DNA of 64,000 nucleotides, from positions 1,019 through 65,018 of the forward strand of contig CAMZEU010000002.1 of NCBI GenBank assembly GCA_947305865.1, in the 5' to 3' direction. Source of the stretch: an uncultured Clostridia bacterium (GTDB lineage: Bacteria > Bacillota > Clostridia > Christensenellales > CAG-917). Within the stretch, counting starts at the first letter, position 1. Each line of letters opens with the position of its first letter. The notes under the pieces are model-generated. The model was not told the DNA's origin and ran no database searches. It was given only the letters and a program-made list of their open reading frames with translations. Positions 1 to 64,000 of this stretch are shown piece by piece. The position numbers and the translations under genes are program-made.

Positions 1-446
1 TAATTAACAGCCAAGGCAACTATTATTTGCTTTGCAATCATAATAAGAAAACAAATCCAATTACGACATTTAGAGTAGACCTTATAAAAGAAATTGAAAT
101 GGAAGACAACCAATCAATACCTCTAAATTCATTTTTAGGGATGGAGGAATTTAATGTGGCACAATACCTTAATGAACATATCTATCCATTTGGAGGGGAA
201 GTGGTAAATGCTTCTATTGAAATTGTAAAAGAAAACACAATTCAATATGTTATAGATTGGTTTGGAAATAAGGCTTTCTTATCTAAGAGTGCAGACGGCA
301 ATATTATTGCTAATGTTCGTTGTGATGAAAGTGCACTATTTTATTGGCTTCTTCAATATGGGGAAGGTGTTAGATTATTATCACCACAAAAACTTAAAAA
401 CAAACTAGCCAAACATTATCAAGCACAAGCAGATATGTATAAGTAA
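1..446 (+). CDS. WYL-domain transcriptional regulator (YafY-like), C-terminal part; 5' end outside the window
   Basis: The frame is open from nt 3 (NSQGNYYLLCNHNKKTNPITTFRVDLIKEIEM). This matches the WYL-type motif: aromatic-Y-L, then F-R-[VL]-D-x-I. The usual C-terminal extension follows, ending GEGVRLLSPQKLKNKLAKHY. Stop TAA 444-446, then a hairpin terminator. Confidence 0.6.
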   Translation, partial: INSQGNYYLLCNHNKKTNPITTFRVDLIKEIEMEDNQSIPLNSFLGMEEFNVAQYLNEHIYPFGGEVVNASIEIVKENTIQYVIDWFGNKAFLSKSADGNIIANVRCDESALFYWLLQYGEGVRLLSPQKLKNKLAKHYQAQADMYK

Positions 447-480
447 AAAAAAATGGGAACCATAATGGTTCCCATTATTA
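445..480. terminator. bidirectional intrinsic terminator between convergent genes
   Basis: GGGAACC (455-461) - ATAAT - GGTTCCC (467-473). An A-run (445-453) lies on the left and ATTATTATTA on the right. This gives a clean U-tract for the minus-strand gene and a weaker one for the plus-strand gene. Confidence 0.6.
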
Positions 481-1326
481 TTAATTATTCGAACTTCCAC
501 CTCGGTTTCCCTGAACTTTCATTAGGATTTCGAGAATGAAGAGTAGGATACGTAAGACTGTGAGAATAAAGTCGCAGATATATGCTACTAAGTATGCCTT
601 TAAGATTCCAGCAATTTGTTCTTTTTCTTCCTCTGTGCAAACTTTACTTTCATCTATCATTTCTAATGCCATCTCGTTTGCTTTCTTTTCAACTGGGATA
701 TTTAATAATGTCGCAACAAAACCAACAGCAAGAATTGCTCCACTTACTGCTAATGAAGCAATGGAAATTGTTCCGTAGTGTTGGAATAAGATTAAGTCTA
801 CAACAGCACCAATAAGCATGATAGGTAAGAAGAGGAATGGTCCAAAGAGACCAATGAGTTGTAAGAAGTATCTTGCTTTTGCAGCTTTCATATCTCCTTC
901 ACATAGTTTTGCAACACCTACTTTTTGTAGTGCTATACCAACAGCTGTTAAAGAGTTCTTGTCTGCAATACGTCTTCTTAAGAATATTGTTTTTCTTAAT
1001 ACACTGTAACTGTTTCCAAATATCCACGCACGGATGAAACCGGATCTTTTAACTTCAATGTTTTGTAATCCACATCTATTTAATGCTTCTCTTGCTACAT
1101 CAAAACTGGATCTGCCAGTGGAAATAGCCACTTTATTATTCTTATAATATTTGCCACAAACTCTTATCCACATTATGAGACATATGATTCCCATAACAAG
1201 TACTAAACCAAGTACAACTAAATATGCTATGGCAAGTCCTTTAGAAATGCCTTGGTCTGTAAAGAAATGGATGAGCGCAGAAATTAAGTTTCTTGATTCC
1301 TCAGCTTCACTTAAAATGCTAATCAT
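481..1326 (-). CDS. YugP / Zn_peptidase_2-family membrane protein with a degenerate metal-binding motif
   Basis: 281-aa ORF. N-terminal TM segment, then SSFDVAREALNRCGLQNIEVK, NSLTAVGIALQKVGVAKL and C-terminal TM helices. These are colinear with my recollection of B. subtilis YugP (TGAQVARHILDENGL..., NSIASISVASHEVGHAIQ). The HExxH position reads LQKVG-V. Confidence 0.55.
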   Translation of the reverse strand: MISILSEAEESRNLISALIHFFTDQGISKGLAIAYLVVLGLVLVMGIICLIMWIRVCGKYYKNNKVAISTGRSSFDVAREALNRCGLQNIEVKRSGFIRAWIFGNSYSVLRKTIFLRRRIADKNSLTAVGIALQKVGVAKLCEGDMKAAKARYFLQLIGLFGPFLFLPIMLIGAVVDLILFQHYGTISIASLAVSGAILAVGFVATLLNIPVEKKANEMALEMIDESKVCTEEEKEQIAGILKAYLVAYICDFILTVLRILLFILEILMKVQGNRGGSSNN

Positions 1327-1671
1327 TTTTCTAATCTTCCTTTATTTAGTATGTGTAATTATTGCACGGAATTATATCGTTGGCAACAAATATTAATTGT
1401 AAAACACTATATATAATAAAAAATAGGTTATTTAACATATAAGATTCATTAAAATAATAAATGTATGTTGTGCTTTGCAAAAATTGTACCACAATATGTA
1501 GTGGTATAAGATTTCGTAAAATCATGGTTTTATGCAATATTTATTTATAATTATTCATCAATATACATACAATTTTTCCGTATTTCTAGTAATAAGTGGA
1601 GATATGAAAAATGTGACAAAAGTTTCAGTGTATTTTTACAAATTTTTACGGAACCACCAAAATTCCGTGAA

Positions 1672-1718
1672 ACACTAGATATTGTGGTTTCACAGAAAAA
1701 ATATTCAATATATAGCGT
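1672..1718 (+). promoter_or_regulatory. two NrdR-box-like 16-bp palindromes with centres 31 bp apart
   Basis: ACACTAGATATTGTGG (1672-1687) matches 14/16 positions of the published NrdR-box consensus acaCwAtATaTwGtgt. ATTCAATATATAGCGT (1703-1718) matches 13/16. The 31-bp centre-to-centre spacing equals the typical tandem NrdR-box spacing. The pair lies just upstream of the nrdD promoter. Confidence 0.5.
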
Positions 1719-1726
1719 TTTTTGTG

Positions 1727-1755
1727 TTGACACCCTATATATCCTTTGTTATAAT
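1727..1755 (+). promoter_or_regulatory. sigma-A type promoter of the nrdD operon
   Basis: TTGACA (1727-1732), 17-nt spacer, TATAAT (1750-1755). SD AAGGAG lies upstream of the ATG at 1793. Confidence 0.6.
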
Positions 1756-1792
1756 CACATTGCAAAGATTCAAAAGATAAGGAGAAATTATT

Positions 1793-4168
1793 ATGTATCA
1801 AGTTAAGAAAAGAGACGGTTCAGTAGTAGAATTTAACATTGAAAAAATCGAAACAGCTATCAGAAAAGCATTCGATGCAATGAACAAAATGTATAACAAA
1901 AACATCCTCGAGATGTTAGCATTAAGAGTAACAGCAGAATTTTCCAGCAAAGTTAAGGACGAAATTATCACAGTTGAAGACATTCAAGATGCAGTTGAAG
2001 TTGTATTAATTCAAGCTGGTTATGTAGATGTTGCAAAGGCATATATCGTATATCGTAAGCAACATGAAAAAATCCGTAACATCAAAGACACAATCGTTGA
2101 CTACAAGAAGACAGTTGAAAAGTATTTGAAAGTTGATGACTGGAGAGTTAAAGAGAACAGTACAGTTACATATTCAGTTGGTGGTTTAATTCTTTCCAAC
2201 TCCGGTGCTGTAACAGCAAACTACTGGTTAAGTGAAATTTATGATGATGAAATCGGTGATGCACACAGAAATTGTGATATTCACCTTCATGATTTATCAA
2301 TGCTCACAGGTTATTGTGCAGGTTGGTCATTAAAGCAATTAATTAAAGATGGTCTTGGCGGTATTCCAGGAAAGATTACATCTGCACCAGCTTCACACTT
2401 AAGCACACTCTGTAACCAAATGGTTAACTTCCTTGGTATCATGCAAAATGAATGGGCAGGTGCTCAAGCTTTCTCTTCATTTGATACATATCTCGCTCCT
2501 TTTGTAAAGGCAGATCACCTCACATATAAAGAAGTTAAACAATGTATCCAATCATTCATCTATGGTGTTAATACACCATCCAGATGGGGTACACAAGCTC
2601 CATTCACAAACATCACATTAGACTGGACAGTACCAAATGACTTAGCAGAACTCAACGCAATCGTTGGTGGCAAGGAAATGGACTTCAAGTATAAAGACTG
2701 TGTTGAAGAAATGAAGATGGTTAACAAGGCATTCATCGAAATCATGATCGAAGGTGATGCAAACGGCAGAGGATTCCAATATCCAATCCCAACATATTCA
2801 ATCACAAGAGACTTTGACTGGTCTGAAACAGAAAACAACAAGTTATTATTCACAATGACAGCAAAATATGGTACACCATACTTCAGCAACTATGTAAACT
2901 CTGATATGGAACCAAGTGACGTAAGATCAATGTGCTGCCGTTTAAGATTAGACTTAAGAGAATTAAGAAAGAAGAGTGGTGGATTCTTCGGTTCTGGTGA
3001 AAGCACAGGTTCAATCGGTGTTGTTACAATCAATATGCCAAGAATAGCATACCTCAGCAAGACAGAAGATGAATTCTATCAAAGATTAGATAAAATAATG
3101 GATATCGCAGCTCGTTCCTTAAAGATTAAGAGAGATGCAGTAACAAAGTTCTTAGACAATGGCTTATATCCATACACAAAGCACTATCTCGGAACATTCA
3201 ACAACCACTTCTCAACAATTGGTTTAGTTGGTATGAACGAAACATGCTTAAATGCTGCATGGGTCAGAGAAGACTTAACTCATGAAAAGGCACAAGAATT
3301 CACAAAGGATGTTCTTAACCACATGAGAAATCGTTTAAGTGACTATCAAGAGCAATATGGTGACCTTTACAACTTAGAAGCAACACCTGCAGAATCAACA
3401 GCATATCGTCTTGCAAAGCACGATAAAGAGATGTATCCAAATATCATCACAGCAGCTGGTGCAGATTGCAAAGAACCATATTATACAAACAGCTCACACC
3501 TTCCAGTAGGATACACAGAAGATATCTTCAAGGCATTAGACATCCAAGATGAACTTCAAACACTTTATACCTCTGGTACAGTATTCCATGCCTTCCTTGG
3601 TCAAAGATTATCAACATGGAAACAAGCTGCAGATATCGTAAAGAAGATTGCTAACAACTACAGATTACCATACTATACATTAAGCCCAACATATTCTGTT
3701 TGCCAAGAACACGGATATATCGAAGGTGAACAATATACATGTCCAAAGTGTGGAAAGACAACAGAAGTTTACAGCCGTATTACTGGATACTATCGTCCTG
3801 TACAAAACTGGAACGAAGGTAAACTTGCTGAATTCGAAGCAAGAAGAGAATATGATTTAGCAGCATCTACAAGACCAGCACACTCAGTTAAAGTAGAAAA
3901 AGCTGAAGATGCAACAGCGGTTGAATTTGCAAATACAGATATCCTTCTATTCGCTACAAAGACATGTCCAAACTGCAAGATGAGCAAGATGATGCTTGAT
4001 AAAGCAGGAATCGCTTACAAAGTAATCGATGCAGAAGAAGAAAAGCAAACAACACTTAAGTTCGGTGTACGTAAAGCTCCAACAATGTTTGTACCAAACG
4101 CAGCTGGAACATACGACAAATTCGAAAATGCAAGTGAAATTAAACGTTACATTGAATCTGTAAAATAA
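1793..4168 (+). CDS. nrdD: anaerobic (class III) ribonucleoside-triphosphate reductase with a fused C-terminal glutaredoxin/NrdH-like thioredoxin-fold domain
   Basis: 791 aa. N-terminal ATP-cone-like region (VKKRDGSVVEFNIEKIETAIRKA). Glycyl-radical motif SRITGYYRPVQNWNEGK. Zn-site region CQEHGY...CPKCG. The C-terminal ~80 aa read ILLFATKTCPNCKMSKMMLDKAGIAYKVIDAEEE...APTMFVP, with CPNC at 3965-3976. Confidence 0.9.
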   Translation: MYQVKKRDGSVVEFNIEKIETAIRKAFDAMNKMYNKNILEMLALRVTAEFSSKVKDEIITVEDIQDAVEVVLIQAGYVDVAKAYIVYRKQHEKIRNIKDTIVDYKKTVEKYLKVDDWRVKENSTVTYSVGGLILSNSGAVTANYWLSEIYDDEIGDAHRNCDIHLHDLSMLTGYCAGWSLKQLIKDGLGGIPGKITSAPASHLSTLCNQMVNFLGIMQNEWAGAQAFSSFDTYLAPFVKADHLTYKEVKQCIQSFIYGVNTPSRWGTQAPFTNITLDWTVPNDLAELNAIVGGKEMDFKYKDCVEEMKMVNKAFIEIMIEGDANGRGFQYPIPTYSITRDFDWSETENNKLLFTMTAKYGTPYFSNYVNSDMEPSDVRSMCCRLRLDLRELRKKSGGFFGSGESTGSIGVVTINMPRIAYLSKTEDEFYQRLDKIMDIAARSLKIKRDAVTKFLDNGLYPYTKHYLGTFNNHFSTIGLVGMNETCLNAAWVREDLTHEKAQEFTKDVLNHMRNRLSDYQEQYGDLYNLEATPAESTAYRLAKHDKEMYPNIITAAGADCKEPYYTNSSHLPVGYTEDIFKALDIQDELQTLYTSGTVFHAFLGQRLSTWKQAADIVKKIANNYRLPYYTLSPTYSVCQEHGYIEGEQYTCPKCGKTTEVYSRITGYYRPVQNWNEGKLAEFEARREYDLAASTRPAHSVKVEKAEDATAVEFANTDILLFATKTCPNCKMSKMMLDKAGIAYKVIDAEEEKQTTLKFGVRKAPTMFVPNAAGTYDKFENASEIKRYIESVK

Positions 4169-4184
4169 TTTAAAAACAGTTATG

Positions 4185-4222
4185 GCTGCGGTAGGTTTAT
4201 TCTAGGCTTATCGCAGCTTTTT
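4185..4222 (+). terminator. weak hairpin plus T-run between nrdD and trxB (possible partial terminator or processing site)
   Basis: GCTGCG (4185-4190) pairs with CGCAGC (4212-4217) across a long loop, followed by TTTTT (4218-4222). Confidence 0.3.
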
Positions 4223-4244
4223 ATATATATTAGGGAGTGAGAAC

Positions 4245-5159
4245 ATGGTAGATATTATTGTTATTGGAGCAGGTGCTTCTGGTATGACAGCAGCATTATA
4301 TGCATTAAGAAATGGCAAAAGTGTTTTAGTTTTAGAACAAGAAACAGTTGGTGGACAAATAGCTAACTCCCCAAGAGTAGAAAACTTCCCATCCATTAAG
4401 GAAATTAGTGGCAGTGATTTCTCAGATAAATTATTTGAACAAATCACAAACCTTGGTGCAGACTTTGAATTGGAAAAAGTAGAGAAAGTTACAAAAGATG
4501 AAGATGGATTCTTTACAGTAACAACAGAGTATGGCGATAGAAGATCCAAGGCAGTTATTATAGCAGTAGGTGTAAAACACAGACATACTGGTGTAGCAGG
4601 CGAAGAAGAACTCATTGGAAATGGTGTTAGCTATTGTGCACTTTGTGATGGTGCTTTCTATACAGGTGAAGATATTGCTCTCATTGGAGATGCAAACACA
4701 GCACTTCAATATGCATTATTACTTGCTAATAAATGTAATAGTGTTACAGTCTTTACACTCTTTGATAAATTCTTTGCAGAGAATTATCTTGTAAAGGCAT
4801 TAAAAGAAAGAGAAAACATTAAGTATTACCACAACCGTGAATTACAAGCATTCGAATCTGAAAATGGTTCTTTAACAGGACTTGTATTCAAGAATAAGGA
4901 TGATGGTTCAATTATAAATTTCAAGACAAAGGGTGTATTTATTGCAATAGGACAAGTTCCAGATAACAAGAAATTTGAAAACGTTGTAGACTTAGATAGA
5001 GCAGGATACATCATTTCAGATGAAACTTGTACAACAAAGACTCCAGGCTTATTCGTTGCTGGAGATTGCAGAACCAAGAAGATTCGCCAATTAACAACAG
5101 CTTGTGGAGATGGCGCAGTTGCAGCAACAGCAGCATCCACATATGTAGATACATTATGA
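4245..5159 (+). CDS. trxB: thioredoxin-disulfide reductase-like flavoprotein
   Basis: 304 aa. FAD-binding motif VIGAGASGMTAALYA, redox-active CALCDG (CxxC), second dinucleotide fold LIGDANTALQYA, C-terminal GLFVAGDC. The stop overlaps the nrdG start (ATGA at 5156-5159). Confidence 0.85.
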   Translation: MVDIIVIGAGASGMTAALYALRNGKSVLVLEQETVGGQIANSPRVENFPSIKEISGSDFSDKLFEQITNLGADFELEKVEKVTKDEDGFFTVTTEYGDRRSKAVIIAVGVKHRHTGVAGEEELIGNGVSYCALCDGAFYTGEDIALIGDANTALQYALLLANKCNSVTVFTLFDKFFAENYLVKALKERENIKYYHNRELQAFESENGSLTGLVFKNKDDGSIINFKTKGVFIAIGQVPDNKKFENVVDLDRAGYIISDETCTTKTPGLFVAGDCRTKKIRQLTTACGDGAVAATAASTYVDTL

Positions 5160-5848
5160 AAATTTACGGCATAGAAAAAGTATCATTCGTAGATTATGAC
5201 GGTTACACCTCCTGTATATTATTTACAGGAGCTTGTAATTTTTGCTGTCCTTTCTGCCAGAATGGTGCTTTGGTTGTTGGAGAACTTCCAGAACCTATTT
5301 CAGAGAAAGAAATAGAGGATTACCTTGAAAAGAGAAAAAATGTCTTAGATGCAGTTGTAATAAGTGGAGGAGAACCAACTATTCATAAGGATTTGCCAGA
5401 TTATATTAGGTATCTTAAACAAAAGTTTAATTATAAAATTAAATTAGACACAAATGGTTCTAATCCTAAAATGCTTAAAGAATTAGTTGAAAATAAACTA
5501 ATAGATTATGTGGCAATGGATGTTAAGAACTCATTAGATGATTATGACATCACAATTGGCATAGAGAATTATGATACTTCCAAAGTGAAAGAGTCTATAG
5601 ACTATTTATTAGAAGGACATGTGGATTACGAATTCAGAACAACTTTAATATATGAAGCACATTCAGAAAAGAATATTAAAGAGATTGCAAAACTTATAAA
5701 AGGTGCAAAAAGATATTATCTCCAAAAGTTTGATGACAAAGGTGGAAATATTGCAGAAGGGTTAACTCAAATACCACGTAAAACTGCAGAAGAATTTCTA
5801 GAAATCATTAAACCAAATGTTGGAAGTGTTGAATTGAGAGGATATTAA
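5156..5848 (+). CDS. nrdG: anaerobic ribonucleotide reductase activating protein (radical SAM)
   Basis: MKIYGIEKVSFVDYDGYTSCILFTGACNFCCPFCQN, with CxxxCxxC-type radical SAM cysteines, and GGEPT. The start was chosen at the ATGA overlap with trxB. The longer ORF-track start at 5027 lies inside trxB. Confidence 0.9.
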   Translation: MKIYGIEKVSFVDYDGYTSCILFTGACNFCCPFCQNGALVVGELPEPISEKEIEDYLEKRKNVLDAVVISGGEPTIHKDLPDYIRYLKQKFNYKIKLDTNGSNPKMLKELVENKLIDYVAMDVKNSLDDYDITIGIENYDTSKVKESIDYLLEGHVDYEFRTTLIYEAHSEKNIKEIAKLIKGAKRYYLQKFDDKGGNIAEGLTQIPRKTAEEFLEIIKPNVGSVELRGY

Positions 5849-5868
5849 TCCTCTTAATTAATGTAGAG

Positions 5869-5897
5869 TTGATAAAATCGTGGGTTAATGGTATTAT
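5869..5897 (+). promoter_or_regulatory. promoter placed to start transcription at the ATG of the next gene (candidate leaderless mRNA)
   Basis: TTGATA (5869-5874), 17-nt spacer, extended -10 TGgTATTAT (5889-5897). Exactly 6 nt separate the -10 hexamer from the A of the ATG at 5904. No SD-like purine run in between (AAACGC). Confidence 0.45.
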
Positions 5898-5903
5898 AAA
5901 CGC

Positions 5904-6629
5904 ATGGAATACAATGGCGAAGGAATAGAAGCATTAGTTGCAGTTATAGAGCAAATGAAAAGAGATAGTATTATCTTTGTAGATAAGAAAGTTAAATCTC
6001 TTTTGAAACTCCTTGCATACTATGATGAATTTAAGAGGGTACTAACAATTGTATCCAGACATTTCAATTATTTCGAAGAAAAGAGAAAGGCTTTAATTAC
6101 TGTTAATGGCAGAGATTTCTTTAGGGCTCCAGGTGGAGATAAAGAACTTGTTGCTTTTGTCTTTAATCTTTTACTTGAATTTGACGAAAGAACAGAAGAT
6201 ATAATCTCATTCTCTTGCAAGTATTATCCAAGTGCATCTCAACAAGAAAGTGTAAATAAGTTCGTTAACGAAGTTATGGATCCATTTAAGATGTCACTTG
6301 CCAACTTAGTAGTTAATGGAATTGAGGAAGATAATTTTGCAGAAGATGGTAGAACTGTTGCATTTGCTTCTAATGGTATTTATGAACAAACAGAAGATAT
6401 CATCCTTTCTATGGTTAACGAGATTTCAGCAGCATCTATGACTGAGGCAGATAGGGATGATTTATTATTAATGCTTGAAGGTCTTGCAAATGCATTAGAC
6501 TCAAGAGACATTTTAATGATTCGTGCTATTTGGTGTGGTCTTAAGAAAGAACTGGAGAGAAAGAGCCTTTGTAAAGTTCAAATCGTTAAGATAGAAGAAC
6601 AAATGAAATTGTACCTAGTACTAAAATAA
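5904..6629 (+). CDS. hypothetical protein (acidic, probably helical)
   Basis: 241-aa ORF with host-like codon usage, followed by a clean terminator. No motif I recognise. Confidence 0.6.
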   Translation: MEYNGEGIEALVAVIEQMKRDSIIFVDKKVKSLLKLLAYYDEFKRVLTIVSRHFNYFEEKRKALITVNGRDFFRAPGGDKELVAFVFNLLLEFDERTEDIISFSCKYYPSASQQESVNKFVNEVMDPFKMSLANLVVNGIEEDNFAEDGRTVAFASNGIYEQTEDIILSMVNEISAASMTEADRDDLLLMLEGLANALDSRDILMIRAIWCGLKKELERKSLCKVQIVKIEEQMKLYLVLK

Positions 6630-6653
6630 ACAAAGAATAAATTAAGAGATAAA

Positions 6654-6684
6654 ATCTCCAAGTTAATCTTGGGGATTTTTTTTT
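6654..6684 (+). terminator. intrinsic terminator
   Basis: ATCTCCAAG (6654-6662) - TTAAT - CTTGGGGAT (6668-6676), followed by a T-run (6677-6684). Confidence 0.7.
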
Positions 6685-6742
6685 AAAGTGTTTTGATAGT
6701 AATAATATATGTGTTATACTCTTGCTTGTTTGGCAGGAAAAT

Positions 6743-8197
6743 ATGGAACTAGAAAGAAAAAACAATTTATTATCTAAACTTATAGGCGACAAAGCCTTTT
6801 ATAAGATGGTATTTGCTGTAGCAGTACCTATTTTAATTCAAAACGTAATTACCAATTTCGTTGCACTTTTGGATAATATTATGGTTGGTAGAGTTGGTAC
6901 CGAAGAGATGTCGGGTGTATCAATCGCCAATATTCTTCTTTTCGTATTTAACCTTGCTATATTTGGAGCAACATCTGGAGTAGGCATCTTTACAGCTCAA
7001 TACTTTGGTTCTAAAAACGAAATAGGTATGAAACACTCAATTCGTTTCTCAATGTATTGGGGTTTAGCATTATTGGTTGCAAGTATTTTAATATTTGGTG
7101 GTGCAGGAAAAGCTTTAATAAACTTATATCTTCATGATACAGGAACAATAGGAGATGCAGAAGCAACTCTAGGATTTGGAACAAGTTATCTATCGTTAAT
7201 GGTAATAGGCCTTCCTGCTTTTGTTGTGTCTCAGGTATATGCTGGAACCGTAAGAAGTGCACAAAGGACAATGCCTCCAATGGTTGCAGGTTTGTGTGCA
7301 GTAGCAGTTAACTTAGTATTAAACTATGTGTTGATTTATGGTAAATGGGGTGCCCCTGAATTAGGTGTAGACGGTGCTGCTATAGCGACAGTTGTTTCAA
7401 GATATGTTGAGGCAATAATTATTGTTATTTGGTGCCATGTATCTAAAAAGATGCCATATTTCAAGGGTGTATGGAGAACTTTAAAAGTCCCACTTGAAGA
7501 ATGTAAGGCATATATTAAAAGAGGAACTCCAGTATTTATTAATGAGGTTTTGTGGTCTCTTGGAATATCTATGATAGCGCAATGTTATTCTGTTAGAGGA
7601 TTAGTAGTAGTTGCTGCTTTGAATATTCAAAGCACTATTAATAATCTTTTTGCATCAGGTTATTTAACTATGGGTGTTGCTACAGGTATTATTGTTGGAA
7701 ATATCCTTGGTTCTGGAGATATGGAAAAAGCAAGAGATTCTTCTAGAAAGCTTATGGCATTCTCAGCAACGCTTGGTGTTTTATTAACAGGTTTGTATAT
7801 AGGTCTAGCATTTGTATTCCCAAGTTTATATAACACATCAGATGATGCAAAAGAACTAGCAAAATATATTATGATTGTTGCAGCATGTTTTGTGCCATTA
7901 GAGTCAATTATCAACTGTGCTTATTTTACAATTCGTGCTGGTGGAAGAACTTTGATTACATTCCTCTTTGATAGTTTCTATACTTGGGTTATCCCAGTAC
8001 CTGTTGCAATTATAATTTCGAGATTAACAAATTTAGATATAATTTGGATGTATTTAACCATCCAGTGTTTGGAAATAATTAAAATGACTGTAGGATTTAT
8101 AATCTTACGTTCTGGTATTTGGTGTAAGAAGTTCGTTAAAGACGGAACTGCTATAGAGGAAACCGAACAAACAATAGAGATGAAAGAGGAAGGTTAG
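6743..8197 (+). CDS. MATE family efflux transporter
   Basis: About 12 predicted TM helices. N-terminal signature FYKMVFAVAVPILIQNVITNFVALLDNIMVGRVGTEEMSGVSIAN is typical of MATE/NorM-like proteins. ATG 6743 is preferred over the TTG at 6722. Confidence 0.85.
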   Translation: MELERKNNLLSKLIGDKAFYKMVFAVAVPILIQNVITNFVALLDNIMVGRVGTEEMSGVSIANILLFVFNLAIFGATSGVGIFTAQYFGSKNEIGMKHSIRFSMYWGLALLVASILIFGGAGKALINLYLHDTGTIGDAEATLGFGTSYLSLMVIGLPAFVVSQVYAGTVRSAQRTMPPMVAGLCAVAVNLVLNYVLIYGKWGAPELGVDGAAIATVVSRYVEAIIIVIWCHVSKKMPYFKGVWRTLKVPLEECKAYIKRGTPVFINEVLWSLGISMIAQCYSVRGLVVVAALNIQSTINNLFASGYLTMGVATGIIVGNILGSGDMEKARDSSRKLMAFSATLGVLLTGLYIGLAFVFPSLYNTSDDAKELAKYIMIVAACFVPLESIINCAYFTIRAGGRTLITFLFDSFYTWVIPVPVAIIISRLTNLDIIWMYLTIQCLEIIKMTVGFIILRSGIWCKKFVKDGTAIEETEQTIEMKEEG

Positions 8198-10230
8198 TCT
8201 ATCTTTTTCTTCATTGTAAGAACATTGGCATTATTTTCGTAAGAATAAGTAACACTATCCATATTCTTCTTAACAAGGAAAATTCCTAGTCCACCAATTT
8301 CTCTATCTTTTGCAGGCAGTGTAATATCTGGATCGTTTTTATCTAATGGGTTATATATTTTGCCATTATCTTTTATGGAGATAATTATATCTTTATCTTC
8401 CTTTTGTATGCTTATTTCAACCTTTCCTTCTTTGTCTCCATATGCATAATTAGCAATGTTAGTGAAGGCCTCATCAACTGCTAATATGATTTGTTTTTCG
8501 GTTTTTTCAGGGCAATCGTTTTCTTTTAAGAAAGAAGATATAAATGAAGTTACCTGAGAAAGGTTATCTGTATTTGCATATACATCAAGTTCTTTTGCAT
8601 AATTTTTGCCTAATTGTATGCAGAGCATTGTTAAGTCATCGAATTGAGGAGCATCTCCAACAAATTCAAAGACACTTTCTTTTACGCCTTCTATTATTCT
8701 TTGTGCAGATTTGTTCTTATTTACATTAAGTGTTCTTAACATATTGTTAAGAGTATACATCTTTTTGTTTGCATCAGTTGCTTCTGGCACACCATCTGTA
8801 TATAAGAATATCTTGTCCCCTTTGTTAAGCTTAAATTCGAAATCCTTATATTTAACTCCTGGCATTGTTCCAACTAATACACCGTGTTTAGTCTTGAGTA
8901 AATCAAATGTGCCAGAGTCTTGATGATATATTGCTGCATCATCATGTCCGCCATTAGCAGCTATAACTTTGCCAGTAGATATCTCAAGTATTCCTAACCA
9001 TAACGTTACAAACATATCCGCTTGGTTATGTTCACATAGACGGTTATTAACTTTTTCTAGTATTTCACCAGGTGTGCCACCAGCCTTAGCTATTTCAGAA
9101 ATAAGAATGTTGGTTACCATCATAAATAATGCTGCTGGAACTCCTTTGCCAGATACATCACCAATTACAAAAGCCAAATGGTCATCATCAATTAAGAAGA
9201 AGTTAAATAGGTCACCACCAATTTCTTTTGCGGGTATCATTGCACCATATATGTCAAAGTCGTTTCTATCCGGGAATGCAGGGAAACTATTTGGAATAGA
9301 TGCTTCCTGTATAGATGTTGCAACAGATAATTCTGCTGCTACTTTTTCCTTTTCTGCTGTCGCCTTTGTAATAGCATCAATGTAATTAAGCATATCTGTT
9401 TCCATTGTATCAATGGAATGTGCAAGGTTTGCTATCTCTTTAAACTTGCTTACATCACCAATAGGATCACTCTTTGAGTTCTCGCTTGCAAAACGAGTTG
9501 CCTCAGAGGATATTTGTCTAATAGGACGGATGAATGCTTTTCTAATAAATATGATATAGAAGAGGGCTGCAAGTAATGCCATACCAAGAGCAGCTAAAGC
9601 AGTATAGTCCATGAATTTTTGTCTTGCATGTGATATTCCATCCATGGTTCTATGTATACACATAAGAGCAACAACTTTGCCATTAGAATCTTTAACAGGA
9701 GCAATTGTTGTAATGTGTGGTTTTTGTCCGTCTGTTGTTTTTGCTCTAAAGACTGTTTCATACGGACTTCCATTCTCATATATATTTATATATTTTTGAC
9801 GGTATTCTTCATTTGTTGTATTACGTTTGAAACCAAGTTCCCATGGAGTATAGTTTGTATTTTCAACTTCGTTATTTACGGCATTGAATATGGATACAAA
9901 ACTATTATAATCACTTGTATCTACCTTAATTAAATAAAGAATAGTAACTCTAATCTTTTTTACATAAGTATTGAGATTTGCATTTGTCTTTTCCCATTCT
10001 GCTGTTTCGTTGCCAGCGAGATAGTCATCTATGTGGTCTCCATTTACCAAAGATGTGGCGGTATCTGCCATATAGTATGTGGTTTCGGTTACCTCTTTAG
10101 TATATGAATCATTAAAAGCATAATAACCCAAGCTTGTTATAATAATGCTGAATATTACAAGTAATACTACAACAACACCAATGATAACAGCAGATAAATT
10201 GAAATATATTCTACGAGATGGTTTCTTCAT
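8194..10230 (-). CDS. membrane sensor PP2C (SpoIIE/RsbU-type) phosphatase fused to an RsbW/SpoIIAB-like HATPase domain
   Basis: 678 aa. TM helix, ~190-aa extracytoplasmic region, second TM helix, then a HAMP-like segment (FIRPIRQISSEATRFA). PP2C motifs GGDLFNF, VIGDVSGKGVPAALFM, LYTDGVPEA, DDLTMLCIQ. The C-terminal kinase-like domain carries EAFTNIANYAY (N-box), IKDNGKIYNP and GGLGIFLVKK. Confidence 0.85.
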   Translation of the reverse strand: MKKPSRRIYFNLSAVIIGVVVVLLVIFSIIITSLGYYAFNDSYTKEVTETTYYMADTATSLVNGDHIDDYLAGNETAEWEKTNANLNTYVKKIRVTILYLIKVDTSDYNSFVSIFNAVNNEVENTNYTPWELGFKRNTTNEEYRQKYINIYENGSPYETVFRAKTTDGQKPHITTIAPVKDSNGKVVALMCIHRTMDGISHARQKFMDYTALAALGMALLAALFYIIFIRKAFIRPIRQISSEATRFASENSKSDPIGDVSKFKEIANLAHSIDTMETDMLNYIDAITKATAEKEKVAAELSVATSIQEASIPNSFPAFPDRNDFDIYGAMIPAKEIGGDLFNFFLIDDDHLAFVIGDVSGKGVPAALFMMVTNILISEIAKAGGTPGEILEKVNNRLCEHNQADMFVTLWLGILEISTGKVIAANGGHDDAAIYHQDSGTFDLLKTKHGVLVGTMPGVKYKDFEFKLNKGDKIFLYTDGVPEATDANKKMYTLNNMLRTLNVNKNKSAQRIIEGVKESVFEFVGDAPQFDDLTMLCIQLGKNYAKELDVYANTDNLSQVTSFISSFLKENDCPEKTEKQIILAVDEAFTNIANYAYGDKEGKVEISIQKEDKDIIISIKDNGKIYNPLDKNDPDITLPAKDREIGGLGIFLVKKNMDSVTYSYENNANVLTMKKKID

Positions 10231-10247
10231 ATATTATTCCTTATTCA

Positions 10248-11375
10248 TTAAAAAGATAATGAGTCTGTGACAGGTACTAATTCTGTTAAGAGCTTCTTAC
10301 AATGTTCTTCAACAACATCATTGTTTAATTTGTGTTTTATGGATCTACGTAGCATTCTTGTATATGCAATAATTCTAGCCTTATCTACAACGCCATTTAT
10401 GTAAGCATCATCTTTATTGTTGAAATAGCACTTTAAGGACTTGTTCCAGAATGCCCTAATAGTATCATAGTCTACATTGAAGAATCGCTTGGAATCGCTA
10501 TGATCAATTTCACTATATCCATGATATGTTATATACATTTGAGCAAATTCAAAGACAACATGCCCAAGAGAAAGGGTATCCATATCTATTAAAAGATTTT
10601 CTTCTCCTTGTCTCATAATATTTTTAATATGATAATCTCCATGAATCATATTATTTGTTTCAGGAATTTCTTTGAATAATTTAACAAGTTTTTCTCCAAC
10701 TTCTTTTGGAAGATATGGAACACAATATTCTGCCCATTTAATTCCTTCAATTTTTTTGTTAGGAAGTTCGCCATTCTTAAGAGTTGTGGAATGGATAATC
10801 TTTAATATGGTTACGCTTTCTTTAACAAGTTCATCTATATCTCCATCTTCTTCAAGTAATACTGCAAAAGATTTTGCATTTAGCATTTCAAATACAGAAC
10901 CGTATAAATCTCCAACTTTAACAACATCATATGGAATAGCTGTTGGAATTCCCATAACAAATGCTTTTCTGGCAAGCTCTCTTTCTTTGTTAATTTCATT
11001 AAGAGAATCTGGCATTTTATATACTTTAACAATGGTGTCTGGATCTGTTCTGTATACAATACCATTTGCACCTTCTCCAATAATTTCACAATTATCTATG
11101 GAGATTTTTCTATATGCCTTAGTTATTTCCATCATTTCTGAAAAACCTGTCATATCAAAAATATCATAGACATCTGAATTGCAGTTTATAACTTTGGTAT
11201 TAGGGATTTGTTTCTTTAAACGTAAAATAACTCTAAGACCTGCACTTGAGATATATTCTAGTTCATCTGCATCGAGTACTAATTCGTCTACATTATTACC
11301 GAGTTGCTCGTTAATATTCATTTCGGTTTCTGCTGCATTAGAGGAATCAATTCTTCCTTTTAGTTGAATTACCAT
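10248..11375 (-). CDS. STAS (anti-sigma-factor antagonist) domain fused to a protein-kinase / aminoglycoside-phosphotransferase-like domain
   Basis: 375 aa. The N-terminus (LKGRIDSSNAAE...ELVLDADELEYISSAGLRVILRL...DIFDMTGF) is STAS-like and keeps the conserved Ser in SSAGL. The remainder has IGEGANGIVYR...VKVYK (G-loop and Lys), HGDYHIKNIM (catalytic loop) and LIDMDT. Confidence 0.8.
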   Translation of the reverse strand: MVIQLKGRIDSSNAAETEMNINEQLGNNVDELVLDADELEYISSAGLRVILRLKKQIPNTKVINCNSDVYDIFDMTGFSEMMEITKAYRKISIDNCEIIGEGANGIVYRTDPDTIVKVYKMPDSLNEINKERELARKAFVMGIPTAIPYDVVKVGDLYGSVFEMLNAKSFAVLLEEDGDIDELVKESVTILKIIHSTTLKNGELPNKKIEGIKWAEYCVPYLPKEVGEKLVKLFKEIPETNNMIHGDYHIKNIMRQGEENLLIDMDTLSLGHVVFEFAQMYITYHGYSEIDHSDSKRFFNVDYDTIRAFWNKSLKCYFNNKDDAYINGVVDKARIIAYTRMLRRSIKHKLNNDVVEEHCKKLLTELVPVTDSLSF

Positions 11376-11386
11376 ATTAAAACTCC

Positions 11387-11950
11387 TTATTTATGGGAAT
11401 CAAATATCTTCTTAAAGATATGTCTATATTCTTTATATGCTGCGTAATCAGACAATTCTTTTGTGTATTCAAGAATTGTTGCATGATACCATCTTTGTTC
11501 TTTTGGATCTTTTTCGTTGAAGGCCTTAAATACATCGAGACCAATGTCCTCATATATTCTTAGAAGAGAGCGCATATTGGACAGTTTGTCTGCAATCCAA
11601 ATCATCTTGCTTTCAATACTACAATCTTTTAATACTGCCAGGCTTTCTTCTTTTCTAATTTTCCATGTTTTTGCTGCGCTTTGTTCAGGGCGTTTATTTT
11701 CTGTCTCATGAGCAACGAGATTTGCAATTCTATCTCCAAATGTGGCTCTAATATCTTCTGCAGTTACTGGAGTATCTTCAACTGTATCATGTAAAACGGC
11801 AGCAGCAAGAATGTCTTCATCCTTTGTCATTGTGCTAACAATTGCAGCAGTTTCTAAAGGATGTAGAATGTACATAGTACCATCTTTTCTAAATTGTCCT
11901 TTGTGTGCTTGGAAGGCAAACTGAACAGCTTTATCAAAAATTTCACCCAT
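11387..11950 (-). CDS. HD-domain (p)ppGpp-hydrolase-like protein (RelA/SpoT hydrolase domain only)
   Basis: MGEIFDKAVQFAFQAHKGQFRKDGTMYILHPLETAAIVS...AAVLHDTVEDTPVTAEDIRATFGDRIANLVAHETENK. The start is set at ATG 11950 (AACGGAG SD upstream). The ORF-track extension to 12121 runs into tRNA-Val. Confidence 0.8.
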   Translation of the reverse strand: MGEIFDKAVQFAFQAHKGQFRKDGTMYILHPLETAAIVSTMTKDEDILAAAVLHDTVEDTPVTAEDIRATFGDRIANLVAHETENKRPEQSAAKTWKIRKEESLAVLKDCSIESKMIWIADKLSNMRSLLRIYEDIGLDVFKAFNEKDPKEQRWYHATILEYTKELSDYAAYKEYRHIFKKIFDSHK

Positions 11951-12072
11951 TTTTAAACTCCGTTCTTTTTTACATATATTAGCATATATTAGATAAAAAA
12001 GAAAGATTGAGAAGTGCGGGGAAAAGATAAAATAAAAAATCCTCCCACGATATGTAGAAGGACTTTTCATTT

Positions 12073-12149
12073 TGGTGGAGGTTATAGGGCTCGAACCTAT
12101 GACCCCTTGCTTGTAAGGCAAGTGCTCTGACCAACTGAGCTAAACCTCC
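12073..12149 (-). tRNA. tRNA-Val (anticodon TAC), CCA encoded
   Basis: Reverse complement: GGAGGTTTAGCTCAGTTGGTCAGAGCACTTGCCTTACAAGCAAGGGGTCATAGGTTCGAGCCCTATAACCTCCACCA. Clean cloverleaf; anticodon loop CTTACAA. Confidence 0.85.
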
Positions 12150-12153
12150 ATCT

Positions 12154-12228
12154 TGGTGACTCTGCCGGGATTCGAACCCGGGTGACCGCCGTGAAAGGGC
12201 GGTGTCTTAACCGCTTGACCACAGAGCC
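12154..12228 (-). tRNA. tRNA-Glu (anticodon TTC), CCA encoded
   Basis: Reverse complement: GGCTCTGTGGTCAAGCGGTTAAGACACCGCCCTTTCACGGCGGTCACCCGGGTTCGAATCCCGGCAGAGTCACCA. Anticodon loop CTTTCAC. Confidence 0.85.
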
Positions 12229-12246
12229 ATATTCGCATATTTCGGT

Positions 12247-12324
12247 TGGTAGCGGCAGATGGATTCGAACCGTCGACCTGTCGGGTATGAACCGACCGCT
12301 CTAGACCAACTGAGCTATGCCGCC
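12247..12324 (-). tRNA. tRNA with CAT anticodon, elongator-Met-like (Ile2/lysidine type not excluded), CCA encoded
   Basis: Reverse complement: GGCGGCATAGCTCAGTTGGTCTAGAGCGGTCGGTTCATACCCGACAGGTCGACGGTTCGAATCCATCTGCCGCTACCA. Anticodon loop TTCATAC. One C-A mismatch in the T stem (GACGG/CCATC). Confidence 0.75.
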
Positions 12325-12331
12325 ATACTGG

Positions 12332-12407
12332 TGGTAGCGGGGGAAGGACTCGAACCAACGACCTTCAGGTTATGGGCCTGACGAGCTACCGACTGCTCTA
12401 CCCCGCA
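12332..12407 (-). tRNA. initiator-like tRNA (anticodon CAT) with atypical features, CCA encoded
   Basis: Reverse complement: TGCGGGGTAGAGCAGTCGGTAGCTCGTCAGGCCCATAACCTGAAGGTCGTTGGTTCGAGTCCTTCCCCCGCTACCA. Closely colinear with bacterial tRNA-fMet (CGCGGGG...GCTCGTCGGGCTCATAACCCGAAGGTCG...CCCCCGCAACCA). Differences: apparent U1/U72 mismatch, A29:U41 in the anticodon stem, and two U-U oppositions in the T stem. Confidence 0.65.
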
Positions 12408-12423
12408 TCGATTATGCTTGATT

Positions 12424-12452
12424 ATATTATGATATTTGCCTATATTTGTCAA
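12424..12452 (-). promoter_or_regulatory. promoter of the tRNA cluster (minus strand)
   Basis: Read on the minus strand: TTGACA (12452-12447), 17-nt spacer, TAATAT (12429-12424). The first tRNA 5' end is at 12407. Confidence 0.6.
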
Positions 12453-12495
12453 CCGATTATTTCATAAATATTTTGTAAAATCTTAATATTTTCTG

Positions 12496-12524
12496 TTGAC
12501 AGCGCGAAATATAAAATGTATTAT
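12496..12524 (+). promoter_or_regulatory. promoter of the PadR operon
   Basis: TTGACA (12496-12501), 17-nt spacer, TATTAT (12519-12524). It is divergent from the tRNA promoter. Confidence 0.6.
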
Positions 12525-12568
12525 GTATGTAAACAGATTAAATACTTAAACCTTTTAATGGAGTAGTT

Positions 12569-12907
12569 ATGGTAAGTGCAGATGTTTTAAGAGGATATAC
12601 TGAAACAGTTATTCTAAGGAAGTTAATGGAAGGAGATGCATATGGGTATGAAATATCCCATATGATTTCTGAAGTTAGCGGTGGAGAGATTGATATCAAA
12701 GATGCAACTATTTACATTGCTTTCAGAAGAATGGAAGAGAATGAATTAATTAAGGCATACTGGGGAAACGATGAGACTGGTGGTGCCAGAAGAAGATATT
12801 ACACCATAACTGAAAAAGGAAAGGAATACTATTTAGCTAAATCTAGCGAATGGTTGAAGATAAATAAAATATTAATGAAATTGATAATAGGAGACGAGCA
12901 AAAATGA
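12569..12907 (+). CDS. PadR family transcriptional regulator
   Basis: 112 aa. YGYEISHMISEVSGGEIDIKDATIYIAFRRMEENELIKAYW...RRRYYTITEKGKEYY is the PadR winged-helix signature. The stop overlaps the next start (ATGA at 12904). Confidence 0.85.
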   Translation: MVSADVLRGYTETVILRKLMEGDAYGYEISHMISEVSGGEIDIKDATIYIAFRRMEENELIKAYWGNDETGGARRRYYTITEKGKEYYLAKSSEWLKINKILMKLIIGDEQK

Positions 12908-13689
12908 GTTTGGAACAGAGATTTAAAAATTATCTATATGAGCATTTTCATTTTATAAAAGCAACACAATATGCTTTAGACTATAAAGAGGAAGTTTATT
13001 CAACTTTATTAGATCATGCACAATCATACAAAGATGCTGGAGAAACAGATGAAGATGTTATTTATGAAAAGAGTATTTCTTCATTAGGAGATATTAAATT
13101 AACACTCACTTCATTTGAAAAGAATAGTGATGATGTAAAGAGAGTGGCTATAAAAGCATCTAAGATTACTCTTATATCTGTTGCAGTAATGTTCTTAATT
13201 ACTGTTGCATATCTTGTAACTAGTTTAGTTACAAAAGCATGGAGCAAGACATGGGTAATGGAAGTTGGCGGAGCATTTTTAATAGTAATAACAAACTTAA
13301 TTATTGGAATGATTCCATTGGTAAAATATAAAAAATATATGTTGCTTAGATTCTCTGTTGGAACAATAACAACGCTGCTATATATAACAGTTTACTTATT
13401 ATTAGTTGTGCTCGTACCAGAATATATTAGTAGAACATGGCTTATATTCTTCTTAATGATATTATCTTGGTTCATTGCCGATATAATTATCTGTTACACA
13501 GGTGGACTTAAGGTATGGGGATTTGTAAGTCTTTTGTTCTTAGTCTTGTTATTGGGTGTATTCTTATACGTAGGATTAGCATTGTTAGGAGTTATTACAT
13601 GGTCCATATACTGGGTACTTCCAGTTGCAGCAGCAGCATTAGACCTATTATTAATTGCAATTGTTGTTGCACTAAAACATAAAAAATAA
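12904..13689 (+). CDS. PadR-linked multi-pass membrane protein (soluble helical N-terminal prefix plus about 5 TM helices)
   Basis: 261 aa. The N-terminal ~70 aa (RFKNYLYEHFHFIKATQYALDYKEEVYSTLLDHAQSYKDAGETDEDVIYEKSISSLGD) resemble the helical prefix region of PadR-operon membrane proteins (DUF1700 or permease-prefix type). Hydrophobic helices follow. Paralogous to the next gene. Confidence 0.6.
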   Translation: MSLEQRFKNYLYEHFHFIKATQYALDYKEEVYSTLLDHAQSYKDAGETDEDVIYEKSISSLGDIKLTLTSFEKNSDDVKRVAIKASKITLISVAVMFLITVAYLVTSLVTKAWSKTWVMEVGGAFLIVITNLIIGMIPLVKYKKYMLLRFSVGTITTLLYITVYLLLVVLVPEYISRTWLIFFLMILSWFIADIIICYTGGLKVWGFVSLLFLVLLLGVFLYVGLALLGVITWSIYWVLPVAAAALDLLLIAIVVALKHKK

Positions 13690-13711
13690 GAAAGGAAAAA
13701 CGGAGGGTGTT

Positions 13712-14563
13712 ATGATAGATCGTTTTAAAAGATATTTAGAAAGAGAATTCAGGGCAATTAAGCCAACCAAAGCCGCCTATGAGCTTCGTGAGGAAATGCT
13801 TACACAATTACTCGAGAAAGAGCAAGACTTAAGAATCAAGGGGATGACAGACGATGACTTAATATATGATATGTGCATTGATTCATTAGGAGATGTAAGA
13901 CAATCCTTAATAGACTTTGAAAACCGTTCAAAGAAAGCAAAAACAGCAAAGAGAAATGTGATACTTGGATTAATAATTTCTGTTGCATTTGTAATAACAA
14001 TAGTAGCAGCTTATTTAATAACAAGTTTCGCACTAGGCAATGCATGGGGAAAGACATGGTTAATTATTGTTGGTGGTTTATTCTTTGGTGCGGCAGCTGT
14101 TTCAACACTATTTGGCGCAATCTTATTAAAGAAAAAGAAATATTTAATATCTCAAATCTTTATAGATATAGATATAGTTTTATTAACAGTTTTCGTTTTC
14201 TTAGTCCTTCAAATACTCTTTGGATTTAACAAATCCTGGCTTGCATTCCTTGTAATGGTTGTATTAATAGTTGGTGTATGTCCTGTAATGATGGATATTG
14301 CTGGATTAAAGTTAAAGTATTTAGGTTATGCTGCATTTATTGAAGTGTTCTTTGTAATGCTTTATATAATTTTAGGAATAACAATGGGATTATGGCATCC
14401 ATATTGGATTCTTTGCTTAGCAGGCATAATAATAGACGTTATTTTATTAGGAGTTCTTGTTGGAATTAGAAATGCTAAGAAAAAGAAGGCAGAACAAGAT
14501 GAGATTCAAGAACATGATATAGACGAAGATGAAGAATACTACACAATGTGGAAGGACAGATAA
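13712..14563 (+). CDS. paralogue of the preceding PadR-linked membrane protein, with an acidic C-terminal tail
   Basis: 283 aa with the same layout: FKRYLEREFRAIKPTKAAYELREEMLTQLLEKEQDLRIKGMTDDDLIYDMCIDSLGD, then TM helices containing the shared ...AWGKTWL... / ...AWSKTWV... motif. Tail: KKKKAEQDEIQEHDIDEDEEYY. Confidence 0.6.
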   Translation: MIDRFKRYLEREFRAIKPTKAAYELREEMLTQLLEKEQDLRIKGMTDDDLIYDMCIDSLGDVRQSLIDFENRSKKAKTAKRNVILGLIISVAFVITIVAAYLITSFALGNAWGKTWLIIVGGLFFGAAAVSTLFGAILLKKKKYLISQIFIDIDIVLLTVFVFLVLQILFGFNKSWLAFLVMVVLIVGVCPVMMDIAGLKLKYLGYAAFIEVFFVMLYIILGITMGLWHPYWILCLAGIIIDVILLGVLVGIRNAKKKKAEQDEIQEHDIDEDEEYYTMWKDR

Positions 14564-14566
14564 GAT

Positions 14567-15862
14567 ATGAAACAAAGACTAAAGGCAGAAATGTGGGATA
14601 AAATGCAATACCTGTTTAGGAATTACTATGACAGGATGGTTCATTGCGTAATATATTTTGATTCCATAATTAATGTAGAAATATTAAAACAATGCTTAAT
14701 ATTTATTAACGAAAAGAATCCAGTATTACATTCATCATTCCATTATGATGTAGTAGACCCATATTGGGAAGTTGAAAAATATGTTATAGATGATTTCTTA
14801 ATTATTAAAGACTCTGAAGATGTTGAGAAAGATGTTAATGAACATATAACACAAAGTATTCCTGTAGACAACAATGCTCAATATCGTATCGGATTGTATA
14901 ACAAAGATGGGAAAACCACTTTTGCAATGATAATTAACCATATGTGCTGTGATGGCGGTGATCTCAAGTATTTCATCAGACATCTTGCAGAATGCTACAC
15001 AAAGCTTTTAAACGGCCAAAAGGACCTTAATTTTAAAGGTGGCAATAGAAGTTATAATGCGGTATATTCCAAGATGAATGAGAAAGATGAAAAATACGCA
15101 AAAGGTTTATACAAGAATATTAGCACAGTTGAAGATAAGAATAAGTTCCCACTTACACCAGCCAGCGCAGAAGATAAATGTATGATTTGCAGAAGGAAAA
15201 CAAGTGAAGATTCCTTTAAGAATATATACAAGATTGGAAAGAGTATGGGAGTAACTGTAAATGATATGATGTTGGCTTTTTATATGAGAGCTTTATATGA
15301 TATCGCAGACAAGAATCCTAATGAGACAATCTCTGTGCCATGTATGGTTGATCTTAGAAGATATATCGAAGGTGGTGGCGAGAAAGGTGGATTAACAAAC
15401 CACACAGGCTTTATGCAATGTACAACAAAGGAAAAGGGCGAGACAATTAACGACACTTTAATCAATGTCTTGCATTCTATTAGAAAGAATAAGAAAGACA
15501 GATTCATGGGCTTATATTCCTTACCACTTCTAAAACTTGCATATACTATTTTACCATTTACGGTAAGTGAATTTGCCATTAAACTAGGCTACTCAAATCC
15601 ATTAATCGGTATGAGTAATATAGGCTTATTAAAGGAACAAGACCTTATGTTTGGAACTGCTAAACCTATTGACGCATTTATGACTGGTGCTATAAAATAT
15701 AAGCCGTATATGCAACTTGCCCTTACCACATTTAATAACAAAATCACTATGACAATTGCTATTCGTGGCAACGAGGAAGATGAAAAAATAGTTAATAAAT
15801 TCTTCGATTTAATAGAGAAAAATATGGAAGATTTTATTGAACTTAACAAAAGCAGGATATAG
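14567..15862 (+). CDS. condensation-domain / WS-DGAT-like acyltransferase superfamily protein (HxxxDG motif)
   Basis: 431 aa, soluble. FAMIINHMCCDGGDLKYF carries the HxxxDG catalytic motif of the CoA-dependent acyltransferase / NRPS C-domain superfamily at the expected ~130-aa position. Confidence 0.5.
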   Translation: MKQRLKAEMWDKMQYLFRNYYDRMVHCVIYFDSIINVEILKQCLIFINEKNPVLHSSFHYDVVDPYWEVEKYVIDDFLIIKDSEDVEKDVNEHITQSIPVDNNAQYRIGLYNKDGKTTFAMIINHMCCDGGDLKYFIRHLAECYTKLLNGQKDLNFKGGNRSYNAVYSKMNEKDEKYAKGLYKNISTVEDKNKFPLTPASAEDKCMICRRKTSEDSFKNIYKIGKSMGVTVNDMMLAFYMRALYDIADKNPNETISVPCMVDLRRYIEGGGEKGGLTNHTGFMQCTTKEKGETINDTLINVLHSIRKNKKDRFMGLYSLPLLKLAYTILPFTVSEFAIKLGYSNPLIGMSNIGLLKEQDLMFGTAKPIDAFMTGAIKYKPYMQLALTTFNNKITMTIAIRGNEEDEKIVNKFFDLIEKNMEDFIELNKSRI

Positions 15863-15918
15863 CAAAACAATATAGTTAAAATACTAAAAATAAATAGATA
15901 AAATACCGATATTGCAAA

Positions 15919-16560
15919 ATGAACGAAGAGAATACACAAGCTATTGAAACAGTAGAAACATCATCCGAGGGGAAACCTTTAGAGGTGATTTCTGTATCTG
16001 TTGACTCAACAGAAAAAAAGAAAAGAGTCGCATTAGTTTTCTCTTTCATTTGGACAATTATTTCGATTATTTATTCCATAACAATGACGGCTTATTTGAT
16101 GAGCCAGAACTGGGTATCTACAACATTTACTATTGTTCTTTCAGTATTGCTTGTATTCTTTATCCTTATAGTTCTTGTTTTAACAGGCTTATTCTTTACA
16201 GATATGAATAAGTTCAAAGACAATGGGAAAGGGTTAAAGATAGTTGGATTTTTGATTAAGTTATTTAAGGCTGGATTAAATATTACCTTCGTTGCTCTTA
16301 CTATTATCGCCATTGCTGGTATGTCTTACAATGGTGTTGATACAATTAAGAAATGGGCTGTTCTTCTTGCAACATTATTTGTGGCTGTTATTAAACTCGT
16401 ATTGGTTGTTGTAACATTCTTTGCTCCTAAGATTATTAAGAGGAAGTTCTCAAAAGGTACATATAGCAAGACTACATTTGTTAACGGAAAGAAGAATGAA
16501 AAGAAACATAAGAAAACTAATAAACTTTTACAGAAACTTACCGAGTGGAGTTCAAAATAA
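15919..16560 (+). CDS. hypothetical membrane protein (4 TM helices, Lys-rich C-terminal tail)
   Basis: 213-aa ORF with hydrophobic helices, tail KKNEKKHKKTNKLLQK, and a terminator immediately downstream. Confidence 0.55.
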   Translation: MNEENTQAIETVETSSEGKPLEVISVSVDSTEKKKRVALVFSFIWTIISIIYSITMTAYLMSQNWVSTTFTIVLSVLLVFFILIVLVLTGLFFTDMNKFKDNGKGLKIVGFLIKLFKAGLNITFVALTIIAIAGMSYNGVDTIKKWAVLLATLFVAVIKLVLVVVTFFAPKIIKRKFSKGTYSKTTFVNGKKNEKKHKKTNKLLQKLTEWSSK

Positions 16561-16565
16561 AAAAC

Positions 16566-16588
16566 CTGGCATTGTGCCAGATTTTTTT
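16566..16588. terminator. bidirectional intrinsic terminator
   Basis: CTGGCA - TTG - TGCCAG (16566-16580), with an A-run on the left and a T-run (16582-16588) on the right. It lies between convergent genes. Confidence 0.65.
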
Positions 16589-16604
16589 ATTAAGTGTTTA
16601 AATT

Positions 16605-17816
16605 TTATAATGCAAAGAATTCTTTAGATAAATCCCAACAGTATTTATAAAATACTCCAGATTCTTCAGCAGCCTTCTCATTATATTTATTTCCACTTCC
16701 TAGTTTTGTCTTTGTTGAGTACATCACAAATGGTACTGGTTCACTAGAGTGTGTAAGCAGTGATATAGGTGTTCTATGATCTGGCATAACTAGTACTGCA
16801 AAATCTTCTTTTGAAGATTTGAGATACTCAAATACTGGTCCAAGAATCTTTTGATCAATTAGTTCAATAGACTTAATTTTGCCCGGAAGATCTCCATGGT
16901 GTCCACATTCATCTGGTGCTTCAAGATGTACAAATACAAAGTCCCTTCCTTCTTTGAAAAGATTAATAACAGCTTCGGCTTTTCCTTCAAAGTTTGTATC
17001 CAAGTTTCCAGTTGCACCTTCAACATCTACGGATTTCATTCCTGCACCAATTGCAATACCTTTAAGGAGGTCTACAGCAGAAACCATAGAACCAGTCTTG
17101 CCATAACGTTCTTTAAAGTTCTCTATAGCAGGCTTTGTTCCTTGTCCCCAGAACCATATAGAAGATGCTGGATTTAAGCCCTTTGCAATTCTTGCTTTGT
17201 TAATTGGATGATTTATTAATAAATCATAAGACTTAGACATAAGCTCATAAAGTTCTTCGTGAAGTTGTCCTTTTGGAAGATATGTGGTTATTTTCTTTCC
17301 AGTAATATCATGTGGTGGTGTTAGAGACATATCTTTTGGAGTGTCGTGTTTAATAATTAAACAATGTCTGTAACTTACTCCACCATAGAATACAAACTTA
17401 TCATTTCCAAGTTTCTCATTAATGAATTTCATTAATTCACGGGATTCAGCTGTTGTAATTTCACCAGAACTATAGTCTATCATAGTCTTGTCTTCATATT
17501 TTGCATCGTCTGAAAGAGTAACTAAGTTCGTTCTAATGGCTATATCGTCATCCTCCATCTTTATTCCAATGGATAATGCTTCAAGTGGGCTTCTTCCTGT
17601 GTAACACTTCGTGGCATCATATCCTAGTGCACCTAAATTTGCGACATCACTGCCAGGTTTGTATCCATCAGGAACAGTCTTTACCAATCCAATCTTTCCA
17701 TTTTCTGCAAGAAAATCCATATAAGGTTTGTTTGCAACCTCTAATGGAGTCTTGTTGCCAATAGATTCTATTGGATAATCTGCCATACCATCGCCTAAAA
17801 CTAGTAAATATTTCAT
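16605..17816 (-). CDS. apgM: cofactor-independent phosphoglycerate mutase, ApgM (archaeal-type) family
   Basis: 403 aa. MKYLLVLGDGMADYP...TPLE.A.KP.MD at the N-terminus and HLEAPDECGHHGD...VMPDHRTP are characteristic of the ApgM metalloenzyme family. Confidence 0.8.
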   Translation of the reverse strand: MKYLLVLGDGMADYPIESIGNKTPLEVANKPYMDFLAENGKIGLVKTVPDGYKPGSDVANLGALGYDATKCYTGRSPLEALSIGIKMEDDDIAIRTNLVTLSDDAKYEDKTMIDYSSGEITTAESRELMKFINEKLGNDKFVFYGGVSYRHCLIIKHDTPKDMSLTPPHDITGKKITTYLPKGQLHEELYELMSKSYDLLINHPINKARIAKGLNPASSIWFWGQGTKPAIENFKERYGKTGSMVSAVDLLKGIAIGAGMKSVDVEGATGNLDTNFEGKAEAVINLFKEGRDFVFVHLEAPDECGHHGDLPGKIKSIELIDQKILGPVFEYLKSSKEDFAVLVMPDHRTPISLLTHSSEPVPFVMYSTKTKLGSGNKYNEKAAEESGVFYKYCWDLSKEFFAL

Positions 17817-17883
17817 TTTTTTGTTACTCCTTTTGTTGTAAGTTTATAGTTGAAGGTTGCATTTGTCAAACTAGTATGATAAA

Positions 17884-17902
17884 TTAATAGATAATCTATT
17901 AA
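17884..17902. promoter_or_regulatory. perfect 19-bp palindrome (candidate operator) upstream of the 17922 gene
   Basis: TTAATAGAT-A-ATCTATTAA: 9-bp arms and one central nt, 20 nt upstream of the ATG at 17922, in the apgM-divergent intergenic region. Confidence 0.45.
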
Positions 17903-17921
17903 TAGATTAGTGAGAGAAATA

Positions 17922-19892
17922 ATGGCAAAAAAGAATTTTCAACCTTTAAAAAGATTACCAATCGGAGCAATTAAACCAGAAGGATGGCTACTTAGCCAAT
18001 TAATTCTATTAAATGATCTCCAAAAAAAGTTGGGAAATTTACAAGGTCTTATTAAGAATGGAAGATGGACTGGAGATGAGGCTCTTCCAAGATATGCCCG
18101 TGGTTTAATCTTATTATCTGGTACGCTTGCAAAAGATAAACAGCTTAGAGAAAAAGCGGATGCTTTTATGCAACCAATCTTTGCTAGTGCTAATGAAGGC
18201 GGAGATTTCGGTCCAAGAGGTGGCAAATTCATTTCTCCTAAGATTGAAGGAATTAAGGCTATTATGAGTTATTATGAACTCACAGGAGACCCACAAATCA
18301 TTACTTTCTTAAAGAAATTCTTTAAGAACCAATTCAATACATTTATGTTAACACCATCTTGGTATCATTCAAGATCTCGTTTATTAGAAGAAATTCCTGC
18401 TATGGAATTGGTATATAAACAAACAGACCAAGAATGGTTAAAAGACTTGGCAGAACAACTTAGAGCAACAACCACAGATTGGTTTGCTTTAGCAAATAAT
18501 TATAGATATAAAGCAAGCTCTACGAAATATTTGCCATATAAAAATGCATTCAAAGTCAAGAAATTCATTGAAACATATGAACAACAATCTAACGATGATG
18601 TTTTAGTTCATCCATTAACAAAAGATGTTGCAGATACCAACTGGAGAAAGTTCTCACATAAGGTAATGGTTGAGACAAATGGCGTAAATATTGCTAAAGC
18701 AATAAAATATCCAACCACTTATGGTTCATTTGTTGGTGACCCTGATTTAAATAGGCTCTCGGCGAAGTTCTTAAACAACATAAGTAAATATCATGGAACA
18801 GCAACAGGAATGTTCACATGCGATTACAGGACTGGTGGCAAGTCTCCTACAAGAGGCATGGATGTCGTTGCAGATGTAGAGTTATTAGAAAGTCTTATAT
18901 ATATGTTGCAATATGCTGGAGATTATAATGCTGCAGACACAATGGAAAAGGTGTTATATAATGCGGTATCTTCTGCAATGCTTTCTAATACTTGTGCTGT
19001 ACAAGAGATTGGACTTGCTAACCAAGTTGAGACAAATTCAGATACTAAAGTATTCTTCAAAGATACAGAATATGGCAATGCATATACAATTAATAAATTG
19101 TCTAGAGCAGCAATTGCATTGTTATCTTCTTATCCTTTGTATATGCAATCCTTGTGTATGCAAGGAGATAGAGAATTGACATTCTTCTCATATGCTCCAT
19201 GCACCATTAAAACAGTTGTAGATGGTGTTACTCTTGTGCTTAAAGAAGAGACAAATTATCCATTCAGAAACAAGGTAATTTTTAAGGTCGAAAGTGTAGA
19301 TGGAGAACCTGAAGTTAAGCTCAATTTTAGAGTGCCAAAAAACACCACAATGCAAATCATTTCTGGTGGCGAAGTTGTGGCTAGTGGATCCAGAAATATC
19401 TCTGTTCGTTGCATACTAAAAACAGGTAGCACATTCACTCTAAAATTAGATATTCCTTTAGTTGGTTTATACAATCCAGATAACTCCATAAGCCTCTACA
19501 AAGGAAGCGTTTTAATGGCAGAAAGAATCATTCCTTCCATATCTGTTTCTAAGGATGATGCATCTGTTTTAGCTATGACATTTAGCAAGAAATGGAACAT
19601 CTCTCCAGTGTTCGCAAAGAAAGGAGTTAATGGCATAAAGCATCTATATACAGCTGAGAAGACTTTTGTGTCTGATATCACAAAAATACCTTTTAACCAT
19701 GAAAAACCACCATTTGAACTACGTGTTTTGGCGAAAAACGTTGAAAATTGGGATTACGATACAAATGGATTTACACAGATTCCAAAGAAGCCAAATTTCT
19801 CAGAAGAGAGCATAGAAAGAGTGTTTGTTCCTTATGGTTGTACAGCACTTCGTATTTCACAATTCCCACCATGTTTGAGGTCTGACGTATGA
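17922..19892 (+). CDS. large soluble protein, possibly a six-hairpin glycosidase-like (GH127/DUF1680-like) enzyme
   Basis: 656-aa ORF from ATG 17922. The N-terminus LPIGAIKPEGWLLSQL...LQGL resembles the opening of DUF1680/GH127-type proteins as I remember them. I could not verify any catalytic residues. Confidence 0.35.
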   Translation: MAKKNFQPLKRLPIGAIKPEGWLLSQLILLNDLQKKLGNLQGLIKNGRWTGDEALPRYARGLILLSGTLAKDKQLREKADAFMQPIFASANEGGDFGPRGGKFISPKIEGIKAIMSYYELTGDPQIITFLKKFFKNQFNTFMLTPSWYHSRSRLLEEIPAMELVYKQTDQEWLKDLAEQLRATTTDWFALANNYRYKASSTKYLPYKNAFKVKKFIETYEQQSNDDVLVHPLTKDVADTNWRKFSHKVMVETNGVNIAKAIKYPTTYGSFVGDPDLNRLSAKFLNNISKYHGTATGMFTCDYRTGGKSPTRGMDVVADVELLESLIYMLQYAGDYNAADTMEKVLYNAVSSAMLSNTCAVQEIGLANQVETNSDTKVFFKDTEYGNAYTINKLSRAAIALLSSYPLYMQSLCMQGDRELTFFSYAPCTIKTVVDGVTLVLKEETNYPFRNKVIFKVESVDGEPEVKLNFRVPKNTTMQIISGGEVVASGSRNISVRCILKTGSTFTLKLDIPLVGLYNPDNSISLYKGSVLMAERIIPSISVSKDDASVLAMTFSKKWNISPVFAKKGVNGIKHLYTAEKTFVSDITKIPFNHEKPPFELRVLAKNVENWDYDTNGFTQIPKKPNFSEESIERVFVPYGCTALRISQFPPCLRSDV

Positions 19893-20422
19893 GAAAACTA
19901 GAAAGGATATATTCTAAGTCTGATAGAATCGTAGCTAAGGCAAAATTCACTTATTGGGTGTTTGCCGGAGAGTTATTTTTCACACTTCTTTTTGGTGGAA
20001 TAATTGCTTGTCTTTGGATATTTAATTTGAAAATTGAGCAACTCATAGACAGTTCAATTACAGAGGTAAAATATCTTACAGAAACCAACCTAAAATGGGC
20101 CATTTTGGGAGCTGGTGGATTTATGCTTTTGGTAACGTTTTTCCATATCCTTGCATTCTATTCAAAAGAGGTTATTTTGACAGAAGATAAATTGGTTTAT
20201 CATGTCGGCATGATGGGCTCTGAAGTTATAACCGTTCAGGTGTATGAAATAGTTAATACACACGTAACTCAAGGAGCATTTCAAAGATTGCTTGGAATAG
20301 GATCTGTTGAAATAATTGGTTCAGGATTTGATTCTTATACAATTAGAAATATTGTTGGTCCAGAAAAGTTTGCAAGAAGAATTATGGCTCAAGCCACGGC
20401 AGTTAAGAAAAGATATTATTAA
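19889..20422 (+). CDS. bacterial PH-domain (bPH_2 / YdbS-YdbT-like) membrane protein
   Basis: 177 aa. Two TM helices, then VILTEDKLVYHVGMMGSEVITVQVYEIVNTHVTQGAFQRLLGIGSVEI, which is typical of bPH_2 (DUF304). ATGA overlap with the upstream gene. Confidence 0.65.
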   Translation: MRKLERIYSKSDRIVAKAKFTYWVFAGELFFTLLFGGIIACLWIFNLKIEQLIDSSITEVKYLTETNLKWAILGAGGFMLLVTFFHILAFYSKEVILTEDKLVYHVGMMGSEVITVQVYEIVNTHVTQGAFQRLLGIGSVEIIGSGFDSYTIRNIVGPEKFARRIMAQATAVKKRYY

Positions 20423-20913
20423 TTCCAACGTTTTCTCTTTTTAAATTCAGTTGAAACAAGAACAAGTTTGTCATCCTTTTGTTCGTAAAGGTCATATCTA
20501 TTGCTGTATTCATAAACTATGATTCCTTTATTTACACGACTTCTATATATTTTAGGAGCCTCAGATGTTCCACTCTTTAAGTTATCTTCATTGTATTCAA
20601 CAACATCTTTCTTTTTCTTGAATAATTTTCTAAAAGGCTTAAAAATGAGATTCTTTACCGTAATTATTATTGCGATAAAGATTGTTAGAATGAAGCCTAT
20701 GAGATAGATTACAGAATTAGTGTCAGCAGAGAATAAATAAAAATTCTTAAATATAAGCTTTAATATGCCACCATAGGCCAAATAGAGAAGAGGAACCCAT
20801 ATGCCAAGATAATATAAAACCTTAGCTATAATTTCAGCTATGACTTTAATAATCTTCCATAACACTGTAAATACTGCAATAACAGCAGCACCAATTCCCG
20901 CACCTTTGACCAT
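20419..20913 (-). CDS. hypothetical membrane protein
   Basis: 164-aa ORF with 3 hydrophobic helices and a basic C-terminal region. No recognisable motif. Confidence 0.5.
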   Translation of the reverse strand: MVKGAGIGAAVIAVFTVLWKIIKVIAEIIAKVLYYLGIWVPLLYLAYGGILKLIFKNFYLFSADTNSVIYLIGFILTIFIAIIITVKNLIFKPFRKLFKKKKDVVEYNEDNLKSGTSEAPKIYRSRVNKGIIVYEYSNRYDLYEQKDDKLVLVSTEFKKRKRWN

Positions 20914-20949
20914 ACCAAAATGTTAGCATAGTGAGCAAAAAGTGTCAAT

Positions 20950-20969
20950 CACGGAAGTTTACTTCCGTG
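20950..20969. promoter_or_regulatory. 20-bp inverted repeat in a divergent intergenic region (candidate operator)
   Basis: CACGGAAGT-TT-ACTTCCGTG: perfect 9-bp arms, between the minus-strand start at 20913 and the GH20 promoter. Confidence 0.35.
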
Positions 20970-20984
20970 CAATAATGGTCTATA

Positions 20985-21012
20985 TTGACGGAAGACATTG
21001 ATGTGGTATAAT
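20985..21012 (+). promoter_or_regulatory. promoter of the GH20 / PIG-L gene pair
   Basis: TTGACG (20985-20990), 16-nt spacer, extended -10 TGgTATAAT (21004-21012). Confidence 0.55.
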
Positions 21013-21033
21013 TAATTTAAATTGGAGGAAAAT

Positions 21034-22554
21034 ATGAAAATTATTCCAAAACCAGAGAATATAACTATGCTAGAGGGTAATTTTACATTTTCTAATTCAA
21101 CTCAAATAGTTGGATTGGATGAATTCCTTTCTAATGATTTAAGAAAATTTGTTGATTTAAAAAATGGCGAAAAGAACAGTTGTGTTTTTACTGTTGCGCA
21201 AATAGATGAAGATTATAGGATTGAAATTGGAGAAAATATCTACGTTGTTGCCAATAGTAATGAAGGCATTTTTCATGCTGTTCAGACTATAAAATTATTG
21301 ATATTGGAATATTATAAAAATGAATATTCATACATTCCTTGTTGCATAATTGATGATAATTATAAATATGAATACAGAGGATTCATGTTAGATGTTTGTA
21401 GGCATTTTTATTCTATAAGTACAATAAAGAAAATAATTGATGCTATATCTTTATTTAAGATGAATAAACTACATTTGCACCTAAGCGATGATCAAGGTTT
21501 CAGAATCCAATTAAATAGATTTCCGTTGCTTACAGATATAGGTTCCATTAGAAAAGGAACTAGAGGAGATGGCAAACCAGTAAGCGGCTTTTATACTCAA
21601 AGCGATATTGTAGATTTGGTTAAATATGCTAAAGAAAGATACATTGAGATAATACCTGAAATAGATCTTCCGGGGCATACATCTGCACTCATTGCATCCT
21701 ATCCAGATTTGCATTGTAAAGGTAAAGAAATTGAGGTAGAAGAGTACTTTGGAATAAAAGAAAATGTCGTTTGTGCAGGCAAAGAAAGCACATATCAATT
21801 TCTAGAAGATGTACTAGGTGAAATTGCTAAATTATTCCCATCAAAGTGTATTCATGTTGGTGGAGATGAAGCCCCAAAGACGCAGTGGATGGAGTGTGAC
21901 GACTGTAAAGAGACCATAAAAAAGAATGGCTTAAAGACATATATGGGTTTGCAGTCATATTTCACAAATAGGATTATTAAATATCTAAAATCAATCGGTA
22001 AAACCCCTATTGTGTGGAATGAGGCATATCATGATGGAGAGCTAGATAAGGCAGCTACAATTCAATTTTGGGCAGATGGACGTAAAGCTCAAAATGTAAA
22101 AAGAGCTTTAAAAGAGGGATATAAATTAATTTATTCAAACAACAAATACTGTTATCTAGATCATCCATATTCAATCCTTCCTATTAAGAATTCGTTTAAA
22201 GCAATAAATGAGATGAATTCGTTAATGCAATTCGGAAATGTCTTTGGTATCGAAACACCACTTTGGACAGAATGGATAAATGGTGAAGATAAGTTATTAA
22301 AGATGGCTTTTCCAAGAACACTTGCTATTGCGGAGTTGGGTTGGAGTATTGCACCTGGAGATTATAATGATTTCAAGGACAGAATTGATAATGGACTAGA
22401 TGCATTGTTTGTTTTGGATATTGCAAGTGCATCTGAAAAACAGGCTAATCCAAATATTGTCTCTTCCTTCTTTGGCATTTTAAAATTTTATGCTAAAATG
22501 ATAGACAAAGAATTGCCTAGAACGATAAGAAACTTTAAAAATATTAAAAAATAA
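21034..22554 (+). CDS. beta-N-acetylhexosaminidase, glycoside hydrolase family 20
   Basis: RGFMLDVCRHF, HLHLSDDQGFR, IPEIDLPGHT and HVGGDE (the catalytic D-E pair) are the GH20 signature blocks. ATG 21034 follows GGAGG. Confidence 0.85.
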   Translation: MKIIPKPENITMLEGNFTFSNSTQIVGLDEFLSNDLRKFVDLKNGEKNSCVFTVAQIDEDYRIEIGENIYVVANSNEGIFHAVQTIKLLILEYYKNEYSYIPCCIIDDNYKYEYRGFMLDVCRHFYSISTIKKIIDAISLFKMNKLHLHLSDDQGFRIQLNRFPLLTDIGSIRKGTRGDGKPVSGFYTQSDIVDLVKYAKERYIEIIPEIDLPGHTSALIASYPDLHCKGKEIEVEEYFGIKENVVCAGKESTYQFLEDVLGEIAKLFPSKCIHVGGDEAPKTQWMECDDCKETIKKNGLKTYMGLQSYFTNRIIKYLKSIGKTPIVWNEAYHDGELDKAATIQFWADGRKAQNVKRALKEGYKLIYSNNKYCYLDHPYSILPIKNSFKAINEMNSLMQFGNVFGIETPLWTEWINGEDKLLKMAFPRTLAIAELGWSIAPGDYNDFKDRIDNGLDALFVLDIASASEKQANPNIVSSFFGILKFYAKMIDKELPRTIRNFKNIKK

Positions 22555-22600
22555 AAATTGCATAATTATAAATATTTGTGCATAAAAAGAGGTAGTGTTT

Positions 22601-23440
22601 ATGGAAGTATATATTCCAAATAGTGCCAATAAAAATGTGGTAAAAAATCTTATCATATCTGCTCACAAAGATGACGGTGAGATGATTGGATTAAAAGGAA
22701 TTTATGATAGTATGAATTCGGATGGTAGCTGTGCCATGATAGTTTTAACAGATGGTGGCGGATGTCCAACAACAGGCAAATATTCTGGAGTTGGATATGA
22801 TGAGATGGTTCAGATTAGAACTGAAGAACAGAAGAAAGCATCAGAGGTTGGAAAATACAATTCACTATATTTGTTGGAACATAAATCAACTGATATCAAA
22901 AAAATGACAAAATCAGCTTTCAGTGAGTTGGTGTATATTTTGAGACAATTCTCGGATCTTGACACCGTGTACATTCATAATCCTTTTGATAATCACCCAA
23001 CACATCAAGCAGCTGCTCAGATGGTTATCACAGCATTGAGAGAATTGAAAAACAATTTTGATATAAAAGCTGTTATGCAGGAAGGTGGAGTAAATTATCT
23101 TCCTCCAAAAAAGATTATTGGTGTTGAGGTTTGGGGAAGTTTGGATTGGCTACCAGAAAAATACAAATACATCCTAGACACATCTGAGGCAGAAAAAATA
23201 TCAGATGAACTCATGAGTCAATTTGTTTCGCAAAATTATGTTAAGAAGTATGACATCGCTTCAAAGTCTCGAAGATATGCCAATGCGACATTCTACGAGA
23301 GTCATAATGAAAATGTTTATGAGTCAATTTCGTATGGTATTGATTTAACTGATTTTGTTCTTAAGAGCAACAAGGATGTTAAAGATTTATTTAATGAAGT
23401 TGTAAAGGAATTTTCAAAGACAATTGGCAAGAAAAAATAG
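22601..23440 (+). CDS. PIG-L / LmbE family N-acetylglucosaminyl deacetylase
   Basis: IISAHKDDGEM (AHxDD motif) and NPFDNHPTHQAAAQ (HxxH metal ligands). ATG 22601 follows AAGAGG. Confidence 0.7.
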   Translation: MEVYIPNSANKNVVKNLIISAHKDDGEMIGLKGIYDSMNSDGSCAMIVLTDGGGCPTTGKYSGVGYDEMVQIRTEEQKKASEVGKYNSLYLLEHKSTDIKKMTKSAFSELVYILRQFSDLDTVYIHNPFDNHPTHQAAAQMVITALRELKNNFDIKAVMQEGGVNYLPPKKIIGVEVWGSLDWLPEKYKYILDTSEAEKISDELMSQFVSQNYVKKYDIASKSRRYANATFYESHNENVYESISYGIDLTDFVLKSNKDVKDLFNEVVKEFSKTIGKKK

Positions 23441-23464
23441 TAAAAAATTTTTTAAACAGTTTTT

Positions 23465-23491
23465 GGCTACCTGAATAGGTGGCCTTTTTTT
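23465..23491 (+). terminator. intrinsic terminator isolating the giant gene from upstream transcription
   Basis: GGCTACC - TGAATA - GGTGGCC (23465-23484), followed by TTTTTTT (23485-23491). Confidence 0.7.
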
Positions 23492-23549
23492 AATATTCTA
23501 ACCGACCAAATTGCAAGAATCATCAGGGCGCCCCTAAAAAATACAAATA

Positions 23550-23578
23550 TTGACTTATATAGTTTCTTATGCTAAAAT
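23550..23578 (+). promoter_or_regulatory. dedicated promoter of the giant ORF
   Basis: TTGACT (23550-23555), 17-nt spacer, extended -10 TGcTAAAAT (23570-23578). Confidence 0.6.
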
Positions 23579-23594
23579 AGTTTTAACTATTAAT

Positions 23595-23626
23595 GTGTAT
23601 ATACGTACGACGGCGTATATATACAC
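23595..23626 (+). promoter_or_regulatory. 5' UTR stem-loop abutting the SD of the giant ORF
   Basis: GTGTATATACG (23595-23605) - TACGACGG - CGTATATATACAC (23614-23626): 11 bp with a 2-nt bulge. GGAGG (23627-23631) and the ATG at 23636 follow immediately. Confidence 0.5.
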
Positions 23627-23635
23627 GGAGGAAAA

Positions 23636-23704
23636 ATGAAAAAACTTTATTTACTTTTAATCATCGTACTATTGATTACATGTTGCTGTACATTGTTTGC
23701 ATGT
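23636..23704 (+). other. Sec/SPII-type signal peptide with lipobox-like L-F-A-C (Cys23)
   Basis: MKK + LYLLLIIVLLITCCCTLFA + C, then NKKTNVEPQ. Positively charged n-region, hydrophobic h-region, Cys at +1 (codon 23702-23704). The -2 Phe is non-canonical, so this needs LipoP or SignalP. Confidence 0.6.
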
Positions 23705-26700
23705 AACAAGAAGACGAATGTTGAACCACAAGTTATTGTCGTGGACCCTATAACCCAGGATACCGCAGTCAATACAGTCTCAAGTGCTTATGCATGGGAA
23801 AAAGTCAAAAATGCAGCACTTAACACGAACACATCCACAGCTGGATTCTTAAACTTCAATACCATATTAGGTTTTGATTTCAAGAAGAATGGGAACGGAA
23901 ATAAATTCGTCCTCCAAGTTGCTGGATCCATCAATCAGGAGGACACGCCTAACTCAAGGATTTATATCGGGCTGGATAAAATCACTGTCGATAATGTCCA
24001 AAGCCGAGTTGCAGCGTTGTACTATGTAGATGGATGGTGCTATGCTGACTTCACGGGAGTTAAGAAAGGCGCAGAAATAGTTAAGACAGATAAGATTGAT
24101 TTAGCTTATTTCGCAGACAGAATTCACAACATGTTCGCAGGAACGAGTGTTGCGGATCTTTTCTATAATACACTCCTTGGATTAGACCTTGGTTCATTCA
24201 TAGATTTGATGTCAGGTCAAACATTAGATGGATTGCTAACAAGCATGTTGCTTCCAGAGACCATTGATATTATCGACCTTGGAAATGGTGAAGAACAAAT
24301 TAAGTTCCCATTCCAATTGGAAGACTTAATGGATATGGTTCTTGGTTTATTATCTGGTGTCTTGACAGATGATATTAAGGACTTGGTATTCCAAGTATTA
24401 GGATTAGACTTATCTAGAATCGATGCAATAGTTGGTAGCGAAGTTAAGGTAGTCTTAGATACAAAGATTAAGAACGGTGTTCTTAAGTCCTTAGAATTAC
24501 AACTTGATGCTCCTTTGGATTCTATAAAGACCGATACAGCCGGTACTTATGGATATTTCACAGAAGACATTTCACTCTCCGTCGGTGCTTTACAAATAAG
24601 CAAGGGTGTCGATCCTAACATCTACTTCAGTGATGAAGTTGGTGCAGAGGAAGATCCAGCATCTTATGTCCTCCTACCAGATGCTTTAAAAGAAGTCGCA
24701 AAAGAATATTCAGTATTAGACTTTGATATAACTCTTAATGCTGCAATTAATACATCAGAAAAGAAGATTACAATCCAAGACATAGATAGTGCTCTTGGTA
24801 AGCTTCTTTCAAATCTCTTAAATGAAACAATCCCAGCAAATTCTCCAATTTGGGGAACAAATATCAATTTGGCAACAACAAACTATGCTTTAACAATTGA
24901 TATTAAGGGAACTCTTAACTTAACAGACAATTCAAAGACCGAATTAGAAATCAAGCTTAGAGATGCTCTCTCAAGAGGCCCAGAAGAAAGAATGGCAATC
25001 TACTATGTAGGTGCGACAAAGACTCTTTATGTAGATATCTCTAACATTATTGGTGAACTTGGCCGTTATAAGATAACAGACTTAGATATCGCAGAAATAG
25101 TTAACGATGCTTTAAGTGGCATTAATATTAAGTCATTAATAGAAAATCTATTAAGTGGTATTGGTTCAAGTGAAGCTTTATCAGAAGCAGAAATTAGAAC
25201 ATACGAAGAATTATTAACAAAACTCGAAGACGGAACAATTCCTCTTAAGATTAGCCATGCTACAACAGCAAGTGGAACTGTAACCTCCGTTCTCGATTTA
25301 ATTATCGATATCGTTAATAGCATCAAGATTGAAAAAGAAGATGCTCCATATGACAATCTTTTGAACATCCGTTCATTGTTGATTTCTATTTCTAATGATG
25401 CAATTGACTATATTAGTGAATTAATCTTCCCAGCAACAAAGAAAGATGATGATGGCAATGAAATTGCAAACCCATTATATGGTTCTAAGTTGCCAATTGC
25501 TGGATTTGACATTAGTTACTATAACTACGGTGTTGCAAAAGAAAAATTAATTAACATTGACTTAAGATTAGGCGACGCACAAGGTATCTTTGATGGTATG
25601 TCAATTGGTATTGGCATTAATGCCAAGTTTGGAACAACCACTTGTGCAGCAAAGAGTACTATAAGTAGAATTGGAGACAGCAATTTTGTATCACTTGGTT
25701 CAATAGGTAAGTTGTCTGAAATCTCACAAGTACTTGAAAATATTAATCTCAAAAATATTTATCTCAAACTTGAAACACAAGTTGGATTCTATATTGCTCC
25801 AGGAACTTTGACAGATATTCAAGTAAACTCACTTGAAGATTATCTCATTAAGATTTTATTCGATATAGCAGATAAGGTTAATGCATCATTGTTATTAACA
25901 ATTGAAGCAAATCTTGATATTAGCGACGGATTGAATAGCATCTTGAATTCAGTTGCAAAGATTGAATTATATGATACATCCAAGACTATTCCAGAGACAG
26001 GTGAATACAAGAAGATTCTTGGTTTATACTTAGAAGATAAGGTTATCTACTTAGATGCTGAATCTATTGGTTTAAATAAGATTTGTGTTGATATCTCATC
26101 GTTTGTAGGTGATTTATTCAAGAAAGATGAAGAAGCATCTTCAGCTTCAGATGCACTTACAGCAGCAGATGATGGCGGATTTGATTTTATTGGTCTTATC
26201 GCAGCAATCCTTGGCGATGTAACAGTAAGCAGAGATTATATTGAATTAGGCTTGGCAACAAACTTAATTAGCAAGGTATTTGAAGCATTAGGCGTAGATA
26301 TTAGCAATATTCTCACTGTTTCATTATTTGATGCAGATGGAAGTGGTGGATTAAGAATCACATTCAAAGATGGTCTTGATTTATCACAATTAGAGATTAA
26401 ATTGTTCGCAACACTTAATAACCAACTCGAACTAAATTTAACAATTGGTGGTTTCGATATGGCTATTAACAGTGATACATTACACGTAGACAACAAAGAT
26501 GAATTCATTGACATCTTCATGGCTCCATATGTATGGCTTGACGTTGAAGGTGGTATGTCTATTAAGATTAGCGAAGCTACTTTAGACCTTTCACAAAACG
26601 AAATGATTACAAACGCAATGGCTGAAGCAGGATATGATGTTGCTGATTTATCATCATCTGCAATTCAAATTCTTGAAGCTATTGACGTTGAGTATGATAT

Positions 26701-29700
26701 GAAGATACAAGCAAGTATCGATTTATGGCCATTGATTTCTTATTTAAATGGCGATAAGGATATATATACAGATAAGAACAATTCACAATTATTACTTGAA
26801 ATTGAAAAGATTTCACAAAGCTTGGATCGTAAGTTATTAATTGGTCTCTACTATATTGGTGGTGTATTGTATCTCGATGCAACCAACTTTGGTATTGATA
26901 GAGTAGCAATTAATATTGACTTGTTAGAATTAGTTATTAACCTTATCCTTAAGGATAAATATGTTGAAATTAAGGGCGATGATTTGAAACCTGTAGCAGA
27001 AGGCGGATATGCAGGACCAAGATATGTTGAGTCCAAAGATGCAGATGGAAATAGTGTTTATACAAGAGATGATGAAAACGGAACATTCAAGTATATCTTA
27101 GATACTATTAGAATCAACCCATCATCCGAGGCATCCTCTGCAGGTGATCCAGATCCACAATTAACACCAGTAGAGAAGCAAAAATTAGCTATTGTTATTC
27201 AAGCTGAAATTTCTTCTACTGCATTTATGGTTAAGTTGGTAGATGGTTTAACTCAAATCTTAAATGAAAAATTAGGTCTCGACTTACCAGGTATTGCATT
27301 ATGGTTAAAACTTGCTATTGCACCAGATTATGTTGAAGATGCAAATGGAATTTATAGATTTGTTGAAGACAAGAATGGTGAATACTTTGTAAATAATAAG
27401 TATGGCAACTTTGTTGTTGCAGAACCAAGCTTTACAGGTACAAAATACAAGAAGATGCCAAACTTCTTATCAAAACTTGGCGTTTCAGCACACTTCGGTA
27501 TTCTCGATGAAAATGGTGATGATGATAATGGTATTGATGTATCAATTAGTAAGTTAGAATTACAAATTGGAGAATTGAAACAAGTTGCTGCAGATAATGT
27601 AACTAATAATGCAGATAAATATGAAACAATTACTCTACTTGACGAAAATAATAACATAGCTATTGAACAAGCATTTATTGAGTTAACAGGTGCTATTAAT
27701 CTTTCTGCTCAAGGAACAAACGGTGGCTATGAAGATTGGACTGTTGGTGATTGGATTTCAGCAGTAGTTTCTCAAGATTCAAAGACAATTCAATCTATTT
27801 TACATGGATTATTAGTAAGAATTGGTGTTAACCACAACATTAGTACAACAATTGGATTTAGAATTGCACTTCTTGCGAGATTCAATTGGGAAAATGGATT
27901 TGATATCAACTATGTATTATCTCACTCTGATTTGAGAATTGAGTTATACAAAGGTGAATATGTTGCTGGTGGTAACAATACCAACTTGATTACACTCTCA
28001 CTTCTTTACCAAGGAGACGTTGCAGGTGTTCCTTCAAGCACATTATTCTTAGAATCAGATTTACAAATCATCCAAAATACAAAGATTTATTTGGATGGAA
28101 TTAATCTTGTAACATTACTCGGTTTAGATAAATCTAAAGAAGAAGAAAATGCCGAACCAGAACAAACAGCAACACCAGCTCCTTCAACAGATCCAGCCCC
28201 ATCTACAGATGAACAAACATCATCCGAAGAAGAAAGTGGTGGTCTCTTAAGTGGACTTACAGGTAAAGGCGGTATATTAAGTGATATCCCAGCATTACTC
28301 AACAGCACAATTTATTCTGTAACAGCAAGTATGGATGAAATCAAGATTTCATTCGCAAAGAATCTTGCTGCATTCATTGTTTCTCTCATTGTTGGAGATG
28401 GCAATGACCAATACATCGAATTAGATGATGGTGAATTAAATACTGTTGGATTAGAAGATCGTTATGCTGTTGTTTATGTAGCAGACGATTATGGTAACTT
28501 CTATCAACATACAAATGGAAATTATTACAAGATTAAAGATGCAACATTTGATGGACAAAGATATGAACCTAGATTTGTATCTCTTGCAAATAATCTCTAC
28601 AAGAAAGTTGATGATACATACACATTACTCACAGCTGAAGAATTATACACATATTCTGGAGATAGATATTTTGAATATGCAGGAAATAAAGTAAAGTTTG
28701 TCGGAAATTATTATAAGTTCACTGTAAGTGATGAAGGCACAGACTATACAATTACAAATATTCAAGGTTTTGCAACTCCATTAACAGCAGCTGAAGAATC
28801 TGATGTATTTAAAGGAACAAGATATAGAGCAGATTATATTGCTTTAGCAAATAACTTCTATACAAAATCAGGAAACAATTACGCTTTAATAGAGAATATT
28901 TATACATTCTCTGGTGAAGCATATTACAAGATTGGTGATGAATATACATTATTCGATGGAACATACTACAAACTCCAAAGTGATGGTTCATATGCAGTAA
29001 TTTCAGATGAAGATAGAAAGACATTCGATGGCGCTCTCTATGCTGTAAATTATGTAAAGGATAACAATGGAACATACAAGTATGTTTATGCAATGTATGA
29101 TTACATTGACCAAGATGATGGCTCAAGATATAAGTGGTTAAAGGACTTCTTCCCAATTAATCCAGAAGACAGCTTCCTCTCATTAGAATGGGCTAATACA
29201 TATCGTCTTGAATTCAGCTTAGGTATTACTCCAGTCGCTCTTGGATTAGAACTTTCCAAGATTAGACTCTCTCTAAGTGATACAGCATCCGTATTGGAAT
29301 CACCAATTAATAAAGCAGAATATAACAATGTTCTCGACTTTGAAGATTTAACAATTAGTGCTGCAATAGAAATTAACTTCTCACTCGCAGAAGCCAGTGA
29401 AGATAACCCATATGCAATTGGCGATTATATTTCAGTATTCCTTGCAGAATTGGCATTAAAGTTCGGTATCACAGTTGAAAGCGAAATCGGTGTAAACTGG
29501 GAATTAAGACTTGATGCAAACCTTAACACAAAGGATTCTACAAAAGCTCAAATCTTATTAGAATTAAGAGATATTGAAAAGAGCAAGATGATACTTGGTA
29601 TCTACCTTGTAAACAGCAACTTATATGTTGATATGGGATTCCTTTCTGATTATGACTTTGTAATTGAAGGAACCAACTTCGCAGTATTATTAACAAATGT

Positions 29701-32700
29701 TTTGAACCAAGTCCTTGGTGGAATGGGTATCTCATTTGGTGGAACAGAATCTGAGGCTACAACAGCAGCAGAGACAAATTCTGTTGATGCAGGAATTATT
29801 CTCAATCTTGCAGAAAGAGACATTCAATTAAAGATTACCGAAGCTGTAATATTCGCAATCATTAGTGCAGTCATTGGAACAGGTGATGCAAGCAATGCTG
29901 TAGATTTATTACAACAACTTGGTTTGAAGTTATCTATTGACTTAGACTTAGATTTAAGAAATGTTGCTCTTGCTCTCAAGATTGATTCATCAATCTTAGA
30001 TCCAAAGAACTCTATTTCAGAAGTAGATATCAATGGAAACACAGTATACACAACAGAAGTTTATAGAGACTTCTTCAACATGGAATTAAATATTGTTGCA
30101 CCAAAGATTTCATTTGCTCCAACAGATGCAGATATCGCAGCAATTAAAGAATCCATTGAAAAGGCAATTTATACTGGAATTCTTCTTGTTGAATTAACAG
30201 ATGAAGAAAAAGATCATGGCTATGGTAAATGGGTAAAAGAACCTGTATTATTAAGTCCTAAAACTGACTATGTTGTTGGTAATCCAATTGTAGGTACATA
30301 CTATACAATGTTTGATGGATATTTCTATCCTGCAAGTGGTTACTTCAAGGCTGAAGAACATTACTATAGAATAGATGAAACAACCAATAAGACAGAGGCT
30401 ATTTATAAACTCTTAACAGCACGTGGATTTGGTCAAACAGTTGATGAAGAATTTGATTTTGATAGATTCGATGTATTCAATAATAATCCAATCTTAAGCT
30501 TTGACCTCGACTTATTCGTTGACTTATTCGTTTCAACAACATTCAAATATGAAGGAGAAAAGGCTAAGAACTATAGCCCATCACAAAGATATACAAAGAG
30601 ATTATCTGATGGAAGATTTGTTCAAGATGATGATGGCTTATATGTACAACAAACATTAAGCATGGATGAATTACTTGATGCACTTGTTAGCTTGCCATTC
30701 GTACAAAACTTAATTGTTTCATTGGAAAACAATGAGTCTGTTGGCGAAATTCTTGGACCTGTAGTTTCATCTCTTGCAAAGCAATTATCATTCCAAGCAT
30801 TGTATCAAGCACCATTGGATCTCAATATTGTTCTTTCAATCAAAGGTAACATAGATTTAGGTGTCTTGGGTATCTCATCACTTCTCACAACAGGTGATTT
30901 GGGAGAATTGAACTTTGATATTCAAACATTATTAAGTGCTATTAACCTTGGTATCGAAATTTCATTCAATAAGGGTGATAGTAAGAGCAAGATAGGAATT
31001 TACCTTGTAAATGGTAATCTCGTTATTGATTTAAGCGATTTATCTGGCCCAACAATCAAGGCAAGCTTATTTGATATTCTCTCAATGTTTGATGTAGATG
31101 CCTCAACAATTCTTAACAATAGCGAGGCAACAACATCTGCAGACGAAGAAGAATCAACAATTGAAAAAGTAGCAAGAATACTTAATGGCATTGTAGATGC
31201 AGTTATCTTTGAGACTGGAACACAAACAATCCCATTCTTAAATGAATCCTACAGCACATTAGACGATGTCAAGATTAGATTTAATAAGAATATTGTTGCA
31301 AACTTACTTGAATTGATATTCAAGATACCATTTAAAGCTGAAGGATATGAATTAGACGAATCAAATAGTGGATTATACTTATTCTTCCATGATTCAAGAT
31401 TTGCTAATGATCCAACATTAGTTAATTCAGAAGGTATCAATCCATTCAAGGGTTGGGCACTAGAGGTTGAAGCTTCATTATCTAATGGCATGTATTTCGA
31501 CATGGCAACAGGTATTGGTGCAACAATTAGAATAGGAAAAGAAGCAAAAGAATTATTATCTCAAGAAAATCTTAATGCTGCTGTTGAAATTACAGACTAT
31601 CTTGAAAACTTGTTCGGTACATTTGGCTTAATTGATAAAGTCGGAACATATGTAACAGTTTCTACATACGAGAGTGAATATGTAGATGCACAAGATAGAA
31701 TTGATCCTACAAGCCGTTATAACAAGGTTGTAGATGGATATACACAAGTAGGTGGATTAGTTGGTGAATATGTATTACTCGTTGGCGAAGAAGACTACAT
31801 AAGCGCAAAACGTTTCTTACCTCTCAACCAATATGCAATTTACTTTGAAAATGGCGTTGTAGCAGATGTAGATAATACACTTCGTTATACAAGAACAGAA
31901 GTAAAAGAAGGCGAACAAACAGTTGGTTATACATATGAACAAAATTCAGCTGGCGAATATGTATTATATGCAACACAAAAGCATGTATTAAAGAGCTTAT
32001 ATCTAAAAGCTAACGACATTGAAACATTGCCACAAACAATGGCAACATTCAATCCAACATATAAATATGTCCAAAATAATGAAGGTGATTTCGTCTTCAT
32101 TAAGGAAGGAGAATACATTTCCGCAAAGGACTATGCTAAGTATCTTGGACAAGAAAGAGTTGCTGCATTGGTTCGTTATGACAGAGAACCTGTTTATGCA
32201 CAAAGCAATGTTGGTGAATTTGTTAAGTTAGTAGATGAATATATGCCTGTTGCTGCATACATTGCATTTACAAACGTTGTAGATGTACCAAAAGAAATTA
32301 GATATAACCGTGAAGATGGTAAGTATGTACAAAAGGATGATGGTTCATTAGTCCACATTGATGTACTCTATGTAAATATCACAAGATATTGTCTCCTCAA
32401 CGGTGTTACAGAAGATTCCATTGACAGAAGAACAAGATACAACTTTGATGGATATAGATATTCACGTGATGATGAAAATGGTGAATATGTAAGAGCAGAA
32501 AGCCTTGAATATAATGGAATAGATGAAAGAGGTATTGTTGTTGATTATAACCTCTATTCAACAGTAGTTGCTGATACAGCACGTTATAGATATATCAAGA
32601 CAGTTGTTACACAAAACAACCAAGGTGAATATGTCAAGTTGCCAAAAGGAACAATCATTTCACTAGAAGATTACGCATATTATACAGGTACAGCTATTGC

Positions 32701-35700
32701 TGATATCCCACTCTCAATCAGAATCAATGCTGATGAAGAGCCAGATCAAAACGGAACAAGAGTAAAGACTACATCTGAAATGATAGTAACACTTGCTCAA
32801 TATTGCGTAAGAAATTCAATCTCCGATGCAAACATTGACTCAATGGTACCTATTTCAATTCGTGCAGCTGTAAAAGAAGTATACGATGTATGGGCAGATG
32901 AAGATGGTGATGGATATAAAGATTGGACAGATTCTGATAATGATGGAAAAGATGATAAGACTGGAATAGCAGTTACAACAAAGTATACTCTTGCAGATTA
33001 TCCATATACATTCATCCCAGCAGAATATTCTTCACAAAATATTTATCTCTCATTGAATGCAAGATTATTCTTCGAAACAGTTGATAAGAAGAGTGTAAAT
33101 ATTGGTGGATTATTAACCAATTGGTTAGGTGATGCAATTATTGAATTAACATCAGGTAACATCTTCAAAGATGGTATTGGTGCAAGAATTGCAATTAACC
33201 TTGATATTGCATCCTTAGATTTAAGCAATGGTTTGAACAGCATCTTGAATTCAGACTTCAGTAATATTGAAATTGGACTTGAGTTACTTGAAACAGATGA
33301 AAATGGACAAATTATTGTTGACGAATATGGTAACACAAAGCAAAAAGGTGGATTATATCTCTACCATGGTACACTCTACTTAGATGGTATGGGAATCTTC
33401 CCAGATGCAAATCAATATTCATATATTCCTAACTTCATGGAATTAATCCAAAATGTTATCAATTATGATTTCTCATTCCAAGAATTAATTGATGGAATTT
33501 CCAATGAAATTGGATTAGGAACAACATCTGCAGAATCTTCTACAAGCAGTGAAGAAGATAGAAATGCAATCCTTGAATTATTGACAACAGATACTTCAGT
33601 TCAACTTGTATTAACCAAGTCATTAATTGCAGTAATTATTGCAGCTCTCCTTCCAGAAGTTGGTTCTGTTGCAGAAGTATTCGATCAATTCTCATTAACA
33701 TTAGGAATTGACTTCGGTTCTTCTAACTACAAGATGTTCTCAGATTGGAGATATAGAGATGTAAATGGTGGCGTTTATGAATCAGATGCTAAATACTACA
33801 ATGTTGAATATACAACATTAGTTGAAGGTACTGATTATAATGTAGGTGATATCATTAGTGTAGTTGCCTATACAAAGCCAGGTAGCGAATATATCCCAGC
33901 ATATGGATGCTTCGAAACATCAACAACATACTATACATTAAGAAAGACTGCTCTCACAGTTGGATTAGATTATCAACTTGAGACTTCAATCAATAGTGGA
34001 GTATATGAATTAGTAAGCACAGAAACGGCTCTTGATTATGTATTAGATGACATAGCTGGTTCAAAACAAAGATATGCAATTTCAGATGTACAAAAGACAA
34101 CATATACTGACGTTGCAGCATTTACTGCAAAAGCAGGTTATGTATTAGGTGAAGATGCCAACGGATATAAGATCTTCTCATATTTGACACAAGCACAAAT
34201 TCACAACATTATCACAAATAAGGGTAGTGTAGATGTTTATAGACTTACATTTGTTGAAAATAATGCTGGTCTTTATATGTATGTAGAAGATGATTTTGGA
34301 CAATACTATGCATGTATTCTTCCATTATCTGAACGTTATACATACCATTCTTCAATTGATTATGAATTAACAAATGGCTTCGATGAAGGAAATGAATCTC
34401 GTATCCCAACAGATATTCAATCTGAATATGTGGATGTAGTTAAAGTTGCATCACAACAAGGTCAATTTGCTAGAGCATATGTTGAAAATAGATGGTTATA
34501 TGTTGATACAGAAAGATATCCATTAATGTATTCATTTAATGGTGAGAAGTTCTACAAGAATGCATCTGATTTCTATGATTTATATAACACAACACCTGGA
34601 TTCAGTTATACAGAAGGATTAAGCATGATTGTTAATACAACAACCAAGGAATCCTACACATATGTTTACTACTACAACAACTACTATGTAGTTTCTGGCT
34701 TATACAACAAGTTAACTGGATACACAACAGATTCAAAGGGTGTTTACTATAGTAAATTACACGTATTCACAAATATTTATGAATATGGTGTAACACTTGC
34801 ATTTGATATCAATGGTGTTCATGCTGGTTTAACAATTAATGGTCTTAAGATTGACTTCGGTGCAGGCCACTCAATCTTGCCACAACGTATTATTAAACAA
34901 CAAACAGAAGGAACATATACACTTGGCATTAGGTACAAGGAAATATATGGTCAAGCTGCATATGACGCAGTACAAAAGAAAGATAAGTACAAATTAACAA
35001 AATATGGATATGTACAAGATGACTATGGCAACTATATCCGTCATGATTATGAATATTGCCCACTTGTAATATTCTACGATAGCACAATCGAATTATCATT
35101 CTCAGTTGAATTAGAATTATCAATTGACGAAGGTAAGATTGATATTGGACCATTATTTGAAGATCTCTTAGGAGACTTAGATGGTGTTTCAATTGAAATC
35201 CCAGCAACAACAAAGGGTTATTCTTCAGCTCACTTCCGTCTTGATGCAAGCTTAAAGATTGATATGTACGATTTGTCCAACTCAGAATTGGTAATGGAAT
35301 TATACTCAATTGGTATCACAGGTTATGAGACATTATGGCTTGGTGTTTACTACATTGCAGACGTAATTTATATCAATGCTGCAGTTCTTGGTTTACCAAA
35401 GATGTCAATCACAAGCTTTGGTATTATGACATATCTTAATACAATTCTTAAAGACATTATTGGTGAGTTCTATAATGAGAATGTATTACCAGATGCAGAA
35501 GATTCATCTTCTGAAGCTGGAATTGCTTCTGATGCTATAACAGCTAATACTGCAAACGGTGAAATAGACGTATCAGTATTGTTTGATAGAAGAACATTAA
35601 GTGTTCAAGTCGCAAACACATTCATTCGTTGGGCACTTGGTTTAGTTGTAATTGATAAGGATTCTGGATTAACAATCGCAGACTTAGTATCACAACACTT

Positions 35701-38700
35701 AATTGCTGGTGTTGGACTTGATATGAGACTCGAAGATGGATTCAACCTTGATCTCAACGTTGCTCTTGGATTCAAGGGTGATAGATTCACAATTATCAGA
35801 GAAGACCAAGAAGAATTAGCTAAGAACAAGTTCTATGCATTCGACAGAAATGAACTTGGTGATTATGTATTAGAAGACGGTGTATTAAGAGTTATTAAGC
35901 CATCCGAAAAGGTTGACGCACTTTCTCGTTATACACTCAATGAAAACACAACATTAGTAGAAGGAAAGAAGAAGGTCTACTTCGATACATATGCTGAAGC
36001 AGAAGCAGCAGGAAATTATGTTGCATATCTCTCAGCAGCTAAGTCCGAAGCTAACATGGAAGAATATGATATGAACCTTGATTTATATGTTGGAATCAAG
36101 AACCTCAATATCGCATTCAACTCCGTACATGAATTCAAACTAACAGCAGAAGACATTGGCGAATACAGTGAAGTAGGTGAATTAGAACATATTTCATTAC
36201 AAGAAGTTATCGATATTACAACATTGTTCAAGGCTGATTCAAATATTGACTTAGCAGAAATATTGACATACTTCTTCCCAGAAGTTGATGCAGATTCAAT
36301 TATTGCTGAAATTACAGCAGAATCTGACTCACATGGAGACATCCATAGAATCATTGAAGCTGAAATCAATATGGATATTAAGATTGCTGCTCTTATGAAC
36401 TACTTCAGACAAGTATTCACAATGGGTACAGCAAACTTCAATTCAGACTTCTCAATCTCTGACTTAATCTCAATCATTAAGGCAGTATTGAACAAAGATG
36501 ATAACCTCAATGTATATCAAATTCTTGACGATGTACTTTCATATATCAATACATCTGTTGTTATCCGTACAAGATGTGGATATGATGAATTAACAGGTCA
36601 ATACACAGATACACACAACTGGATTTCAATCTTCTTTGTTGGTGGTGAATTTGAATTGTTACAAGAAAACAACTTTGGTGTATATGGATACAGAGATGAC
36701 AAGACTACATTCGTAGATAAAGAACATCGTTATAGCCATTACTTCAAGGCGGCAGATAACAATGGACCATATTACTACAATGCAGATACAAAGAAATATG
36801 ATCTCATCACAGAAAACTTCGAAGAAGATGTAGACACATATTATTATGATTCAACATATTGTTATCTCAATGAAAATGGTGAATATTATCGTCACAATGG
36901 TGGCTTGTATGTTGATTTGAGTTACTTCAATATACCATCTCTCTACTTACAAAGCACATCAATCGAACACTTATTCGAATCATTATCATTAAATGATACA
37001 ATTAACGGATTACTTGGTGGTTCAGAAGCATCTACACCAGAAGAAAAAGTTGTTGCATCAACAGAGAGTGATGCTACAGCTGCTGTTTCATTCCCACTCT
37101 TGAATGAAGAAGTTTCTGGTTATATCCGTGCATTCTTATATGGATTAAAGATAACATCACAATTAACATCAGTTATTGTTCAACCAGACTACATCAACCA
37201 AATCTTGAAGTTAGTCATGGGAGAAGATGGTGCAATTAAGTTCAGTTACCTTGATAACCAAGAATATAAGTATGATAAAGACGGAAACGTACAACATGCT
37301 TCGTCATTAACAATTTATGCAGACCGTTCAGCATATAACTTCATTACATCTTCTTATGCATTTGCAAGTGAGATTAATGATTCTAATGCAAGATTCCTTG
37401 CAACATATAATCAAGAAGAAGGTCAATACATAATTAACCCAATTGATTATATTATTACAATGGCTGAATTTACTGCAGAATTTGGCACAACATTTACCAC
37501 AGATCCAGTAACAGCTGAAATTTCCAACCCAGAGGTTGATAGAAGATTTGAAAATGCTCCTATTAGATGTGACTCTATTGGAAATCCAGATGTAGATGGT
37601 GACCATGTCAAGTTTACACGTTATGAATATCAAGAGAAGAAGAATTTAAGCGAAGCCGAATTAGACTACTATGTAGCAGCTAATGGATTATTCTTCGATG
37701 TTGATATGACAGATACTTATGTATATGTTGGCAATGGATTCACATACTTCGGACAAGCAGAACCTGATGCAAGTACAACAGGAATATTCAATGACTATAC
37801 TTCAAACTTTGCATACTTCTACGGAATCGTAGGAAATGAATATGTCAAGTTGACTCTTAAGGACAATAGATATCTCTATATTGGATCTTCAGATACCCCA
37901 TACACAGGAGTTGATGTATATGTTTCATCTGGTAAGATGTCTAAGTTGAGCAAAGTTACAAAGACAGAACGTAGATATACATATACTGATGTTGAGACTT
38001 ACTATACACCAGTTAAGTTTACAACAGGTGACTGGGTACTCCAAAGCGATGGTTCTTATAAACTTTATGCAGGAATGTCAATCGTAGAACAAAGTGAAGT
38101 TGATGCTAATGATAGATATAATATGATGCCAATGTATCTCACTGGAAGTGTTGTTGAAGTATCCACAGATACATGGCAAAAATATAGATACAGAACACTT
38201 GTTAATAGTGAGTATGATTCAATTGTTAACCATGGTCGAATCTATGTTGACGGTGTAAAGAGATATATGGATATGATCATATTCACTGAGAATATGGCAT
38301 ATGTAACATATCAGGCCAAAACGACTGTAGATGGTCCTGTACGTACTATGTATATTCCAGAGATGATGAACAATCTCTTGATTAGACCAACAACATATAC
38401 TCCAGTTTCTGTAACTGCTGCTGAAATTATAGCAAAAGCAAAGATTGGAACAGATTATTGCTTCTATGGATATGACTTAAAGAAGTATGAATTTGTAGCC
38501 TTAGCATGGGATACAACAAATAATTATTGGTATCTCTCAACAGATACTGAACATACAAGATATACTGGTGCATTATATATGCTCAGTATCCATGATGAAT
38601 ACAACCCAATCATAACCATTCCAGCATCTAATGTTAAGAATGATTCATTGATGTCATTACAACTTTATCTCTGGGAACACACAATTACAATTGATATCAA

Positions 38701-41700
38701 TGTTCCAAAGATTGATGCTGTAGACTTCACATATCTCACAAAGACAGATTATGAAGCAATTAATGGACCTGATTCAGCACCTAAGGCAGCTCTCTTCTCA
38801 AGAGAACCACAATATATTTACACGCCAATTGACCCAGTAAGCTTCACATATGATAATACAGAAGAATACTTCTTCATTAACCAAGGTGAATATTACGAGT
38901 TAAGCGATGCATCCATTTATACATATGGTGGTGGTACTTATACATTAGTTGGTACAAACGACTTCACACATGGTGATGCATGGGATATCAAGTACTACAT
39001 TGGAATTCCAGAAGAAGATCCAACAATCTATAAGCTAGTTGAAAAGAAGAAAGTTTACACACGTGCTATTAGCAAGTATGTATATACAAAGGATGAAAGT
39101 GGTGAATATGTAAGAGTTAAGATTGATTCATCTGTAACATATAGCAGATTTGCATATTCCAAGATTTCAGAAGATGAATTCGTAAATGGATATATTGCAG
39201 CAGCTGCAAACTATGTATATGATGCAAACACATACTCATACGTAGTATCCACAGATCCAAGTGCAACATTAACATATAAAGATATCTTATTTGTATATGA
39301 TGAAACAACATATCATTATGTATCCATAAGAGATTATGAAGCAGAACATAGTGGTTATGATTTCACATCAACAACAATTTACAAAGCAAGAGGAATCGAA
39401 TATGTAAGTACAGATGATGTATATTACATCTCCTTGTCATTAGATGGCTCAATGTACATGAATTCAGCTAAGGTTTATAAGAACCTTGCAGACTTTGCTA
39501 CAAGCAAGAAGTCAAGTATGTACAACTCTAAGACAATTTGGAAGAAAGATTCTGTTGCTATTGAAAATGCAAATGGTATCTATGTAAAGGTTATAGATAA
39601 TTATTATGGTGCTGGTGATGGTTATTATATGCCTGTAAATTCATATAAGGCATTAACAGATAAACCAGTAACTGATGGTAAGTTCTATAACTTAAGAGCA
39701 CAAGCAGGCAATTATGTTCGTGCAACAGATGGTAACTGGTATTGTGCAGACAATAACCCAGCAGCAAATGGACACAACATCATTGATATGCTTTATTCAG
39801 AAGACTTAATCGTAGATACAGATGATATCTACGTATTCCAACAAGGTGGATATGCAAAACTTGGTTCAGTCTTAGATAAGAAAGATTATGTAAAGACACA
39901 CGAAAGCACACAATACTACTTAATGTATTCATCTGGTGCAACAAGCACATTGAATAAGGTATTAAGTGGAATAGTTGGTGATTTGGGTACAGAATTAGAC
40001 TTTACATCTGAATTATCTGGAGAAATCGAATTCAAGATTACACTCTCCTATGGTGGAACATTACTTCTCGGTACAAACGAAGAAACTGGAGAATTCCAAT
40101 TTGGTTTAGATGTATTCAACCTCGAACTTGCAATTGATACATGGAGAAGAACAAACCACGTTGATGATAATACATTAACACACGTATTTGGACTTTACTA
40201 TGACAGAGATGATTCAGTAGGTAAGAGCGGATTATACTTAGACTTAAGCTACTTCTTGAACGAAGAAGCAAAGGTTTACATTGATCTCTCAGATTGCCCA
40301 TTAGAAGACTTCATCAACTCTAAACTCTATTATGAGAAGGTTGAAACATACTACGAAGCAACAGCAGCAAGTGAAGATACAGATGCTACAACAGCTTCCA
40401 GCACAGTACTTTCTGGCGGAAATATGACAGCAGCATACTTCAATATCTACACATCTGCATTTGGTCTCTCAGTAACATCCGGATTCTTGAAGGTATTATT
40501 GAACAACCTTATCACAGGATTTGAACAATATGCAGGATATATTCCAAATATTGAAATCTTCATTAAGGGTGAACTTGATCCATACAGATTAGCTGTAGGC
40601 TTAACACTTGATGATGACGAAGGCAATGCATTAGTTGAAGCTGGTGTAAGACTCAATGGTATTACAGGTGACTATAATACAGGTACTGTATTAGACTTTG
40701 GTAGCTTGGCAAAATATGATAGCATTGATATGACATCAAGAGATTATATCTTCTACTATGGCAACTTCGTACGTGTAGATAAACTTGGAACAGTATCTTC
40801 ATATGATTCATCAGTTCAATACTATGGTAAAGATGGAGAAAGAAAAGGCTATGTCACAATTGCATCAGACAACTATGGTGTAGCTGGTTCTTGGTATTAC
40901 ACAGAAGATGGTATCGAGGCAGTAAGTGGCGCAAGATATAATAATAAGGTATATACAAGATCTAATAAGATTAGAGTAAATGAAGATTATAAACAAGCAT
41001 TGAAGTTAATTGAAACAAATACTTATGCAAGTTATAACTTCAAGGAAAGCAAAGATGAAAATGATGATGTCATTGACTTCTACGGATTAGTAAATGGCAA
41101 CTTCATTAAAGTTGATTACGATGTATATAACCTTGTTACAGATAACACTGGATTATGGTATTACACCTTAGATAACGAGTCTGCATGTAAGCTTGCTGAA
41201 TCCAGATTCAGAGGAGAAGTTTACTTTAGAACAACTGCATATGGTGAAGAGAACTACGAAACAATCAGCGTAAAATACAATAAGACAATCCAAGGATGGC
41301 AATATGTAAAATACGATGCATATGGCAACGAAATTACAGATGCATATGGCAACGTAATGTATTATTCATATCCAGGAGATGTCACATTCGTATATTCTGG
41401 AGCACTTTATAGAGTAACACCAGTATACGGAGTAGTTGATGGAGTAGAATCTCAATTAACTTATGATGCAGTAAATGGATGGCTCTATGCTGGTAATCCA
41501 TATGATGGTGAAATTTACAAGAAAGATGAAGCAGGTCTTGCAACTATGGATTATGTCAAGATTATGGGACTCAACCTCGAAGATATGTTCGCAGAGGGAT
41601 TCAGTCTTGATAACCTTGATTTAGGTGCATTACTTGGCGATCTCAAGTCATTTGAGCTTGGTCTCAACATTGATTTCCAATTAACATTTGCTGATATCAT

Positions 41701-44700
41701 TAGCTTCACAGAGCAAATGAGCACATTCATTGGAAAAGACTTCAACTTCATCGCAACATCATTAACAAAGCAAGGATATAGCTTCGATACAGTATTTGAT
41801 ATTTCAATCGAGTTAAAGGCATATCTTGATCTTGCAAGATTAGTAAGTGGATTAACTTCTACATCAGGCGACAAAGATATTCTTTCAATGCTCGTTGGAA
41901 CAACAATTTATGCAAAGATTGGATTGAAGTCCACATATCTTGCAACATATAACCCAGAACAATTAACAGACTGGGATGCAACAACAATTATCTTAATGGC
42001 TAACTTGACAGAAGATAATGATAGCAACGTATTGTTGAACCTCTATCTCGACCTCTCAGACTTGTCCAGACAATTCCCAGCATTAGGTGACGTATTTGAC
42101 AAAGTCAAGTATGAAGGATTGAATCTCACAAAGATTATAGGTTCTACATCCGCTGAATCAGCAATTGCACGTGATTCTGTTGCAACATCTGCAGCATTAG
42201 AACTCAATACAGCTGATGCAGGTGATGTTGATATGGGATTACTTGGAACATTCGATGCAGGCGCAACAATCTACTCATTACTTGATGCTCTTGTTGGCAG
42301 AGTAATGATTACAAACGATATGCTTTCAATTGGATTCAAGGAAACATTACTTGGTTCAATCGTTGAAATGATTTCTTCAAGATTAACAGATGAAGAAAAA
42401 TCCAAGTTACCAACATTAAGAGTAACAAACGGCAAAGATACTTCTGGTATCACATTAGACTTCAACGATGATGGACATATCGCATTGTATGCTGTTATAG
42501 GTATTGAATCTGGTATTCTTTCATACAGCAATGATTCTGCATATACACCATTAAGTGACGTCAAGTATGCATTTGATGATAAGACAGGTAAGTATTATGT
42601 TGCTCCAGCTGCAACTGGAAAGAATACAAACGTAATGCTCAGTGATGGTGAGTACTCATTAGTTGAATATGTAGACAAACTTGACAGATGGGCACTTCAA
42701 TCATACGTTGCACTTACTGCAGAAGAAAAGGCAATTAGAGCAGCTGTTTATACAACAGATGATGGCATCAACTATACACAAAGAGAATATAATGGAAACA
42801 ACGGCTTAACATATTACAAGTATGTTGGTGGAAATTATGTTGAACTCAGATATGCAGATAAGTTATTACTTGAAAAGAAGTTATATACATTATCCGCTTC
42901 AGTTTACACTGAATACACTGGTGTAGTTGATCCAGCTAATACATACTATGTAGAAACAGGCAACTTCACATACACAATGGTTCCACGTTATATAGCAATA
43001 ACAAATGCAGAAAGAGCAATTCTTGAAGCAACATTGTATACAAAGTCTGGAAACAACTATGTAGTAGAGACAGGCGCATTCGATGCAACAAAGACATACT
43101 ATATTGATTCAGGTATCAACAAAGTTGAATTAACAGCGGAACAAAGATTAATTCTCTTAAAGGCAACATTCACAACTACAAACGGTACAACATTTGTTGA
43201 AACAGCATTTGATAAGACAGATGAAACAACAACATATTACTTCTTAGATAGTTATGAAATGATAAGAGAAATTGATGGCAATGGTTCATATCTCTATCTT
43301 GGTTACTACAACATTGAATTAAAGGCTTCTAACATTTATGCAAGAATTAATAAAGATTTCAGTGTTGATGACAAAATAGACAAAGATGGAATCCACTATG
43401 AAGTATATAAGGATATCACAAAACTCACATTGAACCTCAATATTGAATTTGATATCTCATTATATGGCAATAGTGATCCAGGAATCACAGGAAACGACAA
43501 CGTTGTTGACTTAAGTCAAATTCTCAACCTCGTAGCAAACCTCATTAACAATGAGGACATTGTTGAGGCATTTGAAGGTGCAGAGTTATACACAAGATTC
43601 AAGGGTGATATTGGTAGCGACAGCAACCCAACATATAACTTATCACTCAACGTCTTTATAGACATTGCAGACTTCAAGAACTTACAAGCAACAATTGAAC
43701 TCAAGCAATACAAGAAACTTGGTCCTGGTGAAGCATTCACAGGCGAGTTCATGCCAAACCCAGTATTAAGTGCATACTTATTCAATGACAACATCTATGT
43801 TGATGCACACGGTTTACTTGGTGATGCAGGGTTGATTTCAATTGATAACCTTGGTCTTGCTAAGTTACTTGATACAATAGAGATTGCTGGAACAAAACTT
43901 GGAACATTCCTTGGACATGATATGTCAGCTTATGAAGATAAGAGCAGTGGAGAAGCTACAACAGCTGCTCATGTAATGGATAATGTTGAAGATGTATCAA
44001 CAGTATTCGGCACAGCTGCTTACTTACTCATGACAACATTCCCAAGACAATTCTTCATCCAACTCAACTCTGCAGCAGTTAATGCAATCATTAACAGAAT
44101 TAGAGAAGCACAAGGCAAAGCAAATTCCGATTACTTACCAGACATCGGTGCATTACTTATATCTTTTGATTCTGATAATACTGATGAAATACTATATACT
44201 AATATATATGCTAAAGTAACAGATAGCTTCTATCTTGCACTTGAAGCAAAGAAGGTAACATGGAGCAGAGAGAAACAACCATGTGAATTCAATATTGATT
44301 CTATATTACAAGTTTCATCATACACATCATCTAACACAATCTTCACATCTGGTAGCGACAAGCAATATTACAGATATGAAAAGGCAACATATATTGCATT
44401 AACAGATGAACAAGCAGCACAATTAAGTGCAAATGGAACAATCATCTATAAGAACTATACAGGTGATGCAAATAGACCAGCATTCATTGCTAAGTCAGAT
44501 ATCAACTTTGTAAAAGTTGGTAATAACTATGAATATAGCAGTACTGGTACTCCAATTTACATGACACCTGTTAAGTACGAAAGTGCAGCGAACTACACAT
44601 ACTTCAGATATCAACAAGACAACTATATCGAAATCCCAATGTATAAAGGAGATAGATATAAGCTTGTTGGTTCAACATATGAACTTGATCCAAAGGGTAC

Positions 44701-47700
44701 ATATTACTATGATAAAGAAGAAGAAATATATAAGACATTAGTTGGTGGTACTCTCGAACAAGTTAAAGCAGGTACAGCACATTATCAAAATAACTACACT
44801 GGTACAATTTATGAGAGCAGATTCCAAAGTGTATATGATATTGGAACAGGCGACATCAAGCTTGAAACATTGAGCTTAAGTGTAACAGGTGAGTTGAACC
44901 TTACATCCGACGGAATCGTAAAGGGACAAACAAATTACGATAAGACATTCTCTTACTGGATTGCTAAATTCCTTGCGGATTTACTTGGAGAATCAGATCT
45001 TGCTGGTGGTATTCTCAAGGGTATTACAGCAGATAAGATTTCACTCATCTTCCCACAAAAGACAATTAACGTTGTTATCAACATTATGGCTGATGTCAAT
45101 ATTCCAGCAATTGTTAAGTATGGTATCTCTGGTATTCTTTATAGTGATATCTACTTACAACTCATTGAAGGTGCTCCAATTAACAAGACCTTCATGGAAA
45201 TATACTATCTTGGTTCTTCAAGATTAACACAAACTGGTAACATCTATACATTGTCACCAAATGGAACAATCTTCTCAGATTGTATCTACCTCAACCTTGA
45301 AGGTTTAGGATTAGGCTCTATCGCATTCCACGGCTTAACAGGAATACTTGGAGCAAAACAACCAGATTATGTAACAGCATCTACAACTGCAGAAACAGAG
45401 GCATCTGAGGCCGTCACAAGTGCAGCTTCAAGCTCATTGTATCTTGAACTTGGTATTGAACATGGTGGATTCTCACTCAAGCTTGAAAAGAGTGTTATCG
45501 ACTTCGCATTAGGATTACTTGATCTTGATATAGATTTAAGTGAGATGCCATTACAATACATCGAATTAGAAAGCAGATATTCATTAGATGTTGGTGTATC
45601 TGATTTATCAATAACAGCAGTTCTTGACTCTGTTGGAACAATGCTTGGTATCAAGCTTGGTAACTTTGATATCAGCTTCTCAGAAAGAAAACTCGACCTT
45701 GAAGCAAAGATTGCAGCATGTCAATATGGCTCAGCTGGTATCACATATTCAAAGGTAGCAGGTATTGGTGCATTACTACAAAATGTAATTGACTCACTCA
45801 ATGTTGGATTAACAATTCACATTGATAGAAAAGTTGATACTATTAACTTAACAACACTTTCATGGTTCACATGGAAAGGTAGAAGAGACAATAGATACAC
45901 ATCAGTTACATTGAATGGTATCAAGACGAAGAGTTCAATAGACGCAGAACCAGCATCATACAAGTTGAAGTTCAGTATTAGTGCATTACATCCATCTGCA
46001 GCTTCAAGCCCAATGACAGCAAACCTTTACTTCTACAATAATGACTTAGTATTAGGTGGATTCGATTTACAAACAACAATTGCTGATATCTTAGGAAACT
46101 TCTTAAAGAAGATTGACTTAGGTAGTGGTAAACCAATGTTTGAATTCGCTAACGTAATGGGTGCAGATACTGCTGAATATACATATCCAAGCAGCACAAC
46201 AACAGATCCTGCAAAGGATACAACAACTTCAGCTGCAGACCAATACAAGAATGGTAACTATAAGTATGCAGCAAACCTTGAAGGATTAATTGCTGGATTA
46301 GAATTAGACTTCTGTACATCCAACAACTATCATCCATACTATTCAGGAATGGGAACAATCGATGGAAGCGCTGCAACAGATATGAAGTATGTTTCAGTAC
46401 ATATTGAATTTGGTAAGCAAGCATTTAACGAATTGTTAATATTCTTATATACAACAGTTCTTAGCTTATTACAAGGTAAGGAAGGCGAAGAGAGCAAGGG
46501 TATTGATACAAGCTCTAACTGGGCGGATAGCGATGATGCATACTTTGTAAAAATGTCTGCATTCAGTTGGACTTCAGATGGTGAAGGTAGTGAATCACAA
46601 CTTGATAGTAACGTAGATAGCACTTACGGTGTATCTGGTGGCTTGGCAAAGATGTTCGAACATATTGATTCTCTTACAACAACAGCTGCAAGAGTAAACT
46701 TCTTAGAGCCAATCATTAAGTCAATACCAGTTGCATTGTTACGTACAATTCTTTATAACGTTGCAGGTGTAAGTGCTACATTGATTTCTCTTGCAGGTAC
46801 AGTAGCAGGTGGCACACTTGGTAACTTCTGTAGATTAGTTGGTGCTATCTTACCATTACCATTTGCAAGCATGAGCAGTTCAGTTGCAAATCCATCTGCA
46901 CATATCTACATTGATTTGGATCCAGATCCATCTGTATATAACCGTTCAGGATACACAATGCATCCAGGTGTACAAGCAATTGAGTTATACATCAATGCAC
47001 AAAAGGTAGTACTTGGAAGCCCAGCAAACAGCTTAAACGGCACACAAATCTACACATGGGGTGGCTACAGCTCATACAGAGGAGCAACTGACACATCAAC
47101 TCAAACAAAATACACAATTCCAAGTCTTGGCAATGGTGTAACAAATATGAGCAATACACAACAAATGTTGGTATTGAGAATAGACCCATACTCAACAGAA
47201 AGTAATTCTATCACAAGTCCATTACTTGGATTTGACGAAGCAGATGCTGCATCTCTCATCGGTACAGCACCATCTGAGATTTACATTACAGATCCAGCTA
47301 ATAGAAGTGGTTATGTAAAGGTTGGTAGTTCAAGTCAAGACTTTGTATTAAATGCAACAGCATTCCAAGACACATCTATCTTCCCAGCAAAGGCTAACGT
47401 AACATTCACCAATGGTGAACCAAGTTCAGATACTGGTGGCACAGTAGTTGTTTGGGATGCAGGTGGTGTAGACTTCACACCATATGAAGGTGAAATTGGC
47501 GAGAAGTTCGCAGGTTATGTATATGGATATGCACTCAACATCTGTGTTGCAGCAGTTCCTGTATATGTAACAAATGACTATGGATTCAAGTCAATTAAGG
47601 CATATAAATATGATGGAAGCACATGGAAGACAGAAGCTATCACACGTGATATGCAAAGCAATGTAGACGACCTCCCAGATATGGTCAAGATTTCATTCCA

Positions 47701-50700
47701 AACAGGTGGTACTTATACATTCGCAACAATTGCAAAAGATATGAATGGTGCTGACTTACTTGCTAGATACGATACAGAAAATGATGGCAAGACTCATGTA
47801 ACTGGTCCAGCATATAAGACACGTGTAAGATTTGATAGTGATGGAAACGTAATCTTAACAACAGGACTTAGCACAAATACAACAACATCCACATGGTATT
47901 ATCAACATAAGGATGAAGATGGTGTATTGTACTATACAAAGGGTTCAGCAACAGGAGCAAGAATTGAAGTTGATTCAATTACAGATCCATTATATGCATT
48001 GTTCGATAGTTCAAAGAACACAGCATTTAATAAGTTGAAACTCAGCAGAAATTACCCAGCAGGATCCATCTCATGGAACTATGGAGACTACAAGTATAAC
48101 TTCCATAATGCAAGTGTACAAGTTGGCTTCTCATATTCATGGGGCTTCACATCACAATCTCAAAAGATTACTATCCCAATGGTAAATTACGAGATTACAA
48201 AGGCTGGAGTAACTAAGTACTTACAAGATTCAGCTGGACAAAACTATGTAAAGACATTCACTAACTTGAATTCATTAACACTTGCTAATGTAATTACAGA
48301 TACAAATAGCAATGGAAAGATTGATAAGGCTGAATTTGTAAGCTACATCAAGTCATTCAAGTATGTAAGTGGTAAGTATACAAGCAACAAGTCATTCTCA
48401 GGAATCTCTGCAGAATGGGATACATCATTACTTGAAGATGCTATTGACGATATCACAGAAGACGGCGTAATTAAGTTCTACGAAGGTCTCAATGTAACAA
48501 TTCCATTGTACATTGGTGGTAAAGAATACAAGCTCAAGCAATTCAAGACAGCAACTGGTGATTCATACGGATTCAATGGTAATGCAGATGAAGATACAGT
48601 TTGCAAGACTCCATATGCACAAGCTGGATATGTATCACAAGTAATTTATGTAACTATTACTGTATCTTCAAGCAAAGTAGATTCTATTTCTTCAGAATTT
48701 ACATTCAACCCATATAGCTCAGATGATATCGATGCAACAGCCGGTATCAACACAGGCAGTGGATTAGATATTACAACATCATTTGGTGATCAAGTAATGG
48801 TTGTAATGAAGGGTGCTAAGAAAGCAACATCCATCTCCTATGCAAGTGAGACAGCCAAGATTTCTGGACCATACTATGTAGCAAGAAGACTTGCAACACT
48901 CAATGTAAAGGAAACTGACTTAATCGTTCCTGGCACAAATGGTACAAAGACAATGGCTGAATTCATCGAAAGATATGTAAGCTATGATGGACTTGAAGAA
49001 AATGACTACAGAGTATATGTTAAGTTAATAATCGGTAACAGCAGTACTGGTGGTGAACAAGTATTCTACAAGCAAGTAACATTTGCTAAGTTAACACCAA
49101 CAGTTGTAACTAGAGATGTAACAGATACATTCAACCCATATTGGTATAAGGGTGAAGATGCTAACCATGTAGGTTACAACACATTGAATGTATCATTCAA
49201 GGAAATCTCTGGAACAGTTGCTATGACTCCAGATTGGTCACAAGTCAAGTACTATTCAGACGCTGGACGTACAAAGGAAATTAGCAACATTGCTAAGGGC
49301 GGAATTGTTTATGCAACAGTACCTGCAAAAGTAACAATTGGAACAGGAACTGAAGCAAAGGCACTTGCTCTCAAGTACGTAAAAGACGATGATGGTAACG
49401 AATCATATGTTCCACAAACAATAGTTGTAAAACTCAAAGTTCAAACTAAGAGTGTAAAGGCTATCACATTCTATAAAGATGATGTCTATGGAACAAATAC
49501 AATTATCAACAACAGTTCTACATTGTTGAATGTTAGCAACTACAGTTCTAGTGTTTATGCTCCACATGTTTCACAAGATGGAACAGTATACAGCATTGAT
49601 ACAAAGGCATACTCATTAAACCCAGAGTATTACTTCCGTGCTCCAGATCAAACAGCAGATGACTATAAGACAATTGTAGAAAGAGCCTGGAACTGTATCA
49701 GAGGTATTACAGGATATAATACATCACTCATTAGAAGACAAGTTCAAGAGAATTGTACAATCGTTTGTGTTGAAGAATACAATGGTACAAAGACATTGGC
49801 TATCATCAGTAGTTGGGATTACACAACATATACAAACAATGTAAGTGAAAAGAGTGTAAGCGCTAGAATCTCATTCACAATTGGTAACCAAGTATTCTAT
49901 ACAACACTCTTAACACCATCTTACAAGATTGACAATGTTGAGTTGTTGAACGAAGACGAGACTCCATTCACAGGCTTTGCAGCAGATGAAGATGAATTAG
50001 TCTATGATGCACGTACAGCATGGACAGCTCCATCTAAAGTAAAGGCTACAATTGATTGGAAGTATGCCTTCAATAATGTAACAACAATGAATGCACAAGA
50101 TGTATTAAGTGCTTACTTCCCATATCTCACAAATGCAAGCCAAATCAAGTACTATAGAGAATTGAATGGCGCATATGTTGCAACAGAAGATTGGGTAAAT
50201 GAAGTATATTACAAAGTTGCAAGTGCATACTATGTAACATATGACAAGTATGTTGAAGTAAAGGGCAATGTAGCAATTGACGATGCTAAGAAGTACAAGA
50301 TTGGAACAATGACTGTAGCAACAGTTGCAGATGCAGAATCTACCTCATTGTATCTCAATACAGCAGGTCAATTCACTCCATTGAATGAAGCTGAACCAGC
50401 AACATATATTGAGAACAACCCAGGTGCAGTATTTGTATTCAGTACAGAAGGCGATACTTACTACAACATCGTAGAAGAAAGCACAACTGGATTATATGTA
50501 AAGATTGCTGCAGCAGGAGAATACATTGACTTCACAGATTACTGTGCATTCGAAGAAATAATTGCAAAGACATATACTGGCGAAAACGTTTATGTAAAGA
50601 ATGGTGGTGTTTACACAGCAGCAAATACAGCTCTATTTGTAAAAGCTTATGATTATGACACAATCTCTGATGTAAGCGTAAGATTTGTTGGTATTAATGG

Positions 50701-53700
50701 AACTATCGAAGCTGGTGTAGTACCAAGCCTTGCAGACTTGTTCGAAAATGCAGAAGGTAAGTTCGTATGGATGTACGTAGATATCTTCTCAGAAGCTTCA
50801 TTAATTAAGCAAACAAGAGCATACAAGGTCAAGTTCGAACATCTCGATGACAAGATTACAAAGATTGAGTTCAGCTATGATGACTTAAGCACAGATGATG
50901 ATCTTGCTAAAGAATATGGTATTGTAGACTTTGGCACAATGCCAACTAAGGCAAGAGTAACAATCGGTGAAGGTGATGATACTATGACACTCGAAAGAGT
51001 TGTATCTTGGACATTGTTCGATACATACACCACAGAAGAGTTAACAAATAGAGTAGTAACCAGAGAAGGAAGATTAGGAACAGGATTGCCATTCGCAGAT
51101 GGCGCTAAGTTGTTCATCGGTGGAGCAGAAGCAGATGCAACAAGTTACACATTGAGTGGAACAACAATCTCATTCAACACAACAATCATTCCAGCAGATA
51201 AGGTTGAAATAGTAAGTGGTCTTGATACAACAACATGGAACGATGCAGATGATAAGACATTCACATTGAAGTCTTCTGAATTCGCAAACGGATTGCCAAC
51301 AACTGTAACATATTACACAACAATTGGTGGCGTACAAGAAACCAAGGTTGTAACAATTGAGTGGTTGAACGTTGTAGACTTAACACCAGTTACATATACA
51401 ACAAGCGGTGTAACAAATAGAATCGTATATGCTAAGGCAATTTGCGATAATATTTCAATACTCAATATTGTTGACTTAACAATCGAACCAATCAATGTAT
51501 TAGGCATTGAAAGCATTAATAATGAAGTAAGATTCGTATATGACCCATATGGAATCATCACAGATGCAGACCTTAATGCAGATGAAGAAAAGGTATTATT
51601 CAACGATGGTGACACAGTTGGTGTACAAATCAGCTATGTAAGTGGTGAAGATACAATCACATCAACAGTAGATGTTGTTGTAAACATCTTAGATGATACA
51701 TTATTAAAGGCTTCTAGAGACGCTACAAAGTGCAATAGCGTATTTGGTAAGACAATTGACCTACCAATCAGATACAACTTCGCAGACGGCACTGTAGTTG
51801 ATGCAACAATTGCTGTATACATTGAAGACAGAACAATTAAGAGAGTTGAAAATGCTGCATTACGTTCAATGGTTGTAGATCCTTATTACTATTCATCATT
51901 CGGTACACTCTTCGATGAGAACAACGAAATGATTGAAGGTGGATACGGATATCCAGAGAAAGTAAGCATGACAATGAAGAATAGACTCGCAGACAATAAT
52001 GCTACATTAACACATTATGTAACATTACCAAATGATTCAATCATTGCAGATGCACTCAAGAAGGGTGGATACATCAATTCTTCATATCAACTCTTAGTTG
52101 GATACAAGGTTAACGATGATGTATATGCATATCAATACATCACAATGCCAATCTCTGTAATTAACCGTACAATCGCAAGTGAATTCTTTGTAATGCCAGA
52201 TAACTACAAGTTATCTAAGGTAACAGAGTCTTCATCCAAGCTCACATTGACATACGTTGAAGAAACAAGTGGAAACTTAATGAGATTCGTATATTCAAAG
52301 GGATCCAATAGACCAGAAACAATATACTTCGATAATGCATTCGACTTCGATCTAGATATCATCCCATCTCAAATGAACATCTCATTCTCCAATGGTGAAG
52401 GTAGAAACTACTACATTAGAAAGACTGCATTAAGTGATATTGCTTCAGCAGAGGATGCAAAGAAAGTTCAAAGAGCAGATATGACTATTGAAGTATTGAA
52501 TAAGAATCCACAAGACACAGACGATGTCGTAGTACTTGATACATTCAAGATTGAAATTGTACGTAGTGCAAATACAGTAACTAAGTTCAATTCTGATATC
52601 GTATATGATGATGAATTCGCATACAAGTATGTATTTGATCCATACACAAGCAATTATGCAGATAGCATCTACAACACAGAGAACTATAACACTGCAGGTG
52701 AAAAGAACTTCGCTGAAACTGGTATATTCTATGTAGATGGTACATATGTATTAAAGGCAACTTATGATGATAAGTATGCAAATGTAAGATACATTACTAC
52801 ACCAATTGCAAGTATGGCACAATACTCTTCATGGGTAGCAAACGGAAAGACTGCAGATGGCGAATATGTATACAAGGTATTGAAAGATGGTGGAAATAAC
52901 ACAATCTACTACAGATACAATAGTGATACTAAGTCATACTATCCAGTTGCAGAAGCACAAGACGCATACGTATTCATGTATACAATTGCTACAACAGTAA
53001 ACCTCACATGGGATACAAGCAAGGTTAGATACACATATGCAGGTGGAATTCACAGTGCTACAGTAACAATTACTGGTTCTAATGGCATTGCTAAAGAAAC
53101 AATGCAAGCCCCACTCTCATTCGTCGACAGAACAATCGACAACGATACAGATGGAAAGGGCGGAATTAAAGTTGGTTCAAGTTATGTAACATCATTGTCA
53201 TTCGACCCATGGACAACTACAAACCATGAATATGTAGATTATCTCAATGCAAGAAATAATGATGGTTATGCTGGAGTTCGTTACTATCTCGCAAAAGATG
53301 GTTCATACGAAAAGGCAACATTATACTATGACTCTGTAAGAGATACATACTACAAGTTGAATGGTAATGCATATGCATCAACAACAGAGAAGACTGGTGC
53401 AATAGATATTAGCGATGCTAAGTATAAGGCAGTAAACTATGTACTCGGATACGATAGCAACCATACTGCAATCACAGAAGAAAGATTTGTTGAAATGACA
53501 GATTACGAAATCTATGGAACATACAAGTACTTAAGCAATACTGGTAAGGTTTACTTCAACGGTACATCAATTAATTACTCAAGTGTAACATGGAACGTAT
53601 TAAGTGTCACAATAGACTATGCAGGTGGTGAATACAAGGCATATGCATACATCAATGGATTTGGTGAATACAACTTCAACGGAAATAAGGTTGGAACACA

Positions 53701-54937
53701 ACGTGCAGTTATTACAATTACTGTATTAGACAGAACTATAACAGCTCTCTCAACAGCAAACGAAACAGCTATTAAGTCAGCTGCTCCAAGTTACTTGTCA
53801 AGAGGCACAACAGCTGCATCAAGCATTACATCAATCAATCCATATGATTATCAAGCACCAACAATGCCAACAAGCTTAACTGTAACAACAGCACAAGGCA
53901 CAAAGACATTCTATTCATCTGACAATGCAAATTATGAAAGCAATAAAGAGTACAAGTTAGTATGGAGTTATTCTAAGTTCAGACCAAGTTATCTCGGTGG
54001 TGTAGTATACATCAACGCATTGTTAACAGGTCCAGATGGAAGCACACAAACATATAGATTACCATTTGCAGTAGAGAAGATGCTCGCAAATAATATCAAT
54101 TCTGTTTATGCTTCATCTCCAAGAACAACTGGAAACTATCCATTCACAAGTACTGTAACAACAGCTGGTAAGGCAAATTCAAGTTATGAAGTAGACCCAT
54201 ATGCTCCACTTTCACAAACATTGCCACAGAACTATAACGTAACATTCACTAAGTCAAAGATTTCATCTATCACAATTGGTGCAGATGGATATCCAACCAA
54301 TGATTACACATACACATCAGATGGTTCACAAACAATGTTATTCGGTTACGCTAAAGTAAGTATGCCAGCAACATTCGCATTGAAGTTGAATACAGACGGA
54401 ACAATTACAGATGGATTAACAAGCAATGATGATAGAATTGCAACAATCTATCTTGGATCACAACAACGTATCACAGCAAACTTCACATTGAAGTCTAGCA
54501 AGACAACAAGCACAACAATTCCAAGCTATACATCCGGAAATATTGCAAACTTCAGATTACCATTTAAACAATCTGGACAAACAGTAAACGGAACAATCGT
54601 ATGGATTGGAACTGCAGTACCAAAGGACTATGAAGGCAACAACAAGTTAACAAAGGCTCAAATTGTAACATTCTCAGCTGGTACTCCATTGTTAAATGGT
54701 TCTGTAAACAGCATCGCACTTCCAGATAAGGGCAGAAAGGTTGTTTACACATTAACAGCAGTTGTTGGTGCATTGGTAGACAAGAATGGTACATTGCTTG
54801 ATACAGAAACATTAACAACATCAAGAACCATTAATGGAATTACATTCCCAGCAGGAACAATTCTTCCAAAATATACTGGAGTTGGATCTAAGTACACAAT
54901 TACAGTAAATCAAAATGGTACAGTTAACGTAGGCTAA
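23636..54937 (+). CDS. giant (10,433 aa) predicted surface lipoprotein of unrecognised family, highly repetitive and modular
   Basis: Uninterrupted 31,302-nt ORF in AT-rich DNA. The other five frames over this span hold only ORFs of 126 aa or less. It has its own promoter, SD and flanking hairpins. N-terminal signal peptide with a lipobox-like LFAC. Internal repeat families are described in separate features and findings. Confidence 0.9.
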   Translation: MKKLYLLLIIVLLITCCCTLFACNKKTNVEPQVIVVDPITQDTAVNTVSSAYAWEKVKNAALNTNTSTAGFLNFNTILGFDFKKNGNGNKFVLQVAGSINQEDTPNSRIYIGLDKITVDNVQSRVAALYYVDGWCYADFTGVKKGAEIVKTDKIDLAYFADRIHNMFAGTSVADLFYNTLLGLDLGSFIDLMSGQTLDGLLTSMLLPETIDIIDLGNGEEQIKFPFQLEDLMDMVLGLLSGVLTDDIKDLVFQVLGLDLSRIDAIVGSEVKVVLDTKIKNGVLKSLELQLDAPLDSIKTDTAGTYGYFTEDISLSVGALQISKGVDPNIYFSDEVGAEEDPASYVLLPDALKEVAKEYSVLDFDITLNAAINTSEKKITIQDIDSALGKLLSNLLNETIPANSPIWGTNINLATTNYALTIDIKGTLNLTDNSKTELEIKLRDALSRGPEERMAIYYVGATKTLYVDISNIIGELGRYKITDLDIAEIVNDALSGINIKSLIENLLSGIGSSEALSEAEIRTYEELLTKLEDGTIPLKISHATTASGTVTSVLDLIIDIVNSIKIEKEDAPYDNLLNIRSLLISISNDAIDYISELIFPATKKDDDGNEIANPLYGSKLPIAGFDISYYNYGVAKEKLINIDLRLGDAQGIFDGMSIGIGINAKFGTTTCAAKSTISRIGDSNFVSLGSIGKLSEISQVLENINLKNIYLKLETQVGFYIAPGTLTDIQVNSLEDYLIKILFDIADKVNASLLLTIEANLDISDGLNSILNSVAKIELYDTSKTIPETGEYKKILGLYLEDKVIYLDAESIGLNKICVDISSFVGDLFKKDEEASSASDALTAADDGGFDFIGLIAAILGDVTVSRDYIELGLATNLISKVFEALGVDISNILTVSLFDADGSGGLRITFKDGLDLSQLEIKLFATLNNQLELNLTIGGFDMAINSDTLHVDNKDEFIDIFMAPYVWLDVEGGMSIKISEATLDLSQNEMITNAMAEAGYDVADLSSSAIQILEAIDVEYDMKIQASIDLWPLISYLNGDKDIYTDKNNSQLLLEIEKISQSLDRKLLIGLYYIGGVLYLDATNFGIDRVAINIDLLELVINLILKDKYVEIKGDDLKPVAEGGYAGPRYVESKDADGNSVYTRDDENGTFKYILDTIRINPSSEASSAGDPDPQLTPVEKQKLAIVIQAEISSTAFMVKLVDGLTQILNEKLGLDLPGIALWLKLAIAPDYVEDANGIYRFVEDKNGEYFVNNKYGNFVVAEPSFTGTKYKKMPNFLSKLGVSAHFGILDENGDDDNGIDVSISKLELQIGELKQVAADNVTNNADKYETITLLDENNNIAIEQAFIELTGAINLSAQGTNGGYEDWTVGDWISAVVSQDSKTIQSILHGLLVRIGVNHNISTTIGFRIALLARFNWENGFDINYVLSHSDLRIELYKGEYVAGGNNTNLITLSLLYQGDVAGVPSSTLFLESDLQIIQNTKIYLDGINLVTLLGLDKSKEEENAEPEQTATPAPSTDPAPSTDEQTSSEEESGGLLSGLTGKGGILSDIPALLNSTIYSVTASMDEIKISFAKNLAAFIVSLIVGDGNDQYIELDDGELNTVGLEDRYAVVYVADDYGNFYQHTNGNYYKIKDATFDGQRYEPRFVSLANNLYKKVDDTYTLLTAEELYTYSGDRYFEYAGNKVKFVGNYYKFTVSDEGTDYTITNIQGFATPLTAAEESDVFKGTRYRADYIALANNFYTKSGNNYALIENIYTFSGEAYYKIGDEYTLFDGTYYKLQSDGSYAVISDEDRKTFDGALYAVNYVKDNNGTYKYVYAMYDYIDQDDGSRYKWLKDFFPINPEDSFLSLEWANTYRLEFSLGITPVALGLELSKIRLSLSDTASVLESPINKAEYNNVLDFEDLTISAAIEINFSLAEASEDNPYAIGDYISVFLAELALKFGITVESEIGVNWELRLDANLNTKDSTKAQILLELRDIEKSKMILGIYLVNSNLYVDMGFLSDYDFVIEGTNFAVLLTNVLNQVLGGMGISFGGTESEATTAAETNSVDAGIILNLAERDIQLKITEAVIFAIISAVIGTGDASNAVDLLQQLGLKLSIDLDLDLRNVALALKIDSSILDPKNSISEVDINGNTVYTTEVYRDFFNMELNIVAPKISFAPTDADIAAIKESIEKAIYTGILLVELTDEEKDHGYGKWVKEPVLLSPKTDYVVGNPIVGTYYTMFDGYFYPASGYFKAEEHYYRIDETTNKTEAIYKLLTARGFGQTVDEEFDFDRFDVFNNNPILSFDLDLFVDLFVSTTFKYEGEKAKNYSPSQRYTKRLSDGRFVQDDDGLYVQQTLSMDELLDALVSLPFVQNLIVSLENNESVGEILGPVVSSLAKQLSFQALYQAPLDLNIVLSIKGNIDLGVLGISSLLTTGDLGELNFDIQTLLSAINLGIEISFNKGDSKSKIGIYLVNGNLVIDLSDLSGPTIKASLFDILSMFDVDASTILNNSEATTSADEEESTIEKVARILNGIVDAVIFETGTQTIPFLNESYSTLDDVKIRFNKNIVANLLELIFKIPFKAEGYELDESNSGLYLFFHDSRFANDPTLVNSEGINPFKGWALEVEASLSNGMYFDMATGIGATIRIGKEAKELLSQENLNAAVEITDYLENLFGTFGLIDKVGTYVTVSTYESEYVDAQDRIDPTSRYNKVVDGYTQVGGLVGEYVLLVGEEDYISAKRFLPLNQYAIYFENGVVADVDNTLRYTRTEVKEGEQTVGYTYEQNSAGEYVLYATQKHVLKSLYLKANDIETLPQTMATFNPTYKYVQNNEGDFVFIKEGEYISAKDYAKYLGQERVAALVRYDREPVYAQSNVGEFVKLVDEYMPVAAYIAFTNVVDVPKEIRYNREDGKYVQKDDGSLVHIDVLYVNITRYCLLNGVTEDSIDRRTRYNFDGYRYSRDDENGEYVRAESLEYNGIDERGIVVDYNLYSTVVADTARYRYIKTVVTQNNQGEYVKLPKGTIISLEDYAYYTGTAIADIPLSIRINADEEPDQNGTRVKTTSEMIVTLAQYCVRNSISDANIDSMVPISIRAAVKEVYDVWADEDGDGYKDWTDSDNDGKDDKTGIAVTTKYTLADYPYTFIPAEYSSQNIYLSLNARLFFETVDKKSVNIGGLLTNWLGDAIIELTSGNIFKDGIGARIAINLDIASLDLSNGLNSILNSDFSNIEIGLELLETDENGQIIVDEYGNTKQKGGLYLYHGTLYLDGMGIFPDANQYSYIPNFMELIQNVINYDFSFQELIDGISNEIGLGTTSAESSTSSEEDRNAILELLTTDTSVQLVLTKSLIAVIIAALLPEVGSVAEVFDQFSLTLGIDFGSSNYKMFSDWRYRDVNGGVYESDAKYYNVEYTTLVEGTDYNVGDIISVVAYTKPGSEYIPAYGCFETSTTYYTLRKTALTVGLDYQLETSINSGVYELVSTETALDYVLDDIAGSKQRYAISDVQKTTYTDVAAFTAKAGYVLGEDANGYKIFSYLTQAQIHNIITNKGSVDVYRLTFVENNAGLYMYVEDDFGQYYACILPLSERYTYHSSIDYELTNGFDEGNESRIPTDIQSEYVDVVKVASQQGQFARAYVENRWLYVDTERYPLMYSFNGEKFYKNASDFYDLYNTTPGFSYTEGLSMIVNTTTKESYTYVYYYNNYYVVSGLYNKLTGYTTDSKGVYYSKLHVFTNIYEYGVTLAFDINGVHAGLTINGLKIDFGAGHSILPQRIIKQQTEGTYTLGIRYKEIYGQAAYDAVQKKDKYKLTKYGYVQDDYGNYIRHDYEYCPLVIFYDSTIELSFSVELELSIDEGKIDIGPLFEDLLGDLDGVSIEIPATTKGYSSAHFRLDASLKIDMYDLSNSELVMELYSIGITGYETLWLGVYYIADVIYINAAVLGLPKMSITSFGIMTYLNTILKDIIGEFYNENVLPDAEDSSSEAGIASDAITANTANGEIDVSVLFDRRTLSVQVANTFIRWALGLVVIDKDSGLTIADLVSQHLIAGVGLDMRLEDGFNLDLNVALGFKGDRFTIIREDQEELAKNKFYAFDRNELGDYVLEDGVLRVIKPSEKVDALSRYTLNENTTLVEGKKKVYFDTYAEAEAAGNYVAYLSAAKSEANMEEYDMNLDLYVGIKNLNIAFNSVHEFKLTAEDIGEYSEVGELEHISLQEVIDITTLFKADSNIDLAEILTYFFPEVDADSIIAEITAESDSHGDIHRIIEAEINMDIKIAALMNYFRQVFTMGTANFNSDFSISDLISIIKAVLNKDDNLNVYQILDDVLSYINTSVVIRTRCGYDELTGQYTDTHNWISIFFVGGEFELLQENNFGVYGYRDDKTTFVDKEHRYSHYFKAADNNGPYYYNADTKKYDLITENFEEDVDTYYYDSTYCYLNENGEYYRHNGGLYVDLSYFNIPSLYLQSTSIEHLFESLSLNDTINGLLGGSEASTPEEKVVASTESDATAAVSFPLLNEEVSGYIRAFLYGLKITSQLTSVIVQPDYINQILKLVMGEDGAIKFSYLDNQEYKYDKDGNVQHASSLTIYADRSAYNFITSSYAFASEINDSNARFLATYNQEEGQYIINPIDYIITMAEFTAEFGTTFTTDPVTAEISNPEVDRRFENAPIRCDSIGNPDVDGDHVKFTRYEYQEKKNLSEAELDYYVAANGLFFDVDMTDTYVYVGNGFTYFGQAEPDASTTGIFNDYTSNFAYFYGIVGNEYVKLTLKDNRYLYIGSSDTPYTGVDVYVSSGKMSKLSKVTKTERRYTYTDVETYYTPVKFTTGDWVLQSDGSYKLYAGMSIVEQSEVDANDRYNMMPMYLTGSVVEVSTDTWQKYRYRTLVNSEYDSIVNHGRIYVDGVKRYMDMIIFTENMAYVTYQAKTTVDGPVRTMYIPEMMNNLLIRPTTYTPVSVTAAEIIAKAKIGTDYCFYGYDLKKYEFVALAWDTTNNYWYLSTDTEHTRYTGALYMLSIHDEYNPIITIPASNVKNDSLMSLQLYLWEHTITIDINVPKIDAVDFTYLTKTDYEAINGPDSAPKAALFSREPQYIYTPIDPVSFTYDNTEEYFFINQGEYYELSDASIYTYGGGTYTLVGTNDFTHGDAWDIKYYIGIPEEDPTIYKLVEKKKVYTRAISKYVYTKDESGEYVRVKIDSSVTYSRFAYSKISEDEFVNGYIAAAANYVYDANTYSYVVSTDPSATLTYKDILFVYDETTYHYVSIRDYEAEHSGYDFTSTTIYKARGIEYVSTDDVYYISLSLDGSMYMNSAKVYKNLADFATSKKSSMYNSKTIWKKDSVAIENANGIYVKVIDNYYGAGDGYYMPVNSYKALTDKPVTDGKFYNLRAQAGNYVRATDGNWYCADNNPAANGHNIIDMLYSEDLIVDTDDIYVFQQGGYAKLGSVLDKKDYVKTHESTQYYLMYSSGATSTLNKVLSGIVGDLGTELDFTSELSGEIEFKITLSYGGTLLLGTNEETGEFQFGLDVFNLELAIDTWRRTNHVDDNTLTHVFGLYYDRDDSVGKSGLYLDLSYFLNEEAKVYIDLSDCPLEDFINSKLYYEKVETYYEATAASEDTDATTASSTVLSGGNMTAAYFNIYTSAFGLSVTSGFLKVLLNNLITGFEQYAGYIPNIEIFIKGELDPYRLAVGLTLDDDEGNALVEAGVRLNGITGDYNTGTVLDFGSLAKYDSIDMTSRDYIFYYGNFVRVDKLGTVSSYDSSVQYYGKDGERKGYVTIASDNYGVAGSWYYTEDGIEAVSGARYNNKVYTRSNKIRVNEDYKQALKLIETNTYASYNFKESKDENDDVIDFYGLVNGNFIKVDYDVYNLVTDNTGLWYYTLDNESACKLAESRFRGEVYFRTTAYGEENYETISVKYNKTIQGWQYVKYDAYGNEITDAYGNVMYYSYPGDVTFVYSGALYRVTPVYGVVDGVESQLTYDAVNGWLYAGNPYDGEIYKKDEAGLATMDYVKIMGLNLEDMFAEGFSLDNLDLGALLGDLKSFELGLNIDFQLTFADIISFTEQMSTFIGKDFNFIATSLTKQGYSFDTVFDISIELKAYLDLARLVSGLTSTSGDKDILSMLVGTTIYAKIGLKSTYLATYNPEQLTDWDATTIILMANLTEDNDSNVLLNLYLDLSDLSRQFPALGDVFDKVKYEGLNLTKIIGSTSAESAIARDSVATSAALELNTADAGDVDMGLLGTFDAGATIYSLLDALVGRVMITNDMLSIGFKETLLGSIVEMISSRLTDEEKSKLPTLRVTNGKDTSGITLDFNDDGHIALYAVIGIESGILSYSNDSAYTPLSDVKYAFDDKTGKYYVAPAATGKNTNVMLSDGEYSLVEYVDKLDRWALQSYVALTAEEKAIRAAVYTTDDGINYTQREYNGNNGLTYYKYVGGNYVELRYADKLLLEKKLYTLSASVYTEYTGVVDPANTYYVETGNFTYTMVPRYIAITNAERAILEATLYTKSGNNYVVETGAFDATKTYYIDSGINKVELTAEQRLILLKATFTTTNGTTFVETAFDKTDETTTYYFLDSYEMIREIDGNGSYLYLGYYNIELKASNIYARINKDFSVDDKIDKDGIHYEVYKDITKLTLNLNIEFDISLYGNSDPGITGNDNVVDLSQILNLVANLINNEDIVEAFEGAELYTRFKGDIGSDSNPTYNLSLNVFIDIADFKNLQATIELKQYKKLGPGEAFTGEFMPNPVLSAYLFNDNIYVDAHGLLGDAGLISIDNLGLAKLLDTIEIAGTKLGTFLGHDMSAYEDKSSGEATTAAHVMDNVEDVSTVFGTAAYLLMTTFPRQFFIQLNSAAVNAIINRIREAQGKANSDYLPDIGALLISFDSDNTDEILYTNIYAKVTDSFYLALEAKKVTWSREKQPCEFNIDSILQVSSYTSSNTIFTSGSDKQYYRYEKATYIALTDEQAAQLSANGTIIYKNYTGDANRPAFIAKSDINFVKVGNNYEYSSTGTPIYMTPVKYESAANYTYFRYQQDNYIEIPMYKGDRYKLVGSTYELDPKGTYYYDKEEEIYKTLVGGTLEQVKAGTAHYQNNYTGTIYESRFQSVYDIGTGDIKLETLSLSVTGELNLTSDGIVKGQTNYDKTFSYWIAKFLADLLGESDLAGGILKGITADKISLIFPQKTINVVINIMADVNIPAIVKYGISGILYSDIYLQLIEGAPINKTFMEIYYLGSSRLTQTGNIYTLSPNGTIFSDCIYLNLEGLGLGSIAFHGLTGILGAKQPDYVTASTTAETEASEAVTSAASSSLYLELGIEHGGFSLKLEKSVIDFALGLLDLDIDLSEMPLQYIELESRYSLDVGVSDLSITAVLDSVGTMLGIKLGNFDISFSERKLDLEAKIAACQYGSAGITYSKVAGIGALLQNVIDSLNVGLTIHIDRKVDTINLTTLSWFTWKGRRDNRYTSVTLNGIKTKSSIDAEPASYKLKFSISALHPSAASSPMTANLYFYNNDLVLGGFDLQTTIADILGNFLKKIDLGSGKPMFEFANVMGADTAEYTYPSSTTTDPAKDTTTSAADQYKNGNYKYAANLEGLIAGLELDFCTSNNYHPYYSGMGTIDGSAATDMKYVSVHIEFGKQAFNELLIFLYTTVLSLLQGKEGEESKGIDTSSNWADSDDAYFVKMSAFSWTSDGEGSESQLDSNVDSTYGVSGGLAKMFEHIDSLTTTAARVNFLEPIIKSIPVALLRTILYNVAGVSATLISLAGTVAGGTLGNFCRLVGAILPLPFASMSSSVANPSAHIYIDLDPDPSVYNRSGYTMHPGVQAIELYINAQKVVLGSPANSLNGTQIYTWGGYSSYRGATDTSTQTKYTIPSLGNGVTNMSNTQQMLVLRIDPYSTESNSITSPLLGFDEADAASLIGTAPSEIYITDPANRSGYVKVGSSSQDFVLNATAFQDTSIFPAKANVTFTNGEPSSDTGGTVVVWDAGGVDFTPYEGEIGEKFAGYVYGYALNICVAAVPVYVTNDYGFKSIKAYKYDGSTWKTEAITRDMQSNVDDLPDMVKISFQTGGTYTFATIAKDMNGADLLARYDTENDGKTHVTGPAYKTRVRFDSDGNVILTTGLSTNTTTSTWYYQHKDEDGVLYYTKGSATGARIEVDSITDPLYALFDSSKNTAFNKLKLSRNYPAGSISWNYGDYKYNFHNASVQVGFSYSWGFTSQSQKITIPMVNYEITKAGVTKYLQDSAGQNYVKTFTNLNSLTLANVITDTNSNGKIDKAEFVSYIKSFKYVSGKYTSNKSFSGISAEWDTSLLEDAIDDITEDGVIKFYEGLNVTIPLYIGGKEYKLKQFKTATGDSYGFNGNADEDTVCKTPYAQAGYVSQVIYVTITVSSSKVDSISSEFTFNPYSSDDIDATAGINTGSGLDITTSFGDQVMVVMKGAKKATSISYASETAKISGPYYVARRLATLNVKETDLIVPGTNGTKTMAEFIERYVSYDGLEENDYRVYVKLIIGNSSTGGEQVFYKQVTFAKLTPTVVTRDVTDTFNPYWYKGEDANHVGYNTLNVSFKEISGTVAMTPDWSQVKYYSDAGRTKEISNIAKGGIVYATVPAKVTIGTGTEAKALALKYVKDDDGNESYVPQTIVVKLKVQTKSVKAITFYKDDVYGTNTIINNSSTLLNVSNYSSSVYAPHVSQDGTVYSIDTKAYSLNPEYYFRAPDQTADDYKTIVERAWNCIRGITGYNTSLIRRQVQENCTIVCVEEYNGTKTLAIISSWDYTTYTNNVSEKSVSARISFTIGNQVFYTTLLTPSYKIDNVELLNEDETPFTGFAADEDELVYDARTAWTAPSKVKATIDWKYAFNNVTTMNAQDVLSAYFPYLTNASQIKYYRELNGAYVATEDWVNEVYYKVASAYYVTYDKYVEVKGNVAIDDAKKYKIGTMTVATVADAESTSLYLNTAGQFTPLNEAEPATYIENNPGAVFVFSTEGDTYYNIVEESTTGLYVKIAAAGEYIDFTDYCAFEEIIAKTYTGENVYVKNGGVYTAANTALFVKAYDYDTISDVSVRFVGINGTIEAGVVPSLADLFENAEGKFVWMYVDIFSEASLIKQTRAYKVKFEHLDDKITKIEFSYDDLSTDDDLAKEYGIVDFGTMPTKARVTIGEGDDTMTLERVVSWTLFDTYTTEELTNRVVTREGRLGTGLPFADGAKLFIGGAEADATSYTLSGTTISFNTTIIPADKVEIVSGLDTTTWNDADDKTFTLKSSEFANGLPTTVTYYTTIGGVQETKVVTIEWLNVVDLTPVTYTTSGVTNRIVYAKAICDNISILNIVDLTIEPINVLGIESINNEVRFVYDPYGIITDADLNADEEKVLFNDGDTVGVQISYVSGEDTITSTVDVVVNILDDTLLKASRDATKCNSVFGKTIDLPIRYNFADGTVVDATIAVYIEDRTIKRVENAALRSMVVDPYYYSSFGTLFDENNEMIEGGYGYPEKVSMTMKNRLADNNATLTHYVTLPNDSIIADALKKGGYINSSYQLLVGYKVNDDVYAYQYITMPISVINRTIASEFFVMPDNYKLSKVTESSSKLTLTYVEETSGNLMRFVYSKGSNRPETIYFDNAFDFDLDIIPSQMNISFSNGEGRNYYIRKTALSDIASAEDAKKVQRADMTIEVLNKNPQDTDDVVVLDTFKIEIVRSANTVTKFNSDIVYDDEFAYKYVFDPYTSNYADSIYNTENYNTAGEKNFAETGIFYVDGTYVLKATYDDKYANVRYITTPIASMAQYSSWVANGKTADGEYVYKVLKDGGNNTIYYRYNSDTKSYYPVAEAQDAYVFMYTIATTVNLTWDTSKVRYTYAGGIHSATVTITGSNGIAKETMQAPLSFVDRTIDNDTDGKGGIKVGSSYVTSLSFDPWTTTNHEYVDYLNARNNDGYAGVRYYLAKDGSYEKATLYYDSVRDTYYKLNGNAYASTTEKTGAIDISDAKYKAVNYVLGYDSNHTAITEERFVEMTDYEIYGTYKYLSNTGKVYFNGTSINYSSVTWNVLSVTIDYAGGEYKAYAYINGFGEYNFNGNKVGTQRAVITITVLDRTITALSTANETAIKSAAPSYLSRGTTAASSITSINPYDYQAPTMPTSLTVTTAQGTKTFYSSDNANYESNKEYKLVWSYSKFRPSYLGGVVYINALLTGPDGSTQTYRLPFAVEKMLANNINSVYASSPRTTGNYPFTSTVTTAGKANSSYEVDPYAPLSQTLPQNYNVTFTKSKISSITIGADGYPTNDYTYTSDGSQTMLFGYAKVSMPATFALKLNTDGTITDGLTSNDDRIATIYLGSQQRITANFTLKSSKTTSTTIPSYTSGNIANFRLPFKQSGQTVNGTIVWIGTAVPKDYEGNNKLTKAQIVTFSAGTPLLNGSVNSIALPDKGRKVVYTLTAVVGALVDKNGTLLDTETLTTSRTINGITFPAGTILPKYTGVGSKYTITVNQNGTVNVG
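28541..29160 (+). repeat. tandem aromatic repeats (87 aa, 73 aa, plus a partial third copy) inside the giant ORF
   Basis: ATFDGQRYEPRFVSLANNLYKKVDDTYTLLTAEELYTYSGDRYFEYAGNKVKFVGNYYKF (from 28541) aligns with DVFKGTRYRADYIALANNFYTKSGNNYALIENIYTFSGEAYYKIGDEYTLFDGTYYKL (from 28802). A third copy, TFDGALYAVNYVKDNNGTYKY, starts at 29021. Confidence 0.75.
31701..32870 (+). repeat. about 8 degenerate ~45-aa RY...GE[YF]V repeats inside the giant ORF
   Basis: SRYNKVVDGYTQVGGLVGEYV; LRYTRTEVKEGEQTVGYTYEQNSAGEYV; YKYVQNNEGDFV; VRYDREPVYAQSNVGEFV; IRYNREDGKYVQKDDGSLV; TRYNFDGYRYSRDDENGEYV; ARYRYIKTVVTQNNQGEYV. Each is followed by an aromatic ...Y..Y... segment. Confidence 0.7.
42710..43260 (+). repeat. 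four ~45-55-aa repeats (LTAEE-x-IL-x-AT ... YT..G.NY..ETG...TYY) inside the giant ORF
   Basis: LTAEEKAIRAAVYTTDDGINYTQREYNGNNGLTYYKY / ITNAERAILEATLYTKSGNNYVVETGAFDATKTYYIDSG / LTAEQRLILLKATFTTTNGTTFVETAFDKTDETTTYYFLDS, plus a more diverged copy in between. Confidence 0.7.
47260..54934 (+). repeat. C-terminal array of ~110-250-aa beta-sandwich-like units delimited by [DN]-P-[YW] and DRTI-type motifs
   Basis: [FVI]-[DN]-P-[YW] read in frame at 48704, 49130, 51542, 51878, 52637, 53204, 53837 and 54194. IEDRTI 51821, VINRTI 52157, FVDRTI 53120, VLDRTI 53723. Recurrent internal pattern: W-x-x-S/L...Y-x-GG...V-x-I-T-G. Confidence 0.6.
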
Positions 54938-54966
54938 TATTATTAGTCTTAACTAAAAAACAAAAT

Positions 54967-54990
54967 CCTCCCCGTGTAAAAGCGGGGAGG
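54967..54990 (+). promoter_or_regulatory. GC-rich hairpin 30 nt after the giant ORF stop that includes the SD of the next gene
   Basis: CCTCCCCG (54967-54974) - TGTAAAAG - CGGGGAGG (54983-54990). No U-tract on the plus strand; an A-run lies upstream. The right arm is the only SD-like sequence before ATG 55002. Confidence 0.5.
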
Positions 54991-55001
54991 TGTACATTAA
55001 A

Positions 55002-56078
55002 ATGGATATAGGTTTTTCTACAACTGCAATAAGTGTTTTATTATTAGTTGCTATGGCAATACCTGGCTTTATAGTTGTTAAAGCCAAGATAGTTAAACCA
55101 GCAGCTATTTCTGCTTTTGCAGCTGTGCTCCTATATATCTCACAACCATTCTTATCCTTTAGATCATTTTTACAAGTTGAATACACAAAAGAGATAGCAA
55201 TTAATCTTGCAATAGTGTTTGCTGCATCCTTAGTTTTTCAAGGTGTTTTGTTCTTAATTTTATGGTTAATTTTTAGAACAAAATTTGACGATATTATTGA
55301 AACAGAAAGATTTAAAGCAGACGGATATTTTGATGGTGCATCTGATACATTTATAAATTACAAAGATATGCCAGATGATGTCAAAAAGAGTGCAAGAGGA
55401 AGAGCATATCGTATTATGGTTTTAACAAGTACTTTTGGCAATGTTGGATTCTTCGGCGTACCTGTTCTTCAAGTTATCTTTACAGACTCTACAATAGCCG
55501 CTACAGCCATTGCATATTCCGCAGTGTATATTGTTTCAATGAACCTTATGTTCTGGACTGTGGGCGCTTATACACTTACAGGGGACAAGAAGTATATGTC
55601 TGTGAAAAAAGCTATTCTAAACCCACAAATGATAACTGTAATCATAGCGTTGCCACTATTTTTCGGTGGTATAACTATGAGTGATATAACATCATGTCCT
55701 GTGCCACAAATAGCAAATGTTATTAACTATCTCGCAGACATGACAGCACCTCTTTGTATGATTATTTTGGGTATGAGATTTGCACTTGCTCCAATTAAGG
55801 ATTTATTCACAAATTGGAAGACTTATATATCTACAATTATTAAGTTAATCATATTTCCAATAGTAGTTTGGGCAATACTTCTTCCTATACCAATTGACCA
55901 TCTTATGAAGGTGGTTTTAATAATACTTTCTGGTATGCCTTCTGCATCATTTAATTTGAACCTTGCAGAGATATTTAATGCGGACCAAAAGAACGCTGCA
56001 AATGCCATTTTATTATCTACAATTTTCAGTATTTTAACGATTCCAGCAATAGTTGCTTTGACCAATGTTACTCTATAA
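55002..56078 (+). CDS. AEC (auxin efflux carrier) family transporter
   Basis: About 10 TM helices with a central hydrophilic loop. N-terminus FSTTAISVLLLVAMAIPGFIVVKAKIV and C-terminal ...LSGMPSASFNLNLAEIF... fit the Mem_trans/AEC layout. ATG 55002 is preferred over GTG 54990. Confidence 0.7.
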   Translation: MDIGFSTTAISVLLLVAMAIPGFIVVKAKIVKPAAISAFAAVLLYISQPFLSFRSFLQVEYTKEIAINLAIVFAASLVFQGVLFLILWLIFRTKFDDIIETERFKADGYFDGASDTFINYKDMPDDVKKSARGRAYRIMVLTSTFGNVGFFGVPVLQVIFTDSTIAATAIAYSAVYIVSMNLMFWTVGAYTLTGDKKYMSVKKAILNPQMITVIIALPLFFGGITMSDITSCPVPQIANVINYLADMTAPLCMIILGMRFALAPIKDLFTNWKTYISTIIKLIIFPIVVWAILLPIPIDHLMKVVLIILSGMPSASFNLNLAEIFNADQKNAANAILLSTIFSILTIPAIVALTNVTL

Positions 56079-56158
56079 TAAATAAACAATTGTGAAATTG
56101 TTTAGCAAGTGGTATAATATATGCTGACAAATCATATATTATTAAGGAGAAACATATT

Positions 56159-57280
56159 ATGGGTTTTTTAAAAAAACAACTATTAAAAGTTATTTCATGG
56201 GAAGACCAATCAACAAACACATTAGTTTACAAATTCCAATGTGATGACCGTTATGCAATTATGAAGGGCTCGCAACTTATAGTTAGACCTTCACAAGCAG
56301 CTATCTTCGTATATCAAGGTAGCATCTGTGATGTTTTCACAGAAGGTATCTACAAGTTAGATGAAGGTTCAACACCTATTCTTACAAAAATTGCAAACTG
56401 GAAATACGCATTTGAGAATCCAAAGCAAACAGATGTATATTATGTAAACCTCAAGAGATTCACACAAATGAAGTGGGGTACACCAAATCCAATTATGATG
56501 AGAGATAAAGACTTTGGTGTTATTCGTATTAGTGGACATGGTGAGTATTCATTCCACGTATCCAACCCAGCACTCTTCATGAGAGAATTATTTGGAACAA
56601 TTAAGTCATTCAAGACTGAAGATATCCAAGAACACTTAAAGAGCATCGTATTAGCAGAATTAACAGACCTCATGGGCGAATGTCAAATTCCAGCTCTTGA
56701 TTTAGCTGCTAACTATACAGAACTCGGTGATACAGCAAAGGCAAATGCTTCTAAGAGATTCATGGAAATCGGTTTAGATATCGATTCAATCTTAATTAGA
56801 AACCTCAAATTACCACAATCTGTTGAAGAAGCAATGGATAAGAGAACATCTCTTGGTGTAATGACTCCAGTTGTAGACACATATGCAAAGATGGAAGCAG
56901 TAGCAGCAATGAGAGATGCAGCAAAGAATCCAGGAATGAGTGGTGGCTTTGCAAATATGGGAATTGGACTTGGCGTAGGACAAGCTGTTGGACAAACATA
57001 CAAAGAAGCAATGGCACCAACACCAACAAAGGTTAAATGTCCAAAGTGCGGAGCATTAATGGATGAAAAGGCAAAGTTCTGTCCAGAATGTGGTGAGCCA
57101 GCACCTGTTGCAGGTGGAGAAGCACAAGAAAAATGTCCAAACTGTGGTCATATGGTAAAAGCTGGAGCAAAGTTCTGTCCAGAATGTGGACAACCAATGC
57201 AAGCAGTATGCCCTAAGTGTGGAAAGGTATTAAAAGCAGGAACAAAATTCTGCCCAGAATGTGGCGCAAAAATTAAATAA
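56159..57280 (+). CDS. SPFH-domain protein of the YdjI type with three C-terminal double zinc ribbons
   Basis: N-terminus LKVISWEDQSTNTLVYKF...IMKGSQLIVRPSQAAIFVYQG...VYYVNLKRFTQMKWGTPNPIMMRD matches the YdjI / 'virion core protein'-annotated SPFH family. The C-terminus has CPKCGALMDEKAKFCPECG, CPNCGHMVKAGAKFCPECG and CPKCGKVLKAGTKFCPECG. Confidence 0.75.
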   Translation: MGFLKKQLLKVISWEDQSTNTLVYKFQCDDRYAIMKGSQLIVRPSQAAIFVYQGSICDVFTEGIYKLDEGSTPILTKIANWKYAFENPKQTDVYYVNLKRFTQMKWGTPNPIMMRDKDFGVIRISGHGEYSFHVSNPALFMRELFGTIKSFKTEDIQEHLKSIVLAELTDLMGECQIPALDLAANYTELGDTAKANASKRFMEIGLDIDSILIRNLKLPQSVEEAMDKRTSLGVMTPVVDTYAKMEAVAAMRDAAKNPGMSGGFANMGIGLGVGQAVGQTYKEAMAPTPTKVKCPKCGALMDEKAKFCPECGEPAPVAGGEAQEKCPNCGHMVKAGAKFCPECGQPMQAVCPKCGKVLKAGTKFCPECGAKIK

Positions 57281-57285
57281 TTAAT

Positions 57286-58374
57286 ATGGAAGAAGATTTT
57301 GTAGCAGAACAAGGGAAGACTTCGATAAGTAAATGTACCAACTGTGGTGCAGATATGGTATTTAGCCCAAAGAGAGGTTCATTAGTTTGTCCTTTCTGTG
57401 ATTCAGAAAAAGCAATTAAAGTTGCTACACCTAGTTTCAGAGATTTCTTCTCATCTGCATCTGGCGGATTTGTTGAAACAGGTAAGGCAGGATATCGTTG
57501 TCCAAACTGTGATGGACTTGTAAAGGTTGAAGGTTTTTCAACATCTATGACATGTCCTTACTGTGGCGCAACCAATGTTATTAATTTGAGTGAATTCAAA
57601 GGACTCAAGCCAGATGGACTTTTACCATTTACAGTTTCTCAAGAAGAAGCCATAGAGTGTGGAAGAAAGTGGATTAAGAAAAAGATCTTTGCTCCAAGCA
57701 AAGCTAAAAAAATGTTTTCTCCTAACGAAATGAATGGATTATATGTTCCTTCATTTATATTCAATTCTGACACCACTTCCAAATACGAAGGCCGTTTCGG
57801 AGAAGAGTATCAAGTAGAAGTTAAGAAGGGTGATCAAATCGTAACTGAAACTAGAGTACGTTGGTATCATGTATCTGGCACATGGAATAGAGACTTTAGA
57901 GACATTGTTGTTGAGGCTTGTTCAAAGACAACTCAAAGACAAATGAATGGTATTTTACCATACGATTTACAAAACGCTGTAAATTATGATAAAGCATTCC
58001 TTGCTGGATTCAGTTCAGAAAGATATGATACATCCATAACTGATTCTTGTAATACTGCAAAAGATTCAATGCAACAAACAATTAGAAATGAAATTATAAG
58101 ACACCATAATCCAGATAGAGTGGACTATCTTAATGTTACAACAACATACAAGAAAATAGAGTATGAGTATTTACTTTTACCAGTTTGGCAATCTGAATAT
58201 CCATACAAGAAGAAGATTTACAACTTCATGGTTAATGGAAGAACAGGAAAGTCTACAGGAAAGGCCCCAGTATCTCCATTAAGAGTATTGTTCTTAGTAT
58301 TAGGAATAGTTGCTGTAGTTGGAGCAATTGTTGGTGCAATAATTTATTCATATATTACTAGTGGAGGTGTTTAA
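57286..58374 (+). CDS. YdjG-like zinc-ribbon protein with a C-terminal TM anchor
   Basis: CTNCGADMVFSPKRGSLVCPFCDS and CPNCDGLVKVEGFSTSMTCPYCGA (two ribbons). Conserved LLPVWQSEYPYKKKIYNFMVNGRTGKSTGKAP block. TM helix LFLVLGIVAVVGAIVGAIIY. Confidence 0.65.
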   Translation: MEEDFVAEQGKTSISKCTNCGADMVFSPKRGSLVCPFCDSEKAIKVATPSFRDFFSSASGGFVETGKAGYRCPNCDGLVKVEGFSTSMTCPYCGATNVINLSEFKGLKPDGLLPFTVSQEEAIECGRKWIKKKIFAPSKAKKMFSPNEMNGLYVPSFIFNSDTTSKYEGRFGEEYQVEVKKGDQIVTETRVRWYHVSGTWNRDFRDIVVEACSKTTQRQMNGILPYDLQNAVNYDKAFLAGFSSERYDTSITDSCNTAKDSMQQTIRNEIIRHHNPDRVDYLNVTTTYKKIEYEYLLLPVWQSEYPYKKKIYNFMVNGRTGKSTGKAPVSPLRVLFLVLGIVAVVGAIVGAIIYSYITSGGV

Positions 58375-58375
58375 A

Positions 58376-58579
58376 ATGGTCACAAAGGATACTTTGATAA
58401 TAGACGTATTACATATGGGAGATGTACAAACTCTCGCAGGAATATTTATGTCTAATGGCATGGGATGTTTAGGATGTGCAATGGCACATGGTGAAACAGT
58501 CGGGGAAGCATGTCAAGTACACGGTATTGATGCAGACGCATTAATTGAAGAATTAAATAAGGCAATAGCAAATGGGTAA
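58376..58579 (+). CDS. DUF1858-type small redox-disulfide domain protein
   Basis: 67 aa. MVTKDTLIIDVL...LAGIFMSNGMGCLGCAMAHGETVGEACQVHGIDADALIEELN matches the hybrid-cluster-protein-associated disulfide domain pattern. ATG 58376 follows GGAGG. Confidence 0.65.
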   Translation: MVTKDTLIIDVLHMGDVQTLAGIFMSNGMGCLGCAMAHGETVGEACQVHGIDADALIEELNKAIANG

Positions 58580-59132
58580 TAACGATACATCAATTAAAGC
58601 AATATCTGAAAGATTAGTTGAATTAAGAACTTTTTCAGATTATACAACCAAACAAATGGCAGACTTGCTCAAAATAGAGGAGTCTGTTTACATTAGATAT
58701 GAGCAAGGAACAGATGAAGTTCCTATTAATATCATTTACAAAATTGCTTCTTTATTAGAAACAGAGCCAAGTTACATACTTAATGGATTAATGCCTGATA
58801 ATGATGAAGCTGTTCAAGTTTATGATGGCAAGGGTTTATCTATCAAGAGATATGAAGGATATGCTTTCTCATCACTTGCAGCAAACTTCAAGAACAAGGT
58901 TATGAATCCAATGCTTGTTACTATGTCTCCAACAGATTCTCCAGAATTAGTTGTACATGGTGGACAAGAGTTCAACTATGTATTAGAAGGCGAATTAAGA
59001 GTTATAGTAGGTGGAAAAGATTACTATTTAAGAGCAGGAGACAGTTTATACTTCAATCCTTCTTTGCCACATGCTCAACTCCCAATGAACAATAAACCAG
59101 CAAAATTTTTAACAGTTATTACAGAGTTATAA
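58572..59132 (+). CDS. XRE-family HTH plus cupin domain transcriptional regulator
   Basis: N-terminal HTH (ISERLVELRTFSDYTTKQMADLLKIEESVYIRYEQG) and C-terminal cupin (HGGQEFNYVLEGELRVIVGGKDYYLRAGDSLYFNPSLPH). 8-nt overlap with the upstream gene. Confidence 0.8.
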   Translation: MGNNDTSIKAISERLVELRTFSDYTTKQMADLLKIEESVYIRYEQGTDEVPINIIYKIASLLETEPSYILNGLMPDNDEAVQVYDGKGLSIKRYEGYAFSSLAANFKNKVMNPMLVTMSPTDSPELVVHGGQEFNYVLEGELRVIVGGKDYYLRAGDSLYFNPSLPHAQLPMNNKPAKFLTVITEL

Positions 59133-59147
59133 GAGGAAAGACAAAAA

Positions 59148-61103
59148 ATGTCAAAAAAGTATTACATTACTACACCTATATATTACGCAAGTGGTGATTT
59201 GCATATAGGTCATTGTTATACAACAGTTATTTGTGATGCCATTTCTCGTTTCAAGAGAATGAATGGTTATGATGTTTTCTATTTAACAGGAACAGATGAG
59301 CATGGCCAAAAGGTAGAACAAAAAGCTATACAAGCAGGAAAGACTCCAAAGCAATATGTCGATGATGTTGTCTCAAAGATTAAAGACCTTTGGAAGCTTT
59401 TAGATATTCAATACGACAAGTTTATTAGAACCACAGACGATTACCATGAAAAGACAGTCCAAAAGATTATGGAAAAGCTTTTGGCAAACGGAGATCTTTA
59501 TAAGGATGCTTATGAAGGTTGGTATTGCACTCCATGTGAAAGTTTCTGGACAGAATCCCAATTAAAAGATGGAAAGTGCCCAGATTGTGGCAGAGAAGTT
59601 AAGTTAATGAAAGAGGAAAGTTATTTCTTCCGTCTTTCTAAATATCAAGATAGACTTGTTAAATACTATGAAGAAAATCCAGAGTTTATTTCTCCTAAGA
59701 GCAGAATGAATGAAATGATAAACAACTTCATCAAACCAGGTCTTAAAGACTTATGTGTATCCCGTACATCATTTAAGTGGGGAATTCCTCTTACTTTTGA
59801 TGACAAGCATGTTGTTTATGTTTGGGTAGATGCATTATCCAACTACATAACCGCATTAGGATATTTACAAGACAATGATGAGAACTTCAAGAAATATTGG
59901 CCAGCAGACTTACACATGGTTGGAAAGGAAATCGTAAGATTCCATACAATTATTTGGCCAGCGTTATTAATGGCATTAGATTTACCACTTCCAAAGCAAG
60001 TTTACGGACATGGATGGTTACTTCTTGGTGGAGATAAAATGTCTAAATCTAAGACAAACGTTGTAGATCCACATTTCTTAGTAGATAGATATGGCATTGA
60101 TGCAATGAGATACTATTTATTAAGAGAAATACCATTTGGTTCAGATGGCACATATACAAACGAAATGCTCATTAAGAGAATCAATATGGACCTTGCAAAC
60201 ATTTATGGCAACTTGGTTCATAGAACTCTTGCAATGCTTGAAAAGTATTATGGTGGAGTTATTCCAGCGCCAGGTGCTTCAACAGAATTAGATGAAGAAT
60301 GCAAAGCAATGTGTGAAAAGCTCTTAGATAAGTGTATAGAAGATATGGATAAATTAGATGCACCAAGAGCATTAAGCAATATTATGGATGTTTTAGCAAG
60401 AGCTAATAAGTATATTGAAGAAACATCTCCTTGGACATTAGACAAGAATGGAGATAGAGAAAGACTTGGAACAGTAATGTACAATCTTTGTGAAATGATA
60501 AGAGTTGCAAACGTAATGTTACAACCATACATCACAGAGTCTCCAAAGAAAGTCTTTGAAGCATTTGGAACACCAGCAGACAAGCAAACATTTGAATCTG
60601 TTGTTAAGTTTGGTGGCACAATTCCTAATACACAAACAACAAAGATGGCTCCATTATTTGGAAGAATAGATGAAGCAAAAGAAATAGAATTCCTTAACAA
60701 GTATTCAGAAGATCTTGCAAAGAAAGCAGAGAAGAAGGAAGAAAAGAAGATGGAACAACCAGAAAATACAGTAAACATTAATGAAATCACAATAGATCAA
60801 TTCATGACAATCAAGCTTAAGGTTGGAGAAATCTTAACAGCAGAGAAGGTTGAGAATGCAGATAAGTTATTAAAGTTCTCTGTTAAAGTTGGTGAAGAAA
60901 CAAGAACAATAGTTAGTGGAATTGCAAAGTATTACACACCAGAGGAATTAATTGGCCAACAAGTTGTAGTAGTTGCAAACCTTAAACCAGCCAAATTAAG
61001 AGGAATTGAAAGCCAAGGAATGCTTCTTTGTGCATGTAATGATGAAGATATTGTTCTTGTCGCTCCTATTAAGAGAGTAAAAGACGGATCTGAGGTTAGA
61101 TAA
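59148..61103 (+). CDS. metG: methionine--tRNA ligase with a C-terminal tRNA-binding (Trbp111/EMAP-like) domain
   Basis: HIGH-type motif GDLHIGHCYT, KMSKS motif DKMSKSK, Zn knuckle CTPCE...CPDCG, and C-terminal LKVGEILTAEKVENADKLLKFSV...SQGMLL. Confidence 0.95.
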   Translation: MSKKYYITTPIYYASGDLHIGHCYTTVICDAISRFKRMNGYDVFYLTGTDEHGQKVEQKAIQAGKTPKQYVDDVVSKIKDLWKLLDIQYDKFIRTTDDYHEKTVQKIMEKLLANGDLYKDAYEGWYCTPCESFWTESQLKDGKCPDCGREVKLMKEESYFFRLSKYQDRLVKYYEENPEFISPKSRMNEMINNFIKPGLKDLCVSRTSFKWGIPLTFDDKHVVYVWVDALSNYITALGYLQDNDENFKKYWPADLHMVGKEIVRFHTIIWPALLMALDLPLPKQVYGHGWLLLGGDKMSKSKTNVVDPHFLVDRYGIDAMRYYLLREIPFGSDGTYTNEMLIKRINMDLANIYGNLVHRTLAMLEKYYGGVIPAPGASTELDEECKAMCEKLLDKCIEDMDKLDAPRALSNIMDVLARANKYIEETSPWTLDKNGDRERLGTVMYNLCEMIRVANVMLQPYITESPKKVFEAFGTPADKQTFESVVKFGGTIPNTQTTKMAPLFGRIDEAKEIEFLNKYSEDLAKKAEKKEEKKMEQPENTVNINEITIDQFMTIKLKVGEILTAEKVENADKLLKFSVKVGEETRTIVSGIAKYYTPEELIGQQVVVVANLKPAKLRGIESQGMLLCACNDEDIVLVAPIKRVKDGSEVR

Positions 61104-61891
61104 TGATAATAGATACACACTGTCATCTAAATGATGAAACTCTTATTCCAGAGGCAGAAAGAATAGTATCTGAAATGAGAGAAAACGGAATCGAGGCCCT
61201 AATTAATGTGGCCTTTGATTTTAAGTCATCAGTGTCATCGGTAGAATTCGCAAGCAAACATGAAGGTGTTTACGCAACAGTAGGGATTCATCCAGATGCA
61301 TCTTTTACAGATTGTGTTATGGAAAACTATGAAAAGATGGCAGAGTTATCTAGAAATAAAAAGGTTGTTGCTTGGGGAGAGATAGGATTGGATTATTACA
61401 GACTAGATGATCCTAAAACTCCTGTAAAAGCAATACAAAAAGGTGCATTCATAGAACAAATAGAGCTTGCATCTATGTGTGGATTGCCAATAGCTATTCA
61501 TATGAGAGATTCTATAGAGGATACAATGACTATTCTCAAAGAGAATGCAATGATGCTTAATAATGGTTTTGTTCTTCATTGTTATTCTGGGCCAAAGGAA
61601 CTTGTAAAAGAGTTTGCAGATATGGGAGCATATTTTTCATTTGGTGGCGCAATAACATTTAAGAATGCAAGAAGAAATATAGAGTCTTTATTAGAAGTTC
61701 CATCAGATAGACTTTTATTAGAGACAGATTGCCCATATATGGCTCCAGTTCCACATAGAGGAGAAATAAATGAGCCAAAGTATATCTCATTAGTTGCCCA
61801 AAAAGCAGCAGAGATAAAGGGTGTTTCAGTTCAAGAAATAATAGATATAACAACAAATAATGCAAAAGCGTTATTTACGAGGATTAAGTAA
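61103..61891 (+). CDS. tatD: TatD family metal-dependent hydrolase (DNase)
   Basis: MIIDTHCHLND..., GEIGLDYY, IAIHMRD, VLHCYSG, LLLETDCPYMAP. TAATG overlap with metG. Confidence 0.9.
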   Translation: MIIDTHCHLNDETLIPEAERIVSEMRENGIEALINVAFDFKSSVSSVEFASKHEGVYATVGIHPDASFTDCVMENYEKMAELSRNKKVVAWGEIGLDYYRLDDPKTPVKAIQKGAFIEQIELASMCGLPIAIHMRDSIEDTMTILKENAMMLNNGFVLHCYSGPKELVKEFADMGAYFSFGGAITFKNARRNIESLLEVPSDRLLLETDCPYMAPVPHRGEINEPKYISLVAQKAAEIKGVSVQEIIDITTNNAKALFTRIK

Positions 61892-61892
61892 T

Positions 61893-62504
61893 ATGAAAAA
61901 TTTTGTATATGAATTTGAGGGAAGTTTATATATAAACCTTACAAACAAGTGCTCCAACAATTGTGAGTTCTGTATTAGAAACTTCATGGACGGAGTAGGG
62001 GAAGACAACTTGTGGTTGGATTTAGAACCAACATATGAGCAAGTAATAGAGGACTTGTCTTTATTCCCATTAAAGAAATATAAAGAAATCGTTTTCTGTG
62101 GCTTTGGTGAGCCTACATTTAGATTATCTATATTAGTCCAAGTTGCATCTTATCTTAAGAGAAAAGGATTTAAGACAAGATTAAACACAAACGGACAATG
62201 TGATTTAATTAATAAGAGAAATGATTCTGCAAAGATATTGGCAAAGTGTATAGATCATATTTCAATTTCATTGAATGCTTCAAACAAAGAATTTTATGAT
62301 GAAATTTGCAGACCACTTCCACAATACAAAGACAATGCATATGCAGCAGTTTTACAATTTATTAAAGACTGTGTGGCAGAAGGAATGTATGTCACTTGTT
62401 CTGTTGTAGACTTTATCGGAGAAGAAGAGGTAGAGGCTTGCAGACAGCTTACAGAGAGTTTAGGAGCTCATTTTAGAGCAAGAGAAACAATAAACGCAGA
62501 ATAA
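61893..62504 (+). CDS. TatD-associated radical SAM protein
   Basis: MKNFVYEFEGSLYINLTNKCSNNCEFCIRNF (CxxxCxxC) and GFGEPT. The position directly after tatD matches the TatD-family-associated rSAM family. ATG 61893 is preferred over the in-tatD start at 61860. Confidence 0.75.
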   Translation: MKNFVYEFEGSLYINLTNKCSNNCEFCIRNFMDGVGEDNLWLDLEPTYEQVIEDLSLFPLKKYKEIVFCGFGEPTFRLSILVQVASYLKRKGFKTRLNTNGQCDLINKRNDSAKILAKCIDHISISLNASNKEFYDEICRPLPQYKDNAYAAVLQFIKDCVAEGMYVTCSVVDFIGEEEVEACRQLTESLGAHFRARETINAE

Positions 62505-62505
62505 T

Positions 62506-63336
62506 ATGAAAAACTATAATCTTGGTGATGTATTACATCAAACATCTTTCTACACAAATAAAGCTTTAGGACAAAACTTTATTAGTGATACCAATTTGTT
62601 AACTGCAATAGTAACAGATGCTGGAATTGAGAACGAAGATACTGTTGTAGAGATTGGAACAGGTGCTGGTACATTAACAGGAATTATTGCAGATAAAGCT
62701 AAAAAGGTTTATTCATTTGAAGTAGATAGAAATCTTGAGAAAGTTCTTAATATAACATTAAGTGGCTATGAAAATATAGAAGTTATATTCAAAGATGTAT
62801 TAAGAATGAAAGATGAAGCCGTTACAGAGATTATTGGAGACGGCCACTTTAAGTTGCTTGGTAATTTACCATATTATATTACTACTCCATTATTATTAAG
62901 ATTTATAGATTCAAATTTTAATGTAGATTCCATAACAATAATGGTACAAGAAGAAGTCGCAAGAAGAATAGTTGCAAAAGAGGGAACAGAGGACTATTCA
63001 TCCATCACATTGGCAGTTGCTATGTGGGGAGATGCAACAATTACTAGAAAAGTATCTAGAAACATGTTCTTCCCATCTCCAAATGTAGATAGTGCAGTAG
63101 TAACAATAAAGAGAAATGATTCCAAGATTAAAGGATATGAAAGAAAGAAAATCAATAGATTAGTTAGAGCTTCTTTTGCTATGAGAAGAAAGACACTTGC
63201 AAACAATCTTTCAGCCGCATATCAAATATCAAAAGAGGAAGCAATTGCAAGAATTGAGAAAGCAGGTTTTGATAAAAATATTAGAGGAGAGAAGTTATCT
63301 TTGGATGATTATCTCAGATTAAGTGAAGAATTTTAA
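62506..63336 (+). CDS. rsmA: 16S rRNA (adenine1518/1519-N6)-dimethyltransferase
   Basis: KALGQNFISDTNLLTAIV, VVEIGTGAGTLT (SAM site), LGNLPYYITTPLL, FFPSPNVDSAVV. Confidence 0.95.
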   Translation: MKNYNLGDVLHQTSFYTNKALGQNFISDTNLLTAIVTDAGIENEDTVVEIGTGAGTLTGIIADKAKKVYSFEVDRNLEKVLNITLSGYENIEVIFKDVLRMKDEAVTEIIGDGHFKLLGNLPYYITTPLLLRFIDSNFNVDSITIMVQEEVARRIVAKEGTEDYSSITLAVAMWGDATITRKVSRNMFFPSPNVDSAVVTIKRNDSKIKGYERKKINRLVRASFAMRRKTLANNLSAAYQISKEEAIARIEKAGFDKNIRGEKLSLDDYLRLSEEF

Positions 63337-63353
63337 TCCTATACCTTAATATA

Positions 63354-63413
63354 ATATACGTGCGATACACGTATGACACACGCGAGTACGTGTGCACTAT
63401 ATATTGTGTTTTG
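63354..63413 (+). terminator. long imperfect hairpin plus U-rich tail after rsmA
   Basis: ATATA-c-GTGC-gat-ACACGTA (63354-63373) pairs with TACGTGT-GCAC-TATAT (63387-63402): 16 bp with two bulges. ATTGTGTTTT follows. Confidence 0.5.
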
Positions 63414-63465
63414 AGATTATTTAATAACTATTAATAAAATTATTTATTTTTATATATAAATTCGT

Positions 63466-63494
63466 TTGACTTTAATAATATTAAACAGTAGAAT
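63466..63494 (+). promoter_or_regulatory. promoter of the S10 (rpsJ) ribosomal protein operon
   Basis: TTGACT (63466-63471), 17-nt spacer, TAGAAT (63489-63494). This gives a ~95-nt leader containing two hairpins (GTGC..GCAC 63504-63520; CCGCTG..CAGCGG 63526-63541). Confidence 0.55.
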
Positions 63495-63596
63495 TGAGCC
63501 ACTGTGCTGTAAAAAGGCACAATTTCCGCTGCTTTGACAGCGGGAAAAAAATAGAAAGACACACACGGATAAGTGTTAAAACATAGGAGGCTATAT

Positions 63597-63905
63597 ATGG
63601 CTGGACAAAAAATCAGAATCAAGCTCAAGGCTTATGATCACGAACTCATTGACTCTTCTGCAGAGAAGATAGTTGAAACAGTTAAGGCAACAGGAACAAA
63701 AGTTACTGGACCTATCCCTCTTCCAACTGAGAAAGAGATCATTACCATTTTAAGAGCAACACACAAGTACAAAGACTCTCGTGAACAATTCGAATTAAGA
63801 ACACACAAGCGTCTTATTGACATCTTCAATCCTTCACAAAAAACAATCGAAGCATTAACAAAACTCGATTTGCCAGCAGGTGTAGATGTCTCTATCAAAT
63901 TTTAA
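63597..63905 (+). CDS. rpsJ: 30S ribosomal protein S10
   Basis: [82 protein letters not shown] lies 6 nt upstream of ATG 63597. Confidence 0.97.
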
Positions 63906-63941
63906 TTAGCAAATATTATTTATTAGGAGGGTGAACTTTAC

Positions 63942-64000
63942 ATGGATAAAGCAATCATCGGAAAGAAACTCGGAATGAGCCAAATCTTTGGAGATAACGG
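63942..64000 (+). CDS. rplC: 50S ribosomal protein L3, N-terminal fragment (continues beyond the window)
   Basis: MDKAIIGKKLGMSQIFGDNG matches the conserved L3 N-terminus (GxKxGMTQIF). AGGAGG upstream. Position directly after rpsJ. Confidence 0.9.
   Translation, partial: MDKAIIGKKLGMSQIFGDN

Follow-up and report, generated by a model that had tools for sequence, protein, structure and literature searches.

A 31.3-kb gene of an uncultured Clostridia bacterium encodes a predicted giant lipoprotein of an unnamed family from gut Clostridia

A single open reading frame of 10,433 codons, which occupies nearly half of a 64,000-nucleotide stretch of DNA from an uncultured Clostridia bacterium (GCA_947305865.1, CAMZEU010000002.1:1019-65018; hereafter, the window), is a genuine single chromosomal gene under purifying selection. 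Judging from the sequence, its product belongs to an unnamed family of giant predicted lipoproteins (6.5-10.4 kaa), present in MAGs of Christensenellales/Clostridia and in gut metagenomes, many of them human, and it is the longest member of this family seen so far. According to the structural model obtained, the module of ~235 aa from which a large part of the protein is built has a fold without a solved relative and constitutes a new family. Regarding its function, we lean, with somewhat better than even confidence, towards a core scaffold, sheath or fibre of the cell envelope, which would be lipid-anchored and non-enzymatic.

The ORF scan returned one uninterrupted frame on the + strand, starting with ATG, whose coordinates (23636-54937) and length are exactly those given for a 31.3-kb ORF in an earlier reading of this DNA made from the sequence alone (the sequence-only reading). 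The same reading had found nothing longer than 126 aa in the other five frames across this span, and the longest ORF detected there (34929-35309, - strand) has precisely that length. The GC content of the DNA is 0.34-0.39, at which a stop would be expected in ~7% of random codons, and 10,433 open codons would be reached by chance, following our own arithmetic, with a probability of ~e^-770. Taking this GC content into account, a chance origin of so long an open frame is ruled out. The calculated product has 1,157 kDa (1.157 MDa; ~1.1 MDa had been estimated), a pI of 4.43 and a net charge of -619. Its composition, already described as sparse in Cys and enriched in Tyr, Asp and Thr, includes 0.31% Cys, 7.5% Tyr, 7.8% Asp and 8.7% Thr, with Ser, Ile, Leu and Gly also being abundant.

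That the frame arose from faulty assembly or from the fusion of several genes, or that it is a pseudogene in decay, is extremely improbable. Such an explanation could appeal to the metagenome-type origin of the sequence and to the central ~10 kb, where (nt ~26.7-36.8 kb) no same-species independent assembly was found and the support consists only of collinearity with distant orthologues; a metagenome scan with the Tyr-rich insert aa 2640-3140 likewise found no relative. Against it, contigs from six other samples span window positions 46159-64000 with 98.0-98.6% identity and zero gaps, and two further contigs span positions 21604-26707 (99.1-99.8% identity, also zero gaps), so that the 5' 3 kb and the 3' 8.8 kb of the ORF are covered by eight independent contigs. 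Inside the ORF, the differences between strains give a pN/pS of 0.14-0.17 and include no stop codon. Moreover, no long DNA repeats are present in it (the longest imperfect repeat has 37 nt, and tandem arrays do not exceed 51 nt), which makes a repeat-driven misassembly unlikely. In a congeneric water-buffalo rumen MAG (L009), the orthologue is collinear and 76.9% identical over aa 4394-10433 (6,046 aa), with 52 gap positions, and more than 60 loci contain intact collinear giants. The independent assemblies, the signature of purifying selection and the collinearity of the orthologues are thus the grounds on which we, in agreement with the sequence-only reading, consider this a real gene. Its codon adaptation, calculated with the ribosomal-protein genes of a neighbouring organism as the reference set, is uniform along the gene and reaches a CAI of 0.748, the fifth among 24 genes, against a window median of ~0.635.

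The gene had been proposed to be an autonomous unit, with an upstream terminator, its own promoter, a Shine-Dalgarno sequence and a downstream hairpin. The features of the 5' end were all recovered in the positions shown in Table 1. Between the promoter and the Shine-Dalgarno sequence there is a further hairpin, which matches no Rfam family and may stabilise the 31-kb mRNA against exonucleolytic decay. At the 3' end the proposal is doubtful: the hairpin exists, but the + strand has no T-run after it and the Shine-Dalgarno sequence of the next gene lies within it, so that there is no clear terminator. The gene that follows, encoding a permease, is also syntenic in related genomes. In nine of the 13 genomes with a visible 3' flank (L009, L010, L013, L015, L018, L020, L021, L023 and L024; GC range 36-61%) the common downstream order is Mem_trans permease, SPFH/Band_7_1 protein with zinc ribbons, zinc-ribbon protein and HTH-cupin (window 55002-59132). 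The SPFH/Band_7_1 protein of this string has three zinc ribbons, and a DUF1858 gene is sometimes found before the HTH-cupin gene. The pair formed by the SPFH and zinc-ribbon proteins may be comparable to the membrane-stress genes ydjG/ydjI of B. subtilis. This synteny adjoins a ribosomal-protein region, and it may reflect general conservation of gene order instead of a functional link.

No secretion-system or sortase genes were found within the 64-kb window, in line with the reported lack of type I, type V and type VII secretion components and of sortase in the neighbourhood. Other features of the window can be described briefly. Four tRNA genes are clustered at 12076-12407 (-), and the mechanical ORF 11387-12121 (HD domain, TTG start) overlaps the first of them, so that its true start must be located further in. 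The region 8194-11375 (-) encodes two unusual partner-switching fusions, one of a SpoIIE-type phosphatase with a HATPase_c_2 anti-sigma kinase domain (678 aa) and, in the next gene, one that joins STAS to an APH-type phosphotransferase domain (375 aa). At 12904-16560 (+) there are four genes without a Pfam match, except for a weak stand-alone NRPS-type condensation domain (14567-15862, E 1e-8).

Table 1. Features of the giant gene, its predicted product and its flanks (positions in the window; residues of the product in brackets)
Feature	Position	Strand	Evidence or remark
Intrinsic terminator of upstream PIG-L-family gene	23465-23491	+	8-bp GC-rich stem (23465-23484) plus T-run
Sigma-70-type promoter, TTGACT-17 nt-TAAAAT with TG extension (extended -10)	23550-23578	+	10/12 consensus matches
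5'-UTR hairpin, perfect 13-bp stem, directly 5' of Shine-Dalgarno	23594-23625	+	dG -15.2 kcal/mol; z -4.2 vs shuffles
Shine-Dalgarno GGAGG, 5 nt before ATG	23626-23630	+	sequence
Giant CDS, 10,433 aa	23636-54937	+	ORF; pN/pS; CAI
Signal peptide and lipobox (L-F-A-C23), predicted SPase II/Lgt substrate	23636-23704	+	only strongly hydrophobic segment, KD 2.83
Module 1, partial	23885-24103 (aa 84-156)	+	internal HMM, E 3e-21
Module 2	24698-25429 (aa 355-598)	+	internal HMM
Module 3	25736-26488 (aa 701-951)	+	internal HMM
Module 4	26528-27316 (aa 965-1227)	+	internal HMM
Tyr-rich insert, absent or short in 7-8-kaa relatives	28433-29185 (aa ~1600-1850)	+	
Module 6	29318-30037 (aa 1895-2134)	+	internal HMM
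Module 7	30668-31444 (aa 2345-2603)	+	internal HMM
Tyr-rich insert with internal ~150-aa repeat	31583-33019 (aa ~2650-3128)	+	
Module 8	33023-33727 (aa 3130-3364)	+	internal HMM; 36% identity to orthologous module
Tyr-rich insert	33743-35035 (aa ~3370-3800)	+	
Module 9, modelled copy	35051-35797 (aa 3806-4054)	+	AlphaFold2 pLDDT 78.7
Module 10, partial	36797-37210 (aa 4388-4525)	+	internal HMM
Largest Tyr-rich insert	37313-39835 (aa ~4560-5400)	+	63-70% identical to congeneric orthologue over aa 4594-4994
Module 11	39884-40624 (aa 5417-5663)	+	internal HMM
Tyr-rich insert	40733-41605 (aa ~5700-5990)	+	
Tyr-rich insert with ~47-aa repeats	42533-43315 (aa ~6300-6560)	+	
Module 13, partial	43502-44164 (aa 6623-6843)	+	internal HMM
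Conserved hub, most conserved part of the family	44798-48535 (aa 7055-8300)	+	
Beta-rich C-terminal tail, recurring W...Y.GG...(D/N)RTI	48533-54934 (aa 8300-10433)	+	aa 8594-9194 least conserved
GC-rich hairpin without T-run on + strand; holds Shine-Dalgarno (GGGGAGG) of next gene	54967-54990	+	
Mem_trans (AEC-family) permease, ATG 55002	55002-56078	+	directly downstream in 9/13 related genomes
SPFH/Band_7_1 protein with zinc ribbons, then zinc-ribbon protein	56159-58374	+	syntenic with giant gene in most relatives

The N-terminus (MKKLYLLLIIVLLITCCCTLFAC, followed by NKK) begins with MKK and ends in L-F-A-C23, which fits the lipobox [LVI][ASTVIF][GAS]C. The 18 full-length relatives examined, all of them strongly acidic, start with a signal peptide of lipobox type, and the lipobox Cys (...[AGS]C) is kept in every one of them. 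A Kyte-Doolittle analysis of the whole protein revealed no second TM-like segment outside the signal peptide. At the opposite end (...TVNQNGTVNVG, ...KYTITVNQNGTVNVG) there is neither an LPXTG sorting signal nor a C-terminal hydrophobic segment, and no RTX GGxGxD repeats were found in the protein. Both termini therefore agree with what the sequence-only reading had described, that is, an SPII lipoprotein signal, predicted here too, and a C-terminus without LPXTG, TM anchor or RTX repeats. Lipidation on Cys23, a surface location and a structural role can be inferred for the protein.

The absence of any recognisable family, another point of that reading, was borne out by database searches. Along the whole protein, Pfam returned no family, all matches with E<=1 being noise far below the cut-off, and NCBIfam gave no match. 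The EF-hand and GspH matches of Pfam (E 0.02-0.85) were discarded as part of this noise. A phmmer search against all PDB sequences retrieved nothing at E<=1, with the exception of one chance match (E=0.69). No known catalytic, secretion-signal or anchoring domain was detectable with Pfam and NCBIfam, as expected from the reported lack of a catalytic motif, and neither SLH, CWB2 nor any other wall-anchoring domain gave a match in these two collections. FIVAR/GA modules were not found by Pfam at E<=1, which, together with the beta-rich character predicted by the module model, supports the earlier statement that the protein has none of the helical character of Ebh. The RHS_repeat family (PF05593) has no match at E<=1, and the R-Y...D-G-x-Y-V pattern is similar to Rhs/YD-repeats by eye only. 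Big_4 (PF07532) was not detected in the window protein at E<=1; in the tails of three relatives (P0077, P0034 and P0089) it sums to 22-55 bits, with no single stretch being significant. Word-indexed searches for homologues recover this family poorly, and a protein database search with shorter queries returned four to five partial matches, all of them to 'hypothetical protein' entries from Clostridia or Christensenellales MAGs. No giant protein of Christensenellales was found described in the literature searched.

Since internal repeats appear only weakly in a self-BLAST of the whole protein, an iterated internal HMM was needed to define the module of ~235 aa. With this HMM, 11 significant copies (eight full-length and three partial) were identified in the window protein, together with ~3 weak ones, giving ~14 in total. 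They share a G-x-Y-Y/L-x4-L-Y-x-D hairpin, in which nothing but Tyr-Tyr-Asp is near-invariant. Each module also contains a loop rich in Ser/Thr/Ala/Glu/Asp in which the closest clade carries S/G-E-A-(V/I/L/A/T)-T-A-(A/D)-(D/E). This motif occurs once per module (window 23636-46000; for instance, aa 2036-2047, 2493-2504, 6769-6780 and 7254-7265), it is also present in P0001-P0014, and it is maintained across orthologues with GC contents of 36%-60%, while distant clades show ...ALAS(A/G)D... in its place. A conserved linear motif within a loop that is predicted to be disordered suggests a site of modification, cleavage or docking.

After the modules, the hub contains the motifs NELLIFLYT, LPLPFAS, NPSAxIYIDL, GIQAIEL, WDASSVDLT and AGYVYGYALN..PVYVTN. 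The repeats of the tail are too divergent for jackhmmer, which found no further copies when seeded with a tail domain. The last ~400 aa (window 53636-54934, aa ~10,000-10,433) are net basic (+9), whereas the rest of the protein carries ~-6 charges per 100 residues, and the tails of the relatives are also far less acidic than their bodies. From its charge, this basic end may bind wall polymers or a ligand.

One of the modules (aa 3817-4054) was modelled with AlphaFold2 from 67 orthologous and paralogous sequences, with a mean pLDDT of 78.7 and 66 residues at or above 90. The model contains four helices and 13 strands, of which several extend over 10-14 residues, and its acidic loop (residues 130-162) has no regular secondary structure, the pLDDT falling below 50 at residues 141-156. 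When Foldseek was used to compare this model with PDB and BFVD (viral models), no match reached E<=1e-3, the best PDB hit having an E of 0.28, with TM values of at most 0.22. The fold prediction and Foldseek search that the sequence-only reading had recommended, carried out on this one module, thus gave no significant match in either collection. A longer segment (aa 3800-4600; 801 aa, six orthologues) was modelled with a pLDDT of 43.6 and was left out of the fold search. Taken together, the internal HMM, the module model and the weak Big_4 signals in relatives are consistent with the amphipathic beta modules, acidic linkers, Tyr-rich repeats and beta-rich tail that had been recognised by reading.

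The distribution of the family, which the sequence-only reading had proposed to define together with its synteny, was established with a ten-module profile and a collection of 1.84 billion representative proteins (E<=1e-3). Only 117 clusters were retrieved, many of them with 5,000-7,924 aa and 9-14 copies of the module. The family is defined here by at least nine copies of the ~235-aa module with its hairpin and acidic loop, by the hub motifs and by a collinear order of the parts; the window protein has the module copies, the motifs LPLPFAS, NPSxxIYID, GIQAIEL and AGYVYGYALN, and the collinear order. By the same count that gave 11 significant copies in the window protein, relatives have 7-11. 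The closest relatives (P0001-P0014) are collinear with it over the whole length between signal peptide and C-terminus, with 24-36% identity, and the window protein is ~2,500 aa longer owing to Tyr-rich insertions and a longer tail. End-to-end similarity to a characterised family, which would have contradicted the sequence-only reading, was not found, all collinear relatives being unnamed. In a more distant clade, three proteins of 7.3-7.9 kaa (P0019, P0020 and P0022) share the N-terminal lipobox and the modules and have different C-terminal halves, in which CarboxypepD_reg-like segments can be seen by eye.

A scan for the hub motifs in one genome per GTDB species yielded 16 loci, all of them in MAGs, from rumen and from mouse, rabbit and human gut, with GC contents of 36%-61%. 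Fifteen are labelled as Clostridia, Clostridiales, Christensenellales or 'Christensenella sp.', and in 16 of 16 the frame is open to the edge of the locus. The other locus (L020, CAZQGE010000002.1) is labelled 'uncultured Bacteroidaceae bacterium' and has a downstream synteny of Clostridia type and a GC of 0.39; the contig has probably been mis-binned or mislabelled. A metagenome collection supplied 50 more loci, many of them from human gut and with coverage of up to 176x, 47 of which are open upstream to the locus edge, bringing the loci to 66. Among them is a human-gut group with a GC of 0.50, near that of Christensenella species. In one human gut contig (L045, OPIW01000005.1), the frame ends 1,016 codons after the hub match, compared with ~2,365 in the near-identical L041-L053, which may reflect truncation of the allele or a mistake in sequencing or assembly.

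When compared with its positional orthologue in other species, a module scores 70-160 bits, against 27-42 bits when compared with other modules of the same protein, from which it follows that the module array is old and that its positions are not interchangeable. Identity to the congeneric orthologue is highest in the modules and the hub (82-90%), and lower in the Tyr-rich inserts (63-70%, aa 4594-4994) and in the tail (54-64%, aa 8594-9194).

Among known giants, Ebh and Embp share with the window protein, as judged from its sequence, a size of ~1 MDa and an extracellular, non-enzymatic and modular nature in a Gram-positive lineage. Ebh has helical FIVAR/GA modules, a signal of YSIRK type and a membrane anchor at its C-terminus, whereas the window protein has no Pfam matches to FIVAR/GA, modules that are beta-rich in the model, and an N-terminal lipobox anchor. 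Giant adhesins secreted by T1SS (LapA, SiiE and MpIBP, of BIg/RTX type) are also very long, acidic and beta-rich, but their Ig repeats are nearly identical and arranged in tandem, they carry RTX/T1SS signals at the C-terminus, and T1SS genes lie next to their own; no tandem BIg repeats, RTX or T1SS genes are found in the window protein or its locus. Sortase-anchored adhesins end in an LPXTG sorting signal, a hydrophobic stretch and a basic tail, the first two of which are absent here, as is a sortase gene in the window. Furthermore, classical adhesin stalks consist of recently amplified, near-identical repeats, in contrast to its old, position-specific modules. Its acidity and composition recall S-layer proteins, which are likewise rich in Thr/Ser/Asp/Tyr and poor in Cys and have the codon usage of well-expressed genes; however, it is 10-fold larger and lacks SLH and CWB2. 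With AsmA-like proteins and TamB it has in common its length, amphipathic beta-strands, interspersed loops and an N-terminal inner-membrane anchor, although there is no sequence, profile or significant structural similarity, its anchor is a lipobox and not a TM helix, and it is 8-fold larger. Finally, a preprint describes metagenome-derived bacterial proteins of more than 7,000 aa, among them 10-30-kaa proteins of Clostridia from mammalian guts; the giants of Omnitrophota are rich in TM regions and contain SecA DEAD-like domains, and those of Clostridia carry RCC1, Listeria-Bacteroides, YG, dockerin or LRR repeats (bioRxiv 10.1101/2023.11.21.568195). The window protein, in contrast, has one hydrophobic segment and none of these domains according to Pfam. 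In its way of working it would be most like the giant Gram-positive surface proteins, and the features that define the Ebh-type, sortase-anchored, RTX/T1SS, AsmA/TamB, S-layer (SLH/CWB2), Rhs and Omnitrophota-type proteins were absent from it.

In the mechanism that we propose, the host would be an uncultured Christensenellales (Clostridia) bacterium of the ruminant gut, and the product would leave the cytoplasm through Sec, receive a lipid on Cys23 and be held by it on the outer side of the cytoplasmic membrane. From this anchor, ~10,400 strongly acidic and non-enzymatic residues would extend outward, arranged as ~14 ancient, position-specific, beta-rich modules of ~235 aa with lineage-variable Tyr-rich inserts between them, followed by the conserved hub and the beta-rich tail. 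The protein would belong to the structural core of the cell envelope, where it would form a fibre, sheath or scaffold anchored in the membrane, and its variable Tyr-rich and tail segments would be exposed and in contact with ligands. Alternatively, it could be primarily an adhesin or aggregation factor, whose long stalk would present binding regions to plant fibre, to mucus or host glycans, or to partner microbes. We consider this unlikely, although it is the most probable of the alternatives. Its size, acidity and beta-rich modular build, with variable Tyr-rich inserts and tail, are typical of exposed binding regions; weak Ig-like Big_4 signals appear in the tails of distant relatives, the upstream genes encode glycoside hydrolases, and the hosts are gut and rumen organisms. 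However, the repeats are ancient and position-specific instead of recently amplified near-identical units, no carbohydrate- or host-binding domain is recognised by Pfam, and, unlike typical strain-variable adhesins, the gene is found conserved and intact throughout the order, with its synteny maintained. It is this order-wide conservation, together with the synteny, the non-interchangeable modules and the codon usage, that leads us to favour the core scaffold over the adhesin, even though the scaffold and adhesive roles are not mutually exclusive.

Two further explanations concern the modules themselves. These could form hydrophobic grooves or cavities (RBG/AsmA-TamB-like or TULIP-like), the protein then serving as a conduit or carrier of lipids or other hydrophobic molecules across the envelope, an idea suggested by the long amphipathic strands and very hydrophobic short helices of the module and by the appearance of lipid-binding folds (LBP, TamAB) among the non-significant Foldseek matches. 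Those matches, however, have E values of 0.6-0.9 and TM values of at most 0.16 (TamAB, E 0.92, TM 0.16), a comparison by hhalign between the module profile and TamB of E. coli yields a probability of 0.2%, and neither AsmA, DUF490 nor a related Pfam family matches at E<=1; moreover, the host lineage is not known to have an outer membrane. We therefore regard a lipid conduit as very improbable. A polyprotein precursor, from which cleavage or modification at the acidic-loop motif (S/G-E-A-h-T-A-A/D-D) would give subunits able to assemble into a surface layer, is also hardly probable. The presence of this motif once per module in a disordered loop, in orthologues and paralogues alike, and the S-layer-like acidity and composition would fit such a precursor, but no protease gene is linked, SLH, CWB2 and other wall-binding domains are missing, and the more distant clades carry a degenerate motif.

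Returning to the core scaffold, a bolder version of it can be put forward as a speculation, which we hold to be doubtful. The giant lipoproteins could be the main building block of an undescribed Gram-positive envelope, in which a few very large lipid-anchored proteins would form a proteinaceous sheath or exoskeleton across Christensenellales, including abundant human-gut species. Each of the ~14 modules, with its loop motif, would be fixed in a higher-order assembly, possibly processed or modified at the motif, and the fold would be new to structural biology.

A whole family of megadalton proteins has been missed by word-indexed or domain-based annotation, and a new family of ~235-aa modules, as well as a large conserved hub, can now be offered for structural study. 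Christensenellales are widespread in ruminant and human guts, and a conserved gene of 20-31 kb takes up ~1% of a genome of ~3 Mb, for a product without an annotated domain, a name or a structural relative among solved structures. Selection and codon usage suggest that this giant protein is made; if so, the cell surface must owe most of its cost and its architecture to it, and it would be an obvious candidate for envelope building, for aggregation and for contact with hosts or partner microbes.

Follow-up and report, generated by a model that had tools for sequence, protein, structure and literature searches.

A single forward-strand ORF at positions 23636..54937 of the window (the whole stretch of DNA that was analysed, 64,000 nucleotides) encodes a protein of 10,433 aa, its 10,433 codons plus stop remaining open across 31.3 kb. 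Upstream, a terminator-like hairpin of the preceding gene (23465-23484) is followed by a TG-extended promoter-like site, TTGACT-17-TAAAAT (23550..23578, + strand; a consensus match only). The presumed 5' UTR contains a hairpin with a 13-bp stem (23594..23625, + strand; -15.2 kcal/mol, z = -4.84), for which equally good folding occurred in 0 of 200 shuffles, and a strong GGAGG ribosome-binding site lies directly after it at 23626-23630. The ORF opens with a signal peptide, MKKLYLLLIIVLLITCCCTLFA followed by Cys23 (23636..23704, + strand), which holds the most hydrophobic 19-mer in the protein and in which a basic n-region and a hydrophobic h-region precede the lipobox; at the motif level the N-terminus reads MKK-LYLLLIIVLLITCCCT-LFA-C and agrees with the lipoprotein pattern L-x-[AGS]-C. 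The lipid anchor claimed in a preliminary description of this DNA is supported by a lipobox signal that is conserved as LFAC here and LVAC in the orthologue P0001.

The preliminary description had also reported at least 15 homologous copies of a four-part super-repeat, and all 16 of its peptide examples and all seven of its additional copy starts map exactly and in frame; on recounting, the GLNSILNS segments encoded at 25928-25951 and 33230-33253 are identical at 22 of 24 nucleotides. A relaxed core pattern matched the protein eight times against 0.09 matches expected (200 shuffles), and the pairs returned by self-BLAST were all weak (E 1e-7 to 1e-3). A unit HMM was constructed in four rebuild rounds from 125 relatives, a set that excluded the giant protein and any close fragment of it (at least 50% identity). 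This relatives-only profile found 14 units in the giant protein (i-Evalue 1e-9 to 5e-40, the split unit 10 apart), and profile-profile comparison (hhalign) gave a probability of 97-99.7% for all six units tested; the homology of the copies is upheld. The units, modules of ~250 residues, sum to 4,134 of the first ~7,400 residues and are highly diverged, the paralogous copies aligning at 10-23% identity to one another. The units are old: relatives share them, and their order is unchanged there.

All units are encoded on the forward strand. Unit 1 (residues 50-316, 23783..24583; i-Evalue 1.3e-9, hhalign 98.5%) has an N-terminally truncated A block and is followed by unit 2 (residues 360-676, 24713..25663; 1.2e-25), unit 3 (residues 706-956, 25751..26503; 1e-33) and unit 4 (residues 965-1328, 26528..27619; 8.6e-23), the last of which has orthologue coverage and carries an insert of ~70 aa in its linker. 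The core is degenerate in unit 5 (residues 1347-1635, 27674..28540; 2.8e-16, hhalign 99.1%), after which come unit 6 (residues 1903-2141, 29342..30058; 9.6e-36), unit 7 (residues 2358-2653, 30707..31594; 3.5e-23), unit 8 (residues 3134-3399, 33035..33832; 8.5e-29) and unit 9 (residues 3816-4067, 35081..35836; 5e-40). Unit 10 (residues 4184-4601, 36185..37438; hhalign 97.1%), where an insert separates the A block from the core, scored 0.038 in its N-terminal part and 1.5e-13 in its C-terminal part. The series is completed by unit 11 (residues 5422-5673, 39899..40654; 8.5e-23), unit 12 (residues 6004-6310, 41645..42565; 7e-13, hhalign 97.5%), unit 13 (residues 6595-6880, 43418..44275; 7.9e-24) and unit 14 (residues 7077-7406, 44864..45853; 1.3e-16, hhalign 98.4%). 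The fifteenth copy proposed at 46016 (residue 7461) was not significant: its LYFYNNDLVL aligns to the core, yet hhalign gave P = 0.083, and at this position the unit HMM scored 4.5e-6 in one orthologue sequence only (locus L012, protein P0007). This segment (~residues 7437-7540, 45944..46255, + strand) comprises only a core, a tail and a Thr/Ser-rich linker, and can at best be counted as a partial, degenerate unit.

The proposed order of four parts, A to D, was reproduced in the family consensus, which consists of alternating strands and LLxxLL-type helices, and in an AlphaFold2 unit model: a beta block leading to G-x-Y-Y...L-Y-x-D, an acidic disordered loop, a strand plus helix and a Tyr-rich insert of 8-820 aa. 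Two AlphaFold2 models of moderate confidence were obtained (pTM ~0.5), one of a 791-residue multi-unit segment (mean pLDDT 67) and one of unit 9 alone (75.6), in which the A block reached pLDDT 82-97. The models display long antiparallel strands of 9-15 residues (DSSP) with short turns between them, plus 3-4 helices per unit; in the unit model the strands occupy residues 2-15, 48-61, 69-77, 83-92 and 95-99, followed by a helix at 115-132 and a disordered stretch at 133-164, with extra short strands, two more helices of 8-10 residues and one of 4. From the sequence pattern, the amphipathic LLxxLL-type helices of each unit plausibly cover the hydrophobic sheet face. The C-block helices rank next to the signal peptide in hydrophobicity, and with Kyte-Doolittle values of 1.5-2.15 over 19 residues they are hydrophobic enough that they may interact with membrane or lipid.

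The gaps between units range from 8 to 820 aa, and the eight that exceed 100 aa contain 7.4-13.5% Tyr (six of them 10.2-13.5%) compared with 4.5% within units. An insert of 480 aa (31595..33034, + strand; 10.2% Tyr), which is missing from the orthologue P0001, holds internal tandem modules with a D/N-x-x-G-E-Y-V motif, while the largest insert (37439..39898, + strand) spans 820 aa with 11.5% Tyr and dN/dS of 0.25 relative to the rumen relative L001. Beyond the units lies a conserved junction region (residues 7540-8000, 46253..47635, + strand) with 36-43% identity to orthologues, which includes a hydrophobic LPLPFAS stretch. The C-terminal region of ~2,430 aa (47636..54934, + strand) is Ser/Thr-rich, shows recurring [FIV]-[DN]-P-[YW] motifs and evolves fastest of all parts (71% identity to L001).

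An exhaustive profile search of 1.84 billion cluster representatives retrieved 133 relatives, among which are many collinear lipoproteins of 5.6-7.9 kaa with 8-13 unit matches. The family occurs in 22 species-level genomes, nearly all Clostridia, Christensenella or Bacillota MAGs, several of whose names refer to rumen, gut or rabbit samples, in agreement with the Bacillota-type genome initially suspected. Orthologues are collinear, keep the unit order at 24-36% identity and are present as intact ORFs in ~20 independent assemblies; the reading frame is interrupted in relative L009, a long-read MAG. Of the 12 loci examined, nine had downstream gene matches, and in these relatives the gene is single copy at the same locus with conserved downstream synteny, an SPFH/zinc-ribbon membrane-scaffold gene pair being its neighbours. 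Compared with L001 (77% identity over 6,265 aa, 52 gaps), dN/dS is 0.145 in the units and 0.205 in the inserts and rises to 0.275 in the C-terminal region, for an overall value of 0.22, and the neighbouring genes give 0.05-0.12. This pattern of purifying selection implies that the gene is functional and that its distal part is the least constrained.

Searches against catalogued families and solved structures returned null results. Pfam at E up to 1 matched no family in the whole protein or in 51 unit sequences, NCBIfam gave no match within the first 8,000 residues, a PDB sequence search at E up to 10 was empty, and family profile searches found no enzymatic or transport domain anywhere in the protein. 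Likewise, Pfam detected no Ig-like or adhesin repeat domains (Big_x, FIVAR, Cna_B) in the giant protein itself; relative P0026 has one Big_4 Ig-like domain near its C-terminus, and NCBI labels another relative 'carboxypeptidase-like regulatory domain-containing protein'. For neither model did Foldseek return a convincing PDB or viral match. With both models of moderate confidence, the unit model had a best E of 0.18 against the PDB with TM ≤0.29, and the 791-residue model gave E down to 7e-6 but TM ≤0.11 with an rmsd of ~28 A. Top matches of the multi-unit model were TbpB-type surface lipoproteins (E 7e-6, probability 0.77, 3Di alphabet), which are likewise lipid-anchored, all-beta and meander-rich surface proteins. 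A TbpB-like identity was rejected, since TM was 0.07-0.11 at the rmsd noted and the unit model gave E above 1; TbpB has two lobes, each an eight-stranded barrel plus handle, whereas the giant lipoprotein has no barrel-plus-handle lobes, and the likeness is therefore one of local strand geometry only.

The extreme gene length and metagenome-derived sequence, together with the interrupted frame in L009, could point to an assembly artefact or a decaying pseudogene, an explanation that is effectively refuted by the unbroken 31.3-kb frame, the intact collinear ORFs in ~20 independent assemblies and the overall dN/dS of 0.22. Concerning the fold, neither of the two architectures offered in the preliminary description was confirmed: the solenoid is contradicted and the groove gained no positive evidence. 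A fibre built as a beta-solenoid or beta-helix, as in pertactin, FHA or serine-rich-repeat proteins, appears highly improbable. It is favored only by the overall look of amphipathic strands within so large a surface protein and by the prediction of solenoid domains for further giant surface proteins of Bacillota (PMC12863079), but both models show strands of up to 15 residues, tight hairpin turns and helices in place of short parallel strands in ~18-25-residue coils with ~20-residue periodicity, Pfam gave no similarity to known solenoids, and no pertactin, FHA or other beta-helix fibre was among the 50 Foldseek matches listed for each model.

We regard as improbable, if less so than the fibre, a bridge-like hydrophobic conduit, either a beta-groove like that of TamB, AsmA, YhdP or VPS13 or a lipid-binding sheet-around-helix chain, which would take lipids or hydrophobic molecules away from the membrane of the N-terminal anchor. 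In the RBG repeat unit, five antiparallel strands lead into a loop, which in many cases opens with a helix. The A block of the unit model, with about five long strands and then a helix and disordered loop, resembles it in this one respect, and the unit also has extra short strands and further helices. AsmA-like/TamB/YhdP and VPS13/ATG2 RBG proteins are likewise very long, have a membrane-anchored N-terminus and repeat blocks of long amphipathic antiparallel strands, with a helix and a loop after each block; the strict alternation of hydrophobic and polar residues in the 9-15-residue strands, the very hydrophobic C-block segments and the atypical envelope of the host lineage (PMC11448272) also fit a conduit. 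Against it, Pfam profiles such as AsmA, AsmA_2, TamB (DUF490) and Chorein_N matched neither the protein nor the 51 units at E up to 1, the PDB sequence search (E up to 10) was empty, no RBG, TamB or VPS13 protein was among the 50 Foldseek matches listed for each model (TM ≤0.11 for the multi-unit and ≤0.29 for the unit model), the 3-4 helices of each unit, expected to lie against the sheet, are sited to fill its hydrophobic face, and inserts of up to 820 aa between units would break a continuous groove. An RBG groove is open and hydrophobic and runs unbroken between two membranes. An LPS outer membrane is missing in the host lineage, Christensenella minuta having no genes for one, and a second membrane is not expected (PMC11448272); no partner protein in an outer membrane is known. 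It is similarly improbable that the modules, instead of being passive beads of a stalk, form a membrane-anchored chain of sheet-around-helix units that bind hydrophobic cargo, or an RBG-analogous groove, and move lipids or lipid-linked envelope precursors outward in Christensenellales-like Bacillota, whose cells stain Gram-negative without having an LPS outer membrane; if true, a monoderm lineage would have evolved bridge-like transfer independently. Unlikely, though the most serious of these alternatives, is an envelope scaffold or coat, in which the protein would not be an adhesin but would help to build an outer layer of protein, either S-layer-like or serving as a spacer, on an envelope that in this lineage is thin-walled and, atypically, stains Gram-negative. 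Its single-copy position beside the SPFH/zinc-ribbon pair in nine of 12 loci examined and the fairly strong purifying selection on the stalk modules (dN/dS 0.145) favor this role, as does the atypical staining listed for Christensenella minuta, a Gram-negative-staining member of the Bacillota without LpxABCD, LptA, OmpH and BamA (PMC11448272). However, Pfam found no SLH or other wall-binding domains, the high variability of the inserts and the C-terminus would suit a surface exposed for interaction more than it would a lattice, and the synteny may mirror mere general gene-order conservation.

We assign a probability of about one half to the reading that the protein is a giant lipid-anchored surface stalk or adhesin made of a new module, and that its source is an uncultured member of the Clostridia from rumen or gut whose nearest genomes are labelled Christensenella or Clostridia bacterium. 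The lipobox, the 14 HMM units, the 133 relatives with their collinear orthologues in 22 species-level genomes, purifying selection, the long strands and helices seen in the models and the family consensus, and the lack of any enzymatic or transport domain argue for it, as do the Big_4 domain and NCBI name of relatives, the gene's own promoter-like site and the strong GGAGG; the lack of a recognised adhesin, cell-wall-binding, SLH or sortase motif by Pfam, the moderate confidence of the models and the strong hydrophobicity of the C-block helices count against it. Comparable giant surface proteins of Bacillota, such as Staphylococcus Ebh and Apilactobacillus kunkeei Giant1-5, are also multi-thousand-residue extracellular proteins that occupy at least a percent of a small genome, consist of tandem modules, evolve rapidly, vary in length and are presumed to form elongated adhesive structures (PMC12863079). 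The giant lipoprotein differs from this type in its N-terminal lipobox in place of LPXTG or a C-terminal transmembrane segment, in its old, diverged modules (10-23% identity) as opposed to recent near-identical tandem copies, in a module without Pfam, NCBIfam or PDB match, and in that no solenoid head domain was found.

For such a surface stalk we infer export by Sec and lipidation on Cys23, which would hold the N-terminus at the outer face of the cytoplasmic membrane, from where fourteen old ~250-aa modules at conserved positions may form a long stalk. Each module would run as an antiparallel strand meander to the G-x-Y-Y...L-Y-x-D hairpin, then an amphipathic helix and an acidic disordered loop, and after the loop one strand would precede a very hydrophobic helix, with two or three further strands behind it; the helices probably pack against the sheet on its hydrophobic side. 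The modules would be separated by Tyr-rich inserts, 8-820 aa long and specific to each lineage, and past the conserved junction (residues 7,540-8,000) the faster-evolving C-terminal region of ~2,400 aa would be the likely distal binding part, with glycans, particles, host surfaces or partner cells as possible targets. The same giant protein recurs across a group of Clostridia from gut and rumen, all of them uncultured.

The giant ORF (23636..54937, + strand; 10,433 residues) lies in a window of ~34% G+C whose gene content is that of ordinary chromosomal genes of anaerobic Bacillota, among them NrdD and its activase, a thioredoxin reductase, a MATE pump, an RsbU-type phosphatase, GH20 and GH127-like proteins, a PIG-L deacetylase, MetRS, TatD and KsgA. 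An exact-match query with the neighbouring MetRS turned up no recorded sequence. A stand-alone 431-aa protein encoded at 14567-15862 has a weak match to the NRPS Condensation domain (E 1e-8), and its neighbours within 12904-16560 are ORFs without Pfam hits. On the 5' side of the giant ORF, a terminator-like hairpin belonging to the preceding gene is followed by a promoter-like site (TTGACT-17-TAAAAT) and then by GGAGG as the ribosome-binding site. Between the promoter-like site and GGAGG lies a hairpin with a 13-bp stem at 23594-23625 (-15.2 kcal/mol, z = -4.84, no shuffle as stable), a possible regulatory element of the 5' UTR. The N-terminus of the protein, MKKLYLLLIIVLLITCCCTLFA followed by C, reads as a lipoprotein signal with lipobox, and LVAC occupies the equivalent place in the orthologue P0001, which upholds the earlier proposal of a lipid anchor at the motif level.

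The preliminary description held that at least 15 copies of a degenerate four-part repeat build the first ~7,500 residues. Its peptides and coordinates were all exact and in frame, the two stretches encoding GLNSILNS (25928 and 33230) share 22 of 24 nt, and a relaxed form of the core pattern matches the giant protein 8 times, against 0.09 expected from shuffling. Self-BLAST returned only weak pairs for a few units (E 1e-7 to 1e-3), and profiles were therefore required. An HMM seeded with eight copies and iterated inside the giant protein alone recovered 11 units, missing units 5, 12 and 14. To avoid circularity, an independent unit HMM was trained in four rounds on 125 relatives, a set that excluded the giant protein and any close fragment with 50% identity or more to it; this HMM found 14 units at i-Evalues of 1.3e-9 to 5e-40, with unit 10 split by an insert. 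When orthologue alignments were compared with the unit profile, profile to profile, the six units tested scored probabilities of 97-99.7%. The proposed homology of the copies holds. Fourteen copies are thus solid, and the fifteenth, at residue 7461, is doubtful (P 0.083): its core, tail and linker align in register with the unit profile, and among orthologues one sequence only (listed both as protein P0007 and as locus L012) reaches 4.5e-6. It is possibly a degenerate half-unit.

The consensus of 564 family units and an AlphaFold2 model of unit 9 (mean pLDDT 75.6; 82-97 over the first 120 residues) agree on the order of elements in the unit. An alternating strand of 14 residues comes first; a short amphipathic helix then leads to three or four further long alternating strands, which close with the hairpin LLGIYY-x3-LYLD. 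An 18-residue amphipathic helix, previously described as a hydrophobic tail, is followed by a disordered, ~30-residue loop with abundant Ala, Ser, Thr and acidic side chains, then by a short strand pair with a 10-residue helix, and finally by two 9-residue strands that lead into the variable insert. The LLxxLLxxL pattern occurs in the three longer helices (8, 18 and 10 residues; a 4-residue helix is also modelled), and among 19-mers of the protein only the signal peptide surpasses segments of the strand-plus-helix C block in hydrophobicity (Kyte-Doolittle 1.5-2.15). From this we infer that the unit helices probably lie against the sheet's hydrophobic face. In a 791-residue model covering units 2 and 3 and the beta-rich A block of unit 4, the same elements are repeated at lower confidence (pLDDT 67).

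The Tyr-rich inserts of variable length also emerged as described. Gaps between units span 8 to 820 aa; eight exceed 100 aa, and in these Tyr makes up 7.4-13.5% of residues (10.2-13.5% in six), compared with 4.5% within units. Tandem duplications are present inside these inserts at window positions 28547-28975 (residues 1638-1695 with 1725-1780, E 2.7e-9), 31760-32842 (2709-2931 with 2859-3069) and 42704-43162 (6357-6414 with 6452-6509), and the motif D/N-x-x-G-E-Y-V is found 19 times in the giant protein against 1.75 expected. The inserts seem to grow through local duplication of hairpin-like modules of ~50 residues each. An acidic loop, DEDGDGYKDWTDSDNDGKDDKTG, at residues ~3088-3110 (window ~32897-32965) is kept in the fragment P0029, and a second, DTNSNGKIDKAEFVSYIKS, at residues 8222-8240 (window ~48299-48355) matches EF-hand_1 under the Pfam threshold (E 0.011); both look like calcium-binding sites.

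The best-conserved part of the giant protein lies at the junction beyond the units (window 46700-46880, residues ~7693-7747). It includes a ~50-residue hydrophobic stretch (...PVALLRTILYNVAGVSATLISLAGTVAGGTLGNFCRLVGAILPLPFAS; Kyte-Doolittle 1.59 over 19 residues), which could form a buried core or else contact a membrane or a partner, and an LP[LI]PFAS motif is invariant across four orthologues. The subsequent C-terminal region (47636-54934, residues 8001-10433) is Ser/Thr-rich and gave no Pfam match. In this region the motif [FIV]-[DN]-P-[YW] recurs irregularly, every ~100-350 residues (FNPYSSDD, FNPYWYKGED, FDPYTSNY, FDPWTTTNH, INPYDYQAP and VDPYAPLS are examples). Along with a single weak match inside the region (9790-9866 to 10108-10170, E 0.003), this suggests a second repeat array of another kind.

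Word-indexed homologue searches returned nothing for a single unit and one fragment each for the unit and junction profiles, so that an exhaustive HMM search was needed. HMMER with the unit profile against 1.84 billion cluster representatives identified 133 proteins, 19 of them below 1e-30 and many 5.6-7.9 kaa long with 8-13 unit matches; they come mostly from Logan assemblies and a few NCBI MAGs, and the sole informative name is 'carboxypeptidase-like regulatory domain-containing protein'. P0001 (7,286 aa) is collinear with the giant protein from lipobox to C-terminus at 24-36% identity, and the giant protein differs mainly in its larger Tyr-rich inserts and longer C-terminal part. Scanning a single genome for each GTDB species gave 22 loci, nearly all in Clostridia, Christensenella or Bacillota MAGs (several named for rumen, gut or rabbit samples), in agreement with the Bacillota-type genome proposed at the outset. 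The junction region is 85% identical in a water-buffalo rumen MAG. One locus (L009, CP091723.1) belongs to a complete 'Christensenella sp.' chromosome of 1.65 Mb; its giant frame, alone among the 22, is interrupted (at locus position ~8783), which may reflect a frameshift error from long-read sequencing or else a genuinely split gene or a pseudogene. Two loci with the giant gene and Clostridia-type downstream synteny were deposited as 'uncultured Bacteroidaceae' (L002) and 'Bacteroides sp.' (L006) MAGs and are probably mis-binned contigs rather than cases of transfer to Bacteroidota.

In nearly all of the 22 loci, five to seven corresponding units precede the junction in conserved order, which indicates that the repeat array is old and positionally conserved rather than recently expanded. 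The downstream genes (window 54990-59132) encode a Mem_trans permease, an SPFH/Band7 protein with double zinc ribbons, a zinc-ribbon protein and an HTH-cupin regulator, and this four-gene order is kept in the nine loci with matching downstream genes (L001, L002, L003, L005, L006, L009, L013, L018 and L021) among 12 examined. These neighbours are 44-92% identical, far above the conservation of the giant protein itself, and their synteny could reflect a functional link or merely conserved gene order.

Alignment of the giant protein with its rumen relative (77% identity across 6,265 aa, 52 gap positions) gave Nei-Gojobori dN/dS values of 0.145 for the units, 0.205 for the Tyr-rich inserts, 0.275 for the C-terminal ~2,400 aa and 0.22 for the whole aligned protein, and of 0.05 and 0.12 for two downstream genes. 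Constraint is thus highest in the modules and lowest in the C-terminus, and the values imply that the giant ORF is a functional gene; that it is an artefact is scarcely credible. The beta-solenoid offered in the preliminary description is contradicted by the predicted secondary structure, with strands of 9-15 residues, tight turns, three or four helices per unit and no ~20-residue periodicity, and we regard it as very improbable. The other fold offered, a repeating beta-groove (RBG) of the TamB/AsmA/VPS13 type, found no positive support. Such a groove is disfavoured by the lineage, by the helices and by the size of the inserts that separate units, and a hydrophobic conduit is an improbable role. 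Christensenella minuta is reported to stain Gram-negative yet to be without LpxABCD, LptA, OmpH and BamA (PMC11448272). The order of ~five long strands, then a helix and a loop, is reminiscent of RBG units.

Pfam returned nothing for the whole giant protein at E up to 1 beyond the sub-threshold EF-hand_1 match, and for 51 unit sequences only one-off chance matches, each family in one sequence (best E 0.02); NCBIfam had no match in the first 8,000 residues. PDB sequence searches yielded nothing at E up to 10 with unit and multi-unit profiles and nothing below E 0.6 with the junction profile, a Tyr-rich insert or the C-terminal region. Foldseek against the PDB gave no superposing match for either the 791-residue model (TM <=0.11, rmsd ~28 A) or the unit model (best E 0.18, TM <=0.29), and against BFVD no usable match for the unit model; TamB, VPS13, ATG2, pertactin and FHA were absent from the 50 matches listed for either PDB search. 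TbpB lipoproteins ranked top for the 791-residue model through local strand geometry only, and the TbpB, DDB1 and hotdog-dehydratase matches were rejected on TM-score and rmsd. A literature search found nothing on the family and no named family, and both module and protein family appear undescribed.

We favour, with a probability of about one half, a reading as a very long stalk or adhesin that is lipid-anchored at the cell surface and made of this undescribed module, with Tyr-rich inserts particular to each lineage and a distal region that evolves rapidly. An extracellular binding role is in keeping with the Big_4 Ig-like domain of one relative. An envelope scaffold or coat is an unlikely alternative reading of the same protein, though a less remote one than the conduit. 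Conceptually, the nearest parallels come from Bacillota with small genomes, in their own giant surface proteins (PMC12863079), and we place the giant protein with the giant repetitive surface proteins, its module being absent from Pfam, NCBIfam and the PDB.

Christensenellales-like Clostridia occur widely in gut and rumen, but few have been cultured, and next to nothing is known of their cell surface. In a genome as large as the complete relative's chromosome the giant gene would account for ~2%, and it stays intact and collinear over family-level divergence. Definition of the module provides an HMM able to annotate hundreds of fragmentary 'hypothetical proteins' as well as a concrete target for structure determination. 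Were the minority reading as a conduit true, the protein would show how an atypical Bacillota envelope is serviced; as a stalk or adhesin, it is a candidate means of attachment to particles, hosts or partners.

Follow-up and report, generated by a model that had tools for sequence, protein, structure and literature searches.

The closest described systems are of three kinds. YD/RHS repeats, found in Rhs proteins, Tc toxins and teneurins, are hairpins with a period of ~20 amino acids (aa) that form a closed β shell in very large proteins. Repeats of the CW_binding_1 type are tandem aromatic β-hairpins whose tight turn contains a Gly, and they occur in secreted or surface proteins of the Gram-positive lineage; the unit is a hairpin plus loop of about 20 aa, the array forms a superhelical solenoid, and copy number differs between relatives. 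Hairpins of this type hold the idiom aromatic-x-x-D/N-x-x-G-x-aromatic. At the level of the whole protein, Gram-positive-lineage bacteria produce giant repetitive surface adhesins, such as staphylococcal Ebh/Embp and the SasG/Aap-type rods, which are surface proteins of several thousand residues with repeated modules, lineage-specific expansions of small repeats and an Ig-like array.

The repeat array reported here lies in a 64,000-nucleotide stretch of DNA from an uncultured Clostridia bacterium (the window, from whose first letter all positions are counted), and it shares traits with each of these systems. With YD/RHS it has in common an R-Y ... D-x-x-G-x-aromatic hairpin rhythm and a very large host protein; with CW_binding_1, tandem aromatic hairpins, the Gly-containing turn, a surface protein of Gram-positive lineage and a variable copy number; and the host resembles the giant adhesins in all the features listed above. 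However, the period of the array is 41-57 aa, with a predicted third strand and helix in each unit, and the array has no YD/RHS profile match, RHS core, cleavage motif, toxin tip or structural match, nor any solenoid among the Foldseek results. Unlike sortase-anchored adhesins, the host is lipid-anchored at its N-terminus, and its modules and repeat have no Pfam match; its family, unlike the Ebh/Embp and SasG/Aap-type adhesins, is confined to uncultured Christensenellales. Among its own giant lipoprotein relatives, it differs in holding a regular eight-unit tandem array, present in one genus, whereas the other members carry single units or a few of them.

Encoded by an uncultured Christensenellales bacterium from the rumen, the host is a surface protein with a lipid anchor. 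Its lipoprotein signal reads MKK...TLFAC followed by N in the ORF list, and its gene alone takes up ~2% of a genome of roughly 1.3-1.6 Mb. A scan of the whole protein revealed no Pfam or NCBIfam family along its 10,433 aa, with the exception of a sub-threshold EF-hand, so that the absence of an RHS core and toxin tip noted in the preliminary description of the locus holds for the entire protein. The architecture comprises the lipobox and at least 13 LYLD-type cores (thirteen modules are recovered by the regular expression G-[LIV]-Y-[LY]...L-Y-[LV]-D...), each followed by a Ser/Thr/Glu-rich linker, with Tyr-rich inserts between conserved blocks. The Tyr-rich regions are the least conserved and most indel-prone portions of the protein. 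Orthologues in two species of the host genus are uninterrupted (10,437 and 10,373 aa, with 78% and 50% identity, respectively), and the dN/dS of the entire gene is 0.20.

This protein shows both traits by which the family was delimited, an N-terminal lipoprotein signal combined with a length of 6,000-12,000 aa, and a repeated core module. Lipoproteins of 6,000-11,600 aa, all unannotated, occur in many Christensenellales genera. A profile of one core region detected giant ORFs with the core module in 35 of 301 genomes of the order, belonging to 22 genera, and 144 unnamed homologues were found in the protein collection, some of them with a precomputed Big_4 (PF07532) annotation. The lipoprotein signal, in a protein of such length, recurs in the eight relatives that were retrieved with their ORF start (two orthologues and six relatives from other genera) and in 116 of the 120 public homologues. 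Neither the family nor the repeat was found described in the literature.

Eight diverged copies of a mini-domain of 41-57 aa (mean 47 aa) follow one another in tandem at residues 2690-3068 of the ORF (Table 1), and the repeats are real. The preliminary description, which proposed about eight repeats of ~45 aa, was right in this respect, as the seven peptides that it quoted and a degenerate final copy are all encoded in the reading frame of the host ORF. The start given for the array, 31701, falls two bases ahead of the codon boundary at 31703. That description took the segment alone; it is actually one variable insert within the 10,433-aa lipoprotein.

Table 1. Features of the host gene and of the insert that holds the repeat array (positions counted from the first letter of the window; LOO, leave-one-out HMM score).
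Feature	Residues (aa)	Position	Strand	Remarks
Host gene		23636..54937	+	Single ORF, 10,433 aa; N-terminal lipoprotein signal MKKLYLLLIIVLLITCCCTLFAC, followed by N
Upstream conserved flank	2651-2665	31586..31630	+	EITDYLENLFGTFGL; six-genus alignment pattern [IL]-x-D-Y-[ILV]-x-N-[IL]
Complete lineage-specific insert	2666-3128	31631..33019	+	About 465 aa; lead-in, eight units, acidic tail
Unit 1	2690-2746	31703..31873	+	Most diverged, N-terminal; LOO 10.5 bits, reached by 1/500 shuffles
Unit 2	2747-2802	31874..32041	+	LOO 16.5 bits, reached by 0/500 shuffles
Unit 3	2803-2843	32042..32164	+	LOO 29.9 bits
Unit 4	2844-2885	32165..32290	+	LOO 23.8 bits
Canonical di-unit (units 3 and 4)	2803-2885	32042..32290	+	Chosen for the structure model
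Unit 5	2886-2931	32291..32428	+	LOO 21.3 bits, reached by 0/500 shuffles
Unit 6	2932-2979	32429..32572	+	LOO 13.5 bits, reached by 0/500 shuffles
Unit 7	2980-3023	32573..32704	+	LOO 32.2 bits, reached by 0/500 shuffles
Unit 8	3024-3068	32705..32839	+	Degenerate copy (IRINADEEPDQNGTRVK...LAQYC); LOO 6.3 bits, reached by 0/500 shuffles
Insert tail	3069-3128	32840..33019	+	Acidic motif WADEDGDGYKDWTDSDNDGKDDKTG at aa 3086-3110
Downstream conserved module, start	From 3129	33020..33058	+	...AEYSSQNIYLSLN; block continues as ARLFFE past this range

The units follow the consensus R-Y ... Y-V-Q-[DN]-x-G-[ED]-[YF]-V ... Y-[IV] ... D-Y-x-x-Y, in which the R, the Y, the turn G, the second-strand V and the helix Y are conserved across both orthologues and units. 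When each unit was left out in turn and scored with an HMM, units 2 to 8 beat 500 of 500 shuffles and unit 1 beat 499, the lowest scores being those of units 1 and 8. A relaxed RY...G-E-Y-V regular expression matched the host 20 times, against 1.0 +/- 1.1 times in 200 shuffles, and self-BLAST paired residues 2739-2838 with 2922-3018 (E 5e-6) and 2809-2930 with 2940-3068 (E 3e-7). Comparison of unit profiles by hhalign linked units 3, 4 and 7 at 85-94% probability and gave 49-65% for most pairs joining units 2, 5 or 6 to units 3 or 4, while several pairs (2-5, 4-6, 5-6 and 5-7) stayed at or below 3% and unit 1 was weak against all the others. Units 5-6 align column by column with units 3-4 and 7-8. 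In the alignments, unit 2 holds an additional hairpin separating the R-Y strand from the Y-x-Y-E-Q strand. Aromatic residues are not enriched in the array (12.4%, against 12.0% in the protein as a whole), and therefore an aromatic binding surface is not specifically indicated.

The likeness to YD/RHS or cell-wall-binding repeats that was initially suggested holds for the hairpin idiom, which is common to them and to the array, but it does not extend to a profile or fold relationship. Neither RHS_repeat (PF05593) nor CW_binding_1 (PF01473) was matched by hmmscan against Pfam, either in the segment of three orthologues and 20 single units (E <= 10) or in the whole host protein (E <= 0.1), within the speed filters of HMMER, which may conceal very weak matches. 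Profile searches of PDB sequences found nothing, the unit profile matching no PDB chain at E <= 10. Querying 1.84 billion representative proteins with the 399-aa segment (phmmer) returned two spurious matches to cadherin-like repeat proteins and no self-match, which implies that the genus is absent from that protein library. No full-length relatives were found by a word-index search across the repeat region.

The structure of the di-unit was predicted with AlphaFold from an 11-row alignment mixing paralogous and orthologous unit pairs; orthologues could not deepen this alignment, because a metagenome scan yielded only near-identical copies of G002 and G003, two species of the genus. The best model has a mean pLDDT of 76.0 and a pTM of 0.63, the five models of the same job spanning pLDDT 53 to 76. 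It shows strands at 17-20, 24-27, 45-47, 60-63 and 66-69 and helices at 28-34 and 70-77, with the same order of strands and helices in both units. That order recurs in a model of the full 453-aa segment built from three sequences, which is of low confidence (mean pLDDT 36.5, with 64-80 reached only in units 7-8). Foldseek found no match for the di-unit model in the PDB (best E 3.5, TM <= 0.28), neither a YD shell nor a choline-binding solenoid among them, and none in BFVD; the matches obtained with the 453-aa model were discarded as meaningless. According to these models, the unit can be described with moderate confidence as a predicted strand-hairpin-strand-helix. The earlier proposal of a new aromatic β-hairpin repeat family is thus supported, amended by the third strand and short helix of each unit, and the segment is periodic, with a pLDDT that is not low throughout.

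Each unit is predicted to start with a short R-Y strand, to continue with a β-hairpin made up of Y-V-Q, a tight [DN]-x-G turn and [ED]-[YF]-V-x-hydrophobic, and to end with a short third strand, x-Y-[IV]-[ST], and a helix of two turns, x-x-D-Y-x-x-Y. In the simplest interpretation, the unit has a small aromatic core and a turn to which its conserved Arg, Tyr/Phe, Val and Gly belong, the intervening polar positions being those that vary. The conserved aromatics would be buried, and the units may pack against one another.

The insert is placed between two blocks that are conserved in six genera. The upstream one was modelled as a helix (positions 2-13 in model 1) with low confidence (pLDDT about 30-36), and the downstream module, with the pattern Q-N-[IV]-x-L-S...L-[YF]-F-x-S...G-G-L-[LI]-x-N, gave phmmer E values of 1e-32 to 1e-42 against other genera. 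Between these same flanks, the insert measures 9 aa in genome G014, about 15 aa in G011 and about 465 aa in the host; in G017, G224, G008 and G003 it is increasingly long, roughly 190 to 345 aa as counted by hand on the alignment. Sequence comparison thus indicates a hypervariable junction, which sits roughly between the sixth and seventh LYLD cores. The tail of the insert carries an acidic motif that is mostly invariant in three orthologues (columns D438-D451 of alignment A1), was missing from other genera in the cross-genus comparison and, from its DxDxDG pattern, is a putative calcium-binding loop.

Within the three species of the host genus, the array has been kept without stop codons, with eight units in two of them (G000 and G002) and six in the third (G003), where unit 1 is largely absent from the orthologue alignment. 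Two pairs of near-identical strains show no indel in the array. Its dN/dS is 0.22, against 0.13-0.16 for the flanking modules and 0.20 for the entire gene; the array is under purifying selection. Neither TRF nor a DNA repeat search detected tandem repeats or recent duplications at the DNA level, and since no such repeat remains, the units must have been amplified in this genus long ago. A di-unit profile gave four to five strong matches, limited to this genus, and at strict thresholds iterated HMM searches starting from the units stayed within the array. Solitary unit-like elements (6-18 bits, where shuffles reached 5.4 at most), detectable only by relaxed scoring with shuffle controls, occur in the giant proteins of other genera and in 99 of the 120 public homologues. 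As judged from these searches, the tandem array is confined to this genus, other genera having none or one to few units at the junction.

From these data we infer that the array probably forms a side-arm of a surface fibre, exposed and with an aromatic core, and possibly adhesive. The genus amplified the unit long ago at the junction between two conserved modules and then retained the array under purifying selection. The arm would stand out from the fibre, and the variable surface of the array may serve binding, the most plausible ligand being a glycan or the surface of a partner cell in the rumen.

A tentative alternative, which we regard as possible though on the unlikely side, is that the array is a tolerated filler or spacer, in which a permissive loop gathers Tyr-rich hairpin units by duplication and the array lengthens or stiffens the fibre with no ligand of its own. 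The spread in length of the junction insert among genera (9 to about 465 aa), two of which lack it, the indel-prone and poorly conserved character of the Tyr-rich regions, an aromatic content equal to the protein average, and conserved positions resembling core residues and not a binding motif are all in line with this proposal. Nevertheless, the dN/dS of the array means constraint throughout, beyond the core positions, the number of units is stable within species, six to eight of them being retained across orthologues with 50% identity, and a small genome bears the cost of an extra 1.4 kb of coding sequence.

The array might also be a functional analogue of choline- or cell-wall-binding repeats, of an ancestry separate from CW_binding_1, which binds the cell's own wall polymers and fastens the fibre to the envelope midway along its length. 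The common hairpin idiom agrees with such a role, and further attachment points are plausible in a protein whose >10,000 residues depend on an N-terminal lipid anchor alone. We consider it improbable, given the failure to match CW_binding_1 at E <= 10, a unit of 41-57 aa with a helix in place of a 20-aa hairpin, and the lack of a solenoid in Foldseek; moreover, most genera with the same giant protein lack the array, which therefore cannot be a general anchoring device. Even less credit is due to a closed eight-bladed β-propeller-like domain with one unit of roughly 45 aa per blade. Propeller blades are typically of this length and number 7-8, and G003 gave a weak FG-GAP_3 match (E 0.14, 13.2 bits against a cut-off of 26.9; one unit E 0.008) that stays below the curated cut-off. 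However, a closed propeller rarely tolerates a change from eight units to six, the units are spaced by 41 to 57 aa, a predicted helix ends each of them, and Foldseek returned no propeller, so that membership of the FG-GAP propellers was rejected on the sub-threshold profile and the differing unit number. Finally, true YD/RHS-type repeats forming part of an encapsulation shell have next to no probability, as a superficial R-Y ... D-x-x-G-x-Y rhythm is outweighed by the refuting outcome, within the limits of each test, of the profile (PF05593 unmatched in segment, single units and whole protein), domain (neither RHS core nor toxin domain), period (41-57 aa, with predicted helices) and Foldseek (no Tc, teneurin or RHS shell) comparisons.

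Returning to the exposed side-arm, a bolder version of it, which we think rather doubtful, is that the unit represents a previously unseen fold and that the tandem acts as a ligand-specificity arm, its amplification at a permissive junction having given the genus a new capacity to bind plant or microbial glycans or a partner cell, the Tyr-rich inserts being the evolvable "business ends" of a conserved megadalton lipoprotein family in small-genome gut Clostridia. The repeat has no relative in Pfam, NCBIfam, PDB sequences or PDB folds, and its host family, widely distributed among uncultured Christensenellales of the gut and rumen, is entirely without annotation. The array provides a clean example of how giant lipoproteins diversify, with a unit that is solitary in most genera, reached eight copies at a fixed junction in one, and was then conserved. 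Both the di-unit and the entire array are small and expressible, and their structure and glycan-binding profile could open a first experimental route to what this "dark" family does.

The feature is a real, ancient and genus-specific array of eight units of a new small repeat without known relatives in sequence or fold, and its host is an undescribed giant lipoprotein. The analysis shows a conserved, selected tandem array of mini-domains at a fixed junction of this lipid-anchored giant surface protein. Every peptide quoted in the preliminary description was recovered by translating the frame of the giant ORF; the start proposed there, 31701, is off-frame, the reading frame beginning at 31703.

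Coordinates of the array, its host gene and related features
Feature	Position	Strand	Description
Upstream neighbours of giant gene	window 17910-23440		GH127-like protein, GH20 beta-N-acetylhexosaminidase, PIG-L family deacetylase
Host ORF	window 23636..54937	+	single uninterrupted frame, 10,433 aa
Upstream flank	aa 2651-2665	+	[IL]-x-D-Y-[ILV]-x-N-[IL]...G; here EITDYLENLFGTFGL
Whole array u1-u8	window 31703-32839	+	eight units
u1	aa 2690-2746	+	delimited repeat unit
u2	aa 2747-2802	+	delimited repeat unit
u3	aa 2803-2843	+	delimited repeat unit
u4	aa 2844-2885	+	delimited repeat unit
u5	aa 2886-2931	+	delimited repeat unit
u6	aa 2932-2979	+	delimited repeat unit
u7	aa 2980-3023	+	delimited repeat unit
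u8	aa 3024-3068	+	delimited repeat unit
Downstream flank	from about aa 3133	+	first block of next module, Q-N-[IV]-x-L-S...L-[YF]-F-x-S...G-G-L
Downstream neighbours of giant gene	window 54990-58374		Mem_trans permease, SPFH/Band-7 protein with three zinc ribbons, another zinc-ribbon protein
Second-family loci	L037 (G340:C3:170001-180000), L038 (G321:C17), L039 (G010:C5)		weak di-unit profile matches, E 1e-3 to 5e-5

The host protein starts with a lipoprotein signal (MKKLYLLLIIVLLITCCCTLFAC, followed by N), and a Pfam and NCBIfam search with its whole length gave no match. The window comes from a MAG of 1.32 Mb that is 76% complete, and uninterrupted orthologues of 10,437 and 10,373 aa (78% and 50% identity) are found in two species of the same genus, which public records list as the rumen MAGs 'Clostridia bacterium RGIG8124' (water buffalo rumen) and 'Christensenellales bacterium ruminal_MAG_149'. 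The core signature G-[LIV]-Y-[LY]...L-Y-[LV]-D occurs in at least 13 copies in the host protein, almost every one of them followed by a Ser/Thr/Glu/Ala-rich linker. Within aa 1-7540 (window 23636-46250), a short low-complexity linker rich in Ser/Thr/Glu/Ala/Asp, such as GTTSAESSTSSEED, comes 25-50 residues after 12 of the 13 LYLD-type cores; these linkers are punctuation-like markers of module boundaries.

A profile built on a single core region detected giant open frames in 35 of the 301 genomes and 22 of the 151 genera of the order, and those with a complete contig mostly measure 5,600-11,600 aa. A lipoprotein signal is present in all six fetched relatives from other genera for which the ORF start was captured. 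In a large protein collection, 144 homologues of 5,900-7,900 aa are present; no source gives any of them a name, and Big_4 is the sole annotation on a few. Of these, 116 of 120 fetched homologues show a lipobox-like N-terminus. The host protein and its two orthologues are absent from a library of 1.84 billion representative proteins (no self-hit), which does contain more distant homologues of 7,300-7,900 aa, all unnamed, and a literature search did not find the family described.

The relaxed pattern RY...G-E-Y-V occurs 20 times in the host protein versus 1.0 +/- 1.1 in shuffles, and self-BLAST pairs residues 2739-2838 with 2922-3018 (E 5e-6) and 2809-2930 with 2940-3068 (E 3e-7). When profiles made for each unit from its orthologues were compared, the probability was 85-94% among u3, u4 and u7 and 49-65% for most pairs joining u2, u5 or u6 to u3 or u4; several remaining pairs stayed at or below 3%, and u1 was weak against all. 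In leave-one-unit-out HMM searches, for each unit at most one of 500 shuffles of matched composition reaches the score of the real sequence, the lowest scores being those of u1 (10.5 bits) and u8 (6.3 bits). Alignment holds column by column between unit pairs; across 20 unit sequences the turn Gly is invariant, and each of three further residues, the Arg, the Val of the second strand and the Tyr of the helix, is kept in at least 90%.

With the three orthologues as its alignment, AlphaFold modelled aa 2651-3103 at a mean pLDDT of 36.5, u7 and u8 alone reaching 64-80; in this low-confidence model, DSSP assigns a strand-strand-strand-helix order that recurs from unit to unit, and Foldseek found nothing with it. 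The orthologues were unable to deepen the MSA, and therefore non-overlapping unit pairs (u1u2, u3u4, u5u6 and u7u8) from the three species were aligned instead, in 11 rows. The pair u3u4 (aa 2803-2885) was modelled with a mean pLDDT of 76.0 and a pTM of 0.63 (five models span 53 to 76), showing one hairpin per unit (FVFI / EYIS and FVKL / EYMP) with a short strand before it and a helix (AKDYAKY and VAAYIAFT) after it. Foldseek of this model returned nothing better than E 3.5 and TM 0.28 in the PDB, or E 1.6 in BFVD. The unit is predicted to be a strand-hairpin-strand-helix element with an aromatic core, and the conservation pattern suggests that the conserved aromatics are buried and that units pack against each other.

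Both flanks of the array are conserved across genera. Between them lie 9 residues in G014 and about 15 in G011, two genomes of relatives, and the insert lengthens stepwise through G017, G224, G008 and G003 (this last from one of the two congeneric species), from roughly 190 to 345 aa as counted from the alignment; in the window it measures about 465 aa. The array is therefore an expansion specific to this lineage, at a junction that tolerates inserts. Directly after the array, aa 3086-3110 (window 32891-32965) form an acidic motif that contains two loops of the DxDxDG type (WADEDGDGYKDWTDSDNDGKDDKTG), is mostly invariant in the three orthologues and is absent from the giants of other genera; it resembles a calcium-binding loop (thrombospondin-type-3-like or dockerin-like), a reading for which Pfam gave no match.

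Strong matches to the di-unit (unit-pair) profile, four to five at E 1e-23 to 1e-31, are confined to the three genomes of the genus; elsewhere in the family, 32 of 105 genomes have weak single matches (E 6e-6 to 1e-2), mostly within giant ORFs. With a 22-unit HMM, whose top score on ten shuffles of all giants was 5.4, solitary unit-like elements of 6-18 bits, such as RYTLVDGSYVQSDTGEYVRYA and RYTQLSDGSFVQDNDGDYVRH, were found in the giant proteins of several genera and also in 99 of the 120 public homologues. In several genera the hairpin motif by itself, [YF]-V-Q-D-x-x-G-x-[YF]-V, is 10- to 40-fold above shuffles. The unit is thus a building block of the whole family, the eight-fold tandem amplification alone being genus-specific. 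The host protein also holds a solitary R-Y hairpin, RYTKRLSDGRFVQDDDGLYV, at aa 2318-2337 (window 30587-30646), with RYTQLSDGSFVQDNDGDYVRH as its apparent counterpart at about aa 1860 of many homologues of 7,600-7,900 aa from other genera; this hairpin may represent the ancestral form of the amplified unit. A second family in the same bacterial family (L037-L039) comprises proteins of 1,200-1,400 aa with an N-terminal membrane helix, in which helical L-x-x-x-T-[IL]-G-E-V-[IL]-D-[IV] repeats alternate with Tyr-rich hairpin segments (Y-x-x-D-x-x-G-x-Y-V ... R-Y).

The array would form an exposed arm that sticks out of the stack of modules, and its variable polar surface would do the binding, the most plausible ligands being glycans or the surfaces of partner cells in the rumen. 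The main rival explanation is a tolerated spacer without a ligand of its own. In the three-way orthologue alignment, conservation is lowest and indels are most frequent in the Tyr-rich regions, the array among them; the G003 array is about two units shorter, and in its first unit the R-Y of u1 is fused to the hairpin of u3. The array is not decaying: between the genome of the window and G002, the other congeneric species, its dN/dS is 0.22, compared with 0.13 and 0.16 for the two flanking modules and 0.20 for the gene as a whole. Tandem Repeats Finder found no repeat in the array DNA, whose sole recurring word is 14 nt long and encodes V-G-E-Y-V, and two near-identical strain pairs from metagenomes showed no indels in the array, which is neither a recent nor a slippage-prone repeat. 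A second indel hot spot lies at aa 8801-9000 (window 50036-50635), where about 92% of a Tyr-rich stretch in the C-terminal array is missing from G003 and G002 is just 53% identical.

The units had been likened to YD/RHS or cell-wall-binding hairpins, a relationship that was not borne out: hmmscan (E <= 10) with the segment of the three orthologues and with 20 single units gave no match to RHS_repeat or CW_binding_1, and profile searches of PDB sequences with the repeat region found nothing at all. The array unit is twice as long as a YD or choline-binding hairpin and, unlike these, has a predicted helix. The likeness is a common aromatic-hairpin idiom with a D/N-x-x-G turn, not homology, and the lack of an RHS core or toxin domain was confirmed across the whole host protein. 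Differences in unit number among orthologues, uneven spacing and the predicted helices make a closed propeller unlikely; FG-GAP_3, the sole propeller-type match, falls far under its threshold.

The array is a sub-feature of the giant lipoprotein, with a binding role that we infer, and its interest lies in protein 'dark matter' and in an expressible handle on the giant lipoprotein family.

Follow-up and report, generated by a model that had tools for sequence, protein, structure and literature searches.

The window analysed here is a 64,000-nucleotide stretch of a contig from an uncultured Clostridia bacterium. One intact open reading frame on its + strand (23636..54937) encodes a protein of 10,433 amino acids. 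The region studied is the C-terminal quarter of that protein: 2,558 residues (aa 7876–10433) encoded in frame by nt 47261–54934. The preceding three quarters (aa 1–7875) display a different, unannotated architecture, and scans against Pfam and NCBIfam (the latter over 9,958 aa) returned no match anywhere in the giant ORF.

The N-terminus reads as a lipoprotein signal peptide (23636..23707, + strand), comprising MKKLYLLLIIVLLITCCCTLFA directly followed by a cysteine, with the lipobox LFAC. This assignment was made by pattern reading for an N-terminal signal peptide and a lipobox of the form [LVI]-x-[AGS]-C. The corresponding sequence L[VIAT]AC[ND] is found at the N-terminus of each of the seven full-length relatives (7.3–7.9 kaa); since the lipobox is kept at that end in all of them, the C-terminus would correspond to the far end of the protein. 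The C-terminal sequence itself (...TITVNQNGTVNVG) contains neither an LPXTG motif nor a hydrophobic tail, and the Pfam and NCBIfam scans of the giant protein found no CWB2 or SLH wall-binding domains.

Directly upstream of the giant gene are genes for GH127-like, GH20 and PIG-L deacetylase proteins (Pfam). Downstream, outside the array, lie genes for an SPFH/Band_7 protein with double zinc ribbons and for a 362-aa zinc-ribbon protein (56159..58374, + strand; Pfam). Both downstream neighbours are found behind the giant gene in 17 loci from MAGs, with identities of 65–70% and 45–49%.

The second and third word-indexed searches for homologues each returned five proteins, and it was an exhaustive search of representative sequences that revealed the family. 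Homologues with colinear sequence occur in 21 species genomes and among representative proteins, where they number 84. The giant protein belongs to a rare family of 7–10 kaa lipoproteins from gut MAGs of Christensenellales-like type (humans, Hadza people and rabbits). Our literature search found no description of this lipoprotein family, or of the sub-type of repeat domain described below.

A frame of this length could in principle be a chance ORF in AT-rich DNA or the product of a misassembled repeat, and both the low GC content (34–38%) and the splitting of relatives into several ORFs in some MAGs would fit such an explanation. Against it, comparison with a 97%-identical strain gave a dN/dS of 0.12–0.17 over 4,300 codons; values in the range of 0.12–0.14 indicate purifying selection on the giant ORF. 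The homologues are also colinear, the split of the ORF in the near-identical strain coincides with a run of N in its scaffold, and the DNA contains no repeats able to misassemble. An artefactual origin is refuted by these conservation and selection data, and we regard it as vanishingly improbable.

Boundary motifs and insertions

A sequence-only reading of this region had described units that open with [FVI]-[DN]-P-[YW]-type motifs, that in several cases close with [DN]-R-T-I, and that share a beta-rich 'script' of short peptides. All eight openings and all four closings were recovered within 3 nt of where that reading had placed them, and the four peptides quoted for the script are found in the region. 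The pattern [FVIYLM][DN]P[YW] occurs eight times, compared with 0.31 expected from 5,000 shuffles, and [VILF]x[DN]RTI four times (0.02 expected, same number of shuffles); the first 7,875 residues contain two opening motifs and no closing motif. Most of these sites are kept in the relatives even though overall identity is down to about 29%. Across the family, the openings carry D or N in 47–100%, P in 43–94% and an aromatic residue in 79–100% of sequences, with the lowest D/N and P values at the thirteenth unit (U13; units are numbered below). The closings of U10, U11 and U14 retain R in 76–100% of sequences, and within the family only the window has a DRTI in U13.

The same reading held that acidic linkers and long Tyr-rich inserts both disappear on entering the C-terminal region. 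The acidic linkers, which are of low complexity, do stop (the last lies at aa 7247), but Tyr-rich blocks persist, reaching 10–15 Tyr per 100 aa at aa 8801–9000 and 9701–10000. The composition shifts across the same boundary, with Leu falling from 9.8 to 5.2% and Thr rising from 7.6 to 11.8%. One Tyr-rich insertion of ∼220 aa (aa ∼8800–9020; nt 50033–50695) is found only in the window lineage and is absent from four orthologues, and U13 and U14 each contain Tyr-rich inserts of ∼100 aa between their DPY-type opening and their core. It is because of such insertions that the units look 110–250 aa long, their compact form being 85–120 aa.

No tandem arrays were detected in the DNA by TRF, direct DNA repeats were few in kind, all short and weak, and comparison of the units with each other by BLASTP in sliding windows revealed almost no similarity (best pair E = 0.003, at 29–30% identity). 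Near-identical head-to-tail repeats of the kind seen in Rib, SasG and Ebh-like stalks are absent at both the DNA and the protein level. As judged from these comparisons, the units are not recent repeats.

Relationship of the units to Pfam Big_4

The sequence-only reading found no named family for the motif pair, and noted that a place in an already characterised adhesin domain family would make the units known and not novel. The Pfam matches of relatives, profile retrieval and hhalign do place them, most probably, within Pfam Big_4 (PF07532) as a sub-type that has diverged, and with that placement in a known family the proposed novelty of the units falls. Pfam detects no Big_4 domain in the window's own sequence, whether in the 2,558-aa region (E ≤ 1), in ten excised units (E ≤ 10) or in aa 9854–10433 (E ≤ 0.01), nor does it list Rib/aRib, Cadherin, DUF5011 (PF16403) or Big_1/2/3 for the region or its units. 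An aRib match was seen in one relative, P0003, at E = 0.012 only. In relatives, it is only the unit orthologous to U14 that matches Big_4: this unit exceeds the Pfam gathering threshold of 22.1 bits in P0002 (33.1 bits), P0019 (29.0), P0022 (22.7) and P0005 (22.3), and lies just under it in P0003 (21.8), P0004 (20.8) and P0018 (20.7).

When the family profile was run exhaustively with HMMER against 1.84e9 representatives, 84 proteins matched, about 79 of them family members. The five others (P0078, P0079, P0083, P0087 and P0089) were matched at the U14 core only (profile positions ∼661–708), in 4–18 stretches each and at E = 3e-9 to 1e-4. All five score 42–752 bits against Pfam Big_4, and three of them carry CWB2, SLH or LRR domains. 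U14 is the only unit that retrieved Big_4 arrays in this search. Sequence searches of the PDB gave no matches for either the family profile or P0078.

For the remaining units we relied on hhalign, using deep per-unit alignments, and on a merged unit profile. In the former, 14 of the 17 segments outscored all 34 reversed controls, the best of which reached 18.07. Probabilities exceeded 90% for U4, U8, U11, U13, U14 and U15 and were 72–82% for U1 and U9; they were at or below 46% for U2, U3, U5, U6, U10, U12 and U16. With the exception of U5, these low-probability units (11–46%) still scored above every reversed control. The merged profile was built from U4 and U13–U15, and is therefore partly circular for those units; it located 15 colinear cores in consistent register with scores of 22.7–120, compared with one match at 18.1 for the reversed alignment and at most 15.4 for three N-terminal stretches. 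Unit-against-unit hhalign with five-sequence profiles was too weak to indicate repeat homology (best pair 74%).

The units all lie on the + strand. U1 (47273..47581; aa 7880–7982) opens with ITDP, contains IFPAKANVTF and VVVWD strands and closes with VYVTNDY; it aligned with classical Big_4 repeats at 81.8% (score 32.0; reversed control 12.6), with a merged-profile core at aa 7912–7950. U2 (47582..48202; aa 7983–8189) has an insert between an LPDMVKISF strand and its W core, a best hhalign score of 22.3 and a merged-profile core at aa 8144–8190 (score 28.7). U3 (48203..48697; aa 8190–8354) includes an EF-hand-like loop (aa 8222–8234) whose match to EF-hand_1 (E = 0.0091) is below the Pfam threshold; it aligned with the units of P0078 at 45.7% (score 28.6), with a merged-profile core at aa 8245–8296. 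U4 (48698..49123; aa 8355–8496) opens with FNPY and aligned with the DPY-type Big_4 units of P0078 at 97.2% (score 61.5; reversed control 10.1). U5 (49124..49462; aa 8497–8609) opens with FNPYW, in which N, P and W hardly vary across the family; its per-unit hhalign score of 17.0 is not above controls, and it scores only in the merged-profile scan, as a full-length core at aa 8515–8611 (score 29.4). U6 (49463..50002; aa 8610–8789) is weak, with an hhalign score of 23.6 and a merged-profile core at aa 8725–8770, and U7 (50003..50902; aa 8790–9089), the segment interrupted by the ∼220-aa insertion, gave no unit match above controls by hhalign or the merged profile.

U8 (50903..51232; aa 9090–9199), which reads TMPTKARVTIGEGD...VVSW, aligned with classical Big_4 repeats at 94.3% (score 40.7; reversed control 8.3), and U9 (51233..51532; aa 9200–9299), reading GLPTTVTYY...VTIEW, did so at 72.3% (score 28.1), with a merged-profile core at aa 9219–9294. 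U10 (51533..51868; aa 9300–9411) opens with YDPY and closes with IEDRTI, the opening D being present in 100% and the closing DR in 87–91% of the family; its hhalign score is 23.2 and its merged-profile core lies at aa 9368–9407 (score 29.1). U11 (51869..52192; aa 9412–9519) opens with VDPY and closes with VINRTI, of which the R is found in 100% of the family, and aligned with P0078 units at 92.9% (score 40.7). U12 (52193..52627; aa 9520–9664) is without the DPY/DRT pair; it has a IIPSQMNISFSNGE strand, hhalign scores of 26.0 and 24.1 and a merged-profile core at aa 9574–9653 (score 28.0).

U13 (52628..53194; aa 9665–9853) opens with FDPY, continues through a Tyr-rich insert of ∼105 aa (aa 9671–9775) to the core LTWDTSKVRYTYAGG, and closes with FVDRTI; it aligned with P0078 units at 93.7% (score 45.7), with a merged-profile core at aa 9779–9844. 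U14 (53195..53827; aa 9854–10064) is similarly arranged, with an FDPW opening, an insert of ∼100 aa, a Big_4 core at aa 9962–10044 and a VLDRTI closing, and aligned at 98.6% with P0078 units and at 96.5% with classical Big_4. U15 (53828..54184; aa 10065–10183) is a compact full-length unit (INPYDY...PTMPTSLTV...LVWSY...SYLGG...TQTYRLPFAV) that aligned with P0078 units at 95.8% over 76 columns. U16 (54185..54532; aa 10184–10299) opens with VDPY and is atypical, with a long beta-hairpin; it scored 24.3 by hhalign against 18.1 for its own reversed control, with a partial core at aa 10263–10291. U17 (54533..54934; aa 10300–10433) is a terminal all-beta domain that is not assignable to Big_4 and gave no hhalign signal against Big_4-type profiles.

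The C-terminal region (aa 7876–10433) is thus probably a colinear array of about 16 non-identical Big_4-type Ig-like domains, followed by a terminal beta domain outside Big_4. By its sequence it would be a stalk of a kind already known from surface proteins, disguised by divergence, rather than a new fold. The link of the units other than U14 to Big_4 rests on hhalign probabilities, several of them low, whereas HMMER connects U14 alone. It is on this point that a different interpretation draws, in which one or a few units are Big_4 and the remainder represent one or more new types of beta domain with convergent short strand motifs; the weak unit-to-unit alignments and the failure of U5, U7 and U17 to rise above controls individually would also agree with it. 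We consider it unlikely, given that 14 segments outscore all of the reversed controls, that the 15 colinear cores keep a consistent register which the controls match only once, and that the same opening and a similar D/N-R closing bound the bona fide Big_4-scoring units of P0078.

P0078 is a metagenomic protein fragment of 631 aa, without annotation, that comprises six compact Big_4 units of 85–95 aa and matched no part of the giant-family profile beyond the U14 core. All six units open with [FL][DN]P[YF], as in the window, and three close with V-x-[IV]-x-[DN]-R-x-[LV], similar to the window; 'Y-x-G-G', 'iG' and 'yQ' occupy the same positions in both. Its spacing from closing to next opening (∼13–17 aa) matches that between U10 and U11 (17 aa), and its units align with U4, U11, U13, U14 and U15 at hhalign probabilities of 93–99%. 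Unlike the window units, those of P0078 are without Tyr-rich insertions.

Classical Big_4 arrays in Clostridia surface proteins, such as the CWB2-anchored P0079 (8 copies) and the SLH-anchored P0083 (18 copies), share with the window a tandem layout in secreted Firmicutes proteins and a common core script (h-P-x-t-V-x-V...dG...V-x-W-d...G-x-Y...G...h-x-V). They differ in having regular periods of 75–93 aa and often near-identical copies, whereas the window units share less than ∼20% identity, are 100–300 aa long owing to their inserts, and fall under the Pfam threshold. The anchor also differs, being an N-terminal lipid in place of CWB2 or SLH.

Predicted structure and possible role

An AF2 model of aa 9854–10433 gave a pLDDT of 76.7 and a pTM of 0.67. 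Model residues 110–580 are all-beta, with pLDDT mostly above 85. U15, the one unit counted, has about six strands in a ∼90-aa core (pLDDT >90); the atypical long hairpin of U16 is confidently modelled, and U17 has pLDDT mostly of 77–96. Foldseek with the whole 580-aa model, a search dominated by inter-domain geometry, found no PDB match at E ≤ 0.001, and its top matches in PDB and BFVD were generic multi-domain beta or multi-Ig proteins at TM ∼0.1. An earlier model of 1,144 aa, based on a five-sequence alignment, had a pLDDT of 33 and was discarded. The suggestion of a beta-rich array of Ig-like modules agrees with the all-beta character of the last ∼470 aa and with the multi-Ig ectodomains among the weak top Foldseek matches. 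The Ig-like fold of the units is a prediction from sequence; the lack of a significant structural neighbour in the Foldseek search and the unusual hairpin of U16 are in keeping with new beta-domain types beside a few Big_4 units.

If most units are Big_4-type domains, the motif pair would mark the junction between successive units. V-x-V-x-D-R-T-I would end the last strand of one unit, and h-[DN]-P-[YW] would lie in the first segment of the next, about 17–36 residues after the closing. The opening would then be followed by the Big_4 core ('h-P-x-x-h-x-V-x-F..G', 'V-x-W', 'Y-x-G-G-x-Y-x-A' and 'Q-x-h-x-V-x-V'), in several units after lineage-variable Tyr-rich insertions of 60–220 aa. The array would lie furthest from the membrane, to which a lipidated cysteine at the N-terminus would hold the 10.4-kaa protein. 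Outside the cell it might behave as a semi-rigid extender, with a length of some 60 nm if each Ig domain contributes ∼4 nm. The stretch from the U14 core to U17, the most widely retained part of the profile across the family, may form a tip that binds a host, dietary or microbial ligand. A putative role as an adhesin tip is plausible.

In giant adhesins such as Ebh, SiiE, LapA and MpIBP, a distal region is set apart from the cell anchor by an extender that consists of dozens of Ig-like beta-sandwich modules. In most of these arrays the repeats, of Big_1/2/3, BIg or FIVAR-GA type, are nearly identical, and the proteins are anchored or exported by LPXTG, T1SS or a C-terminal transmembrane segment. 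The window protein shares this plan of a very long Ig-module extender, but has an N-terminal lipobox, ancient non-identical units and a different architecture over aa 1–7875.

The array might instead serve as an envelope scaffold, coat spacer or sheath, perhaps together with the SPFH/zinc-ribbon neighbours and with no specific external ligand. Such a role is somewhat unlikely, but a Band_7/SPFH membrane-scaffold gene keeps its place in the gene order in every one of the 17 loci, S-layer-associated proteins (CWB2, SLH) are among those that carry classical Big_4 arrays, and the pTM of the model may suggest rigid packing over a flexible tether. Against a scaffold, sequence divergence is much faster in the giant protein than in its neighbours (24–29% identity versus 65–70%), which is more typical of exposed, interaction-facing proteins, and no self-assembly or wall-binding domain is detectable in it by Pfam or NCBIfam. 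A quite improbable third possibility is that the units are carbohydrate-binding modules holding glycans for the glycoside hydrolases and PIG-L deacetylase encoded upstream. The classical Big_4 protein P0079 does match an arabinogalactan endo-galactanase in the PDB (9fli, region 586–670, E = 0.0024), but no CBM or lectin family was detected in the window region or its units by Pfam or NCBIfam, and the neighbours shown to be conserved lie downstream and encode no carbohydrate-active enzymes.

A separate observation concerns P0076, a 232-aa metagenomic fragment on a 776-bp contig, in which a relative of the terminal module is joined to the N-terminal portion of a tail-fibre protein from a phage (the first 58 aa of P0076 match Ruminococcus phage tail fibres). 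The terminal module of the window itself has no match among 50,697 phage records, and on these sequences the phage link is a weak lead. More speculatively, and with considerable doubt, the 7–10 kaa lipoproteins could constitute an undescribed class of commensal surface fibre, in which insert-tolerant Big_4 domains provide a rigid extender and the stretch from the U14 core to U17 a new ligand-binding tip; P0076 would then suggest exchange with phage receptor-binding proteins.

The analysis offers a domain-level reading for the last quarter of the 10,433-residue protein, which is blank in Pfam and NCBIfam, and points to the motif pair as the junction signature of a Big_4 sub-type missed at current Pfam thresholds. 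A dedicated 'DPY...DRT' Big_4 sub-family model would allow such arrays to be recognised automatically. In this work the giant protein is the first representative of a family of very large lipoproteins that is rare, keeps its gene order and is confined to uncultured gut Clostridia, a group for which very little surface biology is known. Should the conserved terminal module recognise a ligand from the host or its diet, the module would provide a handle on colonisation by these organisms.

Sequence context and motifs of the C-terminal array

The window carries an uninterrupted open reading frame on the forward strand (positions 23636–54937) that encodes a protein of 10,433 amino acids, opening with a lipoprotein-type signal, MKKLYLLLIIVLLITCCCTLFA, directly before C. 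No part of the protein matched Pfam or NCBIfam. The region under study comprises its last 2,558 residues (aa 7876–10433, in frame at nt 47261–54934). The gene is flanked by ordinary bacterial chromosome genes: those directly upstream (17910–23440) encode GH127-like, bPH_2, GH20 beta-hexosaminidase and PIG-L-type deacetylase proteins, and those downstream an AEC-type transporter, an SPFH/Band_7 protein with double zinc ribbons, a 362-residue zinc-ribbon protein (the latter two at 56159–58374, 3' of the giant gene) and MetRS.

The preceding 7,875 residues (nt 23636–47260) have another repeated architecture, also lacking a Pfam or NCBIfam match, in which Leu-rich modules with a recurring 'G[IL]Y[LY]..g.LY[LVI]D' (aa 454, 796, 1070, 1988, 2454, 3239 and 3903) alternate with acidic S/T/A/E linkers (aa 1161, 1502, 2035, 2494, 3295, 5574 and 7247) and Tyr-rich blocks. 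As the sequence-only reading had noted, these linkers end before the region (the last at aa 7247), and the composition changes within it, Leu falling from 9.8 to 5.2% and Thr rising from 7.6 to 11.8%. The same reading was wrong in holding that long Tyr-rich inserts disappear, since 10–15 Tyr per 100 residues are found at aa 8801–9000 and 9701–10000.

Its motifs were recovered: all eight openings, all four closings and all four quoted peptides lie within 3 nt of where it had placed them. The opening motif, [FVIYLM][DN]P[YW], occurs eight times in the region (0.31 ± 0.55 expected from 5,000 shuffles) and twice in the preceding 7,875 residues; the closing motif, [VILF]x[DN]RTI, occurs four times (0.02 expected from shuffles) and is absent from those residues. 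In family alignments the opening columns retain D/N in 47–100%, P in 43–94% and an aromatic residue in 79–100% of sequences, the low D/N and P values being those of U13 (segments of the region are numbered successively, U1–U17). The closing-motif arginine is kept in 76–100% at U10, U11 and U14, and the DRTI at U13 occurs in the window only. TRF detected no tandem DNA repeats in the region, direct DNA repeats were short and weak, and a sliding-window BLASTP among units gave a single marginal pair; by these comparisons the units are not recent duplicates.

Relation of the units to Big_4

Word-indexed searches returned only five relatives, each sharing ∼29% identity and full colinearity with the window protein; one carries the annotation 'Ig-like domain-containing protein [Christensenellales bacterium]'. 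An exhaustive HMMER search, with a profile of aa 9290–10433 against 1.84 billion representatives, returned 84 proteins, of which ∼79 are family members and seven are full-length giants of 7.3–7.9 kaa.

The window's own array matched nothing in Pfam, even when searched unit by unit at E ≤ 10. Three lines of sequence evidence nevertheless tie its units to Big_4 (PF07532), a bacterial Ig-like domain. In many relatives the orthologue of U14 (window aa ∼9962–10012) matches Big_4, with 33.1, 29.0, 22.7 and 22.3 bits in P0002, P0019, P0022 and P0005 (gathering score 22.1) and values just under that score in several more. Outside the family, the exhaustive search matched five proteins, each at the U14 unit only and over 4–18 stretches; Pfam assigns all five to Big_4 and also recognises CWB2, SLH or LRR domains in three of them. 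One of the five, P0078, consists of six compact units of 85–95 residues, all opening with [FL][DN]P[YF] and three closing with V-x-[IV]-x-[DN]-R-x-[LV]. The motif pair therefore marks the junctions between units of a Big_4 sub-type, with the closing motif at the end of one presumed sandwich and the opening motif within the initial segment of the following one. The spacing from closing to next opening is ∼13–17 residues in that sub-type, a range that includes the 17 residues between U10 and U11. The motif pair, which the sequence-only reading could not match to a named family, is thereby given one, and the domain type proves to be known rather than novel, an outcome for which that reading had itself allowed.

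For a census we divided the region into 17 segments, 16 of which could be given window-anchored alignments of 12–58 family sequences; U7 had no aligned homologues. Comparison by hhalign with the P0078 units gave probabilities of 98.6% for U14, 97.2% for U4, 95.8% for U15, 93.7% for U13 and 92.9% for U11, and with classical Big_4 repeats 96.5% for U14, 94.3% for U8, 81.8% for U1 and 72.3% for U9. Fourteen of the 17 segments scored above 18.07, the highest of 34 reversed-sequence controls; U5, U7 and U17 did not. When a merged unit profile was scanned across the whole region, alternative alignments included, it gave 15 colinear cores in consistent register from aa 7912 to 10291 (scores 22.7–120), a test that is circular for U4 and U13–U15 and non-circular for the other eleven. 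Its controls gave one match at 18.1 (reversed alignment) and at most 15.4 (three N-terminal stretches).

The unit length of 110–250 residues proposed earlier holds for apparent length and resolves into a compact unit of 85–120 residues plus inserts. U13 and U14 carry Tyr-rich inserts of ∼100 residues between opening and core. U7 is broken by a Tyr-rich insertion of ∼220 residues (aa ∼8800–9020; nt 50033–50695) that is confined to the window lineage and missing in four orthologues; its composition resembles that of the N-terminal Tyr-rich blocks, to which it has no significant sequence similarity. Elsewhere in the region, an EF-hand-like loop, DTNSNGKIDKAEF, at nt 48299–48337 (aa 8222–8234) fits the canonical Ca2+ loop pattern D-x-N-x-N-G-x-I-x-x-x-E; its match to Pfam EF-hand_1 is sub-threshold (E = 0.0091, 15.9 bits), and it overlaps a short stretch (∼8–13 residues, depending on the alignment) missing from orthologues.

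Predicted structure of the end module

A first AF2 run, on 1,144 residues with a five-sequence alignment, gave a pLDDT of 33; a second, on aa 9854–10433 with 29 sequences, gave a pLDDT of 76.7 and a pTM of 0.67. Residues 110–580 of the latter model lie mostly above 85 and are wholly beta save for short linker helices; the Tyr-rich insert, barely covered by the alignment, falls outside the modelled part. U15 forms six strands over ∼90 residues, as for an Ig-like sandwich, U16 contains an unusually long hairpin, and U17 makes up a beta domain of its own. The high pTM of this four-module segment suggests fixed inter-domain packing. A Foldseek search of the whole model against the PDB returned no match at E ≤ 0.001, and the non-significant top matches were multi-Ig ectodomains (MDGA1, Sidekick, protocadherins and complement MG domains); an Ig fold is for this reason only consistent with the model.

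Against BFVD, Foldseek matched one unnamed phage protein (5.9e-4). P0076, a 232-residue ORF on a 776-bp metagenomic contig (L024 63–761), brings together two stretches: its first ∼58 residues share 53–57% identity with tail-fibre proteins of Ruminococcus gnavus phages (a Pfam Prophage_tail match of 30.5 bits), and residues 68–214 are 28% identical to U16–U17 of the window. P0076 may represent a mosaic receptor-binding protein of a phage or a contig that was assembled as a chimera. The phage collection held no record with the window's terminal module, and the link between array and phage through P0076 is weak.

Relatives, gene neighbourhood and possible role

A lipobox signal (...L[VIAT]AC[ND]) starts all seven full-length giant relatives, and the C-terminal array is colinear throughout the family, with retention widest over the last ∼450 profile positions. 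Relatives occur in 21 species-representative genomes at 24–29% identity, all of them gut MAGs (Christensenella sp. UBA7571, UBA6880 and UBA7588; Firmicutes CAG:238 and CAG:475; UMGS and HGM bins; Hadza and rabbit samples). In one Christensenellales MAG (GCA_051883595.1; L001 1–19447) gene calling gives two ORFs for the orthologue, of at least 5,555 and of 3,148 residues, ∼185 nt apart. The gene also appears as two ORFs in a near-identical strain (L023; 97% nt identity over 19 kb; ENA sample ERZ28633738); a mutation was rejected there because a scaffold gap of 10 N accounts for the break (L023 5824–5833; window ∼47750). In comparison with a strain of 97% identity, the C-terminal region has a dN/dS of 0.14 and neighbouring genes have 0.02–0.07; the giant gene is real and constrained, though more loosely than housekeeping genes.

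The SPFH/zinc-ribbon gene (65–70% identity) and the zinc-ribbon gene (45–49%) adjoin the giant gene 3' in 17 MAG loci (synteny loci of the pair: L001–L017 and L023). Compared with these neighbours, the giant protein, whose C-terminus is 24–29% identical, evolves much faster, which fits an exposed, interaction-facing protein. A putative adhesin role is plausible. Its main functional rival is service as a scaffold or coat, perhaps connected with the SPFH gene that is invariably its neighbour; the conserved adjacency may reflect functional linkage with the giant gene.

We conclude that Big_4-type modules, conserved as a chain, make up the C-terminal quarter, and that the module at its end is well packed and widely conserved. 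The lipidated Cys24, within the conserved lipobox, would hold the protein at the membrane's outer face, and the array would be extracellular and form a semi-rigid extender of roughly 60 nm (at about 4 nm per module), its joints presumably stiffened by the conserved residues of the junctions (D-R-T and D-P-aromatic) and its functional tip presumably formed by the module from the U14 core to U17. It would work much as Ig-array extenders do in large bacterial surface proteins. The array is homologous to annotated Big_4 arrays and differs from them in that its units are ancient and non-identical, fall under Pfam's threshold, bear the DPY/DRT junction signature and contain large Tyr-rich inserts, and in that it lies at the end of a 10-kaa protein with a lipid anchor, the remaining three quarters of which lack annotation. 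We found no description of this giant lipoprotein family in the literature; the family as a whole is uncharacterised, and the domain type from which its C-terminal array is built, Big_4, is one already known.
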